Below are positions 1 to 64,000 of a DNA stretch of 64,000 nt, one piece after another. Source of the stretch: an uncultured Clostridia bacterium. Its GTDB lineage: Bacteria > Bacillota > Clostridia > TANB77 > CAG-508. A model generated the notes under the pieces. That model had not been told where the DNA came from. It searched no databases and was given only the letters and a program-made list of their open reading frames with translations. The position numbers and the translations under genes were made by a program. Numbering within the stretch: the stretch's first letter is position 1; the number at the start of each line of letters is the position of its first letter. The stretch lies in the NCBI GenBank assembly GCA_934178475.1, contig CAKPQH010000001.1, forward strand, positions 68,128-132,127. The letters run 5' to 3'.

Positions 1-139
1 CACAATCAACACCTAATTTTGATTTAGGTAAATCTCTTATATGTCCCATTGAAGCAACAACTTTTGTGCTTCCTCCCAAAAACTTTTTTATTGTATTAGC
101 TTTTGCTGGTGATTCCACTATTATTAGTTTATCTGCCAT
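1..139 (-). CDS. topA: Type IA DNA topoisomerase (TopA-like), N-terminal fragment running off the window
   Basis: Reverse complement of 1..139 translates [44 protein letters not shown], the Toprim N-terminus of TopA/Topo III ([18 protein letters not shown]). ATG at 137-139. Confidence 0.6.
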
Positions 140-234
140 AACAAGCTCATCTCCTTTGTTTATATGTTTAAAATTATATATACATTAATAAAAAATGTCA
201 ACAAGACAAAAGAAAAAAATTGCATTTCTGCAAT

Positions 235-576
235 TTAAAAATATTTGATATTCAAGTCTTCTAAAACATCAGAAACACCAACAGGCGTTACTTCATTTCT
301 CTTTAATAGATTTAGTATATCATTAATTTTTTCTTCTCTGTTTGTAATATTTTCTATTTCTTTACTCTCAATACTTATATCTTCATCTAAATATTCTATT
401 TTTACAACTTGTATTCCGTATTTATTTCCAACATTTTCTTTGTCCTTTAATGTTTTAAAATACTCTAGCTTAATAGGATATTCAATGCCTTCGTTTTCCA
501 ACTTATCATTTTCTATGAACATCCCACCGAAAAATGTTTTCAATATATCCCCTCTCTCATTTTTACCGAACCGCAT
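235..576 (-). CDS. Hypothetical protein, 113 aa
   Basis: ORF in a coding-dense region immediately upstream of topA. No motif I recognise. Confidence 0.4.
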   Translation of the reverse strand: MRFGKNERGDILKTFFGGMFIENDKLENEGIEYPIKLEYFKTLKDKENVGNKYGIQVVKIEYLDEDISIESKEIENITNREEKINDILNLLKRNEVTPVGVSDVLEDLNIKYF

Positions 577-666
577 TCTATATTAGCATATATTTTTCAA
601 GTTTGCAATACTATTACAATCTTTTTCTATTTATTTTTTCAGTGTTTTCGACATTGTTCTACATAA

Positions 667-1182
667 TTAGTTATTCTTCATTATTTTTCCAATAAAGTGT
701 ACTATACTTGTAGAATACTTATTTGCAATCCCTTTTCCAAAAGCTTTACCACTAACTGTAAGTGAAGCTACTAATGCACTTATTACAAATTGAATATTAG
801 TAGATATTCCATATGTTTCTGCTATTTTTAAAGCTATCATTGTACTTATAGCACCACTTAAAACTCCACAAATATCACCAATAACATCTGCACAAATATT
901 AGCAACCTTACTTGAATTTTTTATTAAATTCAATGAAGCTTTAGCTCCTTTTGCCTTCTTCGTTGCTTTTGCGTGGAAGTGATTTTCATCTGCAACAGTA
1001 ACAGCTACACCAATAATATCAAAAATAATACCAATTAATATTACTAAAACAAGTATTAATACAGCTAATACTATATTTAAATTATTAATACCTTTATTTG
1101 ATATAAATGAAACTGTACCCGATAAAATAAAAGTTATAATAAATGACTCTATTACCCATTTTATATTTGATTCTTTTTTCAA
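667..1182 (-). CDS. Small polytopic membrane protein of unknown function, TTG start
   Basis: 171 aa with about 4 hydrophobic helices. Start codon TTG (caa on the + strand at 1180-1182), preceded by an AGGAGT RBS at 8 nt spacing. Confidence 0.5.
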   Translation of the reverse strand: MKKESNIKWVIESFIITFILSGTVSFISNKGINNLNIVLAVLILVLVILIGIIFDIIGVAVTVADENHFHAKATKKAKGAKASLNLIKNSSKVANICADVIGDICGVLSGAISTMIALKIAETYGISTNIQFVISALVASLTVSGKAFGKGIANKYSTSIVHFIGKIMKNN

Positions 1183-1204
1183 TTCTTTTTACTCCTATTA
1201 TTAC

Positions 1205-1242
1205 TTAAAAATATCAAAAGCCAAATATCACTATTTGGCTTA
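1205..1242 (-). terminator. Hairpin plus U-run inside the leader, just upstream of the RBS of the 667..1182 gene (possible attenuator)
   Basis: On the minus strand: AAGCCAAATA-gtga-TATTTGGCTT followed by TTGATATTTTT. It sits between a long ORF-free leader and the start codon. Confidence 0.4.
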
Positions 1243-1900
1243 TAACTATTAATTTCAGATGGTAAAACCTAAGTAAATTTTACGGTTTAGGTCTAGTTGA
1301 ATTTCTCTGTTTCCTACTATATATTACTACATAGCCGTTTCCATTTAAAAGAAACATCTAATTTATATTAGACACCAGATCGCCACTTAAATCCGTACCT
1401 TAATCCTCAAGTTTCTATGCTTTTAAAATTAAGCAAACATTCTAGAAGTTTTCCTTTAACGTATTTGATTTATTACTATTCTCTTTTGCAAAAGCAATTT
1501 CATAACCATAACCATAAAAAATGTCGGCCGATATTTTTTATAATCATATTTAAATTAATCCCAATACTTTCACTCAAGACAAGCTACACTATGCATTTCG
1601 TGTCTTGGCACTCATCATAGGTTATACTTAATAAGTTTTAATTAAGCCTCCGCGAAAACAGGGTACATATATATGCCATTATACACTTCCCTATCCTCTT
1701 TACTCCCTATACACACGCAAAACTGGCATCTTACGCATATACAAGAAACTTCATCGATGCGCTCTTTAGTGGATTTTTAGCCCCACCCTCATAATAAATA
1801 TTACGACTAGAATAATGCACCATCGATATATATTATAGCATATATTTTTATTTTTGTAAATATTTTCCAATAACAGTTATAATTAACCTGTAATAAATCA
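1243..1900 (-). promoter_or_regulatory. Long ORF-free, GC-enriched leader or possible structured RNA (unclassified)
   Basis: About 650 bp with no ORF over 67 aa. GC is visibly higher than the flanks (runs such as CCGCGAAAACAGGG and GAGGGTGGGGC). Several local hairpins. Ends in a terminator-like hairpin before a gene start. Confidence 0.25.
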
Positions 1901-1945
1901 ATTTTTTCTCATTTTCTATCTTTCAAGTTTCATTTAACATTTATT

Positions 1946-2875
1946 TTACTCTCCCAAAGAGAATACAAAATTATAATAAGTCTCCTCACCAGGACTTAAT
2001 TTTCCTTCAAAAGAACTTATATCATCTATAATATTTCCATCTTTGTCTTCCATATGAAATTTTAAATATTTAGATAAATTTCCCGTTTCATTTTTTGTTA
2101 AATTAAGCTTATATTTCATAGCTAAATTTCCAGAATTTTTAACTATAACTTTTTTTGTAATTTTATTCTCCCACATAATTTTATATTGATCTTGGTTTTT
2201 AATATCACCTAATAAATCTAATTTTAGCTTACCTGATTCTATAACTTTTTCTACATTCAATCCTGAAGTTTTATTTTCTGAACTTCTTCCACCATACTTA
2301 ACAGTAAATGCAACACTAGCACTATCTGTAAACCATACCTTTTGTATTTTATATTTTGAGCTATTATCAAAAGCTAATTTTTTAATTTCATATCCTGAAT
2401 CAACTTTAGAATTTACATCACTTGTTTGTTCACTACTATCTAATGAATTAGATTCACCTGTATCTTGAGTAGCAAGAACAGTTAATCCATACTCTATAGC
2501 GTCATTTTCATTTAAGTTAGGATATATTTTTCCTTTCCATACATCTGATGTTAAAATTTCTGATCCATCTTCTCTCATTATCCCCTTTACTCTACCATTG
2601 TCATTATACTCTACTTCTCCATAATCTTTAAAAACATCCTCTAAGTCTCCATCTGTTAACTCACCTTCGCCTAATTTATTAACTAATTTTAACTGTATTT
2701 GTTCTTTTACTGTTCCAATCTCTGAAGCTTGTTTTGCATCTACCGCCTTTTTTAATATTCCATCTTGACTTGATATCATTGATAAAGTTACCCCTGCAAG
2801 TACTAATAATACAATTATAGTTATAACAAGAGCTATTAAAGTTATACCTTTATCATATTTTAGTTCTCTTTTCAT
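1946..2875 (-). CDS. Prepilin-type N-terminal domain protein (type IV pilin or pseudopilin-like), 309 aa
   Basis: N-terminus MKRELKYDKG|ITLIALVITIIVLLVLAGV is a class III signal peptide with a hydrophobic helix after Gly. Position +5 is Ala rather than the canonical Glu. Confidence 0.5.
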   Translation of the reverse strand: MKRELKYDKGITLIALVITIIVLLVLAGVTLSMISSQDGILKKAVDAKQASEIGTVKEQIQLKLVNKLGEGELTDGDLEDVFKDYGEVEYNDNGRVKGIMREDGSEILTSDVWKGKIYPNLNENDAIEYGLTVLATQDTGESNSLDSSEQTSDVNSKVDSGYEIKKLAFDNSSKYKIQKVWFTDSASVAFTVKYGGRSSENKTSGLNVEKVIESGKLKLDLLGDIKNQDQYKIMWENKITKKVIVKNSGNLAMKYKLNLTKNETGNLSKYLKFHMEDKDGNIIDDISSFEGKLSPGEETYYNFVFSLGE

Positions 2876-3005
2876 TTTCTATTTCCTCCTTCTATCTTTT
2901 TGGGCAAAAAAACGCAAAAATAAGACTAAAACCTATTACTATTCCAGTAATAAGCTAGTCTTATTCATCATTTTTATTCCATTTACTTTATTTACTAAAT
3001 TATTG

Positions 3006-3029
3006 CTCTCTCTCTCTCTCTCTCTCTCT
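3006..3029. repeat. (CT)12 dinucleotide microsatellite in the intergenic region
   Basis: Perfect ctctctctctctctctctctctct read directly. It lies 131-154 bp upstream of the start of the pilin-like gene. Confidence 0.9.
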
Positions 3030-3318
3030 TAGAGTGTCAAGAGATACACGTTTTTCTATCTTTTGCATTTTTTCACCTCATTTATACATAAATTATTCTA
3101 TACTTATTAAACTTTTTTGTCAATATTTTTATTCAAATTCATTACTATATAAAAACAGCAGGGACTCAATCGCAAACTTCGATCAACCCCCTACTGTTCT
3201 AATTTGATAACCTTTATTCGGGTTATCGTTATTCCCCTACCAAGAGGGAATTTCATATATAAACATTGCATATGCAATGTCTTATTATATTAACATACTC
3301 TTTACATTATGTCAAATT

Positions 3319-4341
3319 CTAATCAGAATTTTTATCAATAAATTTCTTAAAGAACTCATTTTTAACTAAATTCATATCTACTTTTTCTTTAACCATGTCC
3401 TTTATTCCTTTATCTGAAAACTGCCATGCAATAGTTTTATCAGTAAGTTTTTCTTTTAATCCATCTTCTATATCCACTTCATCAATCCACTTAGAAGGCA
3501 ATTCATTACTTTTGACATAATACGCAAGCCAAAAAGAAGTATCCATTTCTGATAGATATTCACTTGCTTTCTTTGCATTACTATAAACTATTGTTTTAAC
3601 CCCATTTTCATCTAATCTATTTATTAATTCTTGTACAAGTTCTCCTCTTTTATCCCATATATCATCTGTCCTTGCCTTCGCTTCAAATTTTTCTATATCT
3701 ATGGCAAATGGAAGCACATTATTTTCAGTTGCATTCTTTTTTATAAAATCTAAAATCCATTCTTTTTCTTCTTCAATTTCTTCTAAATTTATTGCTTCAT
3801 CAATAAAATAAAAACCATATGGTACACCTAAATAGTCACATGCATCAATAAACTTTTGGTATTCGGGATCTTCATAAAAAACTCCTTTTTCTCCATATCC
3901 TCTTCCACCAGCTCTAATATATGCATAATTTATATCATTAGCAACCAAAAATCTTTCATAATCTTTTGTACTTTTTATTGTTTCATATTGAATATTAAAC
4001 TTGGAAACATCTGACATAAGAACATACTCATCAGTATCAAACTTATAATAATCCACATCTTCTGATAGTACATATCCTTTTTTATTTTCATATTTTATTT
4101 CATACCAACTTTTATTTTCTTTATCTGTAATTTCTCTTAAAATTGATACATTTTCTCCCGCTTCCAATTCTTCCTTTACTTTAGTATTTTCTTTAGCTTT
4201 TCCATATACCTTTGCTTTTTCATTTACTACTACCGCATTAATAATATTTTCCTCATATTTATCAATTGCATTAAAAACAATTATCACAAATATAAGTAAT
4301 ATCATTACAATTCCAATTTTTAATATATCTTTCTTCTCCAT
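3319..4341 (-). CDS. Membrane-anchored SH3b plus GH25-family muramidase (autolysin-like)
   Basis: N-terminal TM. SH3b-like segment KSWYEIKYENKKGYVLSEDV. GH25-like core DVSKFN..YAYIRAGGRGYGEKGVFYEDPEYQKFIDACDYLGVPYGFYFIDEA. Confidence 0.6.
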   Translation of the reverse strand: MEKKDILKIGIVMILLIFVIIVFNAIDKYEENIINAVVVNEKAKVYGKAKENTKVKEELEAGENVSILREITDKENKSWYEIKYENKKGYVLSEDVDYYKFDTDEYVLMSDVSKFNIQYETIKSTKDYERFLVANDINYAYIRAGGRGYGEKGVFYEDPEYQKFIDACDYLGVPYGFYFIDEAINLEEIEEEKEWILDFIKKNATENNVLPFAIDIEKFEAKARTDDIWDKRGELVQELINRLDENGVKTIVYSNAKKASEYLSEMDTSFWLAYYVKSNELPSKWIDEVDIEDGLKEKLTDKTIAWQFSDKGIKDMVKEKVDMNLVKNEFFKKFIDKNSD

Positions 4342-4427
4342 GTTAAGCTCTACAATCCTTTCAAAATAAAAATATTACCATATTTTACTCCCTATATAAA
4401 ACATGGTAATATTTCATAAATACTTAT

Positions 4428-4562
4428 TTAATTATTTCTATAATATTGTGCAATTAGTTCATCTAATTCTATACTTATCTTGTAAATAACATCATAATCT
4501 TCTCCATGTAATATACTATCATTTAATTTATTCCTTAAAACACAAATTTCGTCATTTAGCAT
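4428..4562 (-). CDS. Spo0E-family-like small protein, 44 aa, not in the ORF track
   Basis: The minus strand translates MLNDEICVLRNKLNDSILHGEDYDVIYKISIELDELIAQYYRNN. It carries an SxELDELI-type Spo0E motif and a GGAGAG RBS 6 nt upstream of the ATG. Confidence 0.4.
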   Translation of the reverse strand: MLNDEICVLRNKLNDSILHGEDYDVIYKISIELDELIAQYYRNN

Positions 4563-4736
4563 TTTAATCTCTCCTCCAAGTCTATACCTTTTTTGATAAA
4601 TAATATCTTTTTTCTATCACATTTGTTATTAAATTATCACATATTATTTAATTCGTCAAGTATTTTTAAAGTTTTTATAAATAATTCGTATGCCTTTATT
4701 TTACTAACTTTTACGGCATTCTACAGTAATCGACAA

Positions 4737-6014
4737 TTAGTCACTTTTAACTACAGAAAGAATCATTTTTTCATCTAAAAAATTTTCTGCCAAAATATGA
4801 CTTGTATAATCTTTTGTTACATTTGGTATTTCTTCTATATAGTCAAAACTATTAATTCCTTTCATAAAATCAGATAAAAACATTCTTGCAATATCACCAA
4901 CGTCATTATATTCTTTTACATATTCACCATAAATCATTTTCTTTATTCTTTCAAAATCTTCGTCATTTATACCTTCTTTTTTCATCTTTTGAACTTCATT
5001 TTTAAACATATCGTACACTTTATTTACATCAGTTGCACCACCTGTTAATAAAATATGTGCATAATCATCTGTAAACTCATATTCTATACTAGGCATTCCA
5101 AATATAATTCCATTTTTATATAATTCTTTATAAAAATTAGAACTTTCCCCTACTAATAAATTAAGTAGAATTTCAATAGCAATATGATTCTTTACCTTTT
5201 CCTTAATTCCGACTGGTTTACACTTAATTCCTATTGCATACAAAGGTTGACTAACATTCATTTTTTCTTCTACATAACCTTTAACAATTGTATCTTCTTC
5301 TGTTTCATAAATTCTTTTTATTTCACCTTGGTCTTTATTTTCTATTAATCTATTTTTTATTTCTTGTAGCAAATCTTCTGGTATAAAGTCCCCACAAACA
5401 ACCATACACATATTAGATGGATTATAAAAAGTTTTATAGCATTTATATAAAATGTCTTTATCTATATGACTTATAGTTTCTATTGTTCCTGTTATATCTA
5501 ATTTCACAGGATTTGAATGATACATAGCTTCTAAAGCATTTAGATACACTTTCCATTCTGGGTAATCATCATACATCATTATTTCTTGTCCAATAATACC
5601 TTTTTCCTTTTCCACATTTTCATCTGTAAAGAACGGATGTTGAACATAATCCATAAATTCATCCAAAGCTTCATAAAAATTATCTGTACATTCATATAAA
5701 TATGCTGTATGATTATTGGTCGTATAGGCATTTGCATTAACTCCAATTGCAGTTAATACATCTAAACTATTTTTACCATTTTCTTGTTCAAACATTTTAT
5801 GTTCTAAAAAATGTGCAACTCCTTTTGGAACTTCAGTAACATTTTCTTCTCCTGGAACAATAAATTTACTATCATTAGATCCATAATGTGTTCCCCATAT
5901 AATATATTTTTTCTTTATTCCTTTTTTAGGAATTATCATTACAGTCAATCCATTAGATAACTTTTCACTATATACCTTTTCCTTAATTTTTAAATTTTCA
6001 ATTATTTGCATCAT
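4737..6014 (-). CDS. M16 (pitrilysin/insulinase) family zinc peptidase, catalytic member
   Basis: Inverted zinc motif HFLEHKMF (HxxEH) near the N-terminus; 425 aa. Confidence 0.8.
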   Translation of the reverse strand: MMQIIENLKIKEKVYSEKLSNGLTVMIIPKKGIKKKYIIWGTHYGSNDSKFIVPGEENVTEVPKGVAHFLEHKMFEQENGKNSLDVLTAIGVNANAYTTNNHTAYLYECTDNFYEALDEFMDYVQHPFFTDENVEKEKGIIGQEIMMYDDYPEWKVYLNALEAMYHSNPVKLDITGTIETISHIDKDILYKCYKTFYNPSNMCMVVCGDFIPEDLLQEIKNRLIENKDQGEIKRIYETEEDTIVKGYVEEKMNVSQPLYAIGIKCKPVGIKEKVKNHIAIEILLNLLVGESSNFYKELYKNGIIFGMPSIEYEFTDDYAHILLTGGATDVNKVYDMFKNEVQKMKKEGINDEDFERIKKMIYGEYVKEYNDVGDIARMFLSDFMKGINSFDYIEEIPNVTKDYTSHILAENFLDEKMILSVVKSD

Positions 6015-7308
6015 TTTCCTCCTTATTTCTTAAGAAATAAATCGTATTTATATTAATTTTTTTTGCAATATTTATTATTTGCTCTCTATTTACATTAGAA
6101 ATTCTTTCCATATAATCTTTAAGTTCTACATTTGTTCCCAATATTTCTTGTCCTAAGAAATATGTGATTTCTGTGTCTTGTTCATCATCTATTGAATCAA
6201 TTGCTGATATTATTACTTTTTTACTATTTTCAATATCTTCATCTGTAAAAATTCCATTTCTCATATCTTCTATTTGTTCTCTTATGATCTTAAGAGCTTT
6301 TTCATAATTTGGTATTTCAATTCCTGCTACTATAAAAATGTTACTTTTATAACGAACATAACTTGAACTTGCTGTATATGCTAAGCTCGCCTTTTCTCTT
6401 ACATTTTGGAACATTTTAGAACTTGCATTTCCACCAAGTATTCCATTATACACCATAATTTGATACATTATATTTTCATCTTTTAAATCTTCTTCACTAA
6501 ATATAATATCTGTACCTATAACAATTTTTCCTTGTGTCACATCCATTTGTTCAACAATATTCTTTTCCTTTTTTTCCTCTTTTAGTTCTATTTTATTAAT
6601 GATATATTTGGCATTTCTTTCAGAAAGTTTCTTTATATTTTCATTGTTTAAAATAATGTCTTTGACATCTACATTTTCTATTTTTCCTGACACAAATATA
6701 TCTATCTTACATTCACTCAAAAGCTTTTTATAATATTCATACAAATTACTTGCATTTATTTTATCTAAATCTTCAACATATCCAAATCTATATAATCCAG
6801 CTGGCATACCTTTATACATTTCTTCAGTACAACGTTGTCTTGCATACAAAGCTTTATTATCTATCTTTCCATTTATACGTTGTCTAATATTCTCTTTTTC
6901 CTGATTTAAATATTCCTCTTTAAACTTTTCTTCATCCAACAATGGATTAAATACTATATCAGTTAAAATATTTATACCTTGTTTCAACATATTGTCATCA
7001 TTTTGTGGAATAAACTCATCATTTATAGTCTCTAAATAGAATTTCAAGATATGATTATCTCCAGTTTTGTCAATACCTGTATCAAAACTTGCCCCATACA
7101 TCTCTTCCATTTTTTTACTTATTTCTTCTTGTGTAGGAATATTTTTACTTCCTCTACGAAGAATTGCAGATAAAAGTGCATCGTAAGTAACATATTTTCT
7201 CGTAATAGGCGTAGTTAGAAATATAGCCATTAAATTTGTCTTAAATTTATCTGTATCTATTAAATGTAAAGTTATACCATTTTTTATATCTTCTTTATTA
7301 TATTTCAT
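5998..7308 (-). CDS. M16 family peptidase, non-catalytic partner subunit
   Basis: 436 aa with the M16 fold but no HxxEH motif. It overlaps the downstream catalytic paralog by 17 nt, as in YmfF/YmfH-like pairs. Confidence 0.65.
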   Translation of the reverse strand: MKYNKEDIKNGITLHLIDTDKFKTNLMAIFLTTPITRKYVTYDALLSAILRRGSKNIPTQEEISKKMEEMYGASFDTGIDKTGDNHILKFYLETINDEFIPQNDDNMLKQGINILTDIVFNPLLDEEKFKEEYLNQEKENIRQRINGKIDNKALYARQRCTEEMYKGMPAGLYRFGYVEDLDKINASNLYEYYKKLLSECKIDIFVSGKIENVDVKDIILNNENIKKLSERNAKYIINKIELKEEKKEKNIVEQMDVTQGKIVIGTDIIFSEEDLKDENIMYQIMVYNGILGGNASSKMFQNVREKASLAYTASSSYVRYKSNIFIVAGIEIPNYEKALKIIREQIEDMRNGIFTDEDIENSKKVIISAIDSIDDEQDTEITYFLGQEILGTNVELKDYMERISNVNREQIINIAKKININTIYFLRNKEENDANN

Positions 7309-7469
7309 TGTAAGTCTCCTTTCTTTATTTCTATAGTATACTACAAAATTAATTTATTATGCAATACAAGGTTTATCATAAGACAAATTATTTTTTCATT
7401 ATTTTAACAAAAAATACTAAAGCGAGAAGAATAATTTCTCCTCGCTTTTATGTATTTTAAATTTTTTAA

Positions 7470-7640
7470 TTAAAATTTTCTTTTTCTAGCTGCCTCTGAT
7501 TTTTTCTTTCTCTTAACACTAGGTTTTTCATAATGCTCTCTCTTACGTACTTCTTGAAGTACTCCGTTTCTTGCACATTGTCTTTTAAACCTTTTTAAGG
7601 CATCTTCTATATTTCCATTATTAACTTTAATTTCTGACAT
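7470..7640 (-). CDS. rpsU: 30S ribosomal protein S21
   Basis: Translates [56 protein letters not shown] (56 aa), a classic S21. GGAAGGGGGG RBS. Absent from the ORF track because it is under 60 aa. Confidence 0.85.
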
Positions 7641-7790
7641 TAATTATTCCCCCCTTCCGGTCATACACAAATGTATGTGGGATTATTTCAATAAGGAATT
7701 TTCTTCCTCTACCCGATATACAAATTATATTATACCTTATATTTATATGGGTTGTCAATAGTTATTAACGTTTTTTGATAATTTCATTAC

Positions 7791-7820
7791 ATAAAAATAA
7801 AGAGACCTAATGGTCTCCTT
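7791..7820 (-). terminator. Intrinsic terminator downstream of hup
   Basis: Minus-strand hairpin AAGGAGACC-atta-GGTCTCTT followed by a T-run (the + strand shows aaaaataa then agagacctaatggtctcctt). Confidence 0.5.
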
Positions 7821-7856
7821 ATATGAATTCATATAACAATTTATACAAATTTTAAA

Positions 7857-8132
7857 TTATTTATTAACTTCTTCTTTTAGAGCTTTACCAGCTTTGAATA
7901 CTGGAGCTTTAGAAGCAGGTATTTTTATTTCTTCCTTAGTTTGAGGATTTCTACCTTTTCTAGCTGCTCTTTTTCTAACTTCAAAAGAACCAAATCCTAC
8001 TAATTGGATTTTTTCACCTTTCTTTAATGCTTCTTTAACAACATCGATAAAAGCATTAACATTTGCTTCAGCAGATTTTTTTGTATCTCCTGTTTTTGCA
8101 GCTACTTCTGCTACTAATTCAGCCTTGTTCAT
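7857..8132 (-). CDS. hup: DNA-binding protein HU
   Basis: 91 aa [73 protein letters not shown]. Canonical HU with the arm motif. Confidence 0.9.
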
Positions 8133-8260
8133 TTACATTACCTCCTATAAGATTTATGTTTTATGTAGTTTACATTAATGCTTATTTTTGCACTTATGCC
8201 CTACTATTTAGAATTATTCGCCAATCTTCGATAAAATCCCTCTTTTTTTTGATTTTTTTT

Positions 8261-9820
8261 TTATTTTTTAAAAATCATTATGTTTTTAGGCATGATTTTA
8301 AAAACAAATAATCCTACTAAATATATTAGCAAAGCAACTAATATTGATAGTATTGTAGCCACTTTCAAGGAAATTATACTTATTAAATTATAATAAACCA
8401 TCTTTGATATTATTATCATAATAAAAGTTAAAATAATTATTTTGAAAATCTCTACTTTTATATTTAAATTCAATCTAATACTCTTTTTTAATTCATAATA
8501 ATCTATTATGCATACAACAATATTGCATAATAAATTTCCAATAACAGCTCCTTGTATTCCTAGATACTTTAATAAAACTATATTACATATAAATTTTACA
8601 ATCATTCCCACTGTAAATGATATCATAGGTACCTTTTCTTTTCCTATTCCCTGTAAAATTCCATTAAATGTCTGAACTATTAAACTAAATAGTATAGTAA
8701 AACTACTCAGCTTAAGTAATTCCACTCCACTTGAAGCATTTGGAAATAGCAAATTTAAAACTTGCTCCGAATAAAAAAACATTCCAAATGTAGTTGGCAT
8801 TCCAATTACTATTGAAATCAAAATAAAAAAAACAGACTTTTCTTGTACTTGTTTTGAATTTCCTTTAACATTAGCTTTAGCTATTTCTGGAACCAATGCT
8901 GTTATAAATGGAATATTTAAAGACAACGGCAATAAAGTTAAAATATCCACTTTCCCACTTAATATTCCATATTGTATCTTTGCCTGTTCTTCTGTAACAA
9001 TATTCTTTAAAACTCTTACAATTGTGAAAGAATCTATATTTTTATTAAATGAAGACATTAAAGAACTAAGCGAAATTGGTATGGCTACATTTAATATATT
9101 TTTAAAATTATCCTTTATCCTTACCTTATTAACTCCTACTGATGTTTTTAGCATATTTTTTATCACCTTCATTTTTGAAAGATAACATATATATACATAT
9201 ATAAAACTAAATATAGTAGCTATTGTTGTTGCTAAATTTGCAACAGAAGCCTTTATAACAACATCGTTATAAATAATCCTTGAAATAATTTCTACAAATC
9301 CTATCGTAAAAACTGTTTTTAAAATTTGTTCTATTGTCTGTGATTTTGCTGTAATACTTAAATCTCTCATTCCATTAAAATATCCCCTAAAAACTGATGT
9401 AATAGAAACAAAAAATATTGATGGAGCTAAAAACATAAGTGAATATTTAGCTTCTGGAATTTGTATTAAAGAGTTAGATATATATTCAGCACCATAAAAC
9501 AGTAAGATACAACCTAACATTCCTAAAAATGCAAATGTAAAAAAAGAGACCTTAAATATTCTATGTGCACCTTTTGCATCACCTATAGCTAATTTTTCTG
9601 AAATTAGTTTTGATAAAGCATTAGGCACTCCTGTTGAAGAAAGTGTAAGTAATAAAGCATATATTTGAAATCCACTGCTATATATAGCATTCCCAACATC
9701 TCCGAATCCATCTTTATTTGTTAAATATAATTTATATGCTAAACCTATTATCTTAACAAATATTTGCGAAATCAATAATGCAAATATTCCTTTTAAAATA
9801 CTATTATTTTTTTTATTCAT
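8261..9820 (-). CDS. MOP-superfamily polysaccharide or lipid-linked oligosaccharide flippase (SpoVB/Wzx-like)
   Basis: 519 aa with about 14 TM helices. N-terminal KGIFALLISQIFVKIIGLAYKLYL pattern typical of SpoVB-like proteins. Confidence 0.6.
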   Translation of the reverse strand: MNKKNNSILKGIFALLISQIFVKIIGLAYKLYLTNKDGFGDVGNAIYSSGFQIYALLLTLSSTGVPNALSKLISEKLAIGDAKGAHRIFKVSFFTFAFLGMLGCILLFYGAEYISNSLIQIPEAKYSLMFLAPSIFFVSITSVFRGYFNGMRDLSITAKSQTIEQILKTVFTIGFVEIISRIIYNDVVIKASVANLATTIATIFSFIYVYICYLSKMKVIKNMLKTSVGVNKVRIKDNFKNILNVAIPISLSSLMSSFNKNIDSFTIVRVLKNIVTEEQAKIQYGILSGKVDILTLLPLSLNIPFITALVPEIAKANVKGNSKQVQEKSVFFILISIVIGMPTTFGMFFYSEQVLNLLFPNASSGVELLKLSSFTILFSLIVQTFNGILQGIGKEKVPMISFTVGMIVKFICNIVLLKYLGIQGAVIGNLLCNIVVCIIDYYELKKSIRLNLNIKVEIFKIIILTFIMIIISKMVYYNLISIISLKVATILSILVALLIYLVGLFVFKIMPKNIMIFKK

Positions 9821-10013
9821 AAAATCCTTTCTTATATCATATAATATTATGTTTACATTTTTTCTTTAAACCCCTTGACAAATTTGCTTTTTTGTTATAA
9901 AATTATTCAGTATTATAAAAAATATGTATTAAATATAGAACTTCTCCCCGGTAGTTTTATAATTTAATTATCATATATATTAAATTTAATAAAATAGGAG
10001 GGTATATTTTACC

Positions 10014-10448
10014 ATGAACAATACTACATACAGTGTTAAAAAAAGTGAAATAGAAAGAAAATGGTATATAATTGATGCAGCAAATAAACCTTTAGGTAGA
10101 GTTGCTACTGAAGCAGCTAGATTACTTGCTGGAAAACACAAACCAATTTATACTACAAATTTAGATACAGGTGATCATGTTATCGTAATCAATTGTAAAG
10201 ATGTAAAATTAACAGGAAACAAAGCTGAACAAAAAATGTATAGACATCATTCTGGATACATCGGTGGAATGAAAGAAGTTAAAGCGGGAGATATGTTAGC
10301 AAACAATCCTGAAAAAGCTATGACTTTAGCTATAAAAGGAATGTTACCTCATAACTCTTTAGGAGCTCAAATGTTAAGAAAACTAAGAGTTTATGCCGGA
10401 AGCGAACATGAAAATCAAGCTCAAAAACCAGAAATATGGAATTTTTAA
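10014..10448 (+). CDS. rplM: 50S ribosomal protein L13
   Basis: 144 aa; [31 protein letters not shown] is canonical L13. Confidence 0.95.
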
Positions 10449-10469
10449 TTAATAAGGGAGGAAATATAA

Positions 10470-10871
10470 ATGCCTAAAGCAGAAAAAATATATTATTATG
10501 GTACAGGTAGAAGAAAAAATGCTATTGCTAGAGTTAGATTAACAGAAGGAACTGGAAAAATAACTATAAATGGTAAAGACATTGATGAATATTTTGGAAT
10601 GGAAACATTAAAAGTTATCGTAAGACAACCTTTAACAGTTACTAACACATTAGCTAAATATGATGTTATAGCAAAAGTTGTTGGTGGAGGTTTCACAGGT
10701 CAAGCTGGAGCTATCCGTCATGGTATTGCTAGAGCTTTAAATGAAGCAAATAGTGAATTTAGACCTGCTTTAAAATCAAACGGTTTCTTAACAAGAGATC
10801 CTCGTATGAAAGAAAGAAAGAAATATGGTCTTAAAAAAGCTAGAAAAGCTCCACAATTCTCAAAGAGATAA
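10470..10871 (+). CDS. rpsI: 30S ribosomal protein S9
   Basis: 133 aa; [16 protein letters not shown] ... [14 protein letters not shown] is canonical S9. Sits in the rplM-rpsI operon. Confidence 0.95.
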
Positions 10872-10895
10872 GATGCTTTTTATACAAAATTATTC

Positions 10896-10941
10896 AACCT
10901 CAGAAGTTTCAAACTTCCGAGGTTTTTTGTTTTTATTTTTT
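10896..10941 (+). terminator. Rho-independent terminator after rpsI
   Basis: AACCTCAGAAGTTT-caa-ACTTCCGAGGTT hairpin followed by TTTTTTGTTTTTATTTTTT. Confidence 0.6.
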
Positions 10942-11038
10942 AATCCGTCATATACTAGTAATACACAAACTTATATTTTAATATACTATAACTTTTTTAT
11001 TTCTAAATACCGTAAATTGTAATTTGTGTTTATAGTTA

Positions 11039-11347
11039 TTACAATAAATTTATCCAGTTCCTTCTTCCATACATAATCCTTACTATTTGTATGCTATAAC
11101 TTTTTACTCTATAAAATACAATATAATTATCAACAATCAATTTTCTTATTTCTAATTTTTTTATTATATCATCATCTATAATAGAATATATATCAGGATT
11201 ATTAGTTAAATTGTTTATTTCTTTTCGTATTTTAGAAATTAAATTTTGTGCTATTTCTGGTTCCTGTAGATTATACTTAATATATCGTTTTATTTCTATT
11301 AAATCTTGTTTAGATTCTCTAGAATATTCTATACTATATTTTTTCAC
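11039..11347 (-). CDS. Type II toxin, ParE/RelE family
   Basis: 102 aa, basic. Tail IVFYRVKSYSIQIVRIMYGRRNW is typical of ParE/RelE toxins. Lies 15 nt downstream of an antitoxin gene. Confidence 0.65.
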   Translation of the reverse strand: MKKYSIEYSRESKQDLIEIKRYIKYNLQEPEIAQNLISKIRKEINNLTNNPDIYSIIDDDIIKKLEIRKLIVDNYIVFYRVKSYSIQIVRIMYGRRNWINLL

Positions 11348-11362
11348 AAATAGTCCTTCTTT

Positions 11363-11632
11363 CTATATCTTATCTAGTTCATTATATACATCTTTTTCTG
11401 AAAGCTTTTCTCCTTTTTCTAAAGAATTTATTCCTTTTTCTAATTCTTTATATAAAATATGCTTATCTGTTAAAAATTCATATAGTTCAATACTCATAAC
11501 AGCTAAATCTCCAGAACCATTTTTAGTAATATATACCGGACTTTTTGTTTGATGACAAATTGTAGATATTTCATTATAATTATTTCTTAAATCAGAACTT
11601 GGTCTAATAATTGGCATAGTAAACACCTCCAT
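11363..11632 (-). CDS. Type II antitoxin, Phd/YefM family
   Basis: 89 aa; RPSSDLRNNYNEISTICHQTKSPVYITKNGSGDLAVMSIELYEFL matches the Phd/YefM N-terminal fold signature. Confidence 0.65.
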   Translation of the reverse strand: MEVFTMPIIRPSSDLRNNYNEISTICHQTKSPVYITKNGSGDLAVMSIELYEFLTDKHILYKELEKGINSLEKGEKLSEKDVYNELDKI

Positions 11633-11815
11633 TTATATTATATACATATTATATCAAAATATTGATATATAATCAATGCTTTTTGTAAAATTTTCAGTAA
11701 ATAATTTAAACAAAAAATTACTATTAATCTTTTATTTGCACTATCATTATATTTAATCAAAGATCAAAAAGGATTTACAACTAAAAGCTATAAATCCTTT
11801 TTTCATTATCCTATT

Positions 11816-13870
11816 TTATTCAGCCCACATATTTTTTATATCTTTTTCAGATTGAGCCATTTGTTTTATTTTATTTGCAATTTGTTTGCCTTTGCTTCTT
11901 GTTTTAGTTTTCTGTTCGCTTTTTTCTTTAGCATCCTTTTTGTTTTTTTCCTTTTTAGACTTAGATTTAGTTTCTGTTTTTTTCTTTTTTAAACTTTCAT
12001 TTTCACTATCATCTTCTTCTATTATTTTTTCATCTTCATCATCGTCAAAATCAAAATCCATTTCATCATCAAAATCATCACCAAAGTCATCTTCATAATC
12101 TAGTAACTCATTATCACCAACTAATATATCATCTTCTTTATTAATATCTTCTTTTTTACTTAATGCTTTTGGTTTTTCATCTTCATCATCCATTTCATCT
12201 AAATCAAAATCGCCGAAATCTAAATCTATCTCATCTTCAAAGTCTTCATCAAAATCATCACCAAAATCGCTATCAAAATCATCTTCAGAATCTTCAACAA
12301 CATCATCATCTTCTTCAATTATTTGCTTATCAATATTTTTTTCTTCCGCCACTTTTTTGTCTTCAACTTTTGCTTCATTATTCTTTTTTGAATCTTTTTT
12401 GTCAGACTCTATTTCATTCTCTTCATCTTCAATAGGAACATCATTATTAATAAAAGCAAGAATTTTATCAAGTTTTCTCTTCCTGATTTCATCCTCATTT
12501 TCTTTTTCGTCTTGTTTAATTTCTTCTATTGGTTTAACTTCAATATTTTCTTGTACTTCTTCTTGTTTCACATTATTAACTTTTTCATTAACAATTTCTT
12601 TTTCCTCTTTTTCACTTTCAAGCACTTGAATTACTTCTGGAGCTTTGTACTCATATTGTGATAAATCTGTCTCAAATGTATCTTTCATTATATTTCTAAA
12701 GACATCATAAATCTTTCTTATTCCGTCCATTCTCCAATAATCTGGATTTATAACCGTTCCAACCAAATTAAACTTGCTTACCTTAAGTTCAAACTCTTTT
12801 TGTTCATTTTCTAATTCATATAAATACTCTGTATTATACAACTCTTTTATTAACTTCTTTGTTGCTTTTCCAGCAATCTCTTTTAATAATAACTCATATA
12901 AATTTCTTATCTGTTCTAAATCTTTCTCTAAATATTTACATGCTTCTTGCATCAATTTATGATGTTCTTTTTCTCCACTCATGATATTAAGTCTTTCATT
13001 ATCTAGAAATAAAATCACATAATCTTTTTCAGCATTTAAAAATTCTAATTTAGCACTCATATCTTTTATTGTTTTTTTATGCTTACTTATTTTCACATTA
13101 TCATCTTTTATTTCTGCAAACAACTTTCCTATTTTATCAAAAGCATTATTATAGCATTCTATCTCACGTTTGTTTATATCTATATCAATTTGTATAGCCT
13201 TATTAATAACATTTTCATCAAATTTAACTCTCTCTTTTGCACCATTTTTTAAAACTTTTTCAGTAATCTCTTTACTTATATTAGTTGTATCCTGTTCAAA
13301 AAAGCTTCTAGAAAACTTAACCTTATCCATATTAAGTTTTCCAAATAAATCAATAGCTCTATCCAAACTTTTATTATAGGCCATATCTATTATTCTATTT
13401 TCTTTTTCAATCTGAGTTCTTACTTCAATTTTTTCGTTAAATTCTCTTAAAGATTCTATAAATTTCTTTCCAACATTTTTTAATAAGTTTTCATTTTCTT
13501 CAATCTCTTTATCTAATGCTAATAATTTGTTTGAAATATCTTCTGCATTTTCTCCTATTTCAGAAAATAAATTATTTCTATCATTTTGAAGTTTAATGCT
13601 TTTATTATATAATACGTTTTCTTCTTTTTGTAAATTTTTAATAATATTTACAATTTCTTCGTATTCAACCATAATTTTATCTTCTGCATCTGTTGATTCT
13701 AAATATTTCTCTAAACTATTAACTAAATCAACATAATTCTCATAATTTACTTTTAAATTACTTTCAGCATTATAATCAAATAATTTATCAAAATATCTTT
13801 CAAATACTATAGCATTTCTCTCATACATACTGATATTCCCTCCATCTATTTTTATTGCATTATATATCAA
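11816..13870 (-). CDS. Cytoplasmic coiled-coil protein with a polyacidic DF-repeat tail and lysine-rich C-terminus (684 aa)
   Basis: No TM. About 480 aa of heptad-rich sequence, then DDFDSDFGDDFDEDFEDEIDLDFGDFDLDEMDDEDE ... DDFGDDFDDEMDFDFDDDEDE, then KKKKTETKSKSKKEKNKK. Last gene of the minus-strand array, 118 bp after the previous gene. Confidence 0.55.
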   Translation of the reverse strand: MIYNAIKIDGGNISMYERNAIVFERYFDKLFDYNAESNLKVNYENYVDLVNSLEKYLESTDAEDKIMVEYEEIVNIIKNLQKEENVLYNKSIKLQNDRNNLFSEIGENAEDISNKLLALDKEIEENENLLKNVGKKFIESLREFNEKIEVRTQIEKENRIIDMAYNKSLDRAIDLFGKLNMDKVKFSRSFFEQDTTNISKEITEKVLKNGAKERVKFDENVINKAIQIDIDINKREIECYNNAFDKIGKLFAEIKDDNVKISKHKKTIKDMSAKLEFLNAEKDYVILFLDNERLNIMSGEKEHHKLMQEACKYLEKDLEQIRNLYELLLKEIAGKATKKLIKELYNTEYLYELENEQKEFELKVSKFNLVGTVINPDYWRMDGIRKIYDVFRNIMKDTFETDLSQYEYKAPEVIQVLESEKEEKEIVNEKVNNVKQEEVQENIEVKPIEEIKQDEKENEDEIRKRKLDKILAFINNDVPIEDEENEIESDKKDSKKNNEAKVEDKKVAEEKNIDKQIIEEDDDVVEDSEDDFDSDFGDDFDEDFEDEIDLDFGDFDLDEMDDEDEKPKALSKKEDINKEDDILVGDNELLDYEDDFGDDFDDEMDFDFDDDEDEKIIEEDDSENESLKKKKTETKSKSKKEKNKKDAKEKSEQKTKTRSKGKQIANKIKQMAQSEKDIKNMWAE

Positions 13871-13988
13871 AATTCATAAAAAGTCTACATTTTTCTACAA
13901 TTTTACTATATTATGTTCATCTTTCATAAAAAATATACTTACAAAATAAAAATACCAATGAAATACTCACTGGTAATTTAATCTTATT

Positions 13989-14735
13989 TTAATATTCAAA
14001 ATCTCTTACATAATCTAATTTTTTTATTAATAACTGTTGTGTCTCTTCATATTCCAAAGAGTCAATACTCATATCTATAGTATAATCATCTGTATAAGCT
14101 TTTATATCCTGTTCATATTCTTTTCCTTGTAAAACTACTACTTCATCTTTATCATAATCATATATTTCAACATAGTCTCTATAACTAACATATGCATATG
14201 ATAATGGTGGAACAACATATTCTTGATCGCCGACTTTTATTTTCGTTTCTTTCAAAAATAAATACATATCTTGTCCATCAAATATAAAAGCATCTTCAAT
14301 TTCTTTTGCTTTTGATTCATTATCTTTATATTTTCTTACTTTTATTTTTCCATTTTCTTTATATAAAACTGAAAAATCTTCAAATTTATAATTCGTTTTA
14401 AGTTTTGGGAATATAACTTCTACTTTTTCTGGCAAAAGTAATTTTCCAAGTTCATCTCTATAATACATTGGTGTAGCATCCAAATGCACTGTAGAATTAT
14501 CTTCTAATATTAATATTTTTTCATTTTTTTCATTTTTACTATCTTTTTTATTTATTATTTCTAGTTTTCCAGAATACTCTTTCTTTATTCCAGAAAAATA
14601 TTGATAAAAGGTTTTACCAGACAAATCAATTCTTTGATTACTTCCACTTATTGATTTATATATTCTATATGCTACAAATATAAAAATCACAGCTATTACT
14701 ATTATTCCAAATTTTAACCATCTCTCATTTTTCAT
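13989..14735 (-). CDS. Bitopic membrane protein (N-terminal TM, 248 aa) at the end of the ATPase-like operon
   Basis: Single N-terminal helix FGIIVIAVIFIFVAY. Overlaps the upstream gene by 4 nt. Confidence 0.45.
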   Translation of the reverse strand: MKNERWLKFGIIVIAVIFIFVAYRIYKSISGSNQRIDLSGKTFYQYFSGIKKEYSGKLEIINKKDSKNEKNEKILILEDNSTVHLDATPMYYRDELGKLLLPEKVEVIFPKLKTNYKFEDFSVLYKENGKIKVRKYKDNESKAKEIEDAFIFDGQDMYLFLKETKIKVGDQEYVVPPLSYAYVSYRDYVEIYDYDKDEVVVLQGKEYEQDIKAYTDDYTIDMSIDSLEYEETQQLLIKKLDYVRDFEY

Positions 14736-15280
14736 GTTTTATCAATTACCTTTCCACTTTCTTTTAAACTATGATTATTTCTATTTTCCACAATATCAAA
14801 TATATTTTTAAAAAAGAAATACATAGCAAAAATTATAACAAACACCTTCAAAGATATTTGAATAATATTTAATGATACTGAATATTGCATTTCTAACATA
14901 TAATCATTTAACACATAAATAAAATAATCAGTAATTACTTGTATTATAGCACAAACCAACTCATAAATAAACCTTTTATATGATAAAACAATATACAATA
15001 TCGATATAATTATTATCATAATTAAATATACATATATAGAATCTGTAAAAATCAAAGATGTATAGATAACCAAAAAGGTTCTTATAACAACACACGATAA
15101 TTTTACTAAATCAATATTTTTTATTCTAAAAAATAATCCATAAAATGTAACTTTCCATCTACTATCTTGTCTAAATTTTCTAACAACAAGATAGCACCAT
15201 GCTGCTAGTAAAAAAATCACTAGTAAAAACAAAAGTAAAAAACTTGTACTCTCCCTTATATAATATAAAATTAACTCCAT
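14732..15280 (-). CDS. Polytopic membrane protein (182 aa) downstream of the epsilon-like gene
   Basis: About 5 hydrophobic helices. One helix carries an intramembrane Arg (SCVVIRTFLVIY). No similarity to F-ATPase subunit a that I can see. Confidence 0.45.
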   Translation of the reverse strand: MELILYYIRESTSFLLLFLLVIFLLAAWCYLVVRKFRQDSRWKVTFYGLFFRIKNIDLVKLSCVVIRTFLVIYTSLIFTDSIYVYLIMIIIISILYIVLSYKRFIYELVCAIIQVITDYFIYVLNDYMLEMQYSVSLNIIQISLKVFVIIFAMYFFFKNIFDIVENRNNHSLKESGKVIDKT

Positions 15281-15294
15281 ATCCTCTTCCTTTA

Positions 15295-16933
<1,639 letters not shown>

Positions 16934-16936
16934 TTA

Positions 16937-17725
16937 TCATTTTGTATTTAAATTAACTTTGTTAATATTATCTATTTGTTTCTTTAAAGCTTTATTATTT
17001 TTTTCTTTTCTTTCTTCTCTTTGTTTTTCTTCTTCAATTTCATCTATCTTTTTTAAAGATTCCTTTGTTATCATTTGTCTCATAATATTTTCAGATGCAT
17101 AACTATTTTCGACAGCTACTTTTATTTCATAATTCAAATATAACGCAATTATATTTAATAATATACTATTGATATTTCCTTCAACTGCAAAATCTTCATT
17201 ATAAGAATTATTTTTAACTTTACTTTTCTCAAGTGGTAATATTTTTCTTTTTACTAATTCAATTCTACTAATATTATAATAATGATTATAAATTAAATTA
17301 ACCTCTGAATATTTTTTATCTTTAACACAATTAAACATTATATTACTTATTTTACCAGCACTATTATAATAATCATCTTTAGACAACGACAAAATAACAT
17401 TACTATATTCCTGTCCAGAAATTATCTTTTTTCCAATTATTATTTTATCATTATCAACATCTTCCTTTAATTTAGTATGAACATTTGTATTAAAGTTTCC
17501 ACAAAATCCTAAATCATTTGCTATATAAATATTTAAAGCCTTTCCTTTTTTATTCATTTTTATCATTTTCTTATCAAGTATCAGATTTTGGTTATTCAAT
17601 ATATTATCAATAAAATCTCTTACTGCTTCTTCGTATTCAAAAAATTCCTCTGCTCTTCTTTTTGAAGAATCAACCCTTAATAGAGAATGGAAATTCATTA
17701 CTTTAACTATGCTTTTAATTTTCAT
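16937..17725 (-). CDS. F1-ATPase gamma-like subunit (divergent, 262 aa)
   Basis: Sits between the alpha and beta genes. N-terminal MKIKSIVKVMNFHSLLRVDSSKRRAEE mirrors the gamma N-terminal helix; C-terminus is helical and charged. Confidence 0.5.
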   Translation of the reverse strand: MKIKSIVKVMNFHSLLRVDSSKRRAEEFFEYEEAVRDFIDNILNNQNLILDKKMIKMNKKGKALNIYIANDLGFCGNFNTNVHTKLKEDVDNDKIIIGKKIISGQEYSNVILSLSKDDYYNSAGKISNIMFNCVKDKKYSEVNLIYNHYYNISRIELVKRKILPLEKSKVKNNSYNEDFAVEGNINSILLNIIALYLNYEIKVAVENSYASENIMRQMITKESLKKIDEIEEEKQREERKEKNNKALKKQIDNINKVNLNTK

Positions 17726-17768
17726 ATTATCCTCTGTTAGCTAAAGCTAACTTCTCCCTTCATAAATT

Positions 17769-19109
17769 TTATTTTGTTTTATTATCAAAATATTCAAACC
17801 TATCAATTATATCTTGCTCAGAAAATGGTTCAAATTTATTCTGTCTTAAAAGCATTTCTATTTTCTTTCCTTCTTTCATCTTGTTTCTAAGTTCCTCACT
17901 CATTTCATCCATATTTGCAAGTTCATAAACTTCCTTTGTTTCAAGATAATTTAAAAGTTTCAATCTTACTTTAGCTCCAAGTGCCTTTATATTATCCTTT
18001 TGAACAGCACCTCCTAATCTTGATACTGAAACACCATAATCAATTGCAGGTTTTTGACCTTTAGCAAACTGTTTACTTGAAAGTACTATCTGTCCATCTG
18101 TTATTGATATTATATTTGTTGATATATAATCTGTTATATCTCCACCTTTTGTTTCAACAATTGGAAGAACTGTAATTGAACCTCCGTTTTTATGTTGGCA
18201 CCCTTTTTCAAGCAATCTTGAATGTGTATAAAAAATATCTGCTGGATATGCTTCTCTACCAGGTGTTTTATTTGATACTAAGCTTATCTCTCTATATATT
18301 TCAGCATGTCTTTTTAAATCATCTATGACTACTAAAACATCTTTTTGTTGTTGCATATACTCTTCAGCAATTGACATACCTACATATGGAATTAAACTTA
18401 ATACTGGAGTTTTATCATCATTTGTAGCAACAACCATCATAGTATATGATAAAGCATTCCTTTTTAGCAATTCATTATAAATTGTTTTAATTTCCTTTTT
18501 AGTTTTTCCTATAGCAATATAAATACATATCATATTACCTTTATTTTCTTTTACTCTACCTTGATTTACTATAGCATCTAATGCAATTTGTGTCTTTCCT
18601 GTTTTTTTATCACCAATTATTAATTGTCTTTGTCCTTTTCCAATAGGATAAATCAAATCAATTCCTGCTATTCCTGTCAAAAGTGGTCTACATACTTGCG
18701 TTCTTTCAATAATTGGAACATTTGGTTTTTCTATATCTATATATTTAAACTTTTCAAAAGACTTTCCTGATAACTGATCTACACCAAAAATATCAGTTAT
18801 TCTTCCTAAAGCTTCTTCTGCAAATATAGCTCTAAATAATTCACCAGTAGCATTAGCAATATCACCTATTTCAATAGGAGCATACTCTTTAACAATGGCA
18901 ACACTTACTGAATTTTGATATATAGCATTTACATACCCCATACCTTTTTCCATTATAACTATTTTTTCAAAATACATTACATTTTCAAGTCCTGTTACTT
19001 CAACTATATAATCTTTTATCTTAACTATCTTTCCAGAATCAAATATATTCTTTTTCTCTTTTATCTTATTAACCTTTTCATTAACTAAATTAGTTATATG
19101 TGTTTCCAT
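17769..19109 (-). CDS. F1-ATPase alpha-like subunit (446 aa, C-terminal domain shortened)
   Basis: P-loop GDKKTGKT preceded by LLTGIAGIDLIYPIGKGQRQLIIG. Also REAYPADIFYTHSRLLEKG and ISITDGQIVL...VSVSRLG (arginine-finger region). Confidence 0.9.
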   Translation of the reverse strand: METHITNLVNEKVNKIKEKKNIFDSGKIVKIKDYIVEVTGLENVMYFEKIVIMEKGMGYVNAIYQNSVSVAIVKEYAPIEIGDIANATGELFRAIFAEEALGRITDIFGVDQLSGKSFEKFKYIDIEKPNVPIIERTQVCRPLLTGIAGIDLIYPIGKGQRQLIIGDKKTGKTQIALDAIVNQGRVKENKGNMICIYIAIGKTKKEIKTIYNELLKRNALSYTMMVVATNDDKTPVLSLIPYVGMSIAEEYMQQQKDVLVVIDDLKRHAEIYREISLVSNKTPGREAYPADIFYTHSRLLEKGCQHKNGGSITVLPIVETKGGDITDYISTNIISITDGQIVLSSKQFAKGQKPAIDYGVSVSRLGGAVQKDNIKALGAKVRLKLLNYLETKEVYELANMDEMSEELRNKMKEGKKIEMLLRQNKFEPFSEQDIIDRFEYFDNKTK

Positions 19110-19142
19110 ACTTTTTTCATCCTTCCTATTATTAGTTATATA

Positions 19143-19940
19143 TTAAATGCTATAATCATAAATTTTATTTCTATACTTGATAATCATACCTTCTGACATA
19201 TTGCTATATGTTTTTAAAATAATATTTTTATCAAATTTGCTATAATTTTTGTCAATAACATTCATATAAATATATATATATGGATCTATTTCTTCCATTC
19301 TTTCATCGATGAATTTTAATAATTCATTTATTCCAAATTCCTTATTCTCTTTTATCAATTTATCCCATTTTAAAATTTTTTTATCAGTTGCAGTCAAAAC
19401 TTCCTGTATAACATCTTGTTGTTCTTGCTTATTTAATGTTAAACATTGGTATATAGCCTCTTCATTAAATTTTCCTTTAATTTTACTTAAAGCATTATAT
19501 TCTTTTTCTTCTTTTTCGTTTTTATGTTCTTTGACAAATTTTTTAATCAAATCTTCATTATCTACTGTAAATATTCTTTTTAATTCTTTATAGTTCTTGA
19601 AGAAGTCTTCTTCTCTAAACTTAGGAGTTTTTAGTTCATATTGTACTTCAATAAAATCATTGCCATCATCATTTTCTTTTTTTCTTTCTGGCAATTTGAA
19701 ATCATCATCTTTTTTTCCAATAAGATTTTTATTTTCTTGTTTCATTTCTTCGATTTCAGATTTTAGATTATTCAATTCTGTTCTTTTTTCTTCAATTATA
19801 TAATCATAATCCTGCATTTTGTTTACAAAATATCTCTTAGCATTATCATCCATCCTTTTCAATATATTCTTGAAAAGGAAGAAAACAAATACAAGCATTA
19901 TTATGATTAATATGACAGCAGCAACTATCAACTCTACCAT
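19143..19940 (-). CDS. F-ATPase b-like stalk subunit (N-terminal TM plus long charged coiled coil), possibly a b/delta-like fusion
   Basis: 265 aa. TM VAAVILIIIMLVFVFFLF then a K/E-rich helix. Sits between the c and alpha genes. Longer than a typical b; the C-terminal half could be a degenerate delta. Confidence 0.45.
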   Translation of the reverse strand: MVELIVAAVILIIIMLVFVFFLFKNILKRMDDNAKRYFVNKMQDYDYIIEEKRTELNNLKSEIEEMKQENKNLIGKKDDDFKLPERKKENDDGNDFIEVQYELKTPKFREEDFFKNYKELKRIFTVDNEDLIKKFVKEHKNEKEEKEYNALSKIKGKFNEEAIYQCLTLNKQEQQDVIQEVLTATDKKILKWDKLIKENKEFGINELLKFIDERMEEIDPYIYIYMNVIDKNYSKFDKNIILKTYSNMSEGMIIKYRNKIYDYSI

Positions 19941-19969
19941 AGCTTTTGTTCCTTCCTAATAATTTATCT

Positions 19970-20224
<255 letters not shown>

Positions 20225-20238
20225 TCATTCCTCCAATT

Positions 20239-21795
20239 TTAATATTTATAATTTTTAATTTTAGCCTTTAAATTTGTTTCTACCTTATTATTGTTATAAT
20301 AAGTATTTTCAAGTTTTATAGTTATATAATCTGCTTGTTTTATTTCATCTGTATTATCAATATAACCCGTATACCCTTGTGTAGTAACTGCTGTATTTAT
20401 TTTTGCAGTATTCATTGTTATTTCTTGTACACAATCAAAACTATCATTTAAATATACTCTTAATATAGGTTTATTTGAAGAATTTTCCCCATATATATAG
20501 TTTCCATCTATCTTTAAATTATAATAAATTTTTTCAGATGTTATTTTTATAAAACTTAACTTTTCTGTTTGCTTTAATGTTTTAACAGGCATTGAATCTT
20601 CAACTGTATCGACTGTTGCAGCATCAGAATAGACTATTCTGTAACCTATTTCAACCGAATAATTTGTATCTGGTATTAAGTCTTGTACTCTATATGATGT
20701 ACCATTTTTATCTAATGAAACTGATTGTATTAACTCATTTCCTTTATATACCTTAGCATACACAACATTGTATTTTCCATCTGGGTCATTTACAGTATAA
20801 CTTATATCAATAAATGTACTTGCAGATGTAACACCATTTAATTCAATACTTCTGGCAGATTCTTTTTCTTCATCTTCTTCTTGATTGTCTTTATTCTTCT
20901 TATTTAGTACACTATTAAAAGCATCTTTTACATTTTGTGACCATTTATTAAGTGTTGAAGCTAATTTATTTCTATTGCTTTCTTGGTCACCCTCACTTCC
21001 AATAATTGTTGCCTGATTGTTTTCTACTGTTGTTGAAGTACCTCCGCCATTTACTATTACCTGAGAATTTTCTGTATTATTTTCTTCATTTGTAGTATTA
21101 TTATCCTCTACATTTTTCTTTTCTTTCTCTACATATTCATTTGTACTTCCTATAATCTTTTTAAGATTTATTTCTTCATTATTAAAGATTAATTTTTCAT
21201 TCGCAACATCAAAAGTGAAATCTTGAGTTATTAATTTTATTCCATTAATCGTTCTAATATCCATTTCGTTATTTAACAATAACGCATTTCCAGCCTTATC
21301 TATTATTATCATCAAATAATCTTTTGCATCTAATGAACCTATGTCATTTCCAATGGTGTCTGATATAATTAAATATTTTCTATCAGCCATCTTATAAAAT
21401 GAACTGCTTGCAGAGGAACTTTTTACCTTATTACTACCTTTTATCTTCTTTATTTCTCCTCCATTTAACACCTGATAAAAAGTTCCATACAAGTCTACAT
21501 TTTTCTTGTTAACATCATAAGCTACAACATTTTCACCTAATTTATATTCTTTTTTTGTTATATTTTCTTTCAAATAATAGCTGCCTGTCCACTTTTTAGA
21601 AATTAGAGCAGGATTTTCTAATTCTATATAATTATAATCACTATCATATATAAAAGCTGTTGATTCTACTTCATATTTCTCTTTATCTGTTCTCAAGACA
21701 ATTATCACGCCACAAATAAGTAAAGCCAATATAATTACTACTATAAAAGTAAACATTGTAAATTTCATTTTATTTCCTGCTGTTAAATTTCTCAA
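20239..21795 (-). CDS. Membrane-anchored surface protein with FN3/Ig-like domain (518 aa), occupying the position where subunit a would be
   Basis: N-terminal TM FTMFTFIVVIILALLICGVIIVL. FN3-type tyrosine corner DLIPDTNYSVEIGY. Confidence 0.5.
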   Translation of the reverse strand: MRNLTAGNKMKFTMFTFIVVIILALLICGVIIVLRTDKEKYEVESTAFIYDSDYNYIELENPALISKKWTGSYYLKENITKKEYKLGENVVAYDVNKKNVDLYGTFYQVLNGGEIKKIKGSNKVKSSSASSSFYKMADRKYLIISDTIGNDIGSLDAKDYLMIIIDKAGNALLLNNEMDIRTINGIKLITQDFTFDVANEKLIFNNEEINLKKIIGSTNEYVEKEKKNVEDNNTTNEENNTENSQVIVNGGGTSTTVENNQATIIGSEGDQESNRNKLASTLNKWSQNVKDAFNSVLNKKNKDNQEEDEEKESARSIELNGVTSASTFIDISYTVNDPDGKYNVVYAKVYKGNELIQSVSLDKNGTSYRVQDLIPDTNYSVEIGYRIVYSDAATVDTVEDSMPVKTLKQTEKLSFIKITSEKIYYNLKIDGNYIYGENSSNKPILRVYLNDSFDCVQEITMNTAKINTAVTTQGYTGYIDNTDEIKQADYITIKLENTYYNNNKVETNLKAKIKNYKY

Positions 21796-21808
21796 AAGAT
21801 TTCACCCC

Positions 21809-24800
21809 CTATTTATACACATTAAATATTTCAACTGTATCTCCATATTTAGAATTGTTTATTCTTTGTATGTCATTGCCATATACAATACCATAATCTG
21901 TATTATATAACGCTAATGTTATTAAATATCCCCTATTTTGGTTAAATTCAAATGGTAAATTTAATTTATAATAAGTATCTCCTGTCTTTGATTCAAAATC
22001 TACCCATTGTATACCATCTTCTTGACCAATTTTCAATACTCCTGTTTTCCATAATGTACTATCTGATGAAATATCCTTTTTCTCATACTCGTATATTGTA
22101 TACTGAATCAAATTAATATTTTTCAAATGATATGAATTTGAAAATTGCATTACAGTAGTATATAAATCATTTTTGGCACTGTTTTCAAGACTTACTATTC
22201 CTTTATCTACATCTGCTTCATTATTTATTGCATTTATTGTACAAAGAATTTCATTTGGATCAGGTATATTTAAATTATTATCTTTTTTTATTGTTATTGA
22301 ATATTTAAAATAATAAGTCTTTGAAAAAGCCACATTATTTATATACATTTTTTCATTTGTTATGTTTTTGCCTTCAAGTACAAGTTTAGTTACCTCTTCT
22401 CCATTAGAATTATATATCTTTTGTGATATTTCTTTTCCAGTTTCATCATAGTAATATGCTTCAATTTTTATTTCTCCATTTACTATAACGCAATCTAAAT
22501 CTTTTATTGTTGTATTTATTCTTATTGAATTAGATCCATCATCATTATCCAATCTTGTAAATCTCCATCCAGTTGTGCAATCATCTAACGCCTGTATTGT
22601 AAATTCTTTTTCAATATATTCAAGTTCACTATTATTAACCATTGGTATCATTCTTAATTTATACTTTTCTCCAAATTTAAATACATTTTGTCCGTTTTGA
22701 GATCCCTCCATAAATTGGTTATTATAAGGTCCTATACCAATAGAAAAATATCTATCTATCAATGTATTTTCTTTATTTTTACCTACTAATACTGAAGATT
22801 GCAAAATGCCTCTTGAATTATAAAATTCACATTTTATTGAATCGTAAAACTTTTGATCTCCATCTACTTGTTGTCCATCAACTATTTTATATGTGATATC
22901 TAAATTTCTATCTGAAAATTTTGTAGCTGAATACTCAATATTTATGTCACTAATATCAACTTTTCTTCCAGTATTAAATGAATACTTAACGCCCGTTCTT
23001 CGCACATCCCTATCGAAAAAATACTTTCCAGGTACATATGCAATTTTCATTACATATGAAGCACGTGCCTCTAAATTGCCGATTAAATAATTGCCAATTC
23101 CCATATCAGTATCTGTTCCATTATATTCTTCATATACTGTTTTTCCATCTTTTACAACTTCCTTGTAAATTGTATACTGATCGTATATTTCTTCTTTACC
23201 TGTTTTATTATTTATTTTATATACTTCAAAATTAAGTCTATCAAATTTATCTTCACTTACATCATTATACTTATTAACATTAAATGTTTTTATATTAAAA
23301 TATGCAGATCCTGTTGTTACACTTGTATTTTTTACTTGAATTGATGGAACAATCTTTTTATTTACAGGTAAATCCTGCGTTGTACCTGATGAAGTTAAAA
23401 AATGTTTTTGTTGTACATTTACATCACTATATTTCAAAGAACTTTCTCCATATGCAAATGTAATACTTCTATCTGCTCCACTTGAAAGCTTAATATTACT
23501 TATTACATTTGATTTTTTAAATTCTATTCCAGTCTTTTTATAAGCTTTTCCAATTATTGATGAGTCCCATTTATTTTCATTTAAGTCTAAATATTCTCCA
23601 TTGTCATTTACATATGCTACATATTCTTCTTGAGTATCATTATTATCAATTTTACCATTAAATCCAACTTTTCCTGTATTATAATACATTTCGTATTTAA
23701 TTTTATATGTTATCTCGGGATTATTTGCTCCCATTGCGATTAAATCCATTAACGCTTGATTCTCATCCTCAGATAAATCAAAATCTATATAATATTTTGA
23801 ATTATCATAAGTTAATTTTTGGTTTTTAAATTCTTTTTTATAAGTTCCAGCTATTTCAAACGTCATATCAACCATTGCAACCCTAGATAATATATCTATA
23901 TCAGAATACTGTTTTTGTCCAAATATTATTCTTATAATTTGTTCTGATTCATATTTATTTACATCTTCCACGCAATAAATATATTGATTTAACTCGTCTT
24001 CACCAATTTCAACAATTGGTGAAAATTTTATAGATCCTACTTTTTTAGTTTGGAAATTATTTTCTCCCTCAATTAATGAATATTTATACTCTATAATATA
24101 TTCTCGATTTTTCACTAAATGTTTGAACTCTATTTCAGCATTATTTGAATCTCTTGCTACTAAAATTTCTTCACCATTTATTGTAAGTTTATCCATTGTA
24201 TCATCGCCAACTATAGCTTTATCTGGGTCATTAATTGAATAAACATATTTTAAAACATTTCCATTTTCATCATCTACATAAGATTCTTTAGCATACATTG
24301 TTATAACAGGTTCTTGTTTCAACGGAATTTTTTCTGTTGTTCCTTTAGAAGCTTCTTTCGTGCCATCTGCATATATTACTTTATAGCCAAATTTATACTT
24401 ATTTCCTCTCTTCATTTTTTCTTCTGTATCGCTGAAAAATACTTTATAAGAAGGAATTGTTTTGCCGCTATATTCTAATTCACCACTATTAAGTATTTCT
24501 TCATCATCTTCATTATAAACATAATATACTATTGCAGTAGTAGGTTTTGATTCACGTTTAAAATCAGCAGTAATATTATATCCAACAATTGTATCATCAT
24601 TTAAATTGTCATTCTTATGATCTCCTGCATCTTTGTCATTTAAAATTTCTATAGCCTTAGGCGGTTTTTTATCGCTAATTGTTTCACTTGTATCTACTGT
24701 CACCCATGCTGCTGTATAAGTTTCATTTCCTTTAACATACAAATCATTACTTAATTGTAATTCCAAATTTGTAGGATCATTTATTACTGGAATTAAGTTT

Positions 24801-27448
24801 TTATATGTCGTTGAGTCGTACATCATTGTTGCTCCTATAGTAAAGCATGTATCAGAACTCTCCTCTAATCCCATTGATGTCGAATTAATATCAATTCCCT
24901 TTTGATTAATTAAATCCTTAAAAGACTCTGCAGATTCATTATAGCTCTTATAATTACTTCTATTAATTACTTTTTCAGCTTTATTTGTATTATTTATGCT
25001 ATATCTATCACTTGCTTGTACTACAATAGTTACACTAGATAAATTATCTAAAGATTCAGTATCTGCTGTATTTAAAGAATCTAATTTTAATTTAAGACTA
25101 AATTTCTTTGTAGTATCTGGTGGAGGCATTGAATACATTGCTTTTACTGAAGTATATTCTTTTGTTGTTATTCTAATAGTACCTATTAACACATTTTCTC
25201 TTGTTATAGATGCCCCATTTTCATCTTTTTCTCCTATATTTATAGTTGCATATACATTAAAAACATAGGTATCTTTAGCTTTTAAATTTGACATATCAAT
25301 ATTAATTGTTATATTTCCATCTTGATCTCTACCATATAGTTTATCATCATAAATTGCAGTTTCGCCCATTGAATTTTTATATTCAATTTTTATATTTTTA
25401 TTATTATCGATTGCCTTTTGTTCATCATTAATTTTTATATTACCTTTAATATATGTTGCTCCAAGTCCTATTTCTTCCCATGAAACAGTCGGCATAGCTT
25501 TTGGTGGCATTGATAATAAAGCAACTCCATCTTTTACAACTTCAAAATATTTTTCATTGTCATACATTGTAGCAACTATTTTTAACACATACGTTTTTTC
25601 AGCTACAACTGGACTATCACTATCTTTATTATAATCAACACTAACAATTTCTTCAGTTGTATCTTTTTTATTTCTATAACAAATCTCTCCTATAGTTCCA
25701 TTAGATGCTACTTCATATAAACAATATTCATATGATTGTATAGCCCCATCTGAATCAGATATATTGCTTGCATATAAATTAAAGTTTCCGTTCTTTTTGT
25801 CTGTATATGAATCAGCTGTAAAATCTGCCACTTTCTTCAATGTAGTATACTCAAACTCATCTGTCCATGATATTTTAACATTATCATATATAATATCATA
25901 TAATTTTATTTTATATGGCTTGTTTGAATCCAACCCATTAAATACTATTGTTTTCATTTCTTTATTTATATTAACTGTTGCTTTTGCATTTCCACTATTG
26001 TTTACATCTGCATAATAATCATATATTGAAACTTTAGCACTTTCCATTAATGAATTTCTATCTATAACAGCTTCAAAACTCATTGAATCGCTTGTAAACA
26101 TATCCTTAACTATTTCTACCCCAACACTTGATGTTACAAAAGTTCTATAAACAAAATTTTTGCTATACATTGTATCATCAATAACATATTTTGCAGATAC
26201 AGTTAATGAATACTGTGTATTTGGAACAAGATTTTCCTTATTAACACTAAACTTCATATCCACAACATCAGCAGTCTCTCTTAGCATAATTTTTCCAGTT
26301 TTATCATTTCTAATTTGATATATAATATCATTATCCTGAGATAATAACTCATCTTTATCTGTAATAGAAATCTTTGCTTCCAGTTTATTAGCAGAAATAT
26401 CTATATTCTCTACTTTAAATATTGGTTCACTAAGTTTTTTAGTTTTATCAACTTTAGTTTCATTTGAATCTTTTGGATAATCAATCTCTGACGGATCAAA
26501 TTCTTCCTCATCTCCATCATCATTACCATTATCACTAGATCCATTAATCAATGTTGTTGAATTGTTTGTAGTAGATTGTTGATTGTTACCACCAACTACA
26601 ACTGAACCATTTGTTTTTCCATCTTCTGTCTCATTATTTTCTGTGGTATTATTTTCTTCATTATTTTTTTCTTCATAATCAGCTAAATCTACTATATTTA
26701 CATTATCATTAGAATTAATAATCATATTATCCAAACTCATTTTTATTTGTCCATCTTTAGTTACTATTTTGTCCCCTAAATTCAACTTAATGTTATCTGC
26801 TAATTCTATATAAGAATCTGATGATATAGTTTGATTACTAATTTCTTGATTATACAAGTTTACTATTTCATTGTCTGAATACTCAATTTCAATATAATCT
26901 TTTACTTCTTTTTGAATACCACTACTCAAATTTATTTTTATGTTTTCAGCAAGAATAAGATATTTATTATCTGATATCTTCCATATAGCTTTATCAAATT
27001 GTATATCTGATTTTAAATTTTTTATTGTATATCTATCAGAAGTCTTTTTTATCTCTTTATTTGCATTTATATTATAGTATACAATTGGATTTAAATCTAT
27101 ATTATTCAAATCTAATAAAACACTCTCTTTTAATGCTTCTGTATTTCCACTTGTATAATGAACAAAATTTTCTTTTTCAATTGTAATTTTTTCTCCTTCC
27201 GTATCATTAAAGACAATTTTGTCATCATATGATTTAGTATATGTTTCATCCTCATAAAAATAGTATCTATCTGATAAGTTATTTAATATATATCCAGACT
27301 CACTAAAATTTAATTCCTTCTGTTTTTTTACATTCACAGTATTATAAACTAATATCGTACCCAATAATACTATTATACTTAAGAAAAATATTATATATTT
27401 TTTCATATAAAAATCTCCTTTATCTCTCAAAAATGTGCATTTAACCAT
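21809..27448 (-). CDS. Giant surface protein (1879 aa) with N-terminal signal-anchor and multiple FN3/Ig-like modules
   Basis: N-terminus MKKYIIFFLSIIVLLGTILVYN. FN3-like motifs LVPNTQYSLTVSAKY and LDSNKPYKIKLYDIIY. Starts 13 nt before the next gene. Confidence 0.6.
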   Translation of the reverse strand: MVKCTFLRDKGDFYMKKYIIFFLSIIVLLGTILVYNTVNVKKQKELNFSESGYILNNLSDRYYFYEDETYTKSYDDKIVFNDTEGEKITIEKENFVHYTSGNTEALKESVLLDLNNIDLNPIVYYNINANKEIKKTSDRYTIKNLKSDIQFDKAIWKISDNKYLILAENIKINLSSGIQKEVKDYIEIEYSDNEIVNLYNQEISNQTISSDSYIELADNIKLNLGDKIVTKDGQIKMSLDNMIINSNDNVNIVDLADYEEKNNEENNTTENNETEDGKTNGSVVVGGNNQQSTTNNSTTLINGSSDNGNDDGDEEEFDPSEIDYPKDSNETKVDKTKKLSEPIFKVENIDISANKLEAKISITDKDELLSQDNDIIYQIRNDKTGKIMLRETADVVDMKFSVNKENLVPNTQYSLTVSAKYVIDDTMYSKNFVYRTFVTSSVGVEIVKDMFTSDSMSFEAVIDRNSLMESAKVSIYDYYADVNNSGNAKATVNINKEMKTIVFNGLDSNKPYKIKLYDIIYDNVKISWTDEFEYTTLKKVADFTADSYTDKKNGNFNLYASNISDSDGAIQSYEYCLYEVASNGTIGEICYRNKKDTTEEIVSVDYNKDSDSPVVAEKTYVLKIVATMYDNEKYFEVVKDGVALLSMPPKAMPTVSWEEIGLGATYIKGNIKINDEQKAIDNNKNIKIEYKNSMGETAIYDDKLYGRDQDGNITINIDMSNLKAKDTYVFNVYATINIGEKDENGASITRENVLIGTIRITTKEYTSVKAMYSMPPPDTTKKFSLKLKLDSLNTADTESLDNLSSVTIVVQASDRYSINNTNKAEKVINRSNYKSYNESAESFKDLINQKGIDINSTSMGLEESSDTCFTIGATMMYDSTTYKNLIPVINDPTNLELQLSNDLYVKGNETYTAAWVTVDTSETISDKKPPKAIEILNDKDAGDHKNDNLNDDTIVGYNITADFKRESKPTTAIVYYVYNEDDEEILNSGELEYSGKTIPSYKVFFSDTEEKMKRGNKYKFGYKVIYADGTKEASKGTTEKIPLKQEPVITMYAKESYVDDENGNVLKYVYSINDPDKAIVGDDTMDKLTINGEEILVARDSNNAEIEFKHLVKNREYIIEYKYSLIEGENNFQTKKVGSIKFSPIVEIGEDELNQYIYCVEDVNKYESEQIIRIIFGQKQYSDIDILSRVAMVDMTFEIAGTYKKEFKNQKLTYDNSKYYIDFDLSEDENQALMDLIAMGANNPEITYKIKYEMYYNTGKVGFNGKIDNNDTQEEYVAYVNDNGEYLDLNENKWDSSIIGKAYKKTGIEFKKSNVISNIKLSSGADRSITFAYGESSLKYSDVNVQQKHFLTSSGTTQDLPVNKKIVPSIQVKNTSVTTGSAYFNIKTFNVNKYNDVSEDKFDRLNFEVYKINNKTGKEEIYDQYTIYKEVVKDGKTVYEEYNGTDTDMGIGNYLIGNLEARASYVMKIAYVPGKYFFDRDVRRTGVKYSFNTGRKVDISDINIEYSATKFSDRNLDITYKIVDGQQVDGDQKFYDSIKCEFYNSRGILQSSVLVGKNKENTLIDRYFSIGIGPYNNQFMEGSQNGQNVFKFGEKYKLRMIPMVNNSELEYIEKEFTIQALDDCTTGWRFTRLDNDDGSNSIRINTTIKDLDCVIVNGEIKIEAYYYDETGKEISQKIYNSNGEEVTKLVLEGKNITNEKMYINNVAFSKTYYFKYSITIKKDNNLNIPDPNEILCTINAINNEADVDKGIVSLENSAKNDLYTTVMQFSNSYHLKNINLIQYTIYEYEKKDISSDSTLWKTGVLKIGQEDGIQWVDFESKTGDTYYKLNLPFEFNQNRGYLITLALYNTDYGIVYGNDIQRINNSKYGDTVEIFNVYK

Positions 27449-27595
27449 ATTTATAATAGCATATTAAATTTTTGTTTTCAAGGTAAGTTTTGACAGCATT
27501 TTTTATAATTCGTCAAAAAAGCCCTAAAATACTGCTTGCGCAAGTTTAAAGTGCTTTTATTACATTTTTATAACATTTTTATTACAGTTTTATTA

Positions 27596-27637
27596 CAAAA
27601 AAATAAACCTATCTGTCTTTATTTGACAAATAGGTTT
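27596..27637 (-). terminator. Intrinsic terminator immediately after the 3649-aa gene
   Basis: Minus-strand hairpin AAACCTATTTG...CAGATAGGTTT followed by TTTTTT. The stop codon of the giant gene is at 27642-27644. Confidence 0.5.
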
Positions 27638-27641
27638 ATTT

Positions 27642-30600
27642 TTAATCTTTTATATTTTTTCTTTTCATTACAACAAGAATAATTCCTATTGATACTATTA
27701 CAATTGCAAATAATATTATTCCTATATCGTTTAATTCAATCTTGCTTACAGATAAGTTTCCGTAATAATTTTCCAAATTTGCATTAGATTGTATTTTTTC
27801 ATTTTCAGATATTACTTTTTCTGTTTTTGTATCAAATAGTTCTTCTGAACTATATACAACATATTTATCCTGACTAGTATCATATGCAACTGTATATTGA
27901 ATATCTTTGTTTGTTTGAGAAATATTACTTTCTGTATTATTTATAGAATTTTCACCATTATTTTCACTAACAGTACCTGTTTTATTATCATCTTCTATAT
28001 TACTCATTGCTTCATCTATTGATATCTTTTCTAATTTTGCAATAAGTTCTTTCTCATCCTCATAATTGATGTTTTCTATATCATATAACAAGTTTTCCTT
28101 CTTAAAACTATTTGCAATATATGTAAATAAGTCTACTTTTCCTTCTCCATTATCATATACTTCTTCACCTGTAATATAATTAAATCCAACTACTTTTCCA
28201 GAAGAGTAATAAACCAAAACAATATTAGTATTATTCTTAATGTTACTTGTCATTTGAATTATATCTTTATTTTTAAAGTTTAAAGGATATTTTATCTTGT
28301 TTAAGAAATTATATATCTTACCATCAACACCTAAAGCTGCTTCATATTGTTTATCATTATATGAATCAATTATAGCAGTATTTCCATATATATCTAGTTT
28401 TCCATCTAATATATACATTGATTTGTTCTTGATATACATTTGTTTATCCTTTATTATTTCATTTTCACTATCTTCTATAACTTTAGTACAGTGATAATAT
28501 GTTTCTATTTTTTTACCTTTATACTCATATTCAATTAATGGAATACTTTCTTCCAATTTTTCAAACTGAGCATATTCACCTATTTCTGTATTAACATCAT
28601 ATACATTATAAATCTTTCCATCAGTTGAAATTACTTTTCCTTCATATAAATTTGCAAACTCCCCATCAAAACTATTCTTATTAGAGTATAATTTATTATT
28701 TAATAAATAGAAGTATTCGTCGTCTTGCATATATAATTTATTTCTTATATCATTTATGTCAAAATCTTCTTCATAGCAAACCATACCATTTGAAAATTTA
28801 ATTTTTATAGATTGTTTAAAATCAAATTTAAATGTATTTACTCTATCTTTAATCGTTCCTGTGTAAAGCGTATTTCCATCCTCAGTACATATAGAATATG
28901 CTGTATTTTCATTAACATATTCAAATTCTACATTTATTTTATCTACATCAGATGTATAAACATATACCTTTGGGAATTGTTCTTTAACACTAGTATTTAT
29001 TGCATACATTTTATTTCTATTTATAGGCATTGACATCAATGAAAATTTCTTTGCTCTTGAAGTATTATCAAAGTATTCTTCTATTGGAAATTCTGGTGCT
29101 ACTTGAGTAATTCCTAATGAACTCCATTTATTAGCATCTATTAATATAGGCAAACAATTATTGCTAATATTTGAATCTATTATATATGACGTACCAAAAG
29201 ACAATTTGTTTTTATAATTTGATGCATTTTTAATCCAATTATAGTCAACAATTTGATATTTATCTACATTTTGTTCATCAATACCATATTTATCCATAAC
29301 ATCAATTCTATAATTATTAATCTTATTTCCTAAATATATATATGTATTAACCATGTTAAGATTCTGGTTACCATATGATTTTCCTGTCTCTTCATCTTCT
29401 CCAGCACCAACCATATAATTTCCTATTCCCATTGATACTTCGTTACCACTTGCCAATATATCTGTTATTATTAAATTAGAACCATATGCATCTTCTGGAT
29501 AACTGTCTTGGAAATTCTCGGTATTTCTTCTTGTATCGCTTTCTATTAATCTATCTACCTTTCCTATAACTCCTCCAACAAAGTTATCTCCTCTTATAAA
29601 TGTATTTTTAGCAGAATAATTAATAACATAATTATTTCTAATCTTTGATATATATTGGTTTGTTTGAGTATTTTTATTTTTTAAATATCCTACCAATCCA
29701 CCAACACATGTAGTTTTAGCCGCACTTGATGTAGGATTAATCTTACAATTTACCACATAACAATTCTCCAAATTTCCATACTCAAACACTCCAGCTATTC
29801 CACCTATTTCTGAACCCGATTCAAACTCAATATTAGTATTTACACATGCAGAATTCTTTAAATAGAAGTTTTTACTTGAAATATATTGTGCTTGATTTTT
29901 AATTGATGCTCTATAATATCCCACAATACCTCCAATGTATTTAGAACCCTTTCCTCCTCTGATATTACTATTATCAATATATGTTCCATACACTGTTCCT
30001 TCAGAATAGCCCGCTATTCCTCCAATATTGCTTCCCGTTGCCTTTATATACATATTTGATGCATATGCTTGATTTATTGAATAATATGAACTGCTTGAAT
30101 TATAGTAAGAGTAATTTTCTCTTCCAACAATTCCACCAACATAATTAATTCCAGAAACATCTACTTGCGTTGCATCATTATTTCCAGTAACTTTTACATT
30201 TCTAATTATAGCATTTGAATATCCAAAAGCCCCACCTACATAACTAGCACCTTCAACTTTATTGTCTTTTACAACAACTCCATCTATAGGAACTGAATTT
30301 GCTTGTTCAACATATCCAAAAACTCCTCCAGCATAATCCTGTAATGCTCCTTTTGAAGTTTTACTGTATACTTTATTTTCTATTGATTCAATATTTCTTA
30401 TTGGATAAGAAGAATAATATGTATGTGCTCTTCCTGCAATTCCTCCAACTTGTCCTGCACCTTTTATTACATTTTGTCTAGATATAATTTTTCCATTAGT
30501 TGGTATTTCTGAATATCTCAAGCTTCCAAACACTCCACCAGTTCTAGTAGAAGTTCCTGTTATTGTATTATTTATTGATGTACAATTTCCAATATATCCT

Positions 30601-33600
30601 GCATTTTCACCAATAATACCTCCAACATACGAACCACCTTGTATCACATTATCTTTAGCTTCAAAATTTAACTGTGAACACCAATAAGCTTCACCAACAC
30701 AAGCTCCAATGACTGAACCACCAATAATTCTACTATTATTTGTTTTAACAGTATCTAAATTTCTATATGCATATCCAATACAACCTCCAATATAACTACC
30801 TGTACCTTTTACCAAGAAGCCATTGTCTGGTCTAGATTCTCCATCAGTTTGGAAAGCAGAAATATTTTTTAAGTATCCACTCGTATTTTGCAAACGTCCT
30901 ATTAATCCTCCTACAAAACTATGTCCTGATACAGAAGTATATCTTGCTTTCATATTTTTGCACTCTCCTGATAAAGTAGAATATCCACTTAATCCTCCAA
31001 CATAGTCATACCCTGAGCAAGTTATACCAGATAATTCAATATCTTGTATTTTAGCATTTGTAAGTTGAGCAATTGTTCCAATATAACTATAGCCTGACGC
31101 ATTTACTGTAATCTTATTAAAACTAATATTTTTACAGTTAGCTGTTACCAAACTAAATATTCCTGTATTACTAGCTTTAGATGTTACCTCAATATTCTCA
31201 AAAGAAATATCCTGAAGTGCAACAGAACATTCTTTAATTAATCCTGAACGATATTTATTAAGTTTAAAACTATATGTTTGATCATTCGTTCCACCTATTA
31301 TTGGTTTTTCTCTTGCATCATTTACCTTACCAACTAGTCTTCCAACAATAAGTTCTGAATTTTCCAAATGATTATCTGCTGTTTTTTTAGGTCCATTAGT
31401 GTTTAAATTAATATTTTGTAATATTTTATAGTTTTGATATGTGTTCCTATAATCAAAATCATCCCATTTTTTTACACCCTTATAAAATATAATAGAAACT
31501 TTTGTATCAATTACTATATCTTTTTCTGCACCATTATATTTATACCATAACTTATTTATCTTATAAGTATCATAGTAATAATTAGGTGTAACTTCAAGTT
31601 CAACTATAGAGTTCTTTGTTTTATCATTATATGTCTGAGATAATACTGAATTACAAACCATACTTTCAATATAATTTATTTTTTCAAACTCTAATCCTGT
31701 TACTTCAATTTGGTCAGGATTATTAATAGTTAGAGTCAATTTTGCTTTTGGATTATTTTCTTCCTCTTTAGTATCTAAATTATCTATATATTCAGCTTTA
31801 ACTCCTAATATTTTTAAATTTATTATTGAAATTTCAATATTATCTTGCCAAATCATCAATTCTCTGCTTTCCTCATTTTCATATAATAATGGTAAATTAT
31901 CAATAATATATCCATCAGAATTTATAATATTTGATTTATAATAATTGCCTGCGAAATTATTTTTCATAGTTGTATTTTTGCATATTCTAGAATCACCATC
32001 TTTTTCTTTTTTAGCTACACTTGATATTAAAGTTGCCCCATAAGCAGTTTCTGAAGTTGCATCAATTTTACCATTTATTCTCTGTCCACTATATGCATAA
32101 TTGTTAGCTAGGGTAACTTTTATAATATCAGTTGCATTTTTATCATCAGAACTACCTATAATATTATTTACATTACTCATTCCTGTTTTCTTAACATACA
32201 TATTACCTGTATATAAATTATAGATATTTTCAGAAGCTGTTGTGCTATGTCCTCCAATTCCACCTATTGCTCCTGTACTAGTAGCTGTAGAATTTGAAGT
32301 AATATCAATTGTACTATAACATTTTTCTACTTTTCCTTTATTCTTTCCAAAAATTCCTCCTATATAGTTTTGGTATGTTGTTATATTACCCGTTGAATAA
32401 CAATATTTTATATCAACTGTAATTTTAGAATTCTCAGAATCATCTACTCTTCCTAATATTCCTCCAATTCCTAAAGAAGTAATATTATTTCCTAAATTAA
32501 CATTGAAGTTTTGTACATAACAATTTTCTATCGTTTTACTTGAAGAAGTCGCATAACCTACTATTCCCCCCATAGCCATATTAAACTGTTTATTACTATC
32601 ATCTCTCGTGCAATCAAAATACAAACCACTTACAGATGAATTTTTAATAACATTTTGTGTCATTTCACATATAATTCCAGCTACATAACAATTTGCATTA
32701 ATATTTGTTTCATTATATGCACAACTTAAATTAATATTTTTTAAATGTATATTATTTATAATTGCCTTTTTATCCGTCATTCCAATAAAACCTAAATAAT
32801 ATTTAGAATTTTCTGAAAACTCCTTAAATCCATCTTGTGTATAATTCTCAATATTAAGATTTTCTACTTTTCCATTTAATATTTCAAAAAAGGTTTCTTG
32901 AGATAAATTTATGTTTTTTAATATAGGATATCTAGTTACTACCTGTTTTACTCCGTCCTTTTCTTCCTCCACTTGGATTTTTTCTGCTGTAATTTCTCCC
33001 TCAAATATACCTGAAATATTAGGCAACTCTTCAGAATTGTTAAAATCAATATCATTCACTAACCTATAGTTTTGTACTAATCCCTTAACTCCCAATGAAT
33101 TTCCTTCAGCATCTGTTGTATACTGATCTATATTACACCATTCCTCTGCATTTGTTATCTTTTTAACAAACTTCATATTTATTGTTTTTTTACCCAAGGG
33201 CTCATTTCCTCCAAATTTCTGTTCAACCGTTGTATACACTCCATCTACCCATGTTTTATATGAAATTTTAGATATATTATATGTATTATAGTATATTTGT
33301 GGATTGTCTATAATAGCATACAATAATGTTCTCTGATTTCCCTTGCCTTGTCCAATAATATGTTCATCAACAAAATCAATATCAACTCCATGTTCCTCAT
33401 CTATTTCAGAGTTTCTACTATTATATAATGAAATTTCTGCAACATAGATATTTTCATCAGTTACTTTTACATTATTTTGACTTTCATAATCTTCTATAGC
33501 TTTTCTTATCCTTGATTCAGTTCCATTTTCACCTGTTATAACTTCTCCTAATCCAAAAGTTTCTTCAAGTCTATTATTTATACTTTGAATTATTTCATCA

Positions 33601-36600
33601 GTTGTTTCTCCTTCAAGTACCTGCGCTGATAATATATTAATGTTATCAGCTCCTGAATCTGAAATTAAAATCCACTCTTGATTAGGCATACAAGAATTCA
33701 TCTTTACAATTGGATAATAATTGTCTCTAAATTCAAAACCATAATCTCCCAAAAATCCTGTTTGATATTTTGTATCCTTTAATGAAGAACTATTTCCTTG
33801 AATGTCAATTGAATTTGAATAATACGTTTCTGAAAAATAGAAAGAATTAGATATTCTCGAAGCATTAACTTCACTTTCGCTTCCTTTGCTATAAACTTTA
33901 AATATATTAGGTCCATTTTCAACTTCTTTTTTATTTACATTTAAAGACTTATATTTTTCATTACTTTTTTCTCTAGTAACTTCTGTTGCATTTATTGAAT
34001 AAATATTTTCTACATATACATTATTATCTACTCTATAAGCAATATTAGAAGCATATGCATTTTCATTACCTAATGTTTCTATATAATGCAACCTAATTCT
34101 AGAATTATTATAAACATTTTTTATCCCCCTAAATTCACTTTCTGTATTACTTGTTGCTTTATATACTATTCCAGCAAAATATCTTGTATCATTAGATGTA
34201 ATTGCTCCATAAGATTCAATTCCACCATCACCATATATATATCCATTTTGTATTACTCCTGAAGAATATAACACACAACCAGATATATATTGAGTACCAT
34301 ATAATTTTTTAGTTAAATTTATTACAAATTTATCTATTGTTCCATTATTATTATATCCTAATAAACCAACATATTTTCTTATTATCTTTGTACTCTCTTC
34401 TAAATTTAAAATCACATTTGAAATTTCACCATCATTATATAAAAACAACGAATAGATTCCTTTACTTTCTTCTTCCTCAATCTTTTCATTTGCTTCATAA
34501 ACATTTTCATAATCTTTTGCCGCAATATTATTAATATTAAAATTAATAACAAGATTTTGTATCTTAGCTGTATCAGATAACTTATAAAAAACATATGGTG
34601 TAACATCTGATCTTATTCCAGAAGAATATGTAGTTTTACCTAAAGTATTTCCATTGAAATTAATAATTCCATTAAATGAAATTTTTTCATTTCCAAATGT
34701 ATATTGATTAACTGTTTTCGCTTGTGTTAAAGATATATCACTAGAAAAGAAATAATTTCCATCTGGTTGAATATCCATAAATCCAATTTTCTTTTCTTTT
34801 CCATATGTATCTTCGATGCTCTCAATTTCTTCGCATTTTCCTGGTATATATGAAAAATTAATTGAATCCAATGTATAATCCCTATCATACAATTTCACTA
34901 TTAATTCTAATCTAAAATCTGTTTGTTTATTTGGTCTATTTTCTATAACATATTTTATTTTTTCTTCTATTGCTTTATTATTAGCATCTTTTATATCATC
35001 AGTTGTAACTTCTACTTCACAAATATCAGCATCATTTATTATATTTTCTTCTTCTATATGTGATAGTCTAACATAATAATTCTGTAATTTAGTAAATTCT
35101 TGGTTTTCTAATAAACTATATGTAGCATTTAAATTTAAGTCTCCTTGATAAGATTCATAATCATCATTACCATCATATATTTTTATTTGTAAATTTTTTA
35201 TATATAATTCATAATCTGTTGCAATCTCTTCTATTTTTATTTCAGTATTTGTTAAATCTGTCGGAACTATATCTGAATCCGTTGTTTTAGCAATTATTAA
35301 GCCTAAATATCCATCTTTTGTCGCTGTAAAAGTTATATCTTGATTAGTCCAATTCGTACTATTTCCACAATATCCAAGTTCTGAGTGTTCCCATCCATAA
35401 CTATTTGTGCTTCCTGAATTAAATACATATTTAAAATTACTATAATTATTCGAACTGAATTTATATGTCACACCTTTTTTTACTTGAATAAGATTCTTCG
35501 TTCTAACTCTAGTAGTTGTATTTTCAATACCAGAACCTTGTTCTAAAACTCCATCATATAAATTTCTATTTTCTCCTATTTGAGGTAAATAAAATCCTAC
35601 ATATCCATCTTCACCTATTTCAAAATCATATGAGAATTTCTTATATTCAGTTGTATTCAAATTTAAACTTACATCTCTATTTTCGGAATCTTTTATTACA
35701 ATGCTCTTATTTATATTCTTTGAATTTTGTATTTTTACATCAGCATTCTCATTATTTGTCATAGCTTCAAAAGACATTGTTAATTTTGTATCTTTAGGCA
35801 AATTATATTCATTTAAATTATATACATAACTTTGATTCGATCCAAATGTTAACACATTATTTTCTTGGTCATATATTTTCTTATAATCATATCCTTTCTC
35901 TAAAACGTCAAAACATTCAGAATACCAATTATTTTTAGATTTTACATTAACAAGATTTTTTGAAACATAATTTCCGTTTTCATCTTTTTTAGCTTCTTCT
36001 TTCAAACTATCCAAAGTTACTTTCCCTGTTAATCCTTCTGTTTTAAATTCAACATAATTATAATCTTCATCCTCTTTTGTTCTATCTGCCCTACCAATTA
36101 AATATAACGTTTGTATCTTACTTGAATCTTGAGATTCATTATACTTTGAAGCTTTACAAGTTAATTTATAAATTTTATTTTTTTCTAATCCTGTATAATT
36201 AAATTCAAACTGATTTCCTTCTTTATTTAAATATTTTTCATCTTCTCTTACTACTGTTATGCTACCATTTTCCTCTGTTGTTTCTAGTCTTACTGTAACT
36301 AATTTTTCCTTTTCATCTCCAATTGCTCCATCTTTATCATCTATAATAAAATTAAAATTAATAAAATTGTCTGTAGTCACTACATTATTTACACTCATCA
36401 AAGCTGTACTTTTTTTAGTTATTATCTCATTAAAATCATATGATGTATCTATTTTCTTTTCTTTTCCACCTTGACTTATTATAGCTTCCACTAATATAAT
36501 ATATTTTGAATTACTTTCCAAATTAGTTATATCTAATTCAACATTTTCTTCTTTTTTCAAAGAATTCAATTGTTGATGATCAAAAGAAATCTCTTTTTCA

Positions 36601-38591
36601 ACTTCTCCAGTTGAATCATTTCTTAATTTTATCTTAAATGATTTTAAAATTTGTATTAGTAAAGCATCTGTGTCTTCTTTATTAACGACTGATATTACAA
36701 GTCCAGCCTCATTACTTGTTAATTTTTCTTCATCGCTTGAAATATTTAATTTTAATTTTCCCAATAATGCATTTGTCACAAATGTCTGAGTACCAATAAG
36801 TTTATTATATTGCATCCCTTTTCCATCTTCTATATCATAATCCCCATAAACATTTATAACATAAGCTGTTTCAATTTCTAAATCTTGAAAAATAACTTTA
36901 TCTTTATCCTGTTCTAGCATTCCTTGTTTTATTAATTCTCCACCAGCTGTTAAAAGTTCATATCTATAATTTTCTACCCTTACTTTATCTTCATTGCGAA
37001 GTGTAGTATTTACAGTAGTTTTTAAATCATTACTTTTAGCACTAATCTTTACAGTAGGAACAGCTTTTAATGTATTTGTTTCTCCTGTATTGCTATTTAG
37101 CTTCATCTCATCACTATTTGTATCATAAAATTTAATTTTATATGAGTATTTTGTATTAGACTCTAATCCTTCTTCTGTTTGATATGTTATTCTTTCTCCT
37201 CTTAACAATTGCTTTAAATTTAAAGAACTAATTTTGTATTCAATTCCATTGATTTCTATAACTGCTTTTACAACCCCATAAATTGCCTCATCAGTTATAT
37301 CTGATGTAATCCCAAAATTCTTTAGTTCTATTTTATTTTCATAAATCTCTCCATTTTCAAATGTTAAATCTATAGCTTTTATATTTTCTGTTCCTAATGT
37401 AGTAAAACTGCTCTTATAAAATGTAACTTCTATTTTGTCGCCATCTTGATTAATGTATTGATATGTACCTTCAACTTCATATGTAGTATTAGGACATAAT
37501 TTTGTTATATTAAATCTTCCTGAAGAATTAGTAGCTCTTCTAAATGAAACCTTACCATCTTTATAAAATGTAAAAGTAGGGGCCTTGCATATAGCTCCAC
37601 TTGGGTCTTTTATCTCTACCTCATTAAATGCTATATATGTACTTGCTGTAAATCCAGTAGCTTTTACTTCTGGTTTTATCCATTTAACATCTGCATTATT
37701 AGTATTATCTGGTACTTCTATTACAGGAGTCTCAATAATATTCTCTTCTTTATTTTCTTCATCCTTATCTTCTTTGTTATCTTTTGTTGTATCTTCTTTA
37801 ATAATTTCTTTAGGAGGAACTTCAGCTCTGATTATACCTAATGCAATTAATAATTCTTTATATGTATATTGCTTATTATAATCCTCTATAATAACTTGCG
37901 AATTATCATCAACATCTAAAATTTTATTATAAACAAAATAATCTCCATTTAACGAATAATATGTAATAAATTTATTTGTTATGTTCATAATACTATTCAT
38001 TGGTATTTTATATTCACCAGAATATGTTTTTATTTTCATTTCCTTACAGTTAATATATAAGTTTTCAGCATTTTTCATCAAGATATAATCACAAAAATCA
38101 GCTCTTTCAAGAGTTAAAGAATTGTATAAAACACCTGAAGTCAAAGTAAATCCTTTATAACCACTTGTAGTTTCCAAGTCAGATGTAATCAACGATACAT
38201 CTTGACTCAAATTATACAAAGCCAAATTATCATTTACATATATAGGATAATCTAAATTTATATTTTGAGTTTTACTTGCTCCTATGTAATATGACCTCAA
38301 ATTCTTATATACCATATCTTGATCTTTAACTTTCAATGCCTGAATATTTTCATTAACTTGAAAAGTTGCATCTAACAAATTATTTGTAATCTCTTTTCCT
38401 GCAACAGCATATCCATCGTATGTCAGTGTCTCATATGGAATAAATCTTAAATAAATTATATATAAAGCCAATAATATTATTATAAAGAAATTTAATATTG
38501 CCATAAAAAACCAAGCTATATTTCTTTTGTTTTCTTTATTTGTTTTTTCTTCCTTCATATCTTCCTCCACTTTATTTTTTTCTCTTATCAA
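27642..38591 (-). CDS. Giant surface protein (3649 aa): N-terminal TM, FN3/Ig-like modules, GLUG-motif beta-helix repeats, C-terminal TM anchor
   Basis: N-terminal helix IAWFFMAILNFFIIILLALYIIYL. FN3 motifs (TKLCPNTTYEVEGTY, LESNTKYSYKIKFY). At least 17 repeats of xGG(I/V/L)(A/V/I)G spaced 25-35 aa apart (GGIIGENAGYIGNC, GGIAGRAHT, GGVFGYVEQ, GGAFGYSNA, GGIVGRENY, GGIAGYSEG, GGLVGYLKN, GGVIGKVD), spanning about nt 29550-32750. C-terminal helix IGIILFAIVIVSIGIILVVMKRKNIKD. Confidence 0.7.
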   Translation of the reverse strand: MIREKNKVEEDMKEEKTNKENKRNIAWFFMAILNFFIIILLALYIIYLRFIPYETLTYDGYAVAGKEITNNLLDATFQVNENIQALKVKDQDMVYKNLRSYYIGASKTQNINLDYPIYVNDNLALYNLSQDVSLITSDLETTSGYKGFTLTSGVLYNSLTLERADFCDYILMKNAENLYINCKEMKIKTYSGEYKIPMNSIMNITNKFITYYSLNGDYFVYNKILDVDDNSQVIIEDYNKQYTYKELLIALGIIRAEVPPKEIIKEDTTKDNKEDKDEENKEENIIETPVIEVPDNTNNADVKWIKPEVKATGFTASTYIAFNEVEIKDPSGAICKAPTFTFYKDGKVSFRRATNSSGRFNITKLCPNTTYEVEGTYQYINQDGDKIEVTFYKSSFTTLGTENIKAIDLTFENGEIYENKIELKNFGITSDITDEAIYGVVKAVIEINGIEYKISSLNLKQLLRGERITYQTEEGLESNTKYSYKIKFYDTNSDEMKLNSNTGETNTLKAVPTVKISAKSNDLKTTVNTTLRNEDKVRVENYRYELLTAGGELIKQGMLEQDKDKVIFQDLEIETAYVINVYGDYDIEDGKGMQYNKLIGTQTFVTNALLGKLKLNISSDEEKLTSNEAGLVISVVNKEDTDALLIQILKSFKIKLRNDSTGEVEKEISFDHQQLNSLKKEENVELDITNLESNSKYIILVEAIISQGGKEKKIDTSYDFNEIITKKSTALMSVNNVVTTDNFINFNFIIDDKDGAIGDEKEKLVTVRLETTEENGSITVVREDEKYLNKEGNQFEFNYTGLEKNKIYKLTCKASKYNESQDSSKIQTLYLIGRADRTKEDEDYNYVEFKTEGLTGKVTLDSLKEEAKKDENGNYVSKNLVNVKSKNNWYSECFDVLEKGYDYKKIYDQENNVLTFGSNQSYVYNLNEYNLPKDTKLTMSFEAMTNNENADVKIQNSKNINKSIVIKDSENRDVSLNLNTTEYKKFSYDFEIGEDGYVGFYLPQIGENRNLYDGVLEQGSGIENTTTRVRTKNLIQVKKGVTYKFSSNNYSNFKYVFNSGSTNSYGWEHSELGYCGNSTNWTNQDITFTATKDGYLGLIIAKTTDSDIVPTDLTNTEIKIEEIATDYELYIKNLQIKIYDGNDDYESYQGDLNLNATYSLLENQEFTKLQNYYVRLSHIEEENIINDADICEVEVTTDDIKDANNKAIEEKIKYVIENRPNKQTDFRLELIVKLYDRDYTLDSINFSYIPGKCEEIESIEDTYGKEKKIGFMDIQPDGNYFFSSDISLTQAKTVNQYTFGNEKISFNGIINFNGNTLGKTTYSSGIRSDVTPYVFYKLSDTAKIQNLVINFNINNIAAKDYENVYEANEKIEEEESKGIYSLFLYNDGEISNVILNLEESTKIIRKYVGLLGYNNNGTIDKFVINLTKKLYGTQYISGCVLYSSGVIQNGYIYGDGGIESYGAITSNDTRYFAGIVYKATSNTESEFRGIKNVYNNSRIRLHYIETLGNENAYASNIAYRVDNNVYVENIYSINATEVTREKSNEKYKSLNVNKKEVENGPNIFKVYSKGSESEVNASRISNSFYFSETYYSNSIDIQGNSSSLKDTKYQTGFLGDYGFEFRDNYYPIVKMNSCMPNQEWILISDSGADNINILSAQVLEGETTDEIIQSINNRLEETFGLGEVITGENGTESRIRKAIEDYESQNNVKVTDENIYVAEISLYNSRNSEIDEEHGVDIDFVDEHIIGQGKGNQRTLLYAIIDNPQIYYNTYNISKISYKTWVDGVYTTVEQKFGGNEPLGKKTINMKFVKKITNAEEWCNIDQYTTDAEGNSLGVKGLVQNYRLVNDIDFNNSEELPNISGIFEGEITAEKIQVEEEKDGVKQVVTRYPILKNINLSQETFFEILNGKVENLNIENYTQDGFKEFSENSKYYLGFIGMTDKKAIINNIHLKNINLSCAYNETNINANCYVAGIICEMTQNVIKNSSVSGLYFDCTRDDSNKQFNMAMGGIVGYATSSSKTIENCYVQNFNVNLGNNITSLGIGGILGRVDDSENSKITVDIKYCYSTGNITTYQNYIGGIFGKNKGKVEKCYSTIDITSNSTATSTGAIGGIGGHSTTASENIYNLYTGNMYVKKTGMSNVNNIIGSSDDKNATDIIKVTLANNYAYSGQRINGKIDATSETAYGATLISSVAKKEKDGDSRICKNTTMKNNFAGNYYKSNIINSDGYIIDNLPLLYENEESRELMIWQDNIEISIINLKILGVKAEYIDNLDTKEEENNPKAKLTLTINNPDQIEVTGLEFEKINYIESMVCNSVLSQTYNDKTKNSIVELEVTPNYYYDTYKINKLWYKYNGAEKDIVIDTKVSIIFYKGVKKWDDFDYRNTYQNYKILQNINLNTNGPKKTADNHLENSELIVGRLVGKVNDAREKPIIGGTNDQTYSFKLNKYRSGLIKECSVALQDISFENIEVTSKASNTGIFSLVTANCKNISFNKITVNASGYSYIGTIAQLTNAKIQDIELSGITCSGYDYVGGLSGYSTLSGECKNMKARYTSVSGHSFVGGLIGRLQNTSGYLKNISAFQTDGESRPDNGFLVKGTGSYIGGCIGYAYRNLDTVKTNNSRIIGGSVIGACVGEAYWCSQLNFEAKDNVIQGGSYVGGIIGENAGYIGNCTSINNTITGTSTRTGGVFGSLRYSEIPTNGKIISRQNVIKGAGQVGGIAGRAHTYYSSYPIRNIESIENKVYSKTSKGALQDYAGGVFGYVEQANSVPIDGVVVKDNKVEGASYVGGAFGYSNAIIRNVKVTGNNDATQVDVSGINYVGGIVGRENYSYYNSSSSYYSINQAYASNMYIKATGSNIGGIAGYSEGTVYGTYIDNSNIRGGKGSKYIGGIVGYYRASIKNQAQYISSKNFYLKNSACVNTNIEFESGSEIGGIAGVFEYGNLENCYVVNCKINPTSSAAKTTCVGGLVGYLKNKNTQTNQYISKIRNNYVINYSAKNTFIRGDNFVGGVIGKVDRLIESDTRRNTENFQDSYPEDAYGSNLIITDILASGNEVSMGIGNYMVGAGEDEETGKSYGNQNLNMVNTYIYLGNKINNYRIDVMDKYGIDEQNVDKYQIVDYNWIKNASNYKNKLSFGTSYIIDSNISNNCLPILIDANKWSSLGITQVAPEFPIEEYFDNTSRAKKFSLMSMPINRNKMYAINTSVKEQFPKVYVYTSDVDKINVEFEYVNENTAYSICTEDGNTLYTGTIKDRVNTFKFDFKQSIKIKFSNGMVCYEEDFDINDIRNKLYMQDDEYFYLLNNKLYSNKNSFDGEFANLYEGKVISTDGKIYNVYDVNTEIGEYAQFEKLEESIPLIEYEYKGKKIETYYHCTKVIEDSENEIIKDKQMYIKNKSMYILDGKLDIYGNTAIIDSYNDKQYEAALGVDGKIYNFLNKIKYPLNFKNKDIIQMTSNIKNNTNIVLVYYSSGKVVGFNYITGEEVYDNGEGKVDLFTYIANSFKKENLLYDIENINYEDEKELIAKLEKISIDEAMSNIEDDNKTGTVSENNGENSINNTESNISQTNKDIQYTVAYDTSQDKYVVYSSEELFDTKTEKVISENEKIQSNANLENYYGNLSVSKIELNDIGIILFAIVIVSIGIILVVMKRKNIKD

Positions 38592-39507
38592 TTATATAAC
38601 TACTTCCATTAACAGATTTTACTGCATGTTTTACTTGAGCTGCAGCATCTCCAATCTCTAATATATTAGCAAATCTATTTTTTTCGGCCATAACAACTGC
38701 TATTGATATTGCAGTCAATGGAAAGTTTTCTATAATTCCTTTTCTATTTTTTACTTGAAGGTATCCTTTTTCCACATCAACTTCATTGAAAAAACTAAGT
38801 ACTCTTTCGTCAAAATTAGCAATAATTCTTTGACATAATTTTTCTATTTTATCATTATCAGCAGAAATTATTGCTATAAAATCATCTCCTCCTATATGTC
38901 CTACAAATCCATTTTCAATGCTAGCGTCTTTATGTATAGCATCGACAATCACATTCGCAGTAAATTGTATTATTTGATCTCCCTTTAAAAATCCATATAC
39001 ATCATTGTATGATTTAAAATTATCTAAATCTATATACAATACAGCAAAATCTTTATTTTGCCCAAGCCTTTTTTTCATTTCTGCTTGTATTTGTACATTT
39101 CCAGGTAAACCAGTTAAAGGACTTATCCTTCTGTTAATTGTAAGAAGTCTAGTTAAATTTTTTATAGTATAATATAAATACCCCTCATCTACTGGCTTAC
39201 GTACAAAATACTCTATTGACTCATTTAATATTCTTAACCTATGTTCTCTTGTTCCATCAGAAGACACTACAATAACAGGTGTAATACTATTATCTTCATC
39301 TTGTCTAATTCTTTTACACACCTTTAGCACATCCATGTCTATTGCATCTTCATTTATTATTATTAATGAAGGTATATTTTTTAATGCTTCATCTATTTTT
39401 TCAGTAGTAACACTTATGAATTTATAATCCTTATCATTTCTAAATAATTCTTTAAATATCTTTACAGATGTTGCATCATCGTCTATTATATAAACCTCAT
39501 TTACCAT
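38572..39507 (-). CDS. Response-regulator receiver domain fused to a GGDEF diguanylate cyclase domain (GGDDF variant)
   Basis: REC-like N-terminus (IIDDD, LIIINED, PVIVVSS, VRKP). GGDEF core DLDNFKSYNDVYG ... GHIGGDDFIAI. No RxxD I-site. The 3' end overlaps the start of the 3649-aa gene by 20 nt. Confidence 0.8.
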   Translation of the reverse strand: MVNEVYIIDDDATSVKIFKELFRNDKDYKFISVTTEKIDEALKNIPSLIIINEDAIDMDVLKVCKRIRQDEDNSITPVIVVSSDGTREHRLRILNESIEYFVRKPVDEGYLYYTIKNLTRLLTINRRISPLTGLPGNVQIQAEMKKRLGQNKDFAVLYIDLDNFKSYNDVYGFLKGDQIIQFTANVIVDAIHKDASIENGFVGHIGGDDFIAIISADNDKIEKLCQRIIANFDERVLSFFNEVDVEKGYLQVKNRKGIIENFPLTAISIAVVMAEKNRFANILEIGDAAAQVKHAVKSVNGSSYIIDKRKK

Positions 39508-39521
39508 TTTTTTCTCCTTCG

Positions 39522-40466
39522 TTATTTTAATTCATATCTTACTTTTCTTGTAGTAGGTATTCCCTCATCATCATATGCTGTGATAATAACTCTATTTTCA
39601 CCATTTTTAAGTTTTAAATTTTTAGTATATTTCGTACTATTTATATTTTCTTCAACTGTTAATGTTTCCCCATTAAACGTTATTTCAACTTTAGATATTC
39701 CTTTTTCATCTGAAATCTCTATTACAAAATCCACTTTATTGGTTGTAACTTCAACAGATGGTCCTTCTTTCATTTCCATCTCTTTTGTTTTCTTTGTTTC
39801 AACACCATTTACATCAACAGCTTTTACAGTCAATGAATGCTTTCCTGCAACTTTTATTATGTCTATTGATAATTCAGCTGATGTATCATTAATCATTTCT
39901 TGTTTTGATTTCTCATTATCCCAATAATATTCAATATAATCAATCTTACTACCAGATGTAGCTGTAACTTTTATGATTCCTTCATCTTCTATTGCTTCTA
40001 AATTTATACTTGGTCCAGTCTCCATTGTTTTTTGATATGTAGATTCTTGTCTTTTTGTATCTTTTGCAGTTATAACTATATTATTAGAACTTTCTGTTAA
40101 CTTAACATCTATTTCTTTTTCTAATTCATTATTTCCTGAAACTGTTTTGCTTGAACCATTTACACTATATGTAATTTCCTTTATTCCTACTGTACTAGAT
40201 ACTCTGATCGTTATATTTTCTGCATCTACTCTCTCTATATGTATATTTGGTTTAAGAACATTAGAGTCCGATTTTCCTGTTTGTAAAACAGCATATGTAC
40301 CATTTGCCGTAATACATATTCCAAATACAATAATTACGATTGCAAAAAATCTAACAATTGAGCTAGTTCCTATATGTTTATTATCATAATTATTAACTTT
40401 CTTTGACTTTGTTTTCTCTTTTACTTGCCTTTCTGTAGATAATATTTGATTCATACAATTCACCAT
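39522..40466 (-). CDS. Membrane-anchored protein with three tandem Ig-like repeats of about 75 aa (314 aa)
   Basis: N-terminal TM FFAIVIIVFGICITANG. Repeats IERVDAENITIRVSS..., ...LEAIEDEGIIKVTATSG..., VEVTTNKVDFVIEISDEKGISKVEITFNGE. Confidence 0.5.
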   Translation of the reverse strand: MVNCMNQILSTERQVKEKTKSKKVNNYDNKHIGTSSIVRFFAIVIIVFGICITANGTYAVLQTGKSDSNVLKPNIHIERVDAENITIRVSSTVGIKEITYSVNGSSKTVSGNNELEKEIDVKLTESSNNIVITAKDTKRQESTYQKTMETGPSINLEAIEDEGIIKVTATSGSKIDYIEYYWDNEKSKQEMINDTSAELSIDIIKVAGKHSLTVKAVDVNGVETKKTKEMEMKEGPSVEVTTNKVDFVIEISDEKGISKVEITFNGETLTVEENINSTKYTKNLKLKNGENRVIITAYDDEGIPTTRKVRYELK

Positions 40467-40572
40467 CCTATAATTCTACAAAAAATTATATCATAACGTA
40501 TTTTTATTGTAAACATTTTTAGCAAAAAATAAAGGTAGAAATTTATTACATTTCTACCTTTATTTCATATTT

Positions 40573-43500
40573 TTATAAAACAAATTTTTTAATTAATATA
40601 ATTCCTCCTGCAAGCATTATAAGTGATATACCTCCAACTCCAACATATGGCATAACATTTTCTTTTAAACCTGTTGATATTGCAAGTAATACTGGTGCGT
40701 AATCCATATCGTCTTCTTCTATAATTTTATTATCTGGTGTTGAATCTCTATCTGGTACATCATATTCGTTATAATCTTCTGATATTTCAGCATAATTTGT
40801 TTTTACGCCTAAGTTATTAGCACCATTTATCCATCTAAAAGTAACTTCTACAGTTGCACTCTCTCCTGGATTTAATAGTGTTCCCTTTAATGCTCTAGTT
40901 GAAATAACATTATTTCCTTCATCTACCCATTCTTTATTATCTTCTTCATAGAATTTTAATCCTTCAGGTACGTAATCTGTTATTTCCATAGCATATCCAG
41001 GTATATCTCCCTCATTAGTTATTTTAATAATATATACAAATTTTACTATCGTTGAATCTAATTTTTTTCTATTAATTTCAACTTTAGGAATCATATCTGT
41101 TGTATTATTTCCTGTATTTCCTGTTTGAGTTACAGTTTCATTTCCATCTTCTATTACATGTACTTCTGAAACATATTTTAATAATGCTAAGTCAAATTCT
41201 CTAACAACTATTCTTTCAAAATCGTCATCATCTTCTTGTCCAGGAATATATCCATCTGTCTTATCAGTGTCTTCTCCACCTTCATAATTTGGTCTATCAT
41301 CTTGATCTAAAACATCATCTGTTAAATTATCAGGTTTTGAATCTCTATCTTTAGGAACTACAGTTCCATCCTTTCCTTGATATTCCGTTATTTGTGCAAT
41401 ATTTGTTATGTTCTTCATTGGCAAAGCATTTTTATTTACTTTACATAGAATTTGAACATCTTTATAATCAAGTCCAGAACCTTTTCCATCATCATTTGCA
41501 GAATCAAATGCTTTTAATATATTTTTCTTATCTAATTCTGATGATAAATAATCCGTTGAAACAGTCTTTCCATCTGCACCAACTGTCCATCCATAATTAT
41601 CATTAAATTCACATTCCACATAATCTAAATATGTTGGTAAATGATCTGTTATTTTAGATGCGTATGCATCTATATCTCCTTCATTATATACTCTTATTGT
41701 ATATAATACATAACTTTCTCTAGCTACTGTTAATGAATCTTTAGGGTGTTTGTATATAGCAGTAGTTGCTGTTTTATCTTTTAAATGTGTTGTATCTACA
41801 CTTGGAGCTCTTGTATAAGCAGTACTAGTTGTTCCGTCAACTGTTACATATTCTCCCTCTTCAATATTTGCATCACTACTTATAGCTGCTATAAATTTTC
41901 TAAGTGCAATATCATATTCTTCTAATATAACATTATCATAGTCTTCATCATCTTCATATTTTTTCCATTCATCAGGATTTGAATCTCTATCATCATCTGA
42001 ATCTTTAGTAATTGCTGCTTCATTTCTTATTATTCCAATAGTTGGGTCTGTTGCAACTACTTTTAGCATTATTTTAACTTCTTTATATGATAGTCCAGAA
42101 CCCTTTCCATCATCATTTGTTGCGTCAAATGCTTTTATTTCATTTGATGTTGATTTAGCTTTTGATAAATAATCTGTCTTTACCATTTCTATTCTATTTG
42201 TCGTAGAATTTGTTGTTTTTATTGTCCATCCTTGACTCAAGTTAAACTCTATTGCTTTTTTGTCTTCATCTGTTAATGTTTTTGTACATGCACTATAATC
42301 AATATTTCCAGTTGCATCAATAGTAATTCCATTATCATATATATATTCCAATCCATTTGGAATATCTTCTGTTATTTCCTCTGCATAACCATCAAGTTCT
42401 GCTTCATTATATACTCTTAAAGTATATGTTACATATTCTCCTGTTTTAACTTTTAATGGATCTTTACTTAATGTATAATCTGCTGTTGTTCTAGAACCAT
42501 CTTTTAATTTAGAAGAATCAATTTTTGTAATAGTTCTTCCTCTAGTTGCATCTCCATTTATTTCTGATATATATTTTACAAGTTTCAAGTCAAAAGTCTT
42601 TTTATCAGCTGCATTCACATTTAATTCAAATGGTTCATCTTTCTTTGTTATTTCTACTAACAATTGTTCCGCTGTCGCATCTGTTGTACGTTCATCTGTC
42701 ATCCATAAAGTTTTTTCTGTAATTTGATATGTACCATTTAAAGATATTTTAACTCCACTTATAGCAGTAGATGGAACTGTAACGTAAAATCCTGTTGTTT
42801 CACCCACAAGTGTTGAATAATCTGTTACACTTCTTGCATTTCCATTTTCATCTGAAAGATACCATCCTGAAATTGCATTATTATCTTGATCTTTTACCAC
42901 TAAATTATTTTCTAATATATATGGAAGTTCCCCAACTTTTTCTAATTTGATTGGTCCAACAACATATTTAGAATTTACTTTCTTCATATTTGTTGAAGCA
43001 TTAACACTTAAAGGAACTTTTGTACTTTCATTTGCATAAGCATTATTGTCTCCTGGATTTGCCGCATTAGCAGAATCTATTAAATAATCATATAACAAAC
43101 ATGCTTGTTCTTGGTACATTTGTCCAACAGCACCAGGTATCCCTGTTGTTGTCGAATATTCAATATTTCCTGTTGTACTATTATAATAATATGATGCCAA
43201 TGGTTTATATTCTCTATTATCTACACCAATAGAATAGTTTAACCACCATTTCATATCAGATGCATTTTTTCCTGTATAATAGTCATAATTTGCTCCATTA
43301 ACATAATACCACAATGCTGCTTGTTGTACAGATTCAACTAATTCAGCAGGTAAACTACATTCTATTGTATTTCCATCTTTGTCTATATAATAATATCCTT
43401 TTCCATTTTGAGAATAACCACGCATATTATCTTTGCGTAACCATTTAGGATATTTCTCCGCATCTACTTTTTCTTCCAATAACTCACTGCACTTATCTCC

Positions 43501-44193
43501 TTTATATCTCTCTTCTGTACCTTCCTTATATTTAATGCCATTACTTTCATCCTCTATAAAATTCACAAGATCGTCATACTCTTTAGTTGTATAAGTATAA
43601 ACTGTTTTAGACAACATATAGTCTAAATTGCTATTGCTTGGATAATTATATATTTTTGTCTTCTTTATTCCTACTCGTCCAAGTAAAGCTTTTATATCTT
43701 CTTCATTTTTATTTTTATCTGTTCCTTCTACATAAGCATTATCCAAAAGCCATAATATTTGTCCATAATATTTACTATTATTAACCTTATTATAATTAGT
43801 TACTGCCAATTTTTTTATAATATCATTGTCTTTTACCATATTATATGATCTGTTATATGTAGCTGGTGTATTTATATTTCCTGATTCTTCTTTTATTTCT
43901 CCTGTATCATCAATTTGATAATTCCATGTATAAGAAGTTGGAGCATCTAAACAATAAATATTTTTTAGTGGCATATTAGTAGATGTATCCATTATTTGGT
44001 ATATATTGTGACCATTACTTACTGCATATGCACCCTTTTTCACAAAATCTGTACCATCATATACATATCTTGCATAGCTTAAACATAATGTTTTCGTTGT
44101 TTCCCCCGTTGCAAGTACAATATTTTCTCCAATTCCAATTATTAATACTAATAATGTTATAATTAAACCAAAGATAATTTTCTTTACTTTCAT
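40573..44193 (-). CDS. Surface protein (1206 aa) with three DUF11-like (conserved repeat / prealbumin-like) domains and a C-terminal TM anchor
   Basis: Signal peptide. Three repeats of about 190 aa, each beginning D(L/I)xL(V/R/L)K(Y/F), containing TYT(L/I)RVYNEG..YA..ITD.LP.GLxY, and ending DRDS.PD. The KAFDxxNDDGKGSGLxYK segment is duplicated. C-terminus ...AISTGLKENVMPYVGVGGISLIMLAGGIILIKKFVL. Confidence 0.6.
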   Translation of the reverse strand: MKVKKIIFGLIITLLVLIIGIGENIVLATGETTKTLCLSYARYVYDGTDFVKKGAYAVSNGHNIYQIMDTSTNMPLKNIYCLDAPTSYTWNYQIDDTGEIKEESGNINTPATYNRSYNMVKDNDIIKKLAVTNYNKVNNSKYYGQILWLLDNAYVEGTDKNKNEEDIKALLGRVGIKKTKIYNYPSNSNLDYMLSKTVYTYTTKEYDDLVNFIEDESNGIKYKEGTEERYKGDKCSELLEEKVDAEKYPKWLRKDNMRGYSQNGKGYYYIDKDGNTIECSLPAELVESVQQAALWYYVNGANYDYYTGKNASDMKWWLNYSIGVDNREYKPLASYYYNSTTGNIEYSTTTGIPGAVGQMYQEQACLLYDYLIDSANAANPGDNNAYANESTKVPLSVNASTNMKKVNSKYVVGPIKLEKVGELPYILENNLVVKDQDNNAISGWYLSDENGNARSVTDYSTLVGETTGFYVTVPSTAISGVKISLNGTYQITEKTLWMTDERTTDATAEQLLVEITKKDEPFELNVNAADKKTFDLKLVKYISEINGDATRGRTITKIDSSKLKDGSRTTADYTLSKDPLKVKTGEYVTYTLRVYNEAELDGYAEEITEDIPNGLEYIYDNGITIDATGNIDYSACTKTLTDEDKKAIEFNLSQGWTIKTTNSTTNRIEMVKTDYLSKAKSTSNEIKAFDATNDDGKGSGLSYKEVKIMLKVVATDPTIGIIRNEAAITKDSDDDRDSNPDEWKKYEDDEDYDNVILEEYDIALRKFIAAISSDANIEEGEYVTVDGTTSTAYTRAPSVDTTHLKDKTATTAIYKHPKDSLTVARESYVLYTIRVYNEGDIDAYASKITDHLPTYLDYVECEFNDNYGWTVGADGKTVSTDYLSSELDKKNILKAFDSANDDGKGSGLDYKDVQILCKVNKNALPMKNITNIAQITEYQGKDGTVVPKDRDSKPDNLTDDVLDQDDRPNYEGGEDTDKTDGYIPGQEDDDDFERIVVREFDLALLKYVSEVHVIEDGNETVTQTGNTGNNTTDMIPKVEINRKKLDSTIVKFVYIIKITNEGDIPGYAMEITDYVPEGLKFYEEDNKEWVDEGNNVISTRALKGTLLNPGESATVEVTFRWINGANNLGVKTNYAEISEDYNEYDVPDRDSTPDNKIIEEDDMDYAPVLLAISTGLKENVMPYVGVGGISLIMLAGGIILIKKFVL

Positions 44194-44450
44194 CTTATAC
44201 CTTCCTTTTAATACATTTAATCTATTTTATTTTACTACTTCATATAAGCTTAAGTCAATATACCTTTCTATTCTATATTTTCCAATTTTCAGAAAACCTT
44301 ACGGATAATTAACTTTAAGCCTACATTACAATTATATTACATTTTCATATCAAAATCAAGAAAAAAATACTAATTATTTAAGTTTTTAAGCATATTTTCA
44401 ATATTGGTATTATATATTTTTAAATAGATAACTTTTGAAAGGATTAATTT

Positions 44451-45710
44451 ATGAAATATAAAAAGTTTTATTTGATTATTTTATGTTTATTTTTGTTATT
44501 CTATAGCATTATTCCTATTTCTTATGCCGATGATTTAAATTCAGAAGAAAATATCTCTTCAAATTATTACAATACAGAAAATGTCTCCAAAAATTTAAAT
44601 GCAATTCCAACAATAAACGCTCGTTTTGCTGCTATATATGATAGAGCATCTGGCACACTTCTATATGATAAAAATGCAAACGAAAAATCCAAAATGGCCT
44701 CTACTACCAAAATTATGACATCATTAGTAGTCATTGAAAACTCCAATCTTTCAGATATTGTAACAATATCAAAAAAATCTGCAGGAACCGGAGGTTCAAG
44801 ATTAGGGTTATCCACAAATAATACTATATCTGTGGAAAACCTTCTTTATGGTTTAATGCTTTGTTCTGGTAATGATGCAGCTGTTGCTTTAGCTGAACAT
44901 GTTGGAGGAAATATAGAAAGCTTTGCTGAATTAATGAATAAAAAAGCTATTGAACTTAACCTTACAAATACACATTTCGTAACTCCTCATGGATTAGATC
45001 AAGATGACCACTATACAACCGCATATGAACTTGCAAAACTAACAGATTACGCTTTAAAAAATGAAATATTTGCTAAAATAGTAAACACAAAGAATTATAC
45101 AATCATGATAAATAATACTCCTAAACAAATACATAATACAAATGAACTCCTTGGCAATTTAGACGGTGTTTATGGTGTGAAAACAGGATTTACTAATGGA
45201 GCTAATAGATGTTTAGTAACTTCTTGTAAAAGAGAAAATTTAGACATTATTTGTGTTGTTTTAGGATGTGATACAAAAAAAGATAGAACACAAGATAGTG
45301 TAGAACTTATAAATTATACATTCAATAATTTTACATTAAAAAATATAGAAGAAATAATAGATAACGATTTCAACTCTTGGAATAAAAACCATACAAACAA
45401 TTTTACAATTAATAAAGGAATTCCCAATCATATTGATTTATACTTAGACAAATCCAATATTCCATACTCTAGTTTAGCTATAAACAATGTTGATTTAAAC
45501 AATATTACTTCAACTATAAATTTCACATCTAGCTTTAACGCTCCGCTAGAAAAGAATTCAATAATTGGGACTTCTACAATAAAAATAAATGAAAAGGAAC
45601 TCTTCAAAATTAATATTTTAAACAAAAACACAATTAGGAAAAAATACATTTTTGATTATTTACATTCTTTTTTATATAGATATCCTGACATTATAAAAAC
45701 TACATTTTAA
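44451..45710 (+). CDS. D-alanyl-D-alanine carboxypeptidase (S11 family, low-molecular-weight PBP)
   Basis: Signal peptide plus SxxK (ASTTK), SxN (SGND) and KTG (KTGFT) motifs. Confidence 0.85.
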   Translation: MKYKKFYLIILCLFLLFYSIIPISYADDLNSEENISSNYYNTENVSKNLNAIPTINARFAAIYDRASGTLLYDKNANEKSKMASTTKIMTSLVVIENSNLSDIVTISKKSAGTGGSRLGLSTNNTISVENLLYGLMLCSGNDAAVALAEHVGGNIESFAELMNKKAIELNLTNTHFVTPHGLDQDDHYTTAYELAKLTDYALKNEIFAKIVNTKNYTIMINNTPKQIHNTNELLGNLDGVYGVKTGFTNGANRCLVTSCKRENLDIICVVLGCDTKKDRTQDSVELINYTFNNFTLKNIEEIIDNDFNSWNKNHTNNFTINKGIPNHIDLYLDKSNIPYSSLAINNVDLNNITSTINFTSSFNAPLEKNSIIGTSTIKINEKELFKINILNKNTIRKKYIFDYLHSFLYRYPDIIKTTF

Positions 45711-45731
45711 AATTTAAAATGTAGTTTTTTA
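45696..45731 (+). terminator. Hairpin terminator after the carboxypeptidase gene
   Basis: AAAACTACATTTT-aaaattt-AAAATGTAGTTTT followed by a T-run. Confidence 0.55.
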
Positions 45732-45733
45732 TT

Positions 45734-46150
45734 TCATTCTTTATTAATTGATCTCATTTTATTTTTTGAATTCTCTTTCTTTTCTCTTCTGTCTCTATAT
45801 TTAAATCTTCTCTTTTTCTTCAAAAATTTCGTAAAGCTTTTTACATCACCTTTTACAAATCCTTTTTTTGATACCATAAATGCAAATTCTCTATTAACAT
45901 AAATGTAATAACTATCATTTGTTTCAATTATTTTATATATTTTAAAATAAAATGTTGTTGAATTACCTTCCGCATTATAGGTTTCAAAATAATGATTGTA
46001 AAAATTATACTTATTTTTTATTGGTTGTTTTATTTTCTTTCTTTGTTCTTTTTCTAACTTTTTAGGATGTATATTTCTATACATAAAAAAAGCTATCCCT
46101 AAACATAAAACAAATATCCCTGCAATTAAATCCTTATTCAAAACAAGCAA
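45734..46150 (-). CDS. Hypothetical small basic protein (TTG start in the ORF track; real start uncertain)
   Basis: 138 aa, lysine-rich C-terminus. The reading frame stays open upstream of the annotated TTG, without an ATG. Confidence 0.3.
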   Translation of the reverse strand: MLVLNKDLIAGIFVLCLGIAFFMYRNIHPKKLEKEQRKKIKQPIKNKYNFYNHYFETYNAEGNSTTFYFKIYKIIETNDSYYIYVNREFAFMVSKKGFVKGDVKSFTKFLKKKRRFKYRDRREKKENSKNKMRSINKE

Positions 46151-46485
46151 AATCCCACAGAAAACTAGAAATATTGTATATCCGATTGTATAAATAAGCT
46201 CAGATATTGCATATTCTTTGTCATGTACTTTAATAAATATATTATACTCTTTTTCTGTACATTTAGTTTCATTTTCAAATAATATTTCTTTATATTTTTC
46301 ATAACTTATTTCACCTTTTTATTTTTCTATAATATATTTAATCATTTATTTTTTATTAATGCAATAATTTTATTTATTTTTTTGCTAGAAACATAAAATC
46401 AGATATTTTAAAATAAAAACTCCCTATTTATAATAATTTGAGATATTATTAATGTTTCTCAAATATTATCAAATAGGGATAGTCT

Positions 46486-46559
46486 GGAGGCGCCTATCGG
46501 AGTCGGACCGATCATCAGAGTTTTGCAGACTCGTGCCTTACCGCTTGGCTAAGGCGCCA
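46486..46559 (-). tRNA. tRNA-Cys (anticodon GCA)
   Basis: Minus strand GGCGCCT..GCC-AAGCGGTAA-GGC..CGAGT-CTGCAAA-ACTCT..AGGCGCC-T-CCA. 7-bp acceptor stem, anticodon loop CUGCAAA, encoded CCA. Close to the Bacillus tRNA-Cys. Confidence 0.8.
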
Positions 46560-46611
46560 TTTTCTATATTAAATTATATGATTAATATTATAAAAATATT
46601 ACCAAAATTTT

Positions 46612-46685
46612 GGAGCAGGTAGTGGGAATCGGACCCGCGAATCAACCTTGGCAAGGTTGCATTTTACCACTAAATTATACCTGCA
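46612..46685 (-). tRNA. tRNA-Gly (anticodon GCC)
   Basis: Minus strand GCAGGTA..CAACC-TTGCCAA-GGTTG..GCGGG-TCCGATT-CCCAC-TACCTGC-T-CCA. Perfect acceptor and anticodon stems; one C.A mismatch in the T stem. Confidence 0.75.
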
Positions 46686-46816
46686 TGGACTTTAATATAA
46701 TACCAAAAATAGAAGCAATTGTCAATATTTCCATCTAAATTCATAGAAATATTTTTCCATAATTAGAAAATTATATTAAAGGAAAATATATGTCTATATA
46801 TAAATCTAAGCACTTC

Positions 46817-47581
46817 TTATTTTTTCAAAGCACTATCGCCTGTTGCATAATTTATAGTAATTCCAGGTTGTACATTATATACATAAACATTAAAACAAAC
46901 TCCATTTCCATTATCTTCAACAGAATATGCCTCAATTTCTACACCGCTTGCTACTAAATTTTCTCCTTCAAATATAGGAGTAACTCTATAAAGTACATGA
47001 TTATTTTGATTTTCTTCTATATATTTGTTAACTTTATTCTCAAAAGGTAACATTCCCTGCACATTTAAATAACGTGTTCCTGTAATTAAGTTTTTTTCAT
47101 TAGCATTTTCTCCAGCTAATTGATAACCAATTAAATGACATCTATTGTATAAATAATTCCCTTCAACAACACCATTATATCTTACAGTCTGCCATCCAGA
47201 AGGTTTTATCATTCCAATTGCTCCTCTTTCCTCAGTAGGCATTATCTCTTTGCAAATATTTGCATATGCAACCCCACACCTACCCAAATAATCTAAATTG
47301 CTATAATTTTCAAACACATCTAAAGTTTTTTCCTCTTCTTTGAAATATGGTATATTATCATTCATTTCTACATAAGGTGAATTTGAATATTCCGGTATAC
47401 TACTTAAATCAATTTTATTATTATCTACTTTTTTTATAACACTCGCTATATTTTCACTATCAGTTTTATTAAAATATTCTCCATTAAATGAATATCCTAA
47501 TACTGTCAATATAATAAATATTACCAAAGAAATGCTAACTTCAAGCCAACTAACTTTTTTACTTCTTTTTCTTTTGCTCAT
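46817..47581 (-). CDS. Extracellular non-specific DNA/RNA endonuclease, EndA (DNA-entry nuclease) family
   Basis: N-terminal TM. PSGWQTV, NRCHLIGYQLAG and HVLYRVTPIFEGENLVASGVEIEAYSVEDNG..FNVYVYNVQPGITINYATGD align by eye with S. pneumoniae EndA (PPGWHQV, DRGHLLGYALIG, RVRYRVTLYY...[20 protein letters not shown]). Confidence 0.75.
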   Translation of the reverse strand: MSKRKRSKKVSWLEVSISLVIFIILTVLGYSFNGEYFNKTDSENIASVIKKVDNNKIDLSSIPEYSNSPYVEMNDNIPYFKEEEKTLDVFENYSNLDYLGRCGVAYANICKEIMPTEERGAIGMIKPSGWQTVRYNGVVEGNYLYNRCHLIGYQLAGENANEKNLITGTRYLNVQGMLPFENKVNKYIEENQNNHVLYRVTPIFEGENLVASGVEIEAYSVEDNGNGVCFNVYVYNVQPGITINYATGDSALKK

Positions 47582-47654
47582 ACTTTAAAACCCTCTCTTA
47601 AATTATGTAAAAAGTATATCACAAATTTTAAAAATATCAATCAAAAAATCAAAT

Positions 47655-48056
47655 TTACTCTCTTTTTTCATTAAAAAGCATTTCATATCCATCATTTGAA
47701 TAAAACTTATATTCTCCATCCTCATATCTAAAAACACTACCTTCTTTAGCAATATTCAAAAGTTTCTCTGGAAAATCTTTTTCTTCTATTTCATTTTCAG
47801 GCTTATCTGTTATGTCCCACAAATACACTTTGTTATTTCTATCTTCTGTTACTAAATATAAATGTCCTTCTTTTCTATATTGATTTAGTTCTCTTTTTTC
47901 CAACATATCTTCTTTTATATTTTCTTTTTTATCACTAGTGCTTTTTTCTAAAAAATCTACTAAATCATTTATAAAATCCTGTACATTTATTTTTTCTTCA
48001 ATTGTTTGTTTTAAATTTTGAAATATATTAAGCTCCATTTCTTTCTCCTTTCGCAC
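47655..48056 (-). CDS. Hypothetical protein, 133 aa
   Basis: Acidic, no TM. No motif I recognise. Confidence 0.4.
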   Translation of the reverse strand: MRKEKEMELNIFQNLKQTIEEKINVQDFINDLVDFLEKSTSDKKENIKEDMLEKRELNQYRKEGHLYLVTEDRNNKVYLWDITDKPENEIEEKDFPEKLLNIAKEGSVFRYEDGEYKFYSNDGYEMLFNEKRE

Positions 48057-48101
48057 AAATTATAATATATTGCTCTTAATAATTATGTCGAAATATGAAT
48101 T

Positions 48102-48136
48102 CAAAAAAAGAAAAGTAGTTTTATTTCTACTTTTCT
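48102..48136 (-). terminator. Hairpin terminator after the DUF1653 gene
   Basis: Minus strand AGAAAAGTAG-aataaaa-CTACTTTTCT followed by TTTTTTT. Confidence 0.45.
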
Positions 48137-48143
48137 AATTTTT

Positions 48144-48395
48144 CTATTCTTTTACACTTTTAATATCTTGAAGTTCAAATCTATATTTTTGTTGCACATC
48201 AGGATATTTCTCTCTATCAACTTCTGATAAAAACATATCATATGGTCTTATATACAAAGCTTTAGTATCTCCATATAAAGGTCTATATACAACATACTTT
48301 TCTCTAGTTTCACTATGAATCGCTATATCTTCAACTAAATAATAATCTCCTTTAAAATGTTTATAAATTCCTTTTATTTCTAAATTTCTATCCAT
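48144..48395 (-). CDS. DUF1653 family protein
   Basis: 83 aa; YKHFKGDYYLVEDIAIHSETREKYVVYRPLYGD...YIRP matches the DUF1653 pattern. Confidence 0.55.
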   Translation of the reverse strand: MDRNLEIKGIYKHFKGDYYLVEDIAIHSETREKYVVYRPLYGDTKALYIRPYDMFLSEVDREKYPDVQQKYRFELQDIKSVKE

Positions 48396-48403
48396 AACAA
48401 CTC

Positions 48404-50143
48404 CTATATATCATACTTTTCTCTTGCTTTATAAGATGTATGTAATAAATGATGTGCCTTTTCGCATCCATAGTTTCCCTTCATATATTCTTTATAAAGT
48501 TTATCTATAACAGGATTTTCATGAGACTTTCTTATTGTAGATTTTTCATCAATATCATATAACACATTAGCTCTTAATCCTCTGACATCAACTTCTCTTC
48601 TTACCTTTGAAGATTTAATTGGTTGTCCTCCACCATTTACACATCCTCCAGGGCAAGCCATAATTTCAACAAATTGATAATCTGCCTTTCCTGATTTTAT
48701 TTCTTCCATTATCTTATTGGCGTTTTTAAGACTAGAAGCAACTACAATTTTTATCTCTTTTCCATCAATATTTATAGTAGCTCTTTTTATTCCTTGTTGT
48801 CCTCTAACATCTTCATAATTAATCTCTTTTATATCTTCTCCAGTTAACACATCTGCTGCTGTTCTAAGTGCCGCTTCCATAACTCCTCCTGTCGTTCCAA
48901 ATATAACTGCAGCTCCAGTAGCTTCTCCCATAGGATCGTCAAACTCTGTATCTTCCAAATCTACAAAATTTATATTTGCTTGTTTTATCATTCTAGCAAG
49001 TTCTCTAGTCGTTATTACAGCATCTACATCTTCAACCATCTCTTTTCTTTGTCTCTCAAATTTCTTAGCAATACATGGCATTACTGAAACAACAAAAATT
49101 TTCTTTGGATCTATATTATTTTTTTCTGCATAATATGATTTGATAATAGCTCCAAACATTTCATGAGGCGATTTGCAACTTGATAAATGATCTGTAAGTT
49201 CTGGATAATACATTTCAGCATATTTTACCCACGCAGGGCAACAAGAAGTTATCATTGGTAAAGTTCCACCATTTTTAACCCTCTCTATAAATTCTGTTGC
49301 TTCTTCAACAATTGTTAAATCTGCTCCTGTATTTGTATCAAAAACTTTATCAAATCCAATTTTTCTAAGTGCTGTTACCATTTTTCCTTCTGCATTTGTT
49401 CCAATTGGCATTCCAAATTCTTCCCCAATTGCAACTCTAACTGCCGGAGCAGTTTGAACAACAACATAAGTTTCAGGATCTCTTAATTTTCTCCATACTT
49501 CTTTTGTAGAATCTTTTTCTTTTAAAGCTCCTACCGGACAAGCTTCAATACATTGTCCACACAAAGTACAATTTACATTATTTAAACTTGCATCACAAGC
49601 TGTACTAATTCTTGAATTAAATCCTCTTTCTGTAACACTTATTGCACCAATATTTTGAATATTTTTACAAGCTCCTATACATCTTTTACATAATATACAC
49701 TTACTTGTATCTCTTACAATTGATGGAGAAAGTTCATCTATTGTAGCTGCAACTTTTTCCCCTTCAAATTCTATATCTGTAATACCAAATTTATCTGCTA
49801 AAGCTTGTAGCTCACAATTACTATTTCTAACACATGTTAAGCAATCTCTATTATGTGCTGATAATATTAAATCTAAAGTAATTCTTCTTGCATCATTTAT
49901 TTTAGGTGTATTAGTTCTAACTACCATTCCATCTTCTACCTTAGTTATACAAGAAGGTGAAAATCCACGTCTTCCCTCTATTTCAACTATACACATTCTA
50001 CAATCTCCATTTTCACTTATTTCTTTTAAGAAACATAGTGTTGGGATATCTATATTTGCTTTTCTTGCTGCCTCAAGCACTGTTGAACCTTTTGACACTT
50101 CTACATCTATACCATCAATATTAACTTTTAACATTTCTGCCAT
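48404..50143 (-). CDS. hydA: [FeFe] hydrogenase catalytic subunit (HydA-type, multi-cluster)
   Basis: N-terminal 2Fe-2S and 4Fe-4S cysteine motifs. H-cluster motifs TSCCPAW, MPCIAKKFE and EIMACPGGCVNGGGQP. Confidence 0.9.
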   Translation of the reverse strand: MAEMLKVNIDGIDVEVSKGSTVLEAARKANIDIPTLCFLKEISENGDCRMCIVEIEGRRGFSPSCITKVEDGMVVRTNTPKINDARRITLDLILSAHNRDCLTCVRNSNCELQALADKFGITDIEFEGEKVAATIDELSPSIVRDTSKCILCKRCIGACKNIQNIGAISVTERGFNSRISTACDASLNNVNCTLCGQCIEACPVGALKEKDSTKEVWRKLRDPETYVVVQTAPAVRVAIGEEFGMPIGTNAEGKMVTALRKIGFDKVFDTNTGADLTIVEEATEFIERVKNGGTLPMITSCCPAWVKYAEMYYPELTDHLSSCKSPHEMFGAIIKSYYAEKNNIDPKKIFVVSVMPCIAKKFERQRKEMVEDVDAVITTRELARMIKQANINFVDLEDTEFDDPMGEATGAAVIFGTTGGVMEAALRTAADVLTGEDIKEINYEDVRGQQGIKRATINIDGKEIKIVVASSLKNANKIMEEIKSGKADYQFVEIMACPGGCVNGGGQPIKSSKVRREVDVRGLRANVLYDIDEKSTIRKSHENPVIDKLYKEYMKGNYGCEKAHHLLHTSYKAREKYDI

Positions 50144-50158
50144 TTGAATATCCTCCTT

Positions 50159-52015
50159 TTAACTAATTGCCTTAAATGGGCACTTACTAATACAAGTCCC
50201 ACATTTAATACATTTATCTAGGTCAATCTTATGTACTTGTTTTACTTCTCCTGAAATTGCATCAACAGGACAATTTCTCTTACATAATCCGCAACCTTTA
50301 CATTTTTCTGGATTTATCTCAATTGTTGCTAAAGCCTTACACTCTTTGGTAGCACATTTTTTATCTCTAATATGTTCCTCATATTCATTTCTAAAATATT
50401 TAATTGTACTTAAAACAGGGTTAGGTGCTGTCTGTCCAAGTCCACATATAGAAGCATTTTGTATAGCTTTTGCAAGTTCTTCTAATTTTTCAATATCTCC
50501 TTCTTTACCTTCTCCTTTTGTTATTCTAGTTAATATTTCATGCATTCTTTTTGTACCAATTCTACATGGATTACATTTACCACATGATTCATCAACAGTA
50601 AATCCCAAATAAAATTTAGCCAAATTTACCATACATTTTGTATCATCCATTACTATAAGTCCACCTGATCCCATCATTGAGCCAATTTGTTTTAAAGATT
50701 CATAATCAATAGGTGTGTCTAAATCTTCTGCTGGTATACATCCTCCAGAAGGTCCTCCTGTTTGTGCAGCTTTAAAAGCTCTACCATTTGGAATTCCTCC
50801 ACCAATATCAAATATTATCTCTCTTAAAGTTGTTCCCATTGGTACTTCAACAAGTCCTATATTTACAACATTTCCACCTAAAGCAAATACCTTTGTTCCT
50901 TTAGATCCTTCTGTTCCCATAGAACTATACCATTTTGCTCCATTTAATATAATTTTAGTAATATTAGCATATGTTTCAACATTATTAATTAATGTTGGTT
51001 TTTGCCACAAACCTGCATTTGCAGGAAATGGTGGCTTTAGTCTTGGTTGTCCACGTCTTCCTTCTATTGACTCTAAAAGTGCTGTTTCTTCTCCACAAAC
51101 AAAAGCTCCTGCTCCAAGTCTAATCTCCATATCAAAATCAAATCCAGTATTCCAAATATTTTTTCCTAAAATTCCATATTCTCTAGCATCATCTATTGCT
51201 TTTTGAAATCTTTGTACAGCTATAGGATATTCCGCTCTTACATAAATATATCCTTTATTTGCTCCTATTGCATATCCTGCAATCATCATTGCTTCTAATA
51301 CGCAATGTGGATCTCCTTCTAAAATACTTCTATCCATAAAAGCTCCTGGATCGCCTTCATCTGCATTACATACTACATATTTTTGTTCACCTTGAGCCAT
51401 TTTAGTAAATAGCCATTTTTTTCCTGTTGGGAATCCTGCACCTCCACGTCCTCTTAATCCTGATTCTGTAACTTCATTAATTACATCATCTTGACTCATT
51501 TCAAATAAAACTTTTTCAAGTGCTTTATATCCATCAAAAGCTATATATTCATCTATATTTTCTGGATCTATAATTCCACAATTTTTAAGTGCTATTCTTT
51601 TTTGTTTCTTATAAAAAGTTAATTCATCTAATTGCTTTACTGTTTTATTGTCGATATCTTTACAAAGTAATCTTTCAACTATTTCACCATTTTGAATATG
51701 TTTTTCAACTATCTCTTCACAATCTTCTGGCCTAACCATTGCATAAAAAACATCTTCTGGTCTAATTATAACAATAGGGCCTTTAGCACAAAGTCCAAAA
51801 CATCCAGTTTGTATTACTCTTACATTTTCTATTCCTTTTTCTTTTAATATCTTTCTAAAATTTTCAATTATTATTGGTGATTTTGAAGATGTACATCCAG
51901 TACCATGACATACCAATATATGTTTTTCTTTTGAACTAGAATTAATATTAACTCTTAAATCTAATTCTTTTCTTTTTTCTTCTCTTATTTTTCTAATTTC
52001 TTCTAGAGTCTTCAT
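50159..52015 (-). CDS. hydB: NuoF-like flavoprotein subunit of a bifurcating hydrogenase (HydB)
   Basis: GRGGAGFPTGKKW FMN/NADH motif. Two C-terminal CxxCxxCxxxCP ferredoxin motifs. N-terminal thioredoxin-like Fe-S domain. Confidence 0.85.
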   Translation of the reverse strand: MKTLEEIRKIREEKRKELDLRVNINSSSKEKHILVCHGTGCTSSKSPIIIENFRKILKEKGIENVRVIQTGCFGLCAKGPIVIIRPEDVFYAMVRPEDCEEIVEKHIQNGEIVERLLCKDIDNKTVKQLDELTFYKKQKRIALKNCGIIDPENIDEYIAFDGYKALEKVLFEMSQDDVINEVTESGLRGRGGAGFPTGKKWLFTKMAQGEQKYVVCNADEGDPGAFMDRSILEGDPHCVLEAMMIAGYAIGANKGYIYVRAEYPIAVQRFQKAIDDAREYGILGKNIWNTGFDFDMEIRLGAGAFVCGEETALLESIEGRRGQPRLKPPFPANAGLWQKPTLINNVETYANITKIILNGAKWYSSMGTEGSKGTKVFALGGNVVNIGLVEVPMGTTLREIIFDIGGGIPNGRAFKAAQTGGPSGGCIPAEDLDTPIDYESLKQIGSMMGSGGLIVMDDTKCMVNLAKFYLGFTVDESCGKCNPCRIGTKRMHEILTRITKGEGKEGDIEKLEELAKAIQNASICGLGQTAPNPVLSTIKYFRNEYEEHIRDKKCATKECKALATIEINPEKCKGCGLCKRNCPVDAISGEVKQVHKIDLDKCIKCGTCISKCPFKAIS

Positions 52016-52037
52016 AAATTCCTCCTAAAATAAAATC

Positions 52038-52541
52038 TTATTTATTCATTAAATTATCTAATGCTTCATCTAATGTTTTTACAGTAGCTTTACCGTATAC
52101 CTCTTCATTTATCATAAATACTGGAGCTAATCCACATGCCCCTACACATCTTGTTTCAACTAAAGAAAACTGTCCATCTTCAGTCGTATCTCCTACTTCA
52201 ATTTTTAATCTTTCTTTTGCTCTTTCTAATATTTTTTCTGATCCTTTAACAAAACATGCTGTTCCCAAACATACAGAAATATTGTATTTTCCTTTTGGTT
52301 TTAACGTAAATCTTGAATAAAATGTTATTACTCCATAGATATCTGCCATAGGCATATCTAAATATTCAGAGATTCTTTCTTGTACTTCTTTAGGTATATA
52401 ACCATATTTTTCCTGAACTTCATTCAATATTTGAATTAAGTTATCTTTTTCATGACTATATTTATTTAATATAGTTTCAATTTTTTCATCTCTTTGCTTG
52501 CAGCATTTTTCACAAGATTGTTTTTCGTTTTCTGGTTTCAT
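52038..52541 (-). CDS. hydC: NuoE-like 2Fe-2S subunit (HydC)
   Basis: 167 aa; CLGTACFVKG ... RCVGACGLAPV thioredoxin-like [2Fe-2S] motif. Confidence 0.85.
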   Translation of the reverse strand: MKPENEKQSCEKCCKQRDEKIETILNKYSHEKDNLIQILNEVQEKYGYIPKEVQERISEYLDMPMADIYGVITFYSRFTLKPKGKYNISVCLGTACFVKGSEKILERAKERLKIEVGDTTEDGQFSLVETRCVGACGLAPVFMINEEVYGKATVKTLDEALDNLMNK

Positions 52542-52718
52542 ATTTTTCCCTCCATTATTTATAATATTAAAACACCATTCTCATTATATCAACTTTATAT
52601 TTATTTTTCAACAAACAATATCAAATATTTTTATGCATTTTTTTCCTCTAAAACATTGCAAAATCCCAAATATTAATATACAATACCTTTATAATATTTT
52701 TAGGAAGGATGACTTATT

Positions 52719-54110
52719 ATGCAAAAGCTATTAATTAAAGATTTATATAAAAAAACTAAAGATTATGAAAACAAAGAAATAACATTAGAAGGATGGGTTC
52801 GTAATATCAGATGTTCAAAAAATTTTGGTTTTATTGAACTAAACGATGGTTCATTTTTTAAAAATACTCAAATTGTAATATCTGATACTTTAAATAATTT
52901 TGATGAACTTTCAAAACTTTCTATAAGTTCTTCTATCAAAATTACTGGAAAATTTATAATTACTGAAAATGCAAAACAACCTTTTGAAGTTCAAGCAACA
53001 AATGTAGAAATATATAATATTTGTGATAACAGCTATCCACTTCAAAAGAAAAAACATTCTTTTGAATATTTAAGAACAATCTCACATCTTCGTCCAAGAG
53101 CAAATACATTCTATGCTGTATTTAGAGTTAGAAGTGTTCTTTCATATGCAATTCACAAATTCTTTCAAGAAAAAGGATTTGTATATGTTCATACTCCAAT
53201 TTTAACTTCAAGTGATGCTGAAGGTGCTGGCGAAATGTTTAATGTTTCATCATTTGATTTATCAAATGTACCTTTAACAGAAAACAAAAATGTGGATTAT
53301 AATAAAGACTTCTTTGGAAAACCTGCACATTTAACAGTTAGCGGACAACTAAATGTTGAAACATATGCATCTGCATTTAGAAATGTATATACTTTCGGAC
53401 CTACATTTAGAGCAGAAAATTCTAATACAGTTAAACATGCTGCTGAATTTTGGATGATTGAACCAGAAATATGTTTTGCAGATTTAAATGATGATATGGA
53501 CTTAGCAGAAGAAATGATAAAATATATCTTTTCTTATGTATTAGAGAATTGTCCTGAAGAAATGGAATTCTTCAACAAATTTATAGATAACACATTATTA
53601 GATAGATTAAATAATGTTATACATTCCGACTTTGTTAGAATATCATATACAGATGCAATTAAAAAATTAGAAAATCATAATGACGAATTTGAATATAAAG
53701 TTTCTTGGGGCGTTGATTTACAAACAGAACATGAAAGATATCTTTGTGAAAAAATATTTAAAAAACCTGTATTTGTAACAGATTATCCTGCTGAAATAAA
53801 AGCATTTTACATGAAACAAAATCCAGATGGTAAAACTGTTGCTGCTGCCGATTTATTAGCTCCTGGTATAGGAGAAATAATTGGTGGAAGTCAAAGAGAA
53901 GATGATTATGATAAATTAATTAATAAAATGAAAGAACTAAATATGGATATTGATACTTATTGGTGGTATCTAGACTTAAGAAAATATGGTAGTGTAGAAC
54001 ATTCAGGTTTTGGACTTGGTTTCGAAAGAGCTTTAATGTACTTAACTGGCATGCAAAACATTAGAGATGTTATACCATTCCCTAGAACTCCAAAAAATTG
54101 TGATTTTTAA
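52719..54110 (+). CDS. asnS: Asparagine--tRNA ligase
   Basis: 463 aa. Class II aaRS motifs ([24 protein letters not shown]) with an AsnRS-type N-terminal OB fold. AGGAAGG RBS. Confidence 0.9.
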
Positions 54111-54129
54111 TAAAACAATTAATTCAAAA

Positions 54130-54177
54130 ATACACTTAAAATTAAATGAATAGTTTAATTTTAAGTGTATTTTTTTA
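54130..54177 (+). terminator. Hairpin terminator between the convergent asnS and yihY-like genes
   Basis: ATACACTTAAAATTAAA-tgaatag-TTTAATTTTAAGTGTAT followed by TTTTTTT. Confidence 0.6.
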
Positions 54178-54183
54178 TAACCT

Positions 54184-55032
54184 TTATTTTTCCTTTATAG
54201 TACTTTTATTTTTTTGTGTAATCTTATTTATTTCTGCTCCAACAAAAATAATATACATACTAATATATATCCACATCAATACAAGTAATACTGATGTTAA
54301 ACTTCCATACATAGAAGCAAAATTTTTAAACACATCTAAATATACAGAAAATACTTTCGAAACACACAACCACCCTACTACAGAAAAAACCGCTCCAGGT
54401 ATTTGAGAAGAAATAGTAACTTTATGCCTTGGTATTCCTTTATAAATATATATAAATACTAAAAACAATATTAAAATTATTATTATATTTTTCATAAAAT
54501 TTATAACTGTTCCTAAATATTCTGCATTATTAAATATCTTATATATTTCTTGTGTTAATGTATTTCCAAAAATAACTAAAGCTAAAGAAATTATAATAAA
54601 TACCAAAAACTCAATTGTGTTTAATATTGATGTAATCGTTTGTTTCACATACATAAGCTTTACATTTTTTATTTCAAAAACTGAATTAAGTCCCTTATTT
54701 AAAGCATAAAATCCTTTTCTCGCGGCCCATAATGTTATTATAACAGATAAAACTGTTGTAGTAACCGATTTTGAAGATACCTCTTCAATTATAGAAAATA
54801 TTGCACCTTCCATACTTCCTGGTATTACCGATTTTATTATATTATACAATGTTTCCTGTGATATATTAAAATATTGTATTAAGCTAAGCAATAATATAAG
54901 AAAGGGCATAAATGATAAAAATATATAATATGCACATTGTGCAGAATATTCTCCTAAATTATCATTAAAAATATTAGAAAGAAACTCATTAACTATCTTC
55001 TTAGCTTTTTCCATAAACAATCTCCGTTTCAT
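54184..55032 (-). CDS. YihY/BrkB (ribonuclease BN-like) family inner-membrane protein
   Basis: 282 aa, 6 TM. YYIFLSFMPFLILLLSLI and the overall YihY layout. Confidence 0.7.
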   Translation of the reverse strand: MKRRLFMEKAKKIVNEFLSNIFNDNLGEYSAQCAYYIFLSFMPFLILLLSLIQYFNISQETLYNIIKSVIPGSMEGAIFSIIEEVSSKSVTTTVLSVIITLWAARKGFYALNKGLNSVFEIKNVKLMYVKQTITSILNTIEFLVFIIISLALVIFGNTLTQEIYKIFNNAEYLGTVINFMKNIIIILILFLVFIYIYKGIPRHKVTISSQIPGAVFSVVGWLCVSKVFSVYLDVFKNFASMYGSLTSVLLVLMWIYISMYIIFVGAEINKITQKNKSTIKEK

Positions 55033-55126
55033 TTTTTTTGATTATACCATATCAATATATTTTATTCAATCAGTATTAAATTAAAACCTAAAAAGAACTC
55101 TGTAATCATCAGAGTCCTTTAAATAA

Positions 55127-55543
55127 TTATTCTATTGGTATATATTTCTTTTCAGGTAGTTCCTTCTTTTCTTCTTTTTTAGGAACTTCTATAGTTAATG
55201 TTCCATTTTTAAATTTAGCTTTTATTTCATCCTCAGTCACATTTTCTCCAATATAGAAACTTCTAGAACATTCTCCTGAATATCTTTCTTTACGTACAAA
55301 TTTTCCTTTTTCTTCATCATTTTCTTCTTTATTGACAGTTGCATGAATAGTTAAATATCCATCTTGTATTTCCAATTTTATTCCATCTTTCTCATATCCA
55401 GGCAAATCAATATCAATAATAAATTTATCCTTTTTCTCTTTTATATCTGTCTTCATTAATTTGCTTTCTCTCTCATTGAAAAAATCATCTCCAAACACAT
55501 CTCCAAATAAATCAAACTCATGTCTTCTAGGTATCATCATCAT
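55127..55543 (-). CDS. Hsp20/alpha-crystallin family small heat-shock protein
   Basis: Alpha-crystallin core (DIKEKKDKFIIDIDLPGYEKDGIKLEIQDGYLTIHA ... GTLTIEVPK). The track's start at 55600 is probably too long: MMMIP at 55535-55543 is preceded by an AAAGGAG RBS. Confidence 0.8.
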   Translation of the reverse strand: MMMIPRRHEFDLFGDVFGDDFFNERESKLMKTDIKEKKDKFIIDIDLPGYEKDGIKLEIQDGYLTIHATVNKEENDEEKGKFVRKERYSGECSRSFYIGENVTEDEIKAKFKNGTLTIEVPKKEEKKELPEKKYIPIE

Positions 55544-55787
55544 AAAAATCAACTCCTTTAATTTATATTTATGTGTTGACACTTGATGGGAGTGGCACAT
55601 ATATTTATGATAAATATTTTTACCATTTACATATATTATTATACATCTATTTTTAGCAGTGTCAATAGTAGATTGCTAATTTTCACAAAATTTTCACAAA
55701 TTTTCTAAAACACTTACTACATCTCGTATTGCCGTTTCACTGTAAAAATGTTATAATACTTTTTATAAATTATTAAAGGAGAAAATT

Positions 55788-56237
55788 ATGGAAATATCAG
55801 AAAAGAATGAAAATACTACTGAATATTGGAATCAAATAATTCCAGAATTATCAGTAACAAATTTAGAAAAAAGCTTGAATTTTTATACAACTATAGGCTT
55901 TAAAATAAAATATGAAAGGCCTGAAAATAAATTCGCTTTTATATATTTTAATAAAATACAATTTATGTTACAAGAATTATCTAGTAATGATAAATGGAAT
56001 GTAGGAACTCTTACATATCCTTTTGGTAATGGTATAAATTTTCAATTAGAAGTTACTAATATAGACAAAATATATTATAACTTAAAAAAACAAAAATATA
56101 AAATATCTTTTGATATTGAAGAAAATTGGTATAGACAAGAAAACAAATTATTAGGCAACAAAGAATTTTTAATTCAAGATCCAGATGGTTATTTATTAAG
56201 ATTTTTTGAAGATATAGGAGAAAAAGATATATGTTAA
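55788..56237 (+). CDS. VOC (glyoxalase/bleomycin-resistance fold) family protein
   Basis: 149 aa; IPELSVTNLEKSLNFYTTIGFKI ... LIQDPDGYLLRFFE is typical of the VOC fold. Confidence 0.55.
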   Translation: MEISEKNENTTEYWNQIIPELSVTNLEKSLNFYTTIGFKIKYERPENKFAFIYFNKIQFMLQELSSNDKWNVGTLTYPFGNGINFQLEVTNIDKIYYNLKKQKYKISFDIEENWYRQENKLLGNKEFLIQDPDGYLLRFFEDIGEKDIC

Positions 56238-56692
56238 AAATATATAATTTAAAAGATAAACCAGAATATATTGAAGAAGTCGCTATTTTGACTCAAAAAG
56301 AATGGGGTAATCAAGTCTACCCATCAAAAGAATTCAATAACAAAGTAACTAAAAAAATCGAAAAAATAAAACTCAATTTTAGCAATCCATACTATTGTAA
56401 ATTAATTTTACTAAAAGACTCTACTTTAATAGGTTTTATTTCAATTTTCCAATATGATATAGATAACAGATATGACTTATCCCCTTGTTATTCAACAATG
56501 TTTATAAAAGAAGAATATCGTAATCGTGGATATTCTAAAATTTTAAATTCTGCTATATTAAAAGAAGCTAGAAATAGAGATTTTAAAAAAATATATTTAA
56601 AAACTTCTCTATCAAACTATTATGAAAAATTTGGTGCAAAATATCTAGAAGATTTAAATGATAACGAAAAAATTTATTATTTTGAATTATAA
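56231..56692 (+). CDS. GNAT family N-acetyltransferase
   Basis: 153 aa; the segment ending RNRGYSKILNSAILKEA is the acetyl-CoA-binding motif A. Confidence 0.6.
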   Translation: MLKIYNLKDKPEYIEEVAILTQKEWGNQVYPSKEFNNKVTKKIEKIKLNFSNPYYCKLILLKDSTLIGFISIFQYDIDNRYDLSPCYSTMFIKEEYRNRGYSKILNSAILKEARNRDFKKIYLKTSLSNYYEKFGAKYLEDLNDNEKIYYFEL

Positions 56693-56853
56693 TTTTTAAT
56701 TGACTATTTTATTTACAAACACATAAAATCGTGATATTATATTAACATAATGTAGCTTTATATACATTAAATTATTGTCTAATGTAGGAGGTGAATTTAG
56801 TAGTTATTGTTTTATTAGTCCCAAATTTATAATAAAAGAAAGGAGAATTCTAT

Positions 56854-58269
56854 ATGGGAATACGGAACAATTTTTACGCAGACATCATGGCCTTTCATCC
56901 AGAAGTAACAGGTTCATGTATTTTAGTAGTTGTAAAATATCCAAACGGAAACACATCAAAATTTATTGTTGATTGTGGTTTATTTCAAGAATCAAAATAC
57001 TCTGAATACAACAATAAGCTATTTTTCAATGCTGACGAATTAGATTTTGCTCTTGTCACACATAATCATGTTGACCATATTGGTAGATTACCTTTTTTAA
57101 TGAAAAATGGTTTTTCTAAAAATATATACATGACAAATGACACTCAAAAAATAATTCGGTTAGCTTTAAGTGATAGCTACAAAGTCCTAAGAGGTATATC
57201 TAAAAGAGAACACAAACAATGTTTATATTCAGAAACTGATGTTGAAAGAACCCTTCATAGTATTGTAGGATGTAACTATTTTAAAAAAACACAAGTAACA
57301 CCCAATATAAGTGTTAACTTTCTAAGCAATGGTCACTTAATTGGTGCTGCAATGATTTGGGTACAAATATCTTTCCCTGAATACGAAGATATTAACATCT
57401 TATTCACAGGCGACTATAACAACAAAAATTTATTTTTTGACTTCTTACCTGTTCCAAAAGAATTAAAATCTTTACCTTTAACAATTATTCAGGAATCAAC
57501 CTATGGTGACATGGATTCAAGCAGTATCCAAAAATGTTATGAAAAAAATATAGTTAGCGCAATAAATGAAGGAAAAACTGTAATTACACCTGTTTTTTCA
57601 TTGGGTAGATCTCAGGAAATTCTGTATGTATTAAAAACATTGCAGAAATCTGGTAAATTGTCAGATTCAATTCCAGTTTATTTTGATGGAAAACTTGCAA
57701 TACAGTACACAAATCTTTATCTTAAAGATGAGTTTAATTTAAATGAAGATATGAAAGATTTTCTTCCTGACAATTTAACTTTTATAGATAAAGAAACCCG
57801 AGATAATATTTTATATGATAACAATCCTAAAATCATTTTAACCACATCTGGTATGGGATCATATGGACCTGCTCAAACTTATATACCTGCATATCTTTCT
57901 CGAAAGAATGCTCTTATACAATTTACAGGCTATACAGCTGAAGGTACACTTGGCAACAGACTTAAAACTACTCCTAAAGGTGAAACTGTAGAAGTAGGCG
58001 GTCTAATGGTAATCAAACGTGCAGATGTAGAATATACAACAGAATATTCTGCCCACGCTAAATCAGATGAACTTATCAGCTTTTTACAGCAGTTTGAAAA
58101 ATTAAAATTAGTTTTAATAAATCATGGAGAAACTGCTGTGAAAAAAACTTATGCAGAAAAAGTTGTAAAAAAAGTAGACACACAATATGTAGGTATTTTA
58201 GGTGAAGAACATTTATTTAGAATAAATCCTTACGGTTTAGTAAAAACATTAACAACAAAATTCAAGTAA
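56854..58269 (+). CDS. MBL-fold metallo-hydrolase of the beta-CASP (RNA-metabolising) type
   Basis: 471 aa. HNHVDHIGRLP (HxHxDH), downstream His and Asp motifs, and a C-terminal beta-CASP-like region. Shorter than RNase J. Confidence 0.65.
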   Translation: MGIRNNFYADIMAFHPEVTGSCILVVVKYPNGNTSKFIVDCGLFQESKYSEYNNKLFFNADELDFALVTHNHVDHIGRLPFLMKNGFSKNIYMTNDTQKIIRLALSDSYKVLRGISKREHKQCLYSETDVERTLHSIVGCNYFKKTQVTPNISVNFLSNGHLIGAAMIWVQISFPEYEDINILFTGDYNNKNLFFDFLPVPKELKSLPLTIIQESTYGDMDSSSIQKCYEKNIVSAINEGKTVITPVFSLGRSQEILYVLKTLQKSGKLSDSIPVYFDGKLAIQYTNLYLKDEFNLNEDMKDFLPDNLTFIDKETRDNILYDNNPKIILTTSGMGSYGPAQTYIPAYLSRKNALIQFTGYTAEGTLGNRLKTTPKGETVEVGGLMVIKRADVEYTTEYSAHAKSDELISFLQQFEKLKLVLINHGETAVKKTYAEKVVKKVDTQYVGILGEEHLFRINPYGLVKTLTTKFK

Positions 58270-58272
58270 ACA

Positions 58273-58298
58273 AGAGAGAGGCAATGCCTCTCTCTTTT
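58273..58298 (+). terminator. Bidirectional hairpin terminator between the MBL gene and the histidine kinase gene
   Basis: AGAGAGAGGC-aat-GCCTCTCTCT followed by TTTT. Confidence 0.6.
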
Positions 58299-58342
58299 CA
58301 TATATTTTAATATTTTAATATTTCACACTTAGTATTCAAATT

Positions 58343-59845
58343 CTATTTTTCATTCTTTCTAATAAAATCCAATTCAAAATAAAATTCTACTCCACCAGCT
58401 TTATTTTTTACACCAAAATCATTTTTATAATTATTCATAATAGCTTTTACTAAAGATAACCCTATACCATTACCACCATTGTCTCTGTTTCTTGATTCAT
58501 CTTTTTTATAAAATCTATTCCAAATTCTTACCATATCCTCTTCTGAAAAGTTATCATACGAATTAAAAATTTTAATTCTCACTTTTCCTTTTTCAAGTTT
58601 TATTTCATTTGTTATTTTCATACTTTTAACTCCGTTTACAGGAATAGCATATTTTATAGCATTTGTAACAAAATTTGTTAAAACTTGATCAATATAAAAC
58701 TCATCAGCAAAAACTATAATAGAATCATCTGAAATAGTATTTACTTGTATATTTTCTTTTTCCATCATAACTTTTGAATTTCTAACAATTTCTTTTTCCA
58801 TTTCAACAATATCAAATTCATTATTATTAAAATTCATTGAACCATACTCTAACTTCATAAGTTCCAACAATTGTTTAACCAACTTATCCATTTTAGTTGC
58901 TTCATCTAAAATTACTTCTGCATAAAATCTTCTACTTTCATCATCTGTATTTACATTTTCAATTAATCCCTCACTATATCCCTGTATTAATGCTATTGGT
59001 GTTTTAAGCTCATGAGAAACATCTGAAATAAAACTTTTTCTCATTTCATCAATTTGTGACTTTTCTTCTATATCTTTTTCAAGTTCTAAATTAGTACTTT
59101 TCAGCTGATTAATTACCGCTTCTAACTTATTAGACATCACGTTAATACTTTTACCTAAATTCTCAATTTCATCATTACTATCACTCTCTTTATATTTATG
59201 ACTAAAATCTAAATTGGACATTTTTTTAGCAATTACATTTAGTTCTTCAATAGGTCTACTAAAAGACTTTGAAACCTCAGATACAATAATTCCACCTATT
59301 ATAATAATAAAAAATGCAATCCAATACAAAAATCTATTAGAAATTTTTACAGCTTCTTCAATTGATGTAATAGGCATCCTAATAAATAACTTATAATCAT
59401 TATCTAAATCTGCTATAAGAACTATATATGTTATATTGGTTCCTTTATCTTTTGTTTTACTTATTTTATACTGTTTCTGTTCTTCTAGAACTTCTGTTTT
59501 TGAGTTATTTTCTAAATTCATACCTCTTATCAAAGAATAAAAATCTTTATTTGATGTATAAATATTAATTCCATTATTTCCTTTTATTAAAATATCAAAA
59601 TTATTACTTATAGCAATTCTATCTAATTCATTATCCAACTCTGCTTGTGTATATTCTTTACTATAAAAATCATTTATTTTATTATAGACCAATTTTAAAG
59701 AATTTTTCTTGCTATATGAATAGAATTTTTCTAACACAATATTATTAATTATAATTAAAAACAAAACTATTGATATAACAATAACACAAAGAGAAACAAA
59801 TAATTTAGTTCTAATTGATGTAAATCTTTGACTTATCTTTTTCAT
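58343..59845 (-). CDS. Sensor histidine kinase (two TM, HAMP, HisKA, HATPase)
   Basis: 500 aa. H-box SHELKTP. N-, G1- and G2-box-like segments (NAIKY, GIGLSLVKAI). Confidence 0.85.
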   Translation of the reverse strand: MKKISQRFTSIRTKLFVSLCVIVISIVLFLIIINNIVLEKFYSYSKKNSLKLVYNKINDFYSKEYTQAELDNELDRIAISNNFDILIKGNNGINIYTSNKDFYSLIRGMNLENNSKTEVLEEQKQYKISKTKDKGTNITYIVLIADLDNDYKLFIRMPITSIEEAVKISNRFLYWIAFFIIIIGGIIVSEVSKSFSRPIEELNVIAKKMSNLDFSHKYKESDSNDEIENLGKSINVMSNKLEAVINQLKSTNLELEKDIEEKSQIDEMRKSFISDVSHELKTPIALIQGYSEGLIENVNTDDESRRFYAEVILDEATKMDKLVKQLLELMKLEYGSMNFNNNEFDIVEMEKEIVRNSKVMMEKENIQVNTISDDSIIVFADEFYIDQVLTNFVTNAIKYAIPVNGVKSMKITNEIKLEKGKVRIKIFNSYDNFSEEDMVRIWNRFYKKDESRNRDNGGNGIGLSLVKAIMNNYKNDFGVKNKAGGVEFYFELDFIRKNEK

Positions 59846-59855
59846 CTTACTTCAC

Positions 59856-60533
59856 CTATTTTATTTCAAATTTATATCCAATTCCTCTTATTGTTTCTAT
59901 GTACTTTCCTTTTTTTCCTAATTTGTGCCTTATTTTCTTTATATGACTATCTATTGTTCTTGAATCTCCATAGTAATCATAATTCCATACATTATTTAAT
60001 ATCTTATCTCTTGATAATGCAACTTTTTCATTATCTAGCAAATACTTTAATAATTCATACTCTCTTAAACTTAATTCTATATTTTTTCCATCAACAGAAA
60101 CTGTCCTTCCTTGTTCATCTAATACAATTCCGCCAAAATCCCTTACTTCTTGTTTTTCTTCCTTGCTTCTTTTTAATATAGCTTCTATCCTAGCAACCAA
60201 TATTTTAGGACTAAATGGTTTTGAAATATATTCGTCAACTCCAAGTTCAAATCCAAAAAGTTCATCCTGTTCTTCTCCCCTAGCTGTAAGCATAATCACA
60301 GGGACACTAGAGCTTTGTCTTATGCTTCTAAGAACAGTCCATCCATCAATTTTAGGCATCATAACATCTAAAATTATCAAATCAATTTTATTTTGATTTT
60401 GTTCAAATATATCTATAGCTTCTTGTCCATCCTTAGCTTCTAATATAGAATAACTTTTTACCATTAAAAAATCTTTTATCAATTTTCTCATTCTAGCTTC
60501 ATCATCTACAATTAAAATAGTTATATCTTTCAA
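59856..60533 (-). CDS. OmpR/PhoB-family response regulator
   Basis: 225 aa. ILIVDDE ... LIILDVMMP receiver and a winged-helix C-terminus (RTIDSHIKKIRHKL). Lies 10 nt upstream of the kinase gene. Confidence 0.9.
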   Translation of the reverse strand: MKDITILIVDDEARMRKLIKDFLMVKSYSILEAKDGQEAIDIFEQNQNKIDLIILDVMMPKIDGWTVLRSIRQSSSVPVIMLTARGEEQDELFGFELGVDEYISKPFSPKILVARIEAILKRSKEEKQEVRDFGGIVLDEQGRTVSVDGKNIELSLREYELLKYLLDNEKVALSRDKILNNVWNYDYYGDSRTIDSHIKKIRHKLGKKGKYIETIRGIGYKFEIK

Positions 60534-60666
60534 ATTTATGCCTCCTATCTTATTATATAATTTTCTTAATGTAATATATTATACAATTTATTTATGAATA
60601 TATTATGTCCTTTTAGAAAATAAAGTTACAAATCCAATAATTTGTAACTTTATCATTTTTATTCTT

Positions 60667-61902
60667 CTAATTCATGTAATCTTTTAACTTTTTGCTTCTG
60701 CTTGGATGTCTTAGTTTTCTTAAAGCTTTTGCTTCAATTTGACGTATTCTTTCTCTTGTTACGTCAAATTCTTTTCCAACTTCTTCAAGAGTTCTTGCTT
60801 TTCCATCATCAAGACCAAATCTTAACCTTAAAACTTTTGCTTCTCTAGGTGTTAATGTTGACATTACTTCTTTTAATTGTTCCTTTAATAATGTATAAGC
60901 AGCTGCATCTTGAGGAGCTGGTGAATCTTCATCTTGTATAAAATCCCCTAAATGACTATCATCTTCTTCTCCTATAGGAGTTTCAAGAGAAACCGGATCT
61001 TGTGCTATTTTTTGAATTTCCATAACCTTTTCAACTGTCATATCCAATTCTTTAGCTAATTCCTCTGGAGATGGCTCTCTTCCCAACTGTTGTAATAAGT
61101 GTCTTGATGTTCTTATAACTTTATTTATTGTTTCCACCATATGAACTGGTATTCTTATTGTTCTTGCTTGGTCTGCTATTGCTCTTGTTATTGATTGTCT
61201 AATCCACCATGTAGCATAAGTACTAAACTTAAATCCTTTAGTATAATCAAACTTCTCTACAGCTTTTATAAGTCCCATGTTTCCTTCTTGAATTAAATCT
61301 AAAAATAACATACCTCTACCAACATATTTTTTAGCAATGCTTACAACCAATCTTAAGTTTGCCTCTGCAAGTTCTTGTTTAGCTTCTTCATCGTCTTCTA
61401 GAATCCTCTTTGCTAAATCTAATTCTTGTTCATATGTTAATAAATGTATTCTTCCAATCTCTCTTAAATACATTCTAACAGGATCATCTACATTTATTCC
61501 TTCGAAATTGTCCTCAGTTATTGTATCTAATTTTAATTCTTCAACCTCATGTAAATCTTCCTCATTAGGCTCATCTTCAAAATCATCACTAAAGACATTA
61601 TCTCCTAATTCTTCAATAGCATCAAATACTTGTTTCATCTCATCTTGACTTATATCATTTAATTCATTAGCAAGTTCTCCATAAGTTATTTTTCCTTTTT
61701 CTTTAGCCTTTTTTATTATCTTCTCTACTTTTTCCTTAGTTTTATCTGACTCATTATTCGAACTTACCTCTACTTCTTTAGGTTTTTTCTCATTATTAGC
61801 ATCTTTATTTATTTCATCTATTCTTAACTGAGTATTTTCCGCTTCTACTATTTCTTTCTTTTCTTTCTTCGCTTTCTTTTTATTCACTTTTTCCTCTTTC
61901 AA
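60667..61902 (-). CDS. rpoD: RNA polymerase primary sigma factor (sigma-70/SigA)
   Basis: Regions 1.2 to 4.2 present: [70 protein letters not shown]. Charged N-terminal extension. Confidence 0.9.
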
Positions 61903-61913
61903 CTTTTACACCT

Positions 61914-63686
61914 CTACTTAATCTTAACTAATTTTAAAATTATGCTATTTAGCTCTTGTCCTAATTTATTTTTTTCTTCTTTATCAGTTTCATTTTCAAT
62001 TTTTTCTAGTAATTCATCTCTTCTTTTTTCAAGTTTCTCTCTTTGATATTTAAGTCTTATATCTTCAAAAGCTTTATTACTATCTGTTATTCCATAATCT
62101 TCTGTCATAATTTCAGTAAGTTTATTTTGTATATTCTCATCTAATAAATTTAATATAGAATTAACATTTACATCATTTTGCTCACATTTTTCATATATTT
62201 TGCTTAAAATTTCTTTATTTTCTTCATCCTTGAAATCCTCTACAGATATATTTTCTTTTATTTTATTATACATCTCTGGAGTATTTACTATCATTGATAT
62301 AATTGTTTTTTCTCTTCTTTGTACTTCACTTGAAACATAATTTTCTTTTTTTTCTCTTTTTACAATTACAGGTTTTGCTTTTTCTAAGACTTTCTCATCC
62401 TTTTTATTTGCATACTGTAACTTATTTACTTGTCCGAAAATCGCTTCTTTTGATATATTATATCCATCTGCTATCTTTTCTATGTATATTTCTTGTTCTA
62501 TAGTATTATCAATCTTTGAAAATAGTTTAGCGATTTCATTCAAAAATTTAATTTTATCTCCAGCATTTTCCAAGTTTAAATTTTGTTTCAATATTTTAAC
62601 CTTAAATTCAATTAAAGATATTGCCTCATCTAGCAATTTTTGAAATCTGGCTGAACCATATTTTAAAATATATTCATCTGGATCTTTTGCACCTGTCATT
62701 TGTAATATTCTTATATCGCATCCCATGTTTTGCATAACTTCCATAGCTCTCATAATAGCTGTTTGACCAGCACCATCAGAATCAAACCCCAATATGACTT
62801 GTTCTGTATTTTTTCTAAGAAGCCATCCTTGTTGAGGAGTAAGTGCCGTTCCTAATGCTGCTACTACATTTGTTATTCCTCTCTGATGAAGTGATATTAC
62901 ATCCATATAACCTTCTACAATTAAAAGTTTTTTTATATCACCTTTTTTAGCAACATTTAATCCAAATAAATTTCGACCTTTACTATAAACAATATTCTCA
63001 GGAGAATTTATATATTTTGGCTTAGAATCATCTAGCACTCTTCCCCCAAAACCTATAACTCTATTTCTTACATCAAATATCGGAATCATTAGTCTATTTC
63101 TATATCTATCTATATATTTTCCATTATCTGTTTTATTTACTAATCCAGATTCTAATATTTCTTCATCATGAAATCCTTGTTTTCTAAGTTCTTTATAAAG
63201 CTCATCAAAATTACCCGAAAATCCTATTTTGTAACTTTCTATTGTTTCCATATTTAATTTTCTTTGTTTTACATATTCTTGTCCCATTTTTGATCTAGAC
63301 TCAAATAATCTTTTATGATAATATTCTGCTGCATATGCATTTACTTTGTATACTTTTGCTTTCAACTCTTCTTTGCTATTATCTGCATTATTATCAATAG
63401 GTAATTCAATTTTTGCCCTTTCAGCAAGAACTTCGATTGTTTCTTTAAAACCAAGTCCCTCTATCTTACTTATGAAAGTTATTACATTTCCTCCTACGCC
63501 ACATCCAAAGCAATGAAAAATTTGCTTATCAGGAGACACAGAAAATGATGGTGATTTTTCATTATGAAAAGGACATAGTCCAAAATAACTTCTTCCTTTT
63601 CTTTTCAAGTGAACGTACTGTGATATAACTTCTATTATGTCATTTGATTGTCTAACTTCTTCTATAATACTATCACTATAACGCAC
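61914..63686 (-). CDS. dnaG: DNA primase
   Basis: Zinc ribbon CPFHNEKSPSFSV ... CFGCG. Toprim core EGYMDVISL. dnaG-rpoD operon synteny. Confidence 0.9.
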   Translation of the reverse strand: MRYSDSIIEEVRQSNDIIEVISQYVHLKRKGRSYFGLCPFHNEKSPSFSVSPDKQIFHCFGCGVGGNVITFISKIEGLGFKETIEVLAERAKIELPIDNNADNSKEELKAKVYKVNAYAAEYYHKRLFESRSKMGQEYVKQRKLNMETIESYKIGFSGNFDELYKELRKQGFHDEEILESGLVNKTDNGKYIDRYRNRLMIPIFDVRNRVIGFGGRVLDDSKPKYINSPENIVYSKGRNLFGLNVAKKGDIKKLLIVEGYMDVISLHQRGITNVVAALGTALTPQQGWLLRKNTEQVILGFDSDGAGQTAIMRAMEVMQNMGCDIRILQMTGAKDPDEYILKYGSARFQKLLDEAISLIEFKVKILKQNLNLENAGDKIKFLNEIAKLFSKIDNTIEQEIYIEKIADGYNISKEAIFGQVNKLQYANKKDEKVLEKAKPVIVKREKKENYVSSEVQRREKTIISMIVNTPEMYNKIKENISVEDFKDEENKEILSKIYEKCEQNDVNVNSILNLLDENIQNKLTEIMTEDYGITDSNKAFEDIRLKYQREKLEKRRDELLEKIENETDKEEKNKLGQELNSIILKLVKIK

Positions 63687-63903
63687 ATTCTCACCACTTT
63701 CTTTTTATACCTAGTATTATTATTCGACGCATTTTACATAATTCCCTCTTTTATGATTAAATTTTATAATAAACGACCATATTAATTAATTAATAAATAA
63801 TCTTATTTTGTTAAATAATATACTTATTATATTATTTTTGATATTGTAAAAATCAAAATATTATGCTATTATATGAATATATTTATAAAAAGGAGGATTC
63901 ATT

Positions 63904-64000
63904 ATGGGATGGGTTATTTTAATAATTATTGTTTTAATTATAATTTTTATAATAGGTATGTATAATAGATTAGTTACTTCAAGATTAAAAGTTGAAAACG
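63904..64000 (+). CDS. LemA family protein, N-terminal fragment running off the window
   Basis: MGWVILIIIVLIIIFIIGMYNRLVTSRLKVEN is the characteristic LemA N-terminal TM plus YNxLV motif. GGAGG RBS. Confidence 0.55.
   Translation, partial: MGWVILIIIVLIIIFIIGMYNRLVTSRLKVEN

What the first reader, a model, noticed from the sequence alone, without database searches (positions are those of the whole stretch)
13989..44193. A 30 kb minus-strand array linking giant repeat-rich surface proteins, a c-di-GMP cyclase and an F1-like ATPase with a degenerate Fo
Fourteen co-directional genes, tightly packed with gaps mostly under 45 bp or overlapping. There is one internal terminator after the 3649-aa gene.

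The genes encode:
- four very large predicted surface proteins (1206, 3649, 1879 and 518 aa), all membrane-anchored and built from FN3, Ig, DUF11-like and GLUG beta-helix repeats;
- a REC-GGDEF regulator whose stop overlaps the start of the giant gene;
- a complete F-type ATPase gene set in canonical order (c, b, alpha, gamma, beta, epsilon) with intact catalytic motifs but no usable proton path;
- two more membrane proteins.

In the canonical atp operon, subunit a precedes c. Here that position is taken by a bitopic FN3 surface protein.

The nearest described analogues are the Mollicutes F1-like X0 ATPase clusters. In the M. mobile gliding machinery, alpha and beta paralogs power the giant Gli123, Gli349 and Gli521 surface proteins. 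This host is a walled, hydrogenase-bearing Firmicute with two-component systems, not a mollicute.

My hypothesis is a rotary ATPase that moves or exports a giant surface adhesin apparatus. Possible roles are surface motility, conformational cycling, or adhesin display. The embedded GGDEF protein suggests c-di-GMP control.
Basis: partly seen in the sequence, partly recalled or inferred. Interest (0 to 1): 0.9.

Follow-up and report, generated by a model that had tools for sequence, protein, structure and literature searches.

The report
Proton-blind F-ATPase linked to giant proteins
A gut Firmicute carries a widely conserved operon in which a complete, catalytically intact F-type rotary ATPase that has lost its ion path is locked to huge membrane-anchored surface proteins, which points to an ATP-driven mechanical device at the cell surface of a kind described so far only in wall-less mycoplasmas.

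Summary
All 14 minus-strand genes exist as described. They are not one unit. Comparative genomics splits them into two modules.

Module B (13989-38591) is the real finding. It is a 10-gene operon: 1879-aa and 518-aa surface proteins, c, a b-delta fusion, alpha, gamma, beta, a short epsilon, a polytopic 182-aa protein and a bitopic 248-aa protein. A separately terminated 3649-aa giant sits next to it.

- The operon's order is kept, with two rearranged variants, in 17 related loci (GC 25-58%).
- The giant stays adjacent in seven of them, upstream or downstream.
- Catalytic motifs are intact in every member.
- Every c subunit lacks the ion-binding carboxylate, and there is no a subunit.
- The stalk protein family has 536 clusters at 50% identity.
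- The module fails the curated models for mycoplasma Type 2, Type 3 and N-ATPases.

Module A (the DUF11 1206-aa protein, the 314-aa protein and REC-GGDEF) recurs in metagenomes without the ATPase: 0 of 43 informative loci carry any module B gene. Its receiver has Asn at the acceptor position and its signature reads GGDDF. c-di-GMP control is therefore unsupported.

Best reading: an ion-uncoupled ATP-driven rotary motor that acts on surface proteins. The mechanism is inferred, not shown.

The parts
27642..38591 (-). 3649-aa giant surface protein. It has an N-terminal and a C-terminal membrane anchor and two GLUG motifs. It is an associated partner of the ATPase operon with its own terminator.
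   Evidence: ORF. TM segments at residues 28-46 and 3623-3641. GLUG matches of 38 and 41 bits. Homologues lie next to the ATPase operon upstream in L083 and L084 and downstream in L005, L008, L009, L010 and L085. The C-terminal TM is also present in L083.
27597..27637 (-). Intrinsic-terminator-like hairpin (17-bp stem plus U run) after the giant gene.
   Evidence: Sequence. Folding energy -19.7 kcal/mol, z -7.3, 0 of 200 shuffles as good. A similar hairpin follows the giant in L083.
27453..27481 (-). Promoter-like site (TTGAAA, 17 nt, TG-TATTAT) just upstream of the 1879-aa gene.
   Evidence: This is weak evidence on its own, because such matches occur at chance frequency in this AT-rich DNA (164 found, 161.5 expected).
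21809..27448 (-). 1879-aa surface protein with an N-terminal anchor; first gene of the conserved 10-gene operon.
   Evidence: A homologue lies directly upstream of the 518-aa homologue in L001-L003, L005-L007, L009, L010, L081 and L083-L085.
20239..21795 (-). 518-aa bitopic surface protein in the position that atpB (subunit a) holds in canonical operons. Its N-terminal part is well conserved.
   Evidence: The alignment of 10 homologues has 14 invariant columns. It lies upstream of c in every locus whose sequence reaches that far; L011 and L013 show only weak or no similarity there.
19970..20224 (-). F-type c subunit that lacks the ion-binding carboxylate.
   Evidence: PF00137, 34 bits. An alignment of 12 family members with canonical c subunits shows the helix-2 Glu/Asp replaced by an aliphatic or aromatic residue in all 12. 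The GRNPETK loop is conserved.
19143..19940 (-). b-delta fusion (peripheral stalk): a TM helix, a long helix, a disordered linker and a delta/OSCP-like domain.
17769..19109 (-). Alpha subunit with intact P-loop and Arg finger. The N-terminal stalk-binding helix is present and the C-terminal ~60 residues are missing.
16937..17725 (-). Gamma subunit (divergent).
   Evidence: PF00231, 101 bits. PDB gamma chains match at E 7e-12. TIGR01146 scores 69 bits against a cutoff of 194.
15548..16927 (-). Beta subunit with all catalytic motifs intact.
   Evidence: The family is monophyletic in an NJ tree; it shares at most 50% identity with canonical beta subunits.
15295..15555 (-). Probable epsilon subunit consisting of the N-terminal beta-sandwich only, with no C-terminal inhibitory helices.
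   Evidence: It sits directly after beta and overlaps its stop. It is conserved in all loci. Sequence evidence is weak: hhalign to the canonical epsilon N-domain covers 74 columns (E 0.009, probability 4.6%). The only PDB hit of the profile is the mitochondrial delta chain, which is the epsilon homologue (E 1.5).
14732..15280 (-). 182-aa polytopic membrane protein (~5 TM). It is not an a subunit and is a candidate membrane stator partner.
   Evidence: hhalign against canonical a subunits gives probability 0.7%. It is fused to a 248-aa-like ectodomain in L009.
13989..14735 (-). 248-aa bitopic protein with an all-beta ectodomain; last gene of the operon.
   Evidence: AF2 pLDDT 70 with about 24 strands. 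No meaningful fold match. hhalign probability 69% to the giant's membrane-proximal domain.
13953..13975 (-). Terminator-like hairpin at the end of the operon.
   Evidence: z -4.0.

Best explanation
Window 13989-38591 encodes a self-contained, vertically co-evolving module. Its core is an F-type rotary ATPase that has been uncoupled from ions and works only as an ATP-burning motor.

Shown:
- The module encodes alpha, beta, gamma, a short epsilon, a b-delta stalk protein and a c subunit with no ion-binding carboxylate.
- It has no a subunit.
- Four conserved membrane-anchored partners are encoded in the same operon: the 1879-, 518-, 182- and 248-aa proteins.
- A giant protein anchored at both ends is encoded next to the operon.

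Inferred:
- Alpha3beta3 hydrolyses ATP and turns gamma-epsilon and the c-ring against a stator. The stator would be the b-delta fusion plus the 182-aa protein, which is linked to the 248-aa ectodomain protein.
- With no ion gradient to build, the torque or conformational cycle is passed through the membrane to the N-terminal anchors and membrane-proximal domains of the surface proteins.
- That would move, tension, reset or remodel a giant surface apparatus. Possible outputs are adhesion and release, surface movement, or shedding.

The neighbouring DUF11, 314-aa and REC-GGDEF genes are a different module and are not part of the machine.
For: 1. Conserved unit.
- All 13 GTDB species representatives whose beta is 61-87% identical show the same order wherever their sequence reaches: 1879, 518, c, b, alpha, gamma, beta, epsilon, 182, 248.
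- The next-best beta matches drop to 48% or less and belong to canonical atp operons.
- Four further metagenome loci agree.
- Host GC ranges from 25 to 58%.

2. Linkage survives rearrangement.
- The giant lies upstream in the window and in L083/L084, and downstream in L005, L008, L009, L010 and L085.
- Gamma has moved to the end of the cluster in L081.
- The 182- and 248-aa proteins are fused into one 405-aa protein in L009.

3. Motor intact.
- Walker A, the catalytic Glu, Walker B, the alpha Arg finger and the DELSEED-like loop are conserved in all members.
- Beta is 53-100% identical within the family, which indicates strong purifying selection.

4. No ion coupling.
- The carboxylate is absent from all 12 c subunits.
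- There is no a subunit, and the 182-aa protein is unrelated to a.

5. Stator retained.
- The 265-aa protein has a delta/OSCP-like domain.
- Alpha keeps the N-terminal helix that binds delta.
- A stator matters only if torque between rotor and stator is used.

6. Epsilon lacks the C-terminal helices. In bacterial F1 these helices inhibit hydrolysis (established knowledge).

7. Tight packing: gaps range from -8 to 43 nt through the 10 genes.

8. Functional precedent: mycoplasma Type 2 and Type 3 F1-like ATPases power surface machinery (PMC11864180, PMC12994834).
Against: - There is no direct evidence of expression, assembly, rotation or any surface phenotype.
- How a c-ring without an a subunit could pass work to bitopic proteins is unknown, and no structural model was made.
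- Epsilon is identified only by position, size and weak profile matches.
- The 248-aa ectodomain model is of moderate quality and matches no known fold.
- L081 has no giant within 10 kb, so the giant is not universal.
- I could not test whether the host has a separate canonical F- or V-type ATPase.
Confidence: 0.55

Rival explanations
1. Dedicated export or assembly engine. The F-type ATPase, like its relatives FliI/FliH/FliJ in type III export, would energise membrane insertion, secretion, unfolding or wall-crossing of the very large partner proteins. It would not actuate them after assembly.
For: - The partners are 518 to 3649 aa long, with N-terminal signal-anchor-like segments.
- Rotary ATPases and type III export ATPases are homologous, and beta scores 200-230 bits on FliI/SctN models.
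- Synteny supports a functional link but does not say what kind.
Against: - The architecture is F-type throughout, with a c subunit, gamma, epsilon and b-delta. There is no export-gate homologue.
- A c-ring has no known protein-conducting role.
- Beta is much closer to F1 beta (395 bits) than to SctN (128 bits).
Confidence: 0.2
2. Non-rotary switch or scaffold. The F1 head and c-ring serve as an ATP-regulated anchor or conformational latch for the surface proteins, for example to reset or release ligand-bound adhesins as proposed for Type 3/MIB-MIP. There would be no sustained rotation.
For: - The same synteny and loss of ion coupling as above.
- The Type 3 model in PMC12994834 invokes conformational energising rather than demonstrated rotation.
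Against: - The full rotor (gamma, epsilon, c) and a stator stalk are retained under purifying selection.
- Type 2 and Type 3 lost the stalk and the alpha H1 helix (PMC11864180, PMC12994834). This family kept both.
Confidence: 0.1
3. One reading: all 14 genes form one c-di-GMP-controlled adhesin-plus-motor apparatus, with REC-GGDEF as its embedded regulator.
For: - The genes are physically adjacent and co-oriented in this window, with possible translational coupling of GGDEF to the giant.
- GGDEF Pfam match of 62 bits.
Against: - 0 of 43 GGDEF-homologue loci with at least 3 kb of downstream sequence carry any module gene. 50 of 58 keep the 314-aa gene upstream.
- In L086, L089 and L099, GGDEF is followed directly by the homologue of window gene 11816-13870.
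- The giants in L005, L010 and L085 follow the 248-aa gene directly, with no GGDEF gene.
- The signature is GGDDF and the receiver acceptor aligns to Asn.
- No c-di-GMP riboswitch was found.
- A strong terminator separates the 1206-aa gene from the rest.
Confidence: 0.07
4. An ordinary ion-translocating F1Fo ATP synthase or ATPase whose a subunit is encoded elsewhere, lying next to surface-protein genes by chance.
For: - Beta just passes the curated atpD cutoff (479.5 against 462.85), so automatic annotation would call it an ATP synthase.
- The gene order is canonical.
Against: - The essential c-ring carboxylate is missing in all 12 members.
- The family is a separate clade with at most 50% identity to canonical beta, whereas canonical beta subunits from different phyla share at least 61%.
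- Alpha, gamma and c score below the curated cutoffs.
- Synteny with the surface proteins holds across hosts with GC 25-58%.
Confidence: 0.03

Closest known systems
Mollicute Type 3 'F1-like X0' ATPase (MSC_0618 / MMCAP2_0575-0581 cluster, works with MIB-MIP)
   Same: - It is an extra F1-derived ATPase (alpha, beta, gamma, epsilon) with a non-canonical membrane sector.
- It is genetically linked to surface proteins.
- It is proposed to pass ATP energy across the membrane (PMC3369863, PMC12994834).
   Different: - Different clade: beta scores 403 against a cutoff of 570 on NF045934, and alpha scores 312 against 520 on NF045936.
- Type 3 has a different gene order (12-TM protein, cytoplasmic protein, gamma, epsilon, 87-kDa membrane protein, alpha, beta). 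It has no c subunit, no stalk, and an alpha that lacks the N-terminal helix.
- The module here keeps c, a b-delta stalk and the alpha N-terminal helix. Its partners are unrelated giant proteins, and its hosts are walled Firmicutes.
Mollicute Type 2 / G1-ATPase of the Mycoplasma mobile gliding machinery
   Same: An F1-like motor coupled to giant surface proteins (Gli123/349/521). It hydrolyses ATP without ion transport (PMC11864180).
   Different: - Beta scores 387 against a cutoff of 850 on NF045858, and alpha scores 382 against 600 on NF045863.
- PDB 9io5 beta scores 318 bits, against 395 for canonical F1 beta.
- There is no N-terminal beta extension, and no GliD, GliE or PGK partners.
- G1 lacks a stalk and c. 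This module has both.
Canonical bacterial F1Fo ATP synthase (atpIBEFHAGDC), including the mycobacterial b-delta fusion
   Same: - The order c, b(-delta), alpha, gamma, beta, epsilon is the canonical one.
- All F1 catalytic motifs are present.
- A fusion of b to delta has precedent in mycobacteria, and those chains are among the Foldseek hits.
   Different: - No a subunit and no atpI.
- The c subunit has no carboxylate.
- There is a single stalk gene.
- Epsilon lacks its C-terminal domain, and alpha lacks its C-terminal ~60 residues.
- Four extra membrane proteins are encoded in the operon.
N-ATPase (alternate F1Fo, atpDCQRBEFAG)
   Same: A second, divergent F-type operon in some prokaryotes.
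   Different: - Scores are 418 against 752 (beta) and 353 against 750 (alpha) on the curated models.
- N-ATPases keep a, an ion-binding c, and AtpQ/AtpR. They are ion pumps.
Flagellar / type III export ATPase complex FliI-FliH-FliJ
   Different: Beta and alpha are clearly F-type. c, gamma and epsilon are present, and no export gate is encoded.

Membership tests
Canonical F1Fo ATP synthase | Beta and alpha reach the curated equivalog cutoffs (TIGR01039, TIGR00962) | tested here: inconclusive
   Beta scores 479.5 against 462.85 and just passes. Alpha scores 406.1 against 484.45, gamma 69 against 194.45 and c 25 against 43.95; all three fail.
Canonical F1Fo ATP synthase | Subunit a (atpB) with the conserved Arg, next to the c-ring | tested here: not met
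   None of the 14 proteins matches ATP-synt_A. hhalign of the 182-aa family against canonical a subunits gives probability 0.7%. That family has no invariant Arg.
Canonical F1Fo ATP synthase | Ion-binding Glu/Asp in helix 2 of subunit c | tested here: not met
   It is replaced by I, L, V or F in all 12 family members aligned with canonical c subunits.
Canonical F1Fo ATP synthase | Peripheral stalk (b plus delta/OSCP) | tested here: met
   The 265-aa protein has a TM helix, a long helix and a delta/OSCP-like domain. It is a single fused gene.
Mollicute Type 3 F1-like X0 ATPase | Beta and alpha belong to the MSC_0618 / MSC_0619 families (NF045934, NF045936) | tested here: not met
   Scores are 402.9 against 570 and 311.9 against 520. 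Both are lower than the scores on the canonical models.
Mollicute Type 3 F1-like X0 ATPase | Seven-gene cluster (12-TM protein, small cytoplasmic protein, gamma, epsilon, large membrane protein with two C-terminal TMs, alpha, beta) with no c and no stalk, next to MIB-MIP | tested here: not met
   The order here is c, b-delta, alpha, gamma, beta, epsilon. The only polytopic protein has about 5 TMs. c and a stalk are present. No module protein has a Pfam or NCBIfam match to MIB or MIP. The cluster definition is taken from PMC12994834.
Mollicute Type 2 (G1) gliding ATPase | Beta and alpha belong to the MMOB1670 / MMOB1660 families, and beta carries a long N-terminal extension | tested here: not met
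   Scores are 387 against 850 and 381.9 against 600. Beta is 459 aa with no extension.
N-ATPase (alternate F1Fo) | TIGR03305 / TIGR03324 membership, with the AtpQ/AtpR genes and an ion-binding c | tested here: not met
   Scores are 418.3 against 752 and 353.4 against 750.5. c has no carboxylate.
Active diguanylate cyclase response regulator (PleD-like), for gene 38572-39507 | GG(D/E)EF active-site motif and a phospho-acceptor Asp in the receiver | tested here: not met
   The motif reads GGDDF. The PleD equivalog scores 67.7 against 474. Enzymatic activity cannot be tested here.
F1-like ATPase that powers surface machinery (functional class, not a sequence family) | Conserved genetic linkage of an ion-uncoupled F1-type ATPase with surface-protein genes | tested here: met
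   Synteny holds in 17 related loci and survives rearrangements and one gene fusion.
F1-like ATPase that powers surface machinery (functional class, not a sequence family) | A separate housekeeping ATP synthase in the same genome | not testable with these tools
   Only 64 kb of the host is available and it holds none.

The most novel reading that the evidence does not exclude
Walled gut Firmicutes, and at least one high-GC lineage, possess a widespread and previously undescribed rotary nanomachine. It is an F-type ATPase whose carboxylate-free c-ring turns in the membrane purely as a mechanical rotor. Through the 182/248-aa stator pair and the anchors of the 518-, 1879- and ~3600-aa proteins, it drives movement or conformational cycling of a giant cell-surface apparatus. 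This would be a third independent conversion of F1Fo into a surface motor, the first outside Mollicutes, and the first that keeps the rotor ring and stator.
Probability: 0.4. Interest if true: 0.95.

Novelty: new variant of a known kind. Interest (0 to 1): 0.85.

Why it matters
- This module shows that the same evolutionary move happened in walled, mostly uncultured human and animal gut Firmicutes. It happened in a large family: 536 stalk-protein clusters at 50% identity.
- The form found here keeps the c-ring and the peripheral stalk. That makes it a natural experiment on what a rotor ring does when it no longer carries ions, and a possibly more tractable system for asking how rotary torque is passed across a membrane to extracellular proteins.
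- It also matters for annotation. The beta subunit passes the curated atpD threshold, so genome pipelines will call this an ATP synthase, and metabolic reconstructions of these gut bacteria may wrongly credit them with one.

Tried and rejected
- Is the 182-aa protein a diverged a subunit? hhalign probability 0.7%, and no PDB profile hit. Rejected.
- Sequence-only tests of the 265-aa protein against b and delta gave only 1.7% and 4.2% probability. PDB profile hits were insignificant. The question was settled only with the AF2 model.
- Homology among the membrane-proximal domains of the partners: 248-aa against the giant gives 69% (suggestive). 248-aa against 518-aa aligns only the TM region. 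Giant against 518-aa gives 2.9%.
- The afdb50 fold library was unavailable.
- A protein search with the 248-aa protein returned only 9 close relatives.
- The cluster look-up gave no organism or product names.
- The c-di-GMP riboswitch search was negative.
- Six literature searches found no description of this system. The Epulopiscium paper that surfaced concerns ordinary F/V-ATPases.
- Promoter-like sites are listed in the report but occur at chance frequency.
- Whether the host has another ATP synthase could not be tested.

Full report
**Checking the observation.** The window is about 26% GC with strongly negative GC skew, so most genes are on the minus strand.

Pfam confirms the following:
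- ATP-synt_ab in 15548-16927 (beta) and 17769-19109 (alpha).
- ATP-synt (gamma) in 16937-17725.
- ATP-synt_C in the 84-aa protein.
- REC plus GGDEF in 38572-39507.
- Big_7 in the 314-aa protein.
- Three DUF11 domains in the 1206-aa protein.
- Two GLUG motifs above threshold in the 3649-aa protein.

FN3 matches are all below threshold, and most of the giants' sequence matches no family. Hydropathy shows N-terminal anchors on the 518-, 1879-, 314-, 265- and 248-aa proteins. The 3649-aa giant is anchored at both ends. The 1206-aa protein has a signal-like N-terminus and a C-terminal TM. The 182-aa protein has about five TM segments. The flanks encode rplM/rpsI, a MurJ-like flippase, a GH25 lysozyme, a DacA-like carboxypeptidase, an FeFe-hydrogenase trio, a histidine kinase with response regulator, sigA and dnaG.

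**Transcription units.** The intergenic gaps after the 3649-aa gene and after the 1206-aa gene each hold a perfect 17-bp hairpin followed by a U run. Their folding energies are -19.7 and -19.1 kcal/mol (z -7.3 and -7.9), and none of 200 shuffles folds as well. A third hairpin follows the last gene. Promoter-like sites follow both internal hairpins, but such sites occur at chance frequency in this DNA. The array is therefore probably three units:
- the 1206-aa gene alone;
- the 314-aa gene, REC-GGDEF and the 3649-aa gene;
- a 10-gene operon from the 1879-aa gene to the 248-aa gene, with gaps of -8 to 43 nt.

**The ATPase.** Beta and alpha match solved F1 subunits best (395 and 319 bits). The M. 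mobile G1 subunits score lower (318 and 278 bits).

| Curated NCBIfam model | Score | Cutoff |
|---|---|---|
| atpD (beta) | 479.5 | 462.85 |
| atpA (alpha) | 406 | 484 |
| Gamma | 69 | 194 |
| c | 25 | 44 |
| Type 3 beta | 403 | 570 |
| Type 3 alpha | 312 | 520 |
| Type 2 beta | 387 | 850 |
| Type 2 alpha | 382 | 600 |
| N-ATPase beta | 418 | 752 |
| N-ATPase alpha | 353 | 750 |

Only beta, on the atpD model, clears its cutoff, and only just.

In an NJ tree of 84 beta sequences, the 17 members of this family form a clean clade. They are 53-100% identical to each other and at most 50% identical to canonical beta. Canonical beta subunits from different phyla share at least 61%. Walker A, the catalytic Glu, Walker B, the alpha Arg finger and the DELSEED-like loop are conserved in every member. 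Alpha keeps its N-terminal helix but lacks the last ~60 residues in all members.

**No ion path.** I aligned 12 family c subunits with canonical ones. The cytoplasmic GRNPETK loop, which contacts gamma and epsilon, is highly conserved. No a subunit exists. The conserved 182-aa polytopic protein is unrelated to a (hhalign 0.7%) and has no invariant Arg.

The 86-aa protein after beta is probably the epsilon beta-sandwich without the C-terminal helices, on three grounds:
- its position directly after beta;
- conservation in all loci;
- weak profile matches to the epsilon family only.

**Conservation and linkage.** A scan of one genome per GTDB species found 13 loci with beta 61-87% identical. After those, identity drops to 48% or less, and the matches are canonical operons. 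The 13 loci come from gut MAGs labelled Clostridia, Bacilli, Lachnospiraceae, Roseburia and Coriobacteriales.

All 13 show the order 1879, 518, c, b, alpha, gamma, beta, epsilon, 182-like, 248 as far as their sequence reaches. L012 is the exception: its 1879-like genes lie downstream. Four more metagenome loci agree.

- The giant is upstream in the window and in L083/L084. It is downstream of the 248-aa gene in L005, L008, L009, L010 and L085.
- L081 has gamma moved to the end of the cluster and no giant within 10 kb.
- In L009 the 182-like and 248-like proteins are one 405-aa protein, which argues that they interact physically.
- Host GC spans 25-58%.
- Identity falls off from the cytoplasmic motor to the surface parts. 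It is 54-87% for alpha and beta, 62-88% for c, and 15-56% for b, the 182-, 248-, 518-, 1879-aa proteins and the giant. This is the pattern expected for one co-inherited machine with exposed components.
- A profile of the stalk protein finds 536 clusters at 50% identity (386 at E <= 1e-10), nearly all full length. No source names any of them beyond 'hypothetical'.

**The GGDEF gene and its neighbours are a different module.** A metagenome scan with the REC-GGDEF protein gave 80 loci at 43-77% identity.
- 50 of 58 loci with enough upstream sequence keep the 314-aa homologue.
- 14 of 38 keep the DUF11 protein.
- 0 of 43 loci with at least 3 kb downstream carry any gene of the ATPase/giant module.

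In L086, L089 and L099, which are among the closest relatives (about 70% identity), GGDEF is followed directly by the homologue of window gene 11816-13870. In this window that gene lies just beyond the ATPase operon. So the 24.7-kb module sits, as a block, between two genes that are adjacent elsewhere.

The protein's signature is GGDDF, and its receiver aligns Asn to CheY D57. No c-di-GMP riboswitch is present.

**How it most likely works.**

Shown:
- a complete, selected F1 motor;
- a rotor ring that cannot bind ions;
- a retained stator stalk;
- no a subunit;
- obligate genetic linkage to membrane-anchored surface proteins.

Inferred: ATP hydrolysis turns gamma, epsilon and the c-ring against the b-delta fusion and the 182/248 pair. 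The work is delivered to the anchors or membrane-proximal domains of the 518-, 1879- and ~3600-aa proteins. The 248-aa ectodomain and the giant's proximal domain may be homologous (69%).

What the surface apparatus then does is open. Adhesion cycling, movement and remodelling are all possible, and an export or assembly role is the main rival.

**Comparison and novelty.** Functionally this resembles the mycoplasma Type 2 (gliding) and Type 3 (MIB-MIP) F1-like ATPases (PMC11864180, PMC12994834, PMC3369863). It fails their curated models and differs in gene content. It keeps c and the stalk, both of which those systems lack. The literature I could search describes such systems as mycoplasma-specific, and six searches found no account of this one. 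I rate it a new variant of a known kind, of high interest.

Noticed in passing
window 1243-1839 (-): Full-length OLE (ornate large extremophilic) RNA, RF01071, 319 bits against a gathering score of 50. The flanking ORFs 667-1182 and 1946-2875 have no NCBIfam or Pfam match.
   Followed up: partly
window 38572-44193 (-) and 11816-13870 (-); loci L086-L165: A separate conserved module made of the DUF11 surface protein, the 314-aa Big_7 membrane protein and an atypical REC-GGDEF (acceptor Asn, GGDDF). It is widespread in gut metagenomes. In L086, L089 and L099 it is followed directly by a homologue of the uncharacterised 684-aa cytoplasmic protein. Its function is unknown.
   Followed up: partly
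L009:11670-12887: A single 405-aa ORF fuses a 182-aa-like polytopic domain to a 248-aa-like TM plus ectodomain. A second 248-like paralogue (451 aa) follows it.
   Followed up: partly
L081:1986-16052: A distant variant of the module (stalk protein 26% identical) with the order 2075, 508, c, b, alpha, beta, 88, 168, 245, 113, gamma. Gamma is last, there is an extra 113-aa gene, and no third giant lies within 10 kb. It sits next to spoIVA, so the host is a spore former.
   Followed up: no
L083:16196-17512, L084, L004:3056-4363, L085:1430-2740: Glucose-6-phosphate isomerase lies directly next to the module in four loci, downstream in three and upstream in one. This recalls the glycolytic enzyme PGK built into the M. 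mobile motor, but it may be plain local synteny. It is absent here.
   Followed up: partly
window 17769-19109 (-) and all family alpha subunits: Alpha lacks the last ~60 residues of the C-terminal helical domain in every family member (440-449 aa against 501-512 aa in four of five canonical ones). The P-loop reads GDKKTGKT instead of GDRQTGKT.
   Followed up: partly
window 27642-38591 (-); L083:1-2017: The giant is anchored at both ends (N-terminal TM at 28-46, C-terminal TM at 3623-3641, followed by a basic tail). About 3570 residues would therefore form an extracellular loop. The C-terminal anchor is conserved in L083.
   Followed up: partly
window 48404-52541 (-): A HydABC-type FeFe hydrogenase trio: hydrogenase large subunit, Nuo51-like subunit and 2Fe-2S thioredoxin-like subunit. 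This is typical of electron-bifurcating hydrogenases.
   Followed up: no
window 15548-16927 (-): Beta passes NCBI's atpD equivalog cutoff (479.5 against 462.85). Annotation pipelines will therefore label this non-ion-coupled enzyme 'F0F1 ATP synthase subunit beta'.
   Followed up: yes

Follow-up and report, generated by a model that had tools for sequence, protein, structure and literature searches.

A giant surface protein with a membrane helix at each end, encoded beside a divergent F1Fo-like ATPase cluster in gut Firmicutes

The locus analyzed here lies in a window of 64,000 nucleotides from an uncultured Clostridia bacterium, and it raises the question of what a giant protein does that carries a transmembrane helix at each terminus and whose gene adjoins a row of genes for an F1Fo-like ATPase. 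Rotary ATPases convert ATP into ion gradients and back, and to our knowledge exceptions have been proposed only for mycoplasmas, where F1-like ATPases of Type 2 and Type 3 power gliding legs or return an antibody-cleaving surface system to its starting state. How such motors are coupled to surface proteins, and from where the mycoplasma motors originated, is an unsolved question. Our literature searches found no description of the cluster beside the giant gene. The features discussed below are listed in Table 1.

The giant gene, its transcription unit, and its family

The open frame at positions 27642–38591 that had been proposed in the preliminary description of this DNA is real. It lies on the minus strand, with the stop codon at 27642–27644, and the product length of 3,649 aa given earlier has to be corrected. 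The TTG at 38591 is an alternative start that overlaps the upstream gene, and the likely start is the ATG at 38558, which has a GGAGG 7 nt upstream and results in a protein of 3,638 aa. By calculation, about 8.6% of random codons are stops at 26% G+C, which excludes a chance open frame of this length. The identical product of 3,638 aa was called in at least four metagenome assemblies that are independent and come from different samples, and the assembly chimera that the preliminary description had considered is therefore excluded. With this recurrence, the excluded chance frame, and collinear full-length homologues in 84 representatives, there is a negligible probability that the ORF is a chimera or a decaying pseudogene, even though the homologous gene of another clade appears to be divided between overlapping ORFs, which in locus L087 encode 1,617 aa and 1,314 aa. 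The ORF is a genuine, conserved gene for a cell-surface protein. We also considered a Mollicute host with genetic code 4, which was rejected because translation with table 11 leaves the ORFs intact and because a D-Ala-D-Ala carboxypeptidase and a MurJ-like gene are present in the window.

Directly after the giant stop codon, an intrinsic-terminator-like hairpin is followed by a T run. The hairpin folds with −21.9 kcal/mol (z −7.9), and none of 200 shuffled sequences folded as well. Such a strong terminator indicates that the giant gene is probably transcribed separately from the ATPase row. On the other side, the stop codon of a response-regulator gene with a GGDEF domain lies 13 nt before the giant ATG, an arrangement that is repeated in four assemblies, and the giant gene probably belongs to one transcription unit with this gene and the Big_7 gene upstream of it. 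A promoter scan was uninformative at the A+T content of the region, as it returned 148 sites in comparison to 143 in shuffled sequences, and an Rfam search for riboswitches near the giant gene gave none.

Homologues were collected by searches with segments of the giant, and this resulted in 333 representatives in which the match to the N-terminal domain is always found at the N-terminus of the protein. Full-length members have 2,800–5,088 aa and are collinear end to end at identities of 22–60%, and the carriers are uncultured gut Firmicutes.

Table 1. Features of the giant gene, its flanks, and the adjoining ATPase row, with positions counted from the first nucleotide of the window
Feature	Position	Strand	Evidence
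Big_7 Ig-domain membrane protein, 14 nt upstream of response-regulator gene	39522..40466	minus	Pfam, hydropathy
Response regulator with GGDEF domain (motif GGDDF)	38572..39507	minus	Pfam, NCBIfam
Giant gene	27642..38558	minus	ORF, translation, RBS, identical product across independent assemblies
N-terminal TM helix, aa 14–39, after basic 13-aa tail	38442..38519	minus	Hydropathy; AF2 helix 14–39
Membrane-proximal beta-rich domain, family-defining, aa 47–256	37791..38420	minus	AF2 and homologues
Acidic disordered linker, aa 260–290	37689..37781	minus	AF2 pLDDT 25–29; sequence
Array of 5–6 FN3-like beta-sandwich modules, aa 297–803	36150..37670	minus	AF2 pLDDT 85–92
Middle region, aa 804–1929	32772..36149	minus	Collinear in homologues
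Predicted beta-solenoid block A, aa 1930–2129, with 4 GLUG-like repeats (aa 1983–2112)	32172..32771	minus	Pfam Glug, repeat HMM, AF2 short-strand repeats
Ig-like beta-sandwich between solenoid blocks, aa 2249–2354	31497..31814	minus	AF2 (model residues 320–425)
Predicted beta-solenoid block B, aa 2419–3008, with 15 GLUG-like repeats (aa 2510–3008)	29535..31304	minus	Repeat HMM, AF2
C-terminal beta-rich region and conserved juxtamembrane segment, aa 3009–3610	27729..29534	minus	Conserved in homologues
C-terminal TM helix, aa 3611–3631, and basic tail KRKNIKD	27645..27728	minus	Hydropathy; family trait
Intrinsic-terminator-like hairpin, then T run, right after giant stop	27599..27643	minus	RNA fold
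Promoter-like site TTGAAA-17-TATTAT with TG, before 1,879-aa gene	27453..27481	minus	Consensus scan, weak
p1879, 1,879-aa surface protein, one N-terminal TM helix, first gene of row	21809..27448	minus	Hydropathy; weak fn3; 60/86 loci
p518, ~510-aa surface protein, one N-terminal TM helix	20239..21795	minus	Hydropathy; weak fn3; 66/86 loci
c-subunit-like hairpin, 84 aa, without ion-binding carboxylate	19970..20224	minus	Pfam ATP-synt_C E 3.3e-8
b265, putative peripheral stalk (b- or b-delta-like)	19143..19940	minus	Sequence/hydropathy, operon position, homologues in 84/86 loci
Alpha-like F1 subunit, 446 aa, C-terminus truncated	17769..19109	minus	Pfam; PDB alpha 319 bits
Gamma-like subunit, 262 aa	16937..17725	minus	Pfam ATP-synt E 1e-28; PDB gamma chains E 7e-12
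Beta-like catalytic subunit, 454 aa	15548..16912	minus	Pfam; PDB beta 395 bits
Putative epsilon-like protein, 86 aa	15295..15555	minus	Gene called there in all assemblies; homologues in 77/86 loci
m182, small membrane protein, 4–5 TM helices	14732..15280	minus	Hydropathy
p248, surface protein, one N-terminal TM helix, last gene of row	13989..14735	minus	Hydropathy; 64/86 loci

Two terminal helices and a modular ectodomain

Hydropathy analysis identified exactly two hydrophobic segments in the giant, at aa ~14–40 and ~3611–3631, and of the 84 homologues with 2,700 aa or more, 83 have the same two terminal helices. The terminal helices that had been noticed before are thus real and a trait of the family, and the basic C-terminal tail was likewise borne out. 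The consensus of the homologues does not contain a small-residue cleavage motif after the N-terminal helix, which probably serves as a signal anchor that is not cleaved. According to hydropathy and the positive-inside rule, the protein would have an N-terminal signal anchor and a C-terminal stop-transfer helix, both short basic tails being cytoplasmic, and about 3,570 aa would form a loop outside of the membrane with a tether at either end. There was no evidence of the outer layer to which the protein might reach according to the earlier idea. A search for LPXTG-like motifs (LPxT[GAS], [SN]PxTG, NP[QK]T[NG]) confirmed that there is none, and we therefore rejected the giant as a sortase substrate although a C-terminal helix and a basic tail are present. 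Among the giant surface proteins of Gram-positive bacteria, the staphylococcal Ebh and Embp also use a C-terminal membrane anchor in place of LPXTG, and the giant resembles them in size, in modular beta-rich repeats, in its C-terminal helix with basic tail, and in the lack of a sortase motif. However, Ebh and Embp have a cleaved N-terminal signal peptide and are not known to be linked to an ATPase, whereas in the giant the N-terminal helix seems to stay in place and precedes a conserved domain that is specific to the family.

This membrane-proximal domain was modeled by AF2 with pLDDT values of 70–91 over aa 120–250, and it appears to be novel, as neither Pfam nor PDB sequence relatives were found. 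The modules that follow the acidic linker had been described as FN3/Ig-like, and this assignment is supported by structure but not by sequence profiles: the best Foldseek PDB matches of the aa 297–803 model are FN3 arrays with E-values of 1e-10 to 1e-13 (contactin, RPTP sigma/delta/LAR, fibronectin 1fnf), whereas Pfam fn3 did not match the giant at E<0.01. We therefore refer to these predicted modules as FN3-like. No Pfam or PDB sequence match was obtained for the middle region (aa 804–1929).

The giant contains tandem G-G-[ILV]-x-G repeats about every 28–35 residues. Pfam Glug (PF07581) scored 25.6 bits (cutoff 20.5, E 1.4e-5), with no single stretch passing the cutoff alone, and a self-built HMM counted 19 GLUG-like repeats. 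At least 17 such repeats had been placed at nt 29550–32750 in a single array; the location was right, but the repeats are divided into two blocks that are separated by about 400 aa. Tandem Repeats Finder detected no long DNA repeat array in the gene and a blastp self-comparison no internal repeat pairs in the protein, because the repeats are too diverged for these comparisons and require a motif HMM. A profile of the block A region matched the PDB entries 6xjb, 7jgj, and 6xja at E 7e-12 and 7uvl at E 1.6e-6, and the matched stretch of the Streptococcus pneumoniae IgA1 protease comprises chain residues 146–362. As the beta-helix of the protease covers residues 781–1070 and the construct starts at residue 665 (PMC7695701), the matched residues are inside the solved beta-helix. 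The profile match, together with the Glug score, upholds the earlier proposal of an IgA1-protease-type beta-helix and indicates that block A is homologous to it. A GLUG-motif beta-helix is thus common to block A of the giant and the N-terminal part of the streptococcal IgA1 metalloprotease (ZmpA, M26; PMC7695701), but the enzyme has one short helix and the giant has 19 repeats in two blocks. For block B, AF2 predicted three short strands per ~30 aa with pLDDT values of 80–94, and it is this secondary structure and the repeat similarity, not the Foldseek matches, that suggest a beta-helix fold, as Foldseek gave only weak matches to the HK620 tailspike in the PDB (E 0.075) and to "right handed beta helix" proteins among viral models (E 0.1–0.2). 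The predicted Ig-like module between the blocks matched adaptin-ear and Ig domains weakly in Foldseek. The C-terminal region is conserved in homologues, including the 1,314-aa forms; AF2 confidence was low over the modeled part, and Pfam, NCBIfam, and PDB sequence searches gave no match. Taken together, we have high confidence in this anatomy and in the surface location of the protein.

The adjoining ATPase row and its linkage to the giant

The genes from p1879 to p248 are tightly spaced, with overlaps, and a terminator-like site follows p248 at 13975–13953. The row encodes alpha-, beta-, gamma-, b-, and c-like subunits and a putative epsilon-like subunit, and in its order it resembles the c-b-alpha-gamma-beta-epsilon arrangement of canonical F1Fo- and N-ATPases, with which it also has the F1 catalytic motifs and the c hairpin in common. 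GDKKTGKT and SVSR are found in the alpha-like subunit and DELSDED is among the catalytic motifs of the beta-like subunit, and the catalytic motifs are intact in these two subunits, which are divergent and paralogue-like. In a score comparison with solved structures, the mycoplasma G1-ATPase was no nearer to them than ordinary F1, with 278 bits to G1 alpha and 319 bits to F1 alpha, and with 318 bits to G1 beta and 395 bits to F1 beta.

The c-like hairpin keeps the RNPE loop, but in none of 64 distinct sequences is there a Glu or Asp at the canonical Glu position, which is occupied by A, T, S, N, or M. In 62 of the 64, no Asp or Glu occurs in either helix core, and the exceptions are an Asp one residue before the canonical position (L044) and another Asp near the end of TM1. 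ProAD mentions in passing 20 F/N-ATPases with carboxylate-less c subunits, which are labeled "non-catalytic" (PMC11738941). Further differences from canonical F1Fo are that neither an a subunit with its essential Arg nor delta was found in the row, that the alpha-like subunit is shortened at its C-terminus, and that surface-protein genes are embedded in the row; from the N-ATPase, atpQ and atpR were not found in the row. Pfam ATP-synt_A and OSCP had no match there, and the only small polytopic protein in the row, where no a subunit was recognized, is m182. An m182-type ORF is present at the same place in 74 loci, and no position is basic in more than 70% of its members; m182 was therefore rejected as an a subunit, for lack of a conserved Arg. 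The b265 protein combines an N-terminal TM helix with a coiled coil and a globular end, without a Pfam match, and from sequence, hydropathy, and operon position we infer a putative peripheral stalk. The epsilon assignment is putative and based on position and on motif resemblance by eye, as profile searches of PDB and Pfam gave no match. For b265, m182, p248, and a 670-aa protein, there was no match in Pfam, NCBIfam, or PDB sequences.

Four surface proteins of the locus have an N-terminal anchor, namely p1879, p518, p248, and the giant as the largest. The first three have a related membrane-proximal N-domain (hhalign probability 95% and 82%), p1879 and p518 show sub-threshold fn3 matches, and the N-domain of the giant is weakly similar to those of the three (hhalign 46–66%).

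Based on an inspection of 21 kb per locus, the ATPase cluster is conserved in 86 loci from Clostridia and Bacilli MAGs. Of the 59 loci that could be judged, 41 have a gene of the giant family adjoining the cluster; in 25 of them the gene lies downstream of p248 and in the other 16 upstream of p1879, and the occurrence on both sides means that the linkage survived a rearrangement. There was no giant within reach in 18 ATPase-anchored loci, and in some lineages, among them CAG:302 (L080), the ATPase is accompanied by small anchored proteins only. Seen from the giant side, the linkage is not universal either, as in six loci that were reached from giant homologues of another clade, the giant paralogues are in tandem or split and the 10 kb around them contain no ATPase. 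We lean toward a functional link between the giant and the ATPase cluster, judged from gene neighborhood only.

A proposed surface machine and the competing explanations

Since the ion-path hallmarks have been lost, the ATPase needs some other job. The best reading, based on analogy and in our judgment evenly balanced between right and wrong, is an ATP-driven rotary motor that pumps no ions and acts on surface proteins. The ATPase would hydrolyze ATP and turn a gamma/c-ring rotor that is unable to carry ions, and the work would be passed on within the membrane to the TM anchors of the surface proteins. In the doubly anchored giant, a relative movement of the anchors would exert a pull on the ectodomain or re-set it, which might serve to catch and let go of ligands, for movement, or to clear bound ligand, and the beta-helix head would be borne across the wall by the FN3 stalk. 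The mechanical coupling of the ATPase to the surface proteins is the more tentative part of this proposal, with gene neighborhood as its one line of evidence.

The mode of action would be like that of the mycoplasma Type 2 (gliding) and Type 3 (MIB-MIP) systems, without membership in them. The preliminary description had likened the double anchoring to the tethering of Gli-type leg proteins, and this analogy is worth taking seriously given the adjacent F1Fo-like ATPase row with its carboxylate-less c subunit, but the likeness in anchoring is loose, as Gli349 is known to have an N-terminal helix only. Gli521 has C-terminal helices, and we know of no Gli protein that is anchored at both ends. 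What the Mycoplasma mobile Type 2 system (G1-ATPase with Gli349, Gli521, and Gli123) has in common with the giant are very large surface proteins of 3,000–4,700 aa with terminal TM anchors, and these are thought to be driven by an F1-like motor through membrane parts (PMC11864180, PMC8406192). Unlike here, the gli and ATPase genes of M. mobile are at separate loci, the motor is a dimeric chain that includes extra subunits, and the cells lack a wall. Mycoplasmas have F1-like ATPases that surface proteins require for their function (PMC12994834; PMC11864180). The Type 3 "F1-like X0" ATPase with MIB-MIP (PMC3369863, PMC12994834) is likewise an extra, divergent alpha/beta/gamma/epsilon-like set with membrane proteins, its surface system depends on the ATPase, it also adjoins genes for N-terminally anchored surface proteins, and neither cluster has a recognizable a or delta subunit. 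However, the Type 3 cluster has seven genes, including a 12-TM protein and no c subunit, whereas the row described here has a c-like hairpin, a b-like stalk, and a 4–5-TM protein, and no 12-TM gene in its conserved part; gene content and order thus differ from the Type 2/3 F1-like X0 clusters. The hosts are also different, as the papers call the Type 2/3 systems mycoplasma-specific and the carriers here are cell-walled or RF39-like gut Firmicutes.

The strongest competing explanation, which we consider rather unlikely, is a stand-alone giant adhesin or wall-spanning fibril whose anchors merely hold it, with the ATPase neighborhood resulting from a surface-protein island or from common regulation. 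Proposed ligands of the beta-helix head would then be host or dietary glycans, mucus, or immunoglobulin. The terminator of its own and the tight packing with the Big_7 protein and a c-di-GMP-type response regulator are in line with an adhesin, since such regulators beside surface genes are typical of adhesin control, and so are the tandem giant paralogues away from any ATPase in another clade; moreover, FN3 stalks and beta-helix heads are common among adhesins. However, the ATPase adjacency was kept over class-level distances and on both cluster sides, adhesins evolve fast and would not usually keep their size and be collinear from end to end, double anchoring is conserved in the family, and an adhesin would leave the ATPase without the other job that it needs.

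It is improbable that the F1Fo-like complex is instead an export, insertion, or assembly engine for the four large anchored proteins, comparable to FliI/FliH/FliJ in type III export. F1 relatives do serve T3SS export, EscN is a distant PDB match of the beta-like subunit, the partner and ATPase genes are linked, and the very long ectodomains of all four partners have to cross the membrane, but the row keeps gamma-, b-, and c-like rotary parts, no export-gate homologue was found among the conserved genes, and N-terminal signal anchors fit the ordinary Sec pathway. Slightly less probable still is that the giant is chiefly an enzyme, such as a beta-helix polysaccharide lyase or hydrolase, or an IgA-binding or IgA-cleaving factor. 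The homologous beta-helix of the IgA1 protease contacts the IgA1 Fab (PMC7695701), the weak tailspike matches are to depolymerases, and the host is a gut bacterium; against this, Pfam found no glycoside hydrolase or lyase family, and there was no match to the middle or C-terminal domains of the protease. An IgA1-protease-type enzyme in particular was rejected, as HExxH is absent from the entire protein and the profile match in the PDB does not extend beyond the beta-helix. An enzymatic or IgA-directed role would be compatible with the motor proposal.

Returning to the proposed motor, the broadest version of it is a doubtful one: the cluster may represent an undescribed bacterial surface machine in which an F1Fo-derived motor with an ion-free c-ring drives doubly or singly anchored giants in cell-walled and RF39-like gut Firmicutes, or it may be related or ancestral to the motors of mycoplasma gliding and of MIB-MIP. 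In the latter case, a free-living lineage would contain the relative or ancestor of motors that are now regarded as mycoplasma-specific. If true, the presence of the cluster in many uncultured gut Clostridia and Bacilli would widen the phenomenon of surface motors beyond mycoplasmas, and it would suggest a function for some of the largest genes of abundant uncultured lineages of the human gut. The cluster also offers simpler, c-ring-containing versions as models, and at least one carrier, Lachnospiraceae bacterium AM93-12TA (L052), has apparently been cultured, which makes genetics and cryo-ET possible.

Membrane anchors and domains of the giant

The frame described in the preliminary description is real, but its product, a surface protein that we call the giant, is probably not 3,649 aa long. 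The TTG start of the long frame overlaps the preceding gene, and GGAGG lies 7 nt ahead of an ATG at 38558, from which the product has 3,638 aa. Hydropathy shows two hydrophobic segments only, one that spans aa ~14-40 behind a basic tail and one at aa ~3611-3631, which is directly followed by KRKNIKD, and a motif search of the whole protein found no LPXTG-like motif; all of this agrees with the helices at both termini and the C-terminal tail without LPXTG claimed earlier. Because the homologue consensus downstream of the N-terminal helix lacks a small-residue cleavage motif, this helix is likely a retained signal anchor. According to the positive-inside rule, both short tails would be cytoplasmic, and ~3,570 aa would form an external loop that is tethered at both ends.

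When aa 1-855 were modelled with AlphaFold2 from 28 homologues, the best PDB matches were FN3 arrays such as contactin, receptor tyrosine phosphatases and fibronectin 7-10 (E 1e-10 to 1e-13). The FN3 assignment made earlier thus holds, although it rests on structure, since the Pfam fn3 search does not detect the modules. Pfam Glug matches above its cutoff, and a motif HMM finds 19 GLUG-like repeats, so the repeats are real, but they form two blocks and not the single array that had been described. In a model of aa 1930-3030, regular short-strand solenoid segments (pLDDT 80-94) flank an Ig-like sandwich, and Foldseek matches to beta-helices were weak. The profile of the solenoid region matches, over the first block, the IgA1 proteases of S. 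pneumoniae (E 7e-12) and G. haemolysans (E 1.6e-6) at residues inside the experimentally solved N-terminal beta-helix (PMC7695701), and the analogy with IgA1 protease is therefore correct for the fold. No relatives of known structure were detected for aa 804-1929 and aa 3009-3610. Overall, the 10.9-kb GLUG observation is confirmed and its domain interpretation was largely right.

Positions of features in the window and in the giant, with blastp homologues of window genes among 86 loci
Feature	Position	Strand	Detail	Loci
Long ORF	27642..38591	minus	ORF listing	
Giant, TM helix	aa 14-39		AlphaFold2 model	
Giant, beta-rich domain	aa 47-256		AlphaFold2 model	
Giant, disordered acidic linker	aa 260-290		AlphaFold2 model	
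Giant, five or six confident beta-sandwich modules	aa 297-803		AlphaFold2 model	
Giant, GLUG-like blocks	aa 1983-2112; aa 2510-3008		motif HMM	
Row 1, p1879 (surface protein)		minus	N-terminal TM helix	60/86
Row 2, p518 (surface protein)		minus	N-terminal TM helix	66/86
Row 3, c-like		minus	ATP-synt_C-like hairpin, 84 aa	82/86
Row 4, b265 (putative stalk)		minus	TM helix and coiled coil	84/86
Row 5, alpha-like subunit	17769-19109	minus	446 aa	
Row 6, gamma-like subunit		minus	262 aa	84/86
Row 7, beta-like subunit		minus	454 aa	81/86
Row 8, epsilon-like		minus	86-aa gene at epsilon position	77/86
Row 9, m182 (small membrane protein)		minus	4-5 TM helices	
Row 10, p248 (surface protein)		minus	N-terminal TM helix	64/86
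Coiled-coil protein	11816-13870	minus	670-684 aa	
11-nt repeat	27555-27597	plus	3.9 copies	
Response regulator with GGDEF domain	38572-39507	minus		
Big_7 membrane protein	39522-40466			
DUF11 (B_ant_repeat) protein	40573-44193	minus	1,206 aa	
Hydrogenase-like genes	48404-52541	minus	three adjacent genes	
OLE RNA	1243-1839	minus	full length	

With the first 260 residues as query, a search of 1.84 billion proteins yielded 333 representatives at 50% clustering, and the match lay at the protein N-terminus in every case. Full-length members have 2,800-5,088 aa and are collinear with the window protein from end to end (22-60% identity), the first ~1,000 aa being best conserved. Among the 84 members with 2,700 aa or more, 83 have a single hydrophobic segment at the N-terminus and a single one at the extreme C-terminus, the latter followed by a Lys/Arg-rich tail, and each long member carries 7-18 GLUG-like motifs. 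The giant is, in conclusion, a surface protein that is conserved and anchored at both ends, with a stalk of FN3 modules and GLUG blocks that probably form beta-helices as in IgA1 protease. A nearby DUF11 protein also has hydrophobic segments at its N- and C-termini.

The neighboring ATPase genes

Directly downstream of the giant gene and on the same strand lies a row of genes that are separated by 9-43 nt or overlap, with a terminator-like site at the end. The alpha- and beta-like subunits have kept the P-loops, the catalytic GERxxE, Walker B, DELSDED and the Arg finger, and judged from these motifs the ATP-hydrolysing head looks functional. Both subunits are divergent, as they score just 319 (alpha) and 395 bits (beta) against solved F1 subunits, and their scores against the mycoplasma G1-ATPase are not higher (278 and 318 bits). 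Members of the alpha-like family, which has many close relatives and is labelled by JGI as an ordinary F-type alpha subunit, are uniformly 440-450 aa long, with a C-terminus ~55 residues shorter than in solved alpha subunits.

The c-like protein aligns cleanly with the c subunits of I. tartaricus, PS3 and E. coli, and its RNPE loop and C-terminal NP are part of the match. None of the 64 distinct sequences has kept the ion-binding Glu/Asp, whose position is occupied by A, T, S, N or M. No acidic residue occurs in either helix core in 62 of them; of the two exceptions, one has an Asp directly ahead of the canonical position and the other an Asp close to the end of TM1. Pfam and profile searches recognised neither an a subunit nor a delta subunit in the row, and m182, its sole small polytopic protein, has no conserved Arg. 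Both hallmarks of an ion path are therefore absent, and the conserved neighborhood of the giant contains an F1Fo-like enzyme without ion-path residues. ProAD lists 20 F/N-ATPases with carboxylate-less c subunits, which were merely counted and labelled 'non-catalytic'.

The giant gene and this row are probably separate transcription units in the window, since the former ends in a strong terminator hairpin (-21.9 kcal/mol, z -7.9), a consensus scan places a promoter-like site ahead of p1879, and the giant gene is packed together with the response-regulator-GGDEF and Big_7 genes. The response regulator gene ends 13 nt before the giant start and lies 14 nt after the Big_7 gene, and this close precedence suggests c-di-GMP-linked control of the giant gene; the active-site motif of the regulator is GGDDF, not GG[DE]EF. 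Between the terminator and the promoter-like site, an 11-nt unit, TTTTATTACAT as read on the plus strand, is repeated and could be a candidate regulator binding site. Just past the terminator of the row, a coiled-coil cytoplasmic protein without a Pfam match is encoded, whose C-terminal half is extremely acidic and repetitive and which is conserved in close relatives only (5 loci).

Linkage across lineages

We compared 80 genome and six metagenome loci, whose MAG labels include Clostridia (CAG:354, Candidatus Merdicola), Bacilli, Tenericutes or Mycoplasmatota (CAG:302, CAG:914), Peptococcaceae and Lachnospiraceae; one locus comes from Lachnospiraceae bacterium AM93-12TA (L052), apparently an isolate and not a MAG. 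A giant-family gene adjoins the cluster in 41 of the 59 loci that reach far enough to judge. It directly follows p248 in 25 loci, among them distant lineages with alpha identities of 56-62%, and is placed upstream of p1879 in 16, as in the window; the linkage has therefore survived rearrangement. The membrane-proximal N-domains of p1879, p518 and p248 are related (hhalign 95%, E 4e-8, and 82%), and the resemblance of the giant N-domain to them is weak (hhalign 46-66%).

It is quite possible that the giant is an independent adhesin within a surface-gene island. In a search from the giants of another clade, no ATPase was found within 10 kb at six loci with tandem or split paralogues, and in some lineages the ATPase is accompanied by small anchored proteins only, as in locus L080.

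These paralogues belong to a Clostridia clade (L087, L092-L096), with tandem copies of 2,869 and 2,849 aa and split copies of, for example, 1,617 and 1,314 aa in overlapping frames, 1,046 and 1,743 aa, and 1,297 and 1,532 aa. An ORF of 84-85 aa (once 126 aa) precedes several of them, and the 1,314-aa form, which has no N-terminal signal of any kind, nevertheless recurs in over 100 assemblies. This pattern could stem from pseudogenes, recoding or cassette-like variation. Four CAG:914-/CAG:302-like Bacilli loci (L061, L063, L074, L080) have the rearranged order p248-c-b-alpha-beta-epsilon-m182-gamma and no giant gene within 10 kb; a ~600-aa protein follows gamma in the first three, and L080 also lacks p1879- and p518-like genes. 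Lachnospiraceae bacterium Zagget2 (L035) has a variant cluster without c-like and p518 genes, in which four Mrp/Nuo antiporter-like genes and an acyltransferase gene precede a short b-like, alpha, gamma, beta and epsilon; p1879-like proteins downstream of it contain collagen triple-helix repeats.

A putative surface machine

What matters most is the double anchoring throughout the family, combined with a linked, ion-blind F1Fo-like motor. In a possible mechanism, the enzyme would hydrolyse ATP, turn a non-conducting rotor and pass its work on to the TM anchors of the giant, p1879, p518 and p248; the ectodomain of the giant would be pulled or reset when its two anchors shift with respect to each other. 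The Type 2 (gliding) and Type 3 (MIB-MIP) F1-like ATPases of mycoplasmas are thought to work likewise and have been described without an equivalent outside mycoplasmas (PMC12994834, PMC11864180, PMC3369863). However, the window cluster differs from them in gene content, has a c-like subunit and lacks a 12-TM protein, and it is thus not a member of their class. Our literature search found no description of the giant-linked ATPase cluster. With a modest but real probability, it may be a separate, widespread kind of surface machine driven by ATP that has to do with how the mycoplasma motors originated.

An ATPase dedicated to export or assembly, encoded among the surface-protein genes, is unlikely. 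Slightly less likely still is an enzymatic or Ig-binding role of the giant, which would be compatible with the other readings: the solenoid matches the beta-helix of IgA1 protease, but the protease part is absent, and no HExxH was found in the whole protein. An artefact is hardly conceivable, as gene callers returned the identical 3,638-aa product in no fewer than four independent assemblies of human-gut metagenomes, Hadza samples among them, so that the frame is not the assembly chimera previously considered, and at the base composition of the window (24-31% G+C, coding almost wholly on the minus strand) a frame this long cannot have stayed open by chance.

Apart from this putative surface machine, the window encodes a full-length OLE (ornate large extremophilic) RNA (319 bits, cutoff 50), whose host is here an apparently human-gut uncultured Clostridia genome. 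Three further genes look like those of an electron-bifurcating [FeFe] hydrogenase: they encode a Fe-only hydrogenase large subunit, a NuoF-like protein and a thioredoxin-like 2Fe-2S protein.

Follow-up and report, generated by a model that had tools for sequence, protein, structure and literature searches.

Single-receiver diguanylate cyclases of about 300 aa, in which one receiver (REC) domain is joined to a GGDEF domain, are represented by DgcR of Leptospira biflexa (6zxb, 6zxm) and WspR of Pseudomonas (3bre, 3i5a). Both have a phosphorylatable aspartate, a GGEEF motif and an RxxD inhibitory site (I-site), and in both the receiver helix alpha5 leads into the GGDEF domain with no break. In PleD of Caulobacter crescentus (1w25, 2v0n), two receivers precede the GGDEF domain (REC-REC-GGDEF, about 454 aa), and phosphorylation of D53 activates the enzyme. 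PleD also has GGEEF and an I-site; it holds a pseudo-receiver of its own that is used in dimerisation (PMC12632262). The fourth residue of the GGDEF motif is the cross-dimer catalytic base (PMC8835794). The only published activity of a GGDDF variant comes from another lineage, in GSU1937 of Geobacter sulfurreducens, a Hypr GGDEF protein with an N-terminal transmembrane sensor, a base-selecting Ser and cGAMP as product, whose domain was active in vivo as an engineered fusion (PMC8835794). PA3258, which likewise carries GGDDF, gave no cyclase phenotype. Aspartate-less receivers, defined as recognisable receivers without the acceptor Asp, are reported to be over-represented where a receiver is linked to GGDEF, with Asn making up 16% of the substitutions (PMC4395418). 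An example of such receivers is RitR of Streptococcus pneumoniae, which has Asn at the phospho-acceptor position in a recognisable receiver fold, a DNA-binding output and further losses of pocket residues.

We analysed a stretch of 64,000 nucleotides from an uncultured Clostridia bacterium (hereafter the window), in which a gene on the minus strand at 38572..39507 encodes a REC-GGDDF protein of 311 aa. A sequence-only reading of the window had placed the open reading frame at exactly these coordinates. The gene has an ATG start with AAGGAG ahead of it and a TAA stop at 38572-38574, and its orthologues share the N-terminus M[VLI]NE[VI]YIIDDD. Pfam assigns Response_reg (PF00072) to residues 5-112 (40 bits against a cutoff of 30.2) and GGDEF (PF00990) to residues 130-236 (61.9 bits against 23.8), the latter a weak match that covers only model positions 5-114 of 161, about two thirds. 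In the AlphaFold model, five strand-helix units form the (beta-alpha)5 fold of a receiver at the N-terminus, and the top Foldseek matches (E-values of 1e-13 to 1e-15) are WspR (3bre), PleD and DgcR (6zxb). TM scores normalised to the target are about 0.8 for receiver structures and 0.7-0.77 for isolated GGDEF structures. The open reading frame is a real gene, strongly conserved in gut Clostridia, for a two-domain protein of receiver plus GGDEF nucleotide cyclase type. By sequence, PleD matches best among PDB entries, with both receiver and GGDEF domain aligned. The protein falls outside the PleD family proper (NCBIfam NF007135; 67.7 bits against a cutoff of 474), having one receiver rather than two. 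The PleD/WspR-style label given to it earlier therefore holds for the single-receiver architecture of WspR and DgcR, and not for the domain count of PleD. It shares with DgcR and WspR the uninterrupted helix alpha5 and the same GTP- and Mg-binding residues, at a sequence identity of only 16-18%; unlike them, it carries Asn at the acceptor position, GGDDF and no I-site.

The receiver domain (residues 5-112; 39172..39495, minus strand) was delimited by PF00072, the alignment to PleD and the secondary structure of the AlphaFold model. The acidic pocket (D9-D10-D11) and the conserved S/T and K (S82/S83, K104-P105) noted by the sequence-only reading are all present, and none of them varies among the 120 closest protein clusters. 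The 'NED acceptor region' of that reading does not hold an acceptor. PleD D53 pairs with Asn52 (codon AAT, 39352..39354, minus strand), which is followed by Glu53 and Asp54, and the alignment is free of gaps on both sides. The spacings from P46 to N52 (6 residues) and from N52 to D59 (7 residues) are the same in PleD, and the model ends strand beta3 (residues 48-52) at Asn52 and places Asp54 in the loop. A phospho-acceptor Asp is missing from the C-terminal end of beta3, and INED is invariant in 120/120 of the closest clusters. Alignment and model together indicate that the receiver is aspartate-less in the sense of PMC4395418 and that the protein is not a phosphorylatable response regulator. 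The Asn is shared with RitR; unlike RitR, this receiver keeps DD, Ser and Lys-Pro. The pocket is otherwise retained and Asp54 covaries with Asn52, which leaves room for residual phospho-chemistry. Among 150 representatives, Asp or Glu occupies the +2 position in 17/20 with an Asn acceptor against 8/93 with an Asp acceptor, a count that ignores shared ancestry. More distant relatives of the Asn type occur in a different context, after ksgA.

An aspartate-less receiver makes the missing cognate kinase expected rather than puzzling. As the sequence-only reading had said, no such kinase lies at the locus: the conserved gene surroundings of all 38 related loci are free of kinases, and the nearby histidine kinase/response regulator pair at 58343-60533 (HAMP-HisKA-HATPase and REC-Trans_reg_C) is indeed a separate OmpR-type system. 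For the same reason, activation with beryllofluoride (BeF3) is unlikely to work.

The nucleotide cyclase domain (residues 130-307; 38587..39120, minus strand) was defined by PF00990, alignment to the Thermotoga maritima (T. maritima) diguanylate cyclase and family conservation. The substrate and Mg residues were rightly described as kept. The segment DLDNFKSYNDVYG (residues 160-172) is present, and D160 (Mg) and N168 and D177 (guanine) correspond to PleD D327, N335 and D344 in the PleD and T. maritima alignments. The phosphate-binding K293 and K297, equivalent to PleD K442 and R446, lie past the end of these alignments and were placed by spacing only (Asp+6, Lys+4). The five residues are nearly invariant, at 137-144 of about 145 distant representatives; at the guanine-selecting position (PleD D344) the representatives have Asp in 137/145 and Asn in 8/145. 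The query has Asp177 at this site instead of the Ser of Hypr GGDEF (cGAMP synthase) proteins, and we rejected that identity. Relative to canonical domains, the linker from helix alpha3 to the hairpin is about 12 residues longer, and the Pfam match stops after 114 of 161 positions.

The motif itself (residues 206-210, with His204 ahead; 38878..38892, minus strand) reads GGA GGA GAT GAT TTT, so that GGDDF stands in place of GGDEF as reported before. Asp209 occupies the catalytic-base position, outside the canonical [G/A/S]G[D/E]E[F/Y] pattern. We rejected the idea of a lesion or local degeneration, as the alignments show the motif to be the hallmark of a large clade (1,437 clusters at 50% identity, E<=1e-30). 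H[IV]GGDDF is found in 144/145 aligned distant representatives (150 sampled) and H[IV]GGDD[FY] in 120/120 close clusters, and throughout the clade the fourth motif residue is invariably Asp and the residue at -2 invariably His. The absence of an RxxD inhibitory site was also borne out: taking the I-site as RxxD five residues ahead of the GG motif, neither the query nor any of 120 relatives (0/120) has an R..D within residues 192-205, and the T. maritima cyclase alignment concurs. The dN/dS of the gene is 0.04-0.11, below that of both neighbouring genes. Across 38 species-level genomes the REC-GGDDF protein is 67-74% identical, against just 27-39% for its upstream neighbour.

That neighbour is a single-pass membrane protein of 314 aa with Big_7 Ig-like domains (39522..40466, minus strand), 14 nt from the REC-GGDDF start; its true start is likely ATG 40454 (MNQILS...). 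It separates the REC-GGDDF gene from a DUF11-repeat surface protein of 1206 aa (40573..44193, minus strand), so the REC-GGDDF gene is not embedded between giant surface genes as had been suggested. A Big_7 gene lies directly upstream in 36/36 loci in which the reading frame was called (38 loci in total), with intergenic distances between -4 and 135 nt (<=60 nt in 31 of 36), and the DUF11 gene lies upstream of it at roughly half of the related loci. The short cytoplasmic N-terminus of the Big_7 protein, MNQILS[VT]E, is kept despite overall divergence. The DUF11 gene is followed by a 16-bp hairpin with a T run (40565-40527) and a promoter-like site at 40513-40485 (TTTACA-17-TGaTATAAT), together spanning 40485..40565 on the minus strand. 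Such sites are consensus matches only, at a regional number not above chance. No terminator is predicted between this site and the end of the giant gene downstream, and a transcription unit of Big_7, REC-GGDDF and giant genes probably starts here.

On its other side, the REC-GGDDF gene is followed in the window by a giant gene (27642..38558, minus strand; 3638 aa from ATG 38558) whose product has a membrane anchor at its N-terminus, as well as a GLUG motif. The 20-nt overlap previously assigned to the two genes is an artefact of a mechanical ORF start at TTG 38591. The junction reads TAA-agtggaggaagat-ATG, with GGAGG ahead of the in-frame ATG 38558, which leaves a 13-nt spacer (agtGGAGGaagat; 38559..38571, minus strand) that holds the ribosome-binding site of the giant gene. 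In the gene calls of relatives, the distance from the REC-GGDDF stop to the start of the giant gene is 13 or 9 nt. Of the shared transcript and translational coupling that had been proposed, co-transcription is plausible, given the short spacer and no predicted terminator; with stop and start no longer overlapping, nothing at the junction speaks for strict coupling.

The pairing with the giant gene is confined to relatives with at least 79% identity (the giant gene is 83% identical over 3313 aa in loci L041/L042). In the 38 species-level genomes, the downstream gene encodes a helical protein of 520-700 aa instead, and in most relatives a helical, acidic protein of this type lies immediately downstream of REC-GGDDF. 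Its homologue in the window is g684 (11816..13828, minus strand; 670 aa from ATG 13828, and 100% identical to P0410 over 670 aa), whose N-terminal domain of about 400 aa is entirely helical and is followed by an acidic tail. This gene is now 24.6 kb from REC-GGDDF; it has its own promoter-like site, and a terminator at 13975-13953 precedes it. Between the two lies a lineage-specific block of 24.6 kb (13989..38558, minus strand) that begins with the giant gene and continues with a 1879-aa gene, a 518-aa gene, a c-subunit-like gene, a 265-aa gene, F1 alpha-, gamma- and beta-like genes, an 86-aa gene, and 182-aa and 248-aa genes. This block with its F-type-ATPase-like gene set was inserted only in this sub-lineage. 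The giant/ATPase block also occurs elsewhere with no GGDEF gene visible nearby.

Taken together, we infer with a probability of about one half that the locus encodes a GGDEF-type cyclase, most probably a diguanylate cyclase (GTP to c-di-GMP), that would be regulated by a partner and independently of phosphorylation. The pseudo-receiver would most likely serve as a dimerisation or regulatory module that takes its signal from a protein partner and not from a histidine kinase. For this partner the leading candidate, proposed on the basis of synteny, is the presumably co-transcribed single-pass Big_7 membrane protein with its conserved cytoplasmic N-terminus.

A different possibility is that the receiver is phosphorylated after all, at Asp54 or at Asn52 following deamidation to Asp, and that the protein is an orphan response regulator with its kinase encoded elsewhere. 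The invariant pocket (D9/D10/D11, S82, K104-P105) and the pairing of an Asn acceptor with Asp/Glu at +2 fit this idea, although that covariation disregards shared ancestry, and Asn-to-Asp deamidation has been reported for one receiver, as cited in PMC4395418. The gap-free flanks nevertheless put Asn52 on the acceptor site, beta3 ends there with Asp54 in the loop, and the conserved neighbourhood is free of kinases in 38 loci. To our knowledge, there is also no precedent for a D+2 phospho-acceptor in receivers. We consider such phosphorylation very unlikely. Lower still, and highly improbable, stands the initial interpretation of a canonical, phosphorylation-activated cyclase of PleD/WspR type acting as the overlap-coupled, dedicated regulator of the giant surface protein. 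Architecture and fold suit it, and the giant gene does follow tightly in the window and in the relatives of at least 79% identity; against it, the acceptor Asp is missing, the overlap vanishes once the GGAGG-preceded ATG is taken as start, the 38 related genomes keep REC-GGDDF without a giant gene nearby, and the giant/ATPase block is also found without a visible GGDEF gene.

The catalytic domain could instead be inactive. The protein would then bind GTP or another nucleotide as a sensor or adaptor, organise other proteins such as g684 or the membrane protein, and make no second messenger. Its motif deviates from GG[D/E]EF at the catalytic base, PA3258 with the same motif has no cyclase phenotype, the Pfam match is partial, and a pseudo-receiver among conserved protein neighbours suggests protein-protein functions; the window likewise offers no c-di-GMP effector, phosphodiesterase or riboswitch. 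We regard this as unlikely, since degenerate receptor-type GGDEF domains usually lack the substrate- and metal-binding residues that are nearly invariant here over more than 100 divergent clusters, there is no I-site for c-di-GMP binding, Asp retains a carboxylate, and one GGDDF domain is active in vivo. A little less probable than phosphorylation of the receiver is an active HxGGDDF clade with another product, such as a linear dinucleotide of the pppGpG type or a cyclic nucleotide other than c-di-GMP. A shorter catalytic base, together with His204, which is specific to the clade, would then alter the geometry of the cross-dimer reaction. The clade-wide Asp and His, the longer linker with its truncated Pfam match, and the literature finding that the fourth residue serves as the cross-dimer base are compatible with this. 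However, the guanine-recognising N168 and D177 are canonical, with D177 differing from the Hypr (cGAMP) Ser, the GGDDF domain of GSU1937 produced ordinary cyclic dinucleotides, and no positive evidence points to an alternative product.

If the partner-regulated cyclase is the correct reading, the enzyme is predicted to be free of product inhibition, since it has no I-site. The block of giant surface proteins and the F-type-ATPase-like set was inserted right behind REC-GGDDF in this sub-lineage, and because of that position the giant gene is probably on the same transcript. The sequence-only reading had also proposed a search for PilZ/EAL-type c-di-GMP receptors; the window contains no PilZ, EAL, HD-GYP or c-di-GMP riboswitch and no other c-di-GMP effector or phosphodiesterase, and the c-di-GMP network of the organism remains putative. 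For the family, the GGDDF active site, with Asp in place of the cross-dimer catalytic Glu, is the normal, selected state of the clade.

The REC-GGDDF gene at 38572-39507 lies on the minus strand, where translation gives a 311-aa protein; plus-strand translation of the same interval meets many stops. Pfam places a receiver domain at residues 5-112 (40 bits; cutoff 30.2) and a GGDEF domain at residues 130-236 (61.9 bits; cutoff 23.8), the latter match spanning only model positions 5-114 of 161. The window has a G+C content of about 26% and a strong strand skew, and the gene, first proposed by the sequence-only reading, is real, well past chance expectation. In an AlphaFold model built with 19 orthologues as input (pLDDT 76.6), a (beta-alpha)5 receiver and a GGDEF-like alpha/beta domain are joined by an ill-defined linker at residues 108-135. 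Searched against the PDB with Foldseek, the model comes closest to WspR (3bre), PleD and DgcR (6zxb), a small Rec-GGDEF cyclase, at E-values between 1e-13 and 1e-15. The architecture is that of DgcR and WspR, and the GTP- and Mg-binding residues agree with theirs; what sets REC-GGDDF apart from straightforward members of that type is that it has neither an acceptor Asp nor a GG[D/E]EF motif. No NCBIfam equivalog claims the protein (PleD comes top, with 67.7 against a cutoff of 474), and databases name its relatives just ‘response regulator’ or ‘diguanylate cyclase (GGDEF)-like protein’. For annotation, PleD-type response regulator is the wrong name.

Most of the residues cited earlier for the pocket and active site were borne out. 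Direct reading and alignment agree on D9-D10-D11, S82/S83 and K104-P105 in the receiver and on the absence of an RxxD inhibitory site; the cited segment DLDNFKSYNDVYG occupies residues 160-172, and GGDDF residues 206-210 (nt 38878-38892, GGA GGA GAT GAT TTT). Alignments with PleD and with a Thermotoga cyclase match D160 to D327, which binds Mg, and N168 and D177 to N335 and D344, which bind guanine. A spacing argument pairs K293 and K297 with K442 and R446, which bind phosphate.

The exception is the ‘NED acceptor region’, which holds no acceptor Asp. Because PleD D53 aligns gap-free with Asn52 (codon AAT), strand beta3 terminates at residue 52 in the AlphaFold model and INED is invariant, the N-terminal domain is an aspartate-less receiver. 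The spacing of Asn52 to its flanking landmarks in the PleD alignment is canonical (P46 to N52, N52 to M58-D59), and none of the 120 closest protein clusters lacks INED, DDD, SS or KP. Asn accounts for 16% of acceptor substitutions, and aspartate-less receivers are enriched among GGDEF-linked proteins (Maule et al., PMC4395418), so this class of architecture is already known. With a receiver of this kind, the lack of a cognate kinase in the locus is no puzzle, the rationale of the proposed BeF3 experiment is undermined, and the REC-GGDDF gene alone gives no ground for seeking a kinase. The Asn52/Asp54 pairing of the acceptor region lies at receiver residues 52-54 (window 39346-39354).

In the c-di-GMP field, GG[D/E]EF is taken as needed for activity, and activity has been demonstrated for a single GGDDF enzyme. 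A profile search of 1.84 billion representatives returned 1,437 clusters (50% identity) at E<=1e-30; among the best 150 of these, H[IV/L/E]GGDD[F/Y] is found in 144 of 145 motif-aligned members, and D160, N168, D177, K293 and K297 are almost invariant. GGDDF with a His at -2 (the HxGGDDF clade) is a fixed, strongly selected motif of more than 1,400 clusters from several phyla, the traceable members being Chloroflexota and Actinomycetota MAGs plus Firmicutes-like sequences. Since the acceptor Asp is normal in most of the clade (93 of 119 representatives with an aligned receiver), the HxGGDDF ancestor would have been a phosphorylatable REC-GGDDF enzyme, with the Asp later lost in the window's clade. 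The fourth residue of the GGDEF motif is a cross-dimer catalytic base, and Asp retains the needed functionality (Hammond laboratory, PMC8835794). A full-text literature search for GGDDF found no paper treating the HxGGDDF clade. Aspartate-less receiver-GGDEF fusions and a working GGDDF motif have each been reported before, once or in surveys; what is new is that one conserved family combines the two as a fixed trait, and that the HxGGDDF clade is so large.

No single partner is shared across the wider clade among the three phosphorylatable and two distant Asn-type members examined. The phosphorylatable members occupy three different contexts: a receiver cluster by an MshEN-type pilus ATPase, a SPOR protein with ribF, and rpe with rib genes. 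The Asn-type members (P0124 and P0128; contigs L056-L059) directly follow ksgA/rsmA and a 3D or G5-3D protein and are surrounded by cell-wall genes (Amidase_3, LytR_cpsA_psr, FtsX/PcsB-like), a context that hints at a cell-envelope link for this subgroup.

Closer to the window, the family is well preserved. The sequence-only reading would have been undermined by a pseudogene in related strains. Against three relatives, dN/dS of REC-GGDDF is 0.04, 0.08 and 0.11, in each comparison below that of both flanking genes, and 36 of the 38 orthologous copies are undisrupted; these figures put a pseudogene reading of the family out, and the family is clearly functional. The two others carry an apparent in-frame stop at the codon of residue 143 (L028, 4465-5382) and an apparent frameshift near residue 132 (L038, 1316-2231), each either a real loss or a MAG assembly error. 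Identity over the 38 species-level MAGs is 67-74% for REC-GGDDF, 27-39% for its upstream neighbour and 36-51% for its downstream neighbour.

The 38 related loci come from MAGs of uncultured gut Clostridia (rabbit, human, goat, sheep). Directly upstream of REC-GGDDF, a 250-355-aa Big_7-type single-pass membrane protein is encoded in all 36 loci with a callable ORF, at a gap of at most 60 nt in 31 of them; in the window this is the gene at 39522-40466 (minus). While the whole Big_7 protein is just 27-39% identical among relatives, 33 orthologues keep the opening eight residues MNQILS[VT]E, on which account the start is probably the second ATG, at 40454. The cytoplasmic N-terminal tail is short (MNQILSTERQVKEKTKSKK...) and is a reasonable candidate contact for the pseudo-receiver, a step inferred here. 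Directly downstream, about 28 of 36 loci encode a 520-700-aa protein homologous to g684, the 670-aa product of 11816-13828 (minus). In the window g684 is 24.6 kb away from REC-GGDDF, behind a terminator (13975-13953) and with a promoter-like site of its own, within which its mechanical TTG start at 13870 falls. The protein has about 315 detectable relatives, none annotated and all restricted to the window's clade. Neither g684 nor 15 orthologues scanned singly match Pfam or NCBIfam, and no meaningful match came from a PDB profile search. Its AlphaFold model, a confident one (pLDDT 90), has an all-helical 400-aa domain without a significant Foldseek neighbour in the PDB (best E-value 0.28), and its C-terminal third is an extremely acidic tail rich in Asp, Glu and Phe. 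g684 and the giant protein are not homologous.

Because REC-GGDDF and g684 are neighbours in about 28 relatives and the outer flanks are syntenic, the intervening 13989-38558 is an insertion. The syntenic flanks comprise a MurJ-like gene (8261-9820) and rplM/rpsI (10014-10871) on one side, and a DUF11 gene with a divergently transcribed D-Ala-D-Ala carboxypeptidase on the other. Further out on the first side, a full-length OLE (ornate large extremophilic) RNA lies at 1243-1839 (minus, 319 bits), and the next ORF downstream of it (667-1182) has a weak CNNM-like membrane-domain match. At 48404-52541 (minus), three genes resemble an electron-bifurcating [FeFe] hydrogenase, with an Fe_hyd_lg_C large subunit, a Nuo51-like flavoprotein and a 2Fe-2S thioredoxin-like subunit.

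The 24.6-kb block begins 13 nt past the REC-GGDDF stop (flank 38559-38571) and carries a terminator (13975-13953) at its 3' end (flank 13829-13988). Its first gene, the giant gene (27642-38558, minus), had been said to overlap REC-GGDDF by 20 nt. That overlap is an artefact of starting the ORF at the first TTG, 38591; the minus strand reads AAA AAA TAA agtGGAGGaagat ATG AAG GAA, so that the stop is followed by 13 nt and then by an in-frame ATG at 38558, with a strong ribosome-binding site before it. Independent gene calls place the giant-gene start 13 nt after the stop in a 97%-identical relative and 9 nt after it in 82%- and 79%-identical relatives, and in annotation the start belongs at ATG 38558. 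Of the earlier proposal of one transcript with translational coupling, the overlap is gone, while the tight spacing still speaks for co-transcription. Within 27000-45000 a single terminator-like hairpin was found, between the DUF11 and Big_7 genes (40565-40527, minus, followed by a T run), and the region's best promoter-like site (TTTACA-17-TGaTATAAT, 40513-40485) directly follows it. Such sites are consensus matches in AT-rich DNA whose count is not above chance, and as signals for a Big_7/REC-GGDDF/giant-gene unit the two are only suggestive. Only relatives of 79-97% identity have the giant gene behind REC-GGDDF, so the functional link that the sequence-only reading drew between cyclase and giant protein is a recent arrangement and not the conserved one.

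The block, all of it on the minus strand, encodes the membrane-anchored giant protein (3638 aa) and membrane-anchored proteins of 1879 and 518 aa, behind which sits an F-type-ATPase-like set. In that set are an 84-aa ATP-synt_C-like (c-like) protein (19970-20224; Pfam 34.1 bits, cutoff 24), a 265-aa b/delta-like protein with a transmembrane segment and coiled coil, a short F1 alpha-like protein (446 aa, below atpA cutoffs), a weak F1 gamma-like match (262 aa; 69 bits, cutoff 194), an F1 beta-like protein (459 aa) and an 86-aa ORF. The set also takes in a 182-aa polytopic membrane protein and a 248-aa protein. No a-subunit was detected in the ATPase-like set. The c-like protein has the GxGxGxG helix and RNPE loop; helix 2 contains no Asp or Glu in the window or in its homologues on contigs L054 and L055, and the protein is therefore without the usual ion-binding carboxylate. 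The same gene set, headed by giant genes, occurs on related metagenomic contigs at L054 1-15084 and L055 2083-21332, with no GGDEF gene in view. The alpha-like and beta-like proteins also match NCBIfam models of mycoplasma gliding (MMOB1660/1670) and MSC_0618/0619 F1-like ATPases; the literature states that mycoplasma ‘F1-like’ clusters have no equivalent beyond mycoplasmas.

There is one reading that we favour, at a joint probability of roughly 0.5. The REC-GGDDF protein would be an active GGDEF-type cyclase that produces c-di-GMP without phosphorylation and is free of product inhibition; dimerisation would run through its pseudo-receiver and be controlled by a protein partner, for which the Big_7 membrane protein encoded upstream is the most plausible candidate; and in the window's lineage it would be co-expressed with the giant gene. 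A search for PilZ or EAL receptors, suggested along with the cyclase, came back empty: PilZ, EAL, HD-GYP and MshEN are absent by Pfam from nearly all window ORFs of at least 100 aa and two small ORFs of the ATPase-like set. No c-di-GMP riboswitch was found at the Rfam gathering threshold in the whole window or at E<=1 in 11000-46000, and window scans marked no cluster protein as a known c-di-GMP receptor.

The protein might instead be an inactive nucleotide-binding adaptor, which we consider unlikely; the GGDDF-EAL protein PA3258 gave no cyclase phenotype, and the GGDDF domain of GSU1937, called the first active example, made cyclic dinucleotides in vivo (PMC8835794). That some phosphorylation survives, on Asp54 or on Asn52 after deamidation, is decidedly improbable: among 150 distant representatives the +2 residue is Asp or Glu in 17 of 20 with Asn at the acceptor versus 8 of 93 with Asp there, but this is a raw count across related sequences, uncorrected for shared ancestry. 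A product other than c-di-GMP is less probable again. Hard to credit is a bolder scheme in which REC-GGDDF and Big_7 form a kinase-free transmembrane pair, and the GGDDF product controls a giant-protein/F-type-ATPase-like machine, the walled-bacterium counterpart of mycoplasma ‘F1-like X0’. Were it true, a chemistry shared by over 1,400 clusters would have had a machine newly attached to it in the window's lineage, and the motor c-subunit of that machine would lack the ion-binding carboxylate. The sequence-only reading as written, an acceptor-bearing regulator translationally coupled to the giant gene, is the least probable of all.

For the family, a receiver without the usual phosphorylation site, its pocket otherwise kept and its gene fixed beside that of a membrane protein, offers a tractable case for pseudo-receiver switching. 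Should HxGGDDF proteins prove active, cyclases would be undercounted in motif-based censuses, where such proteins are scored as degenerate.
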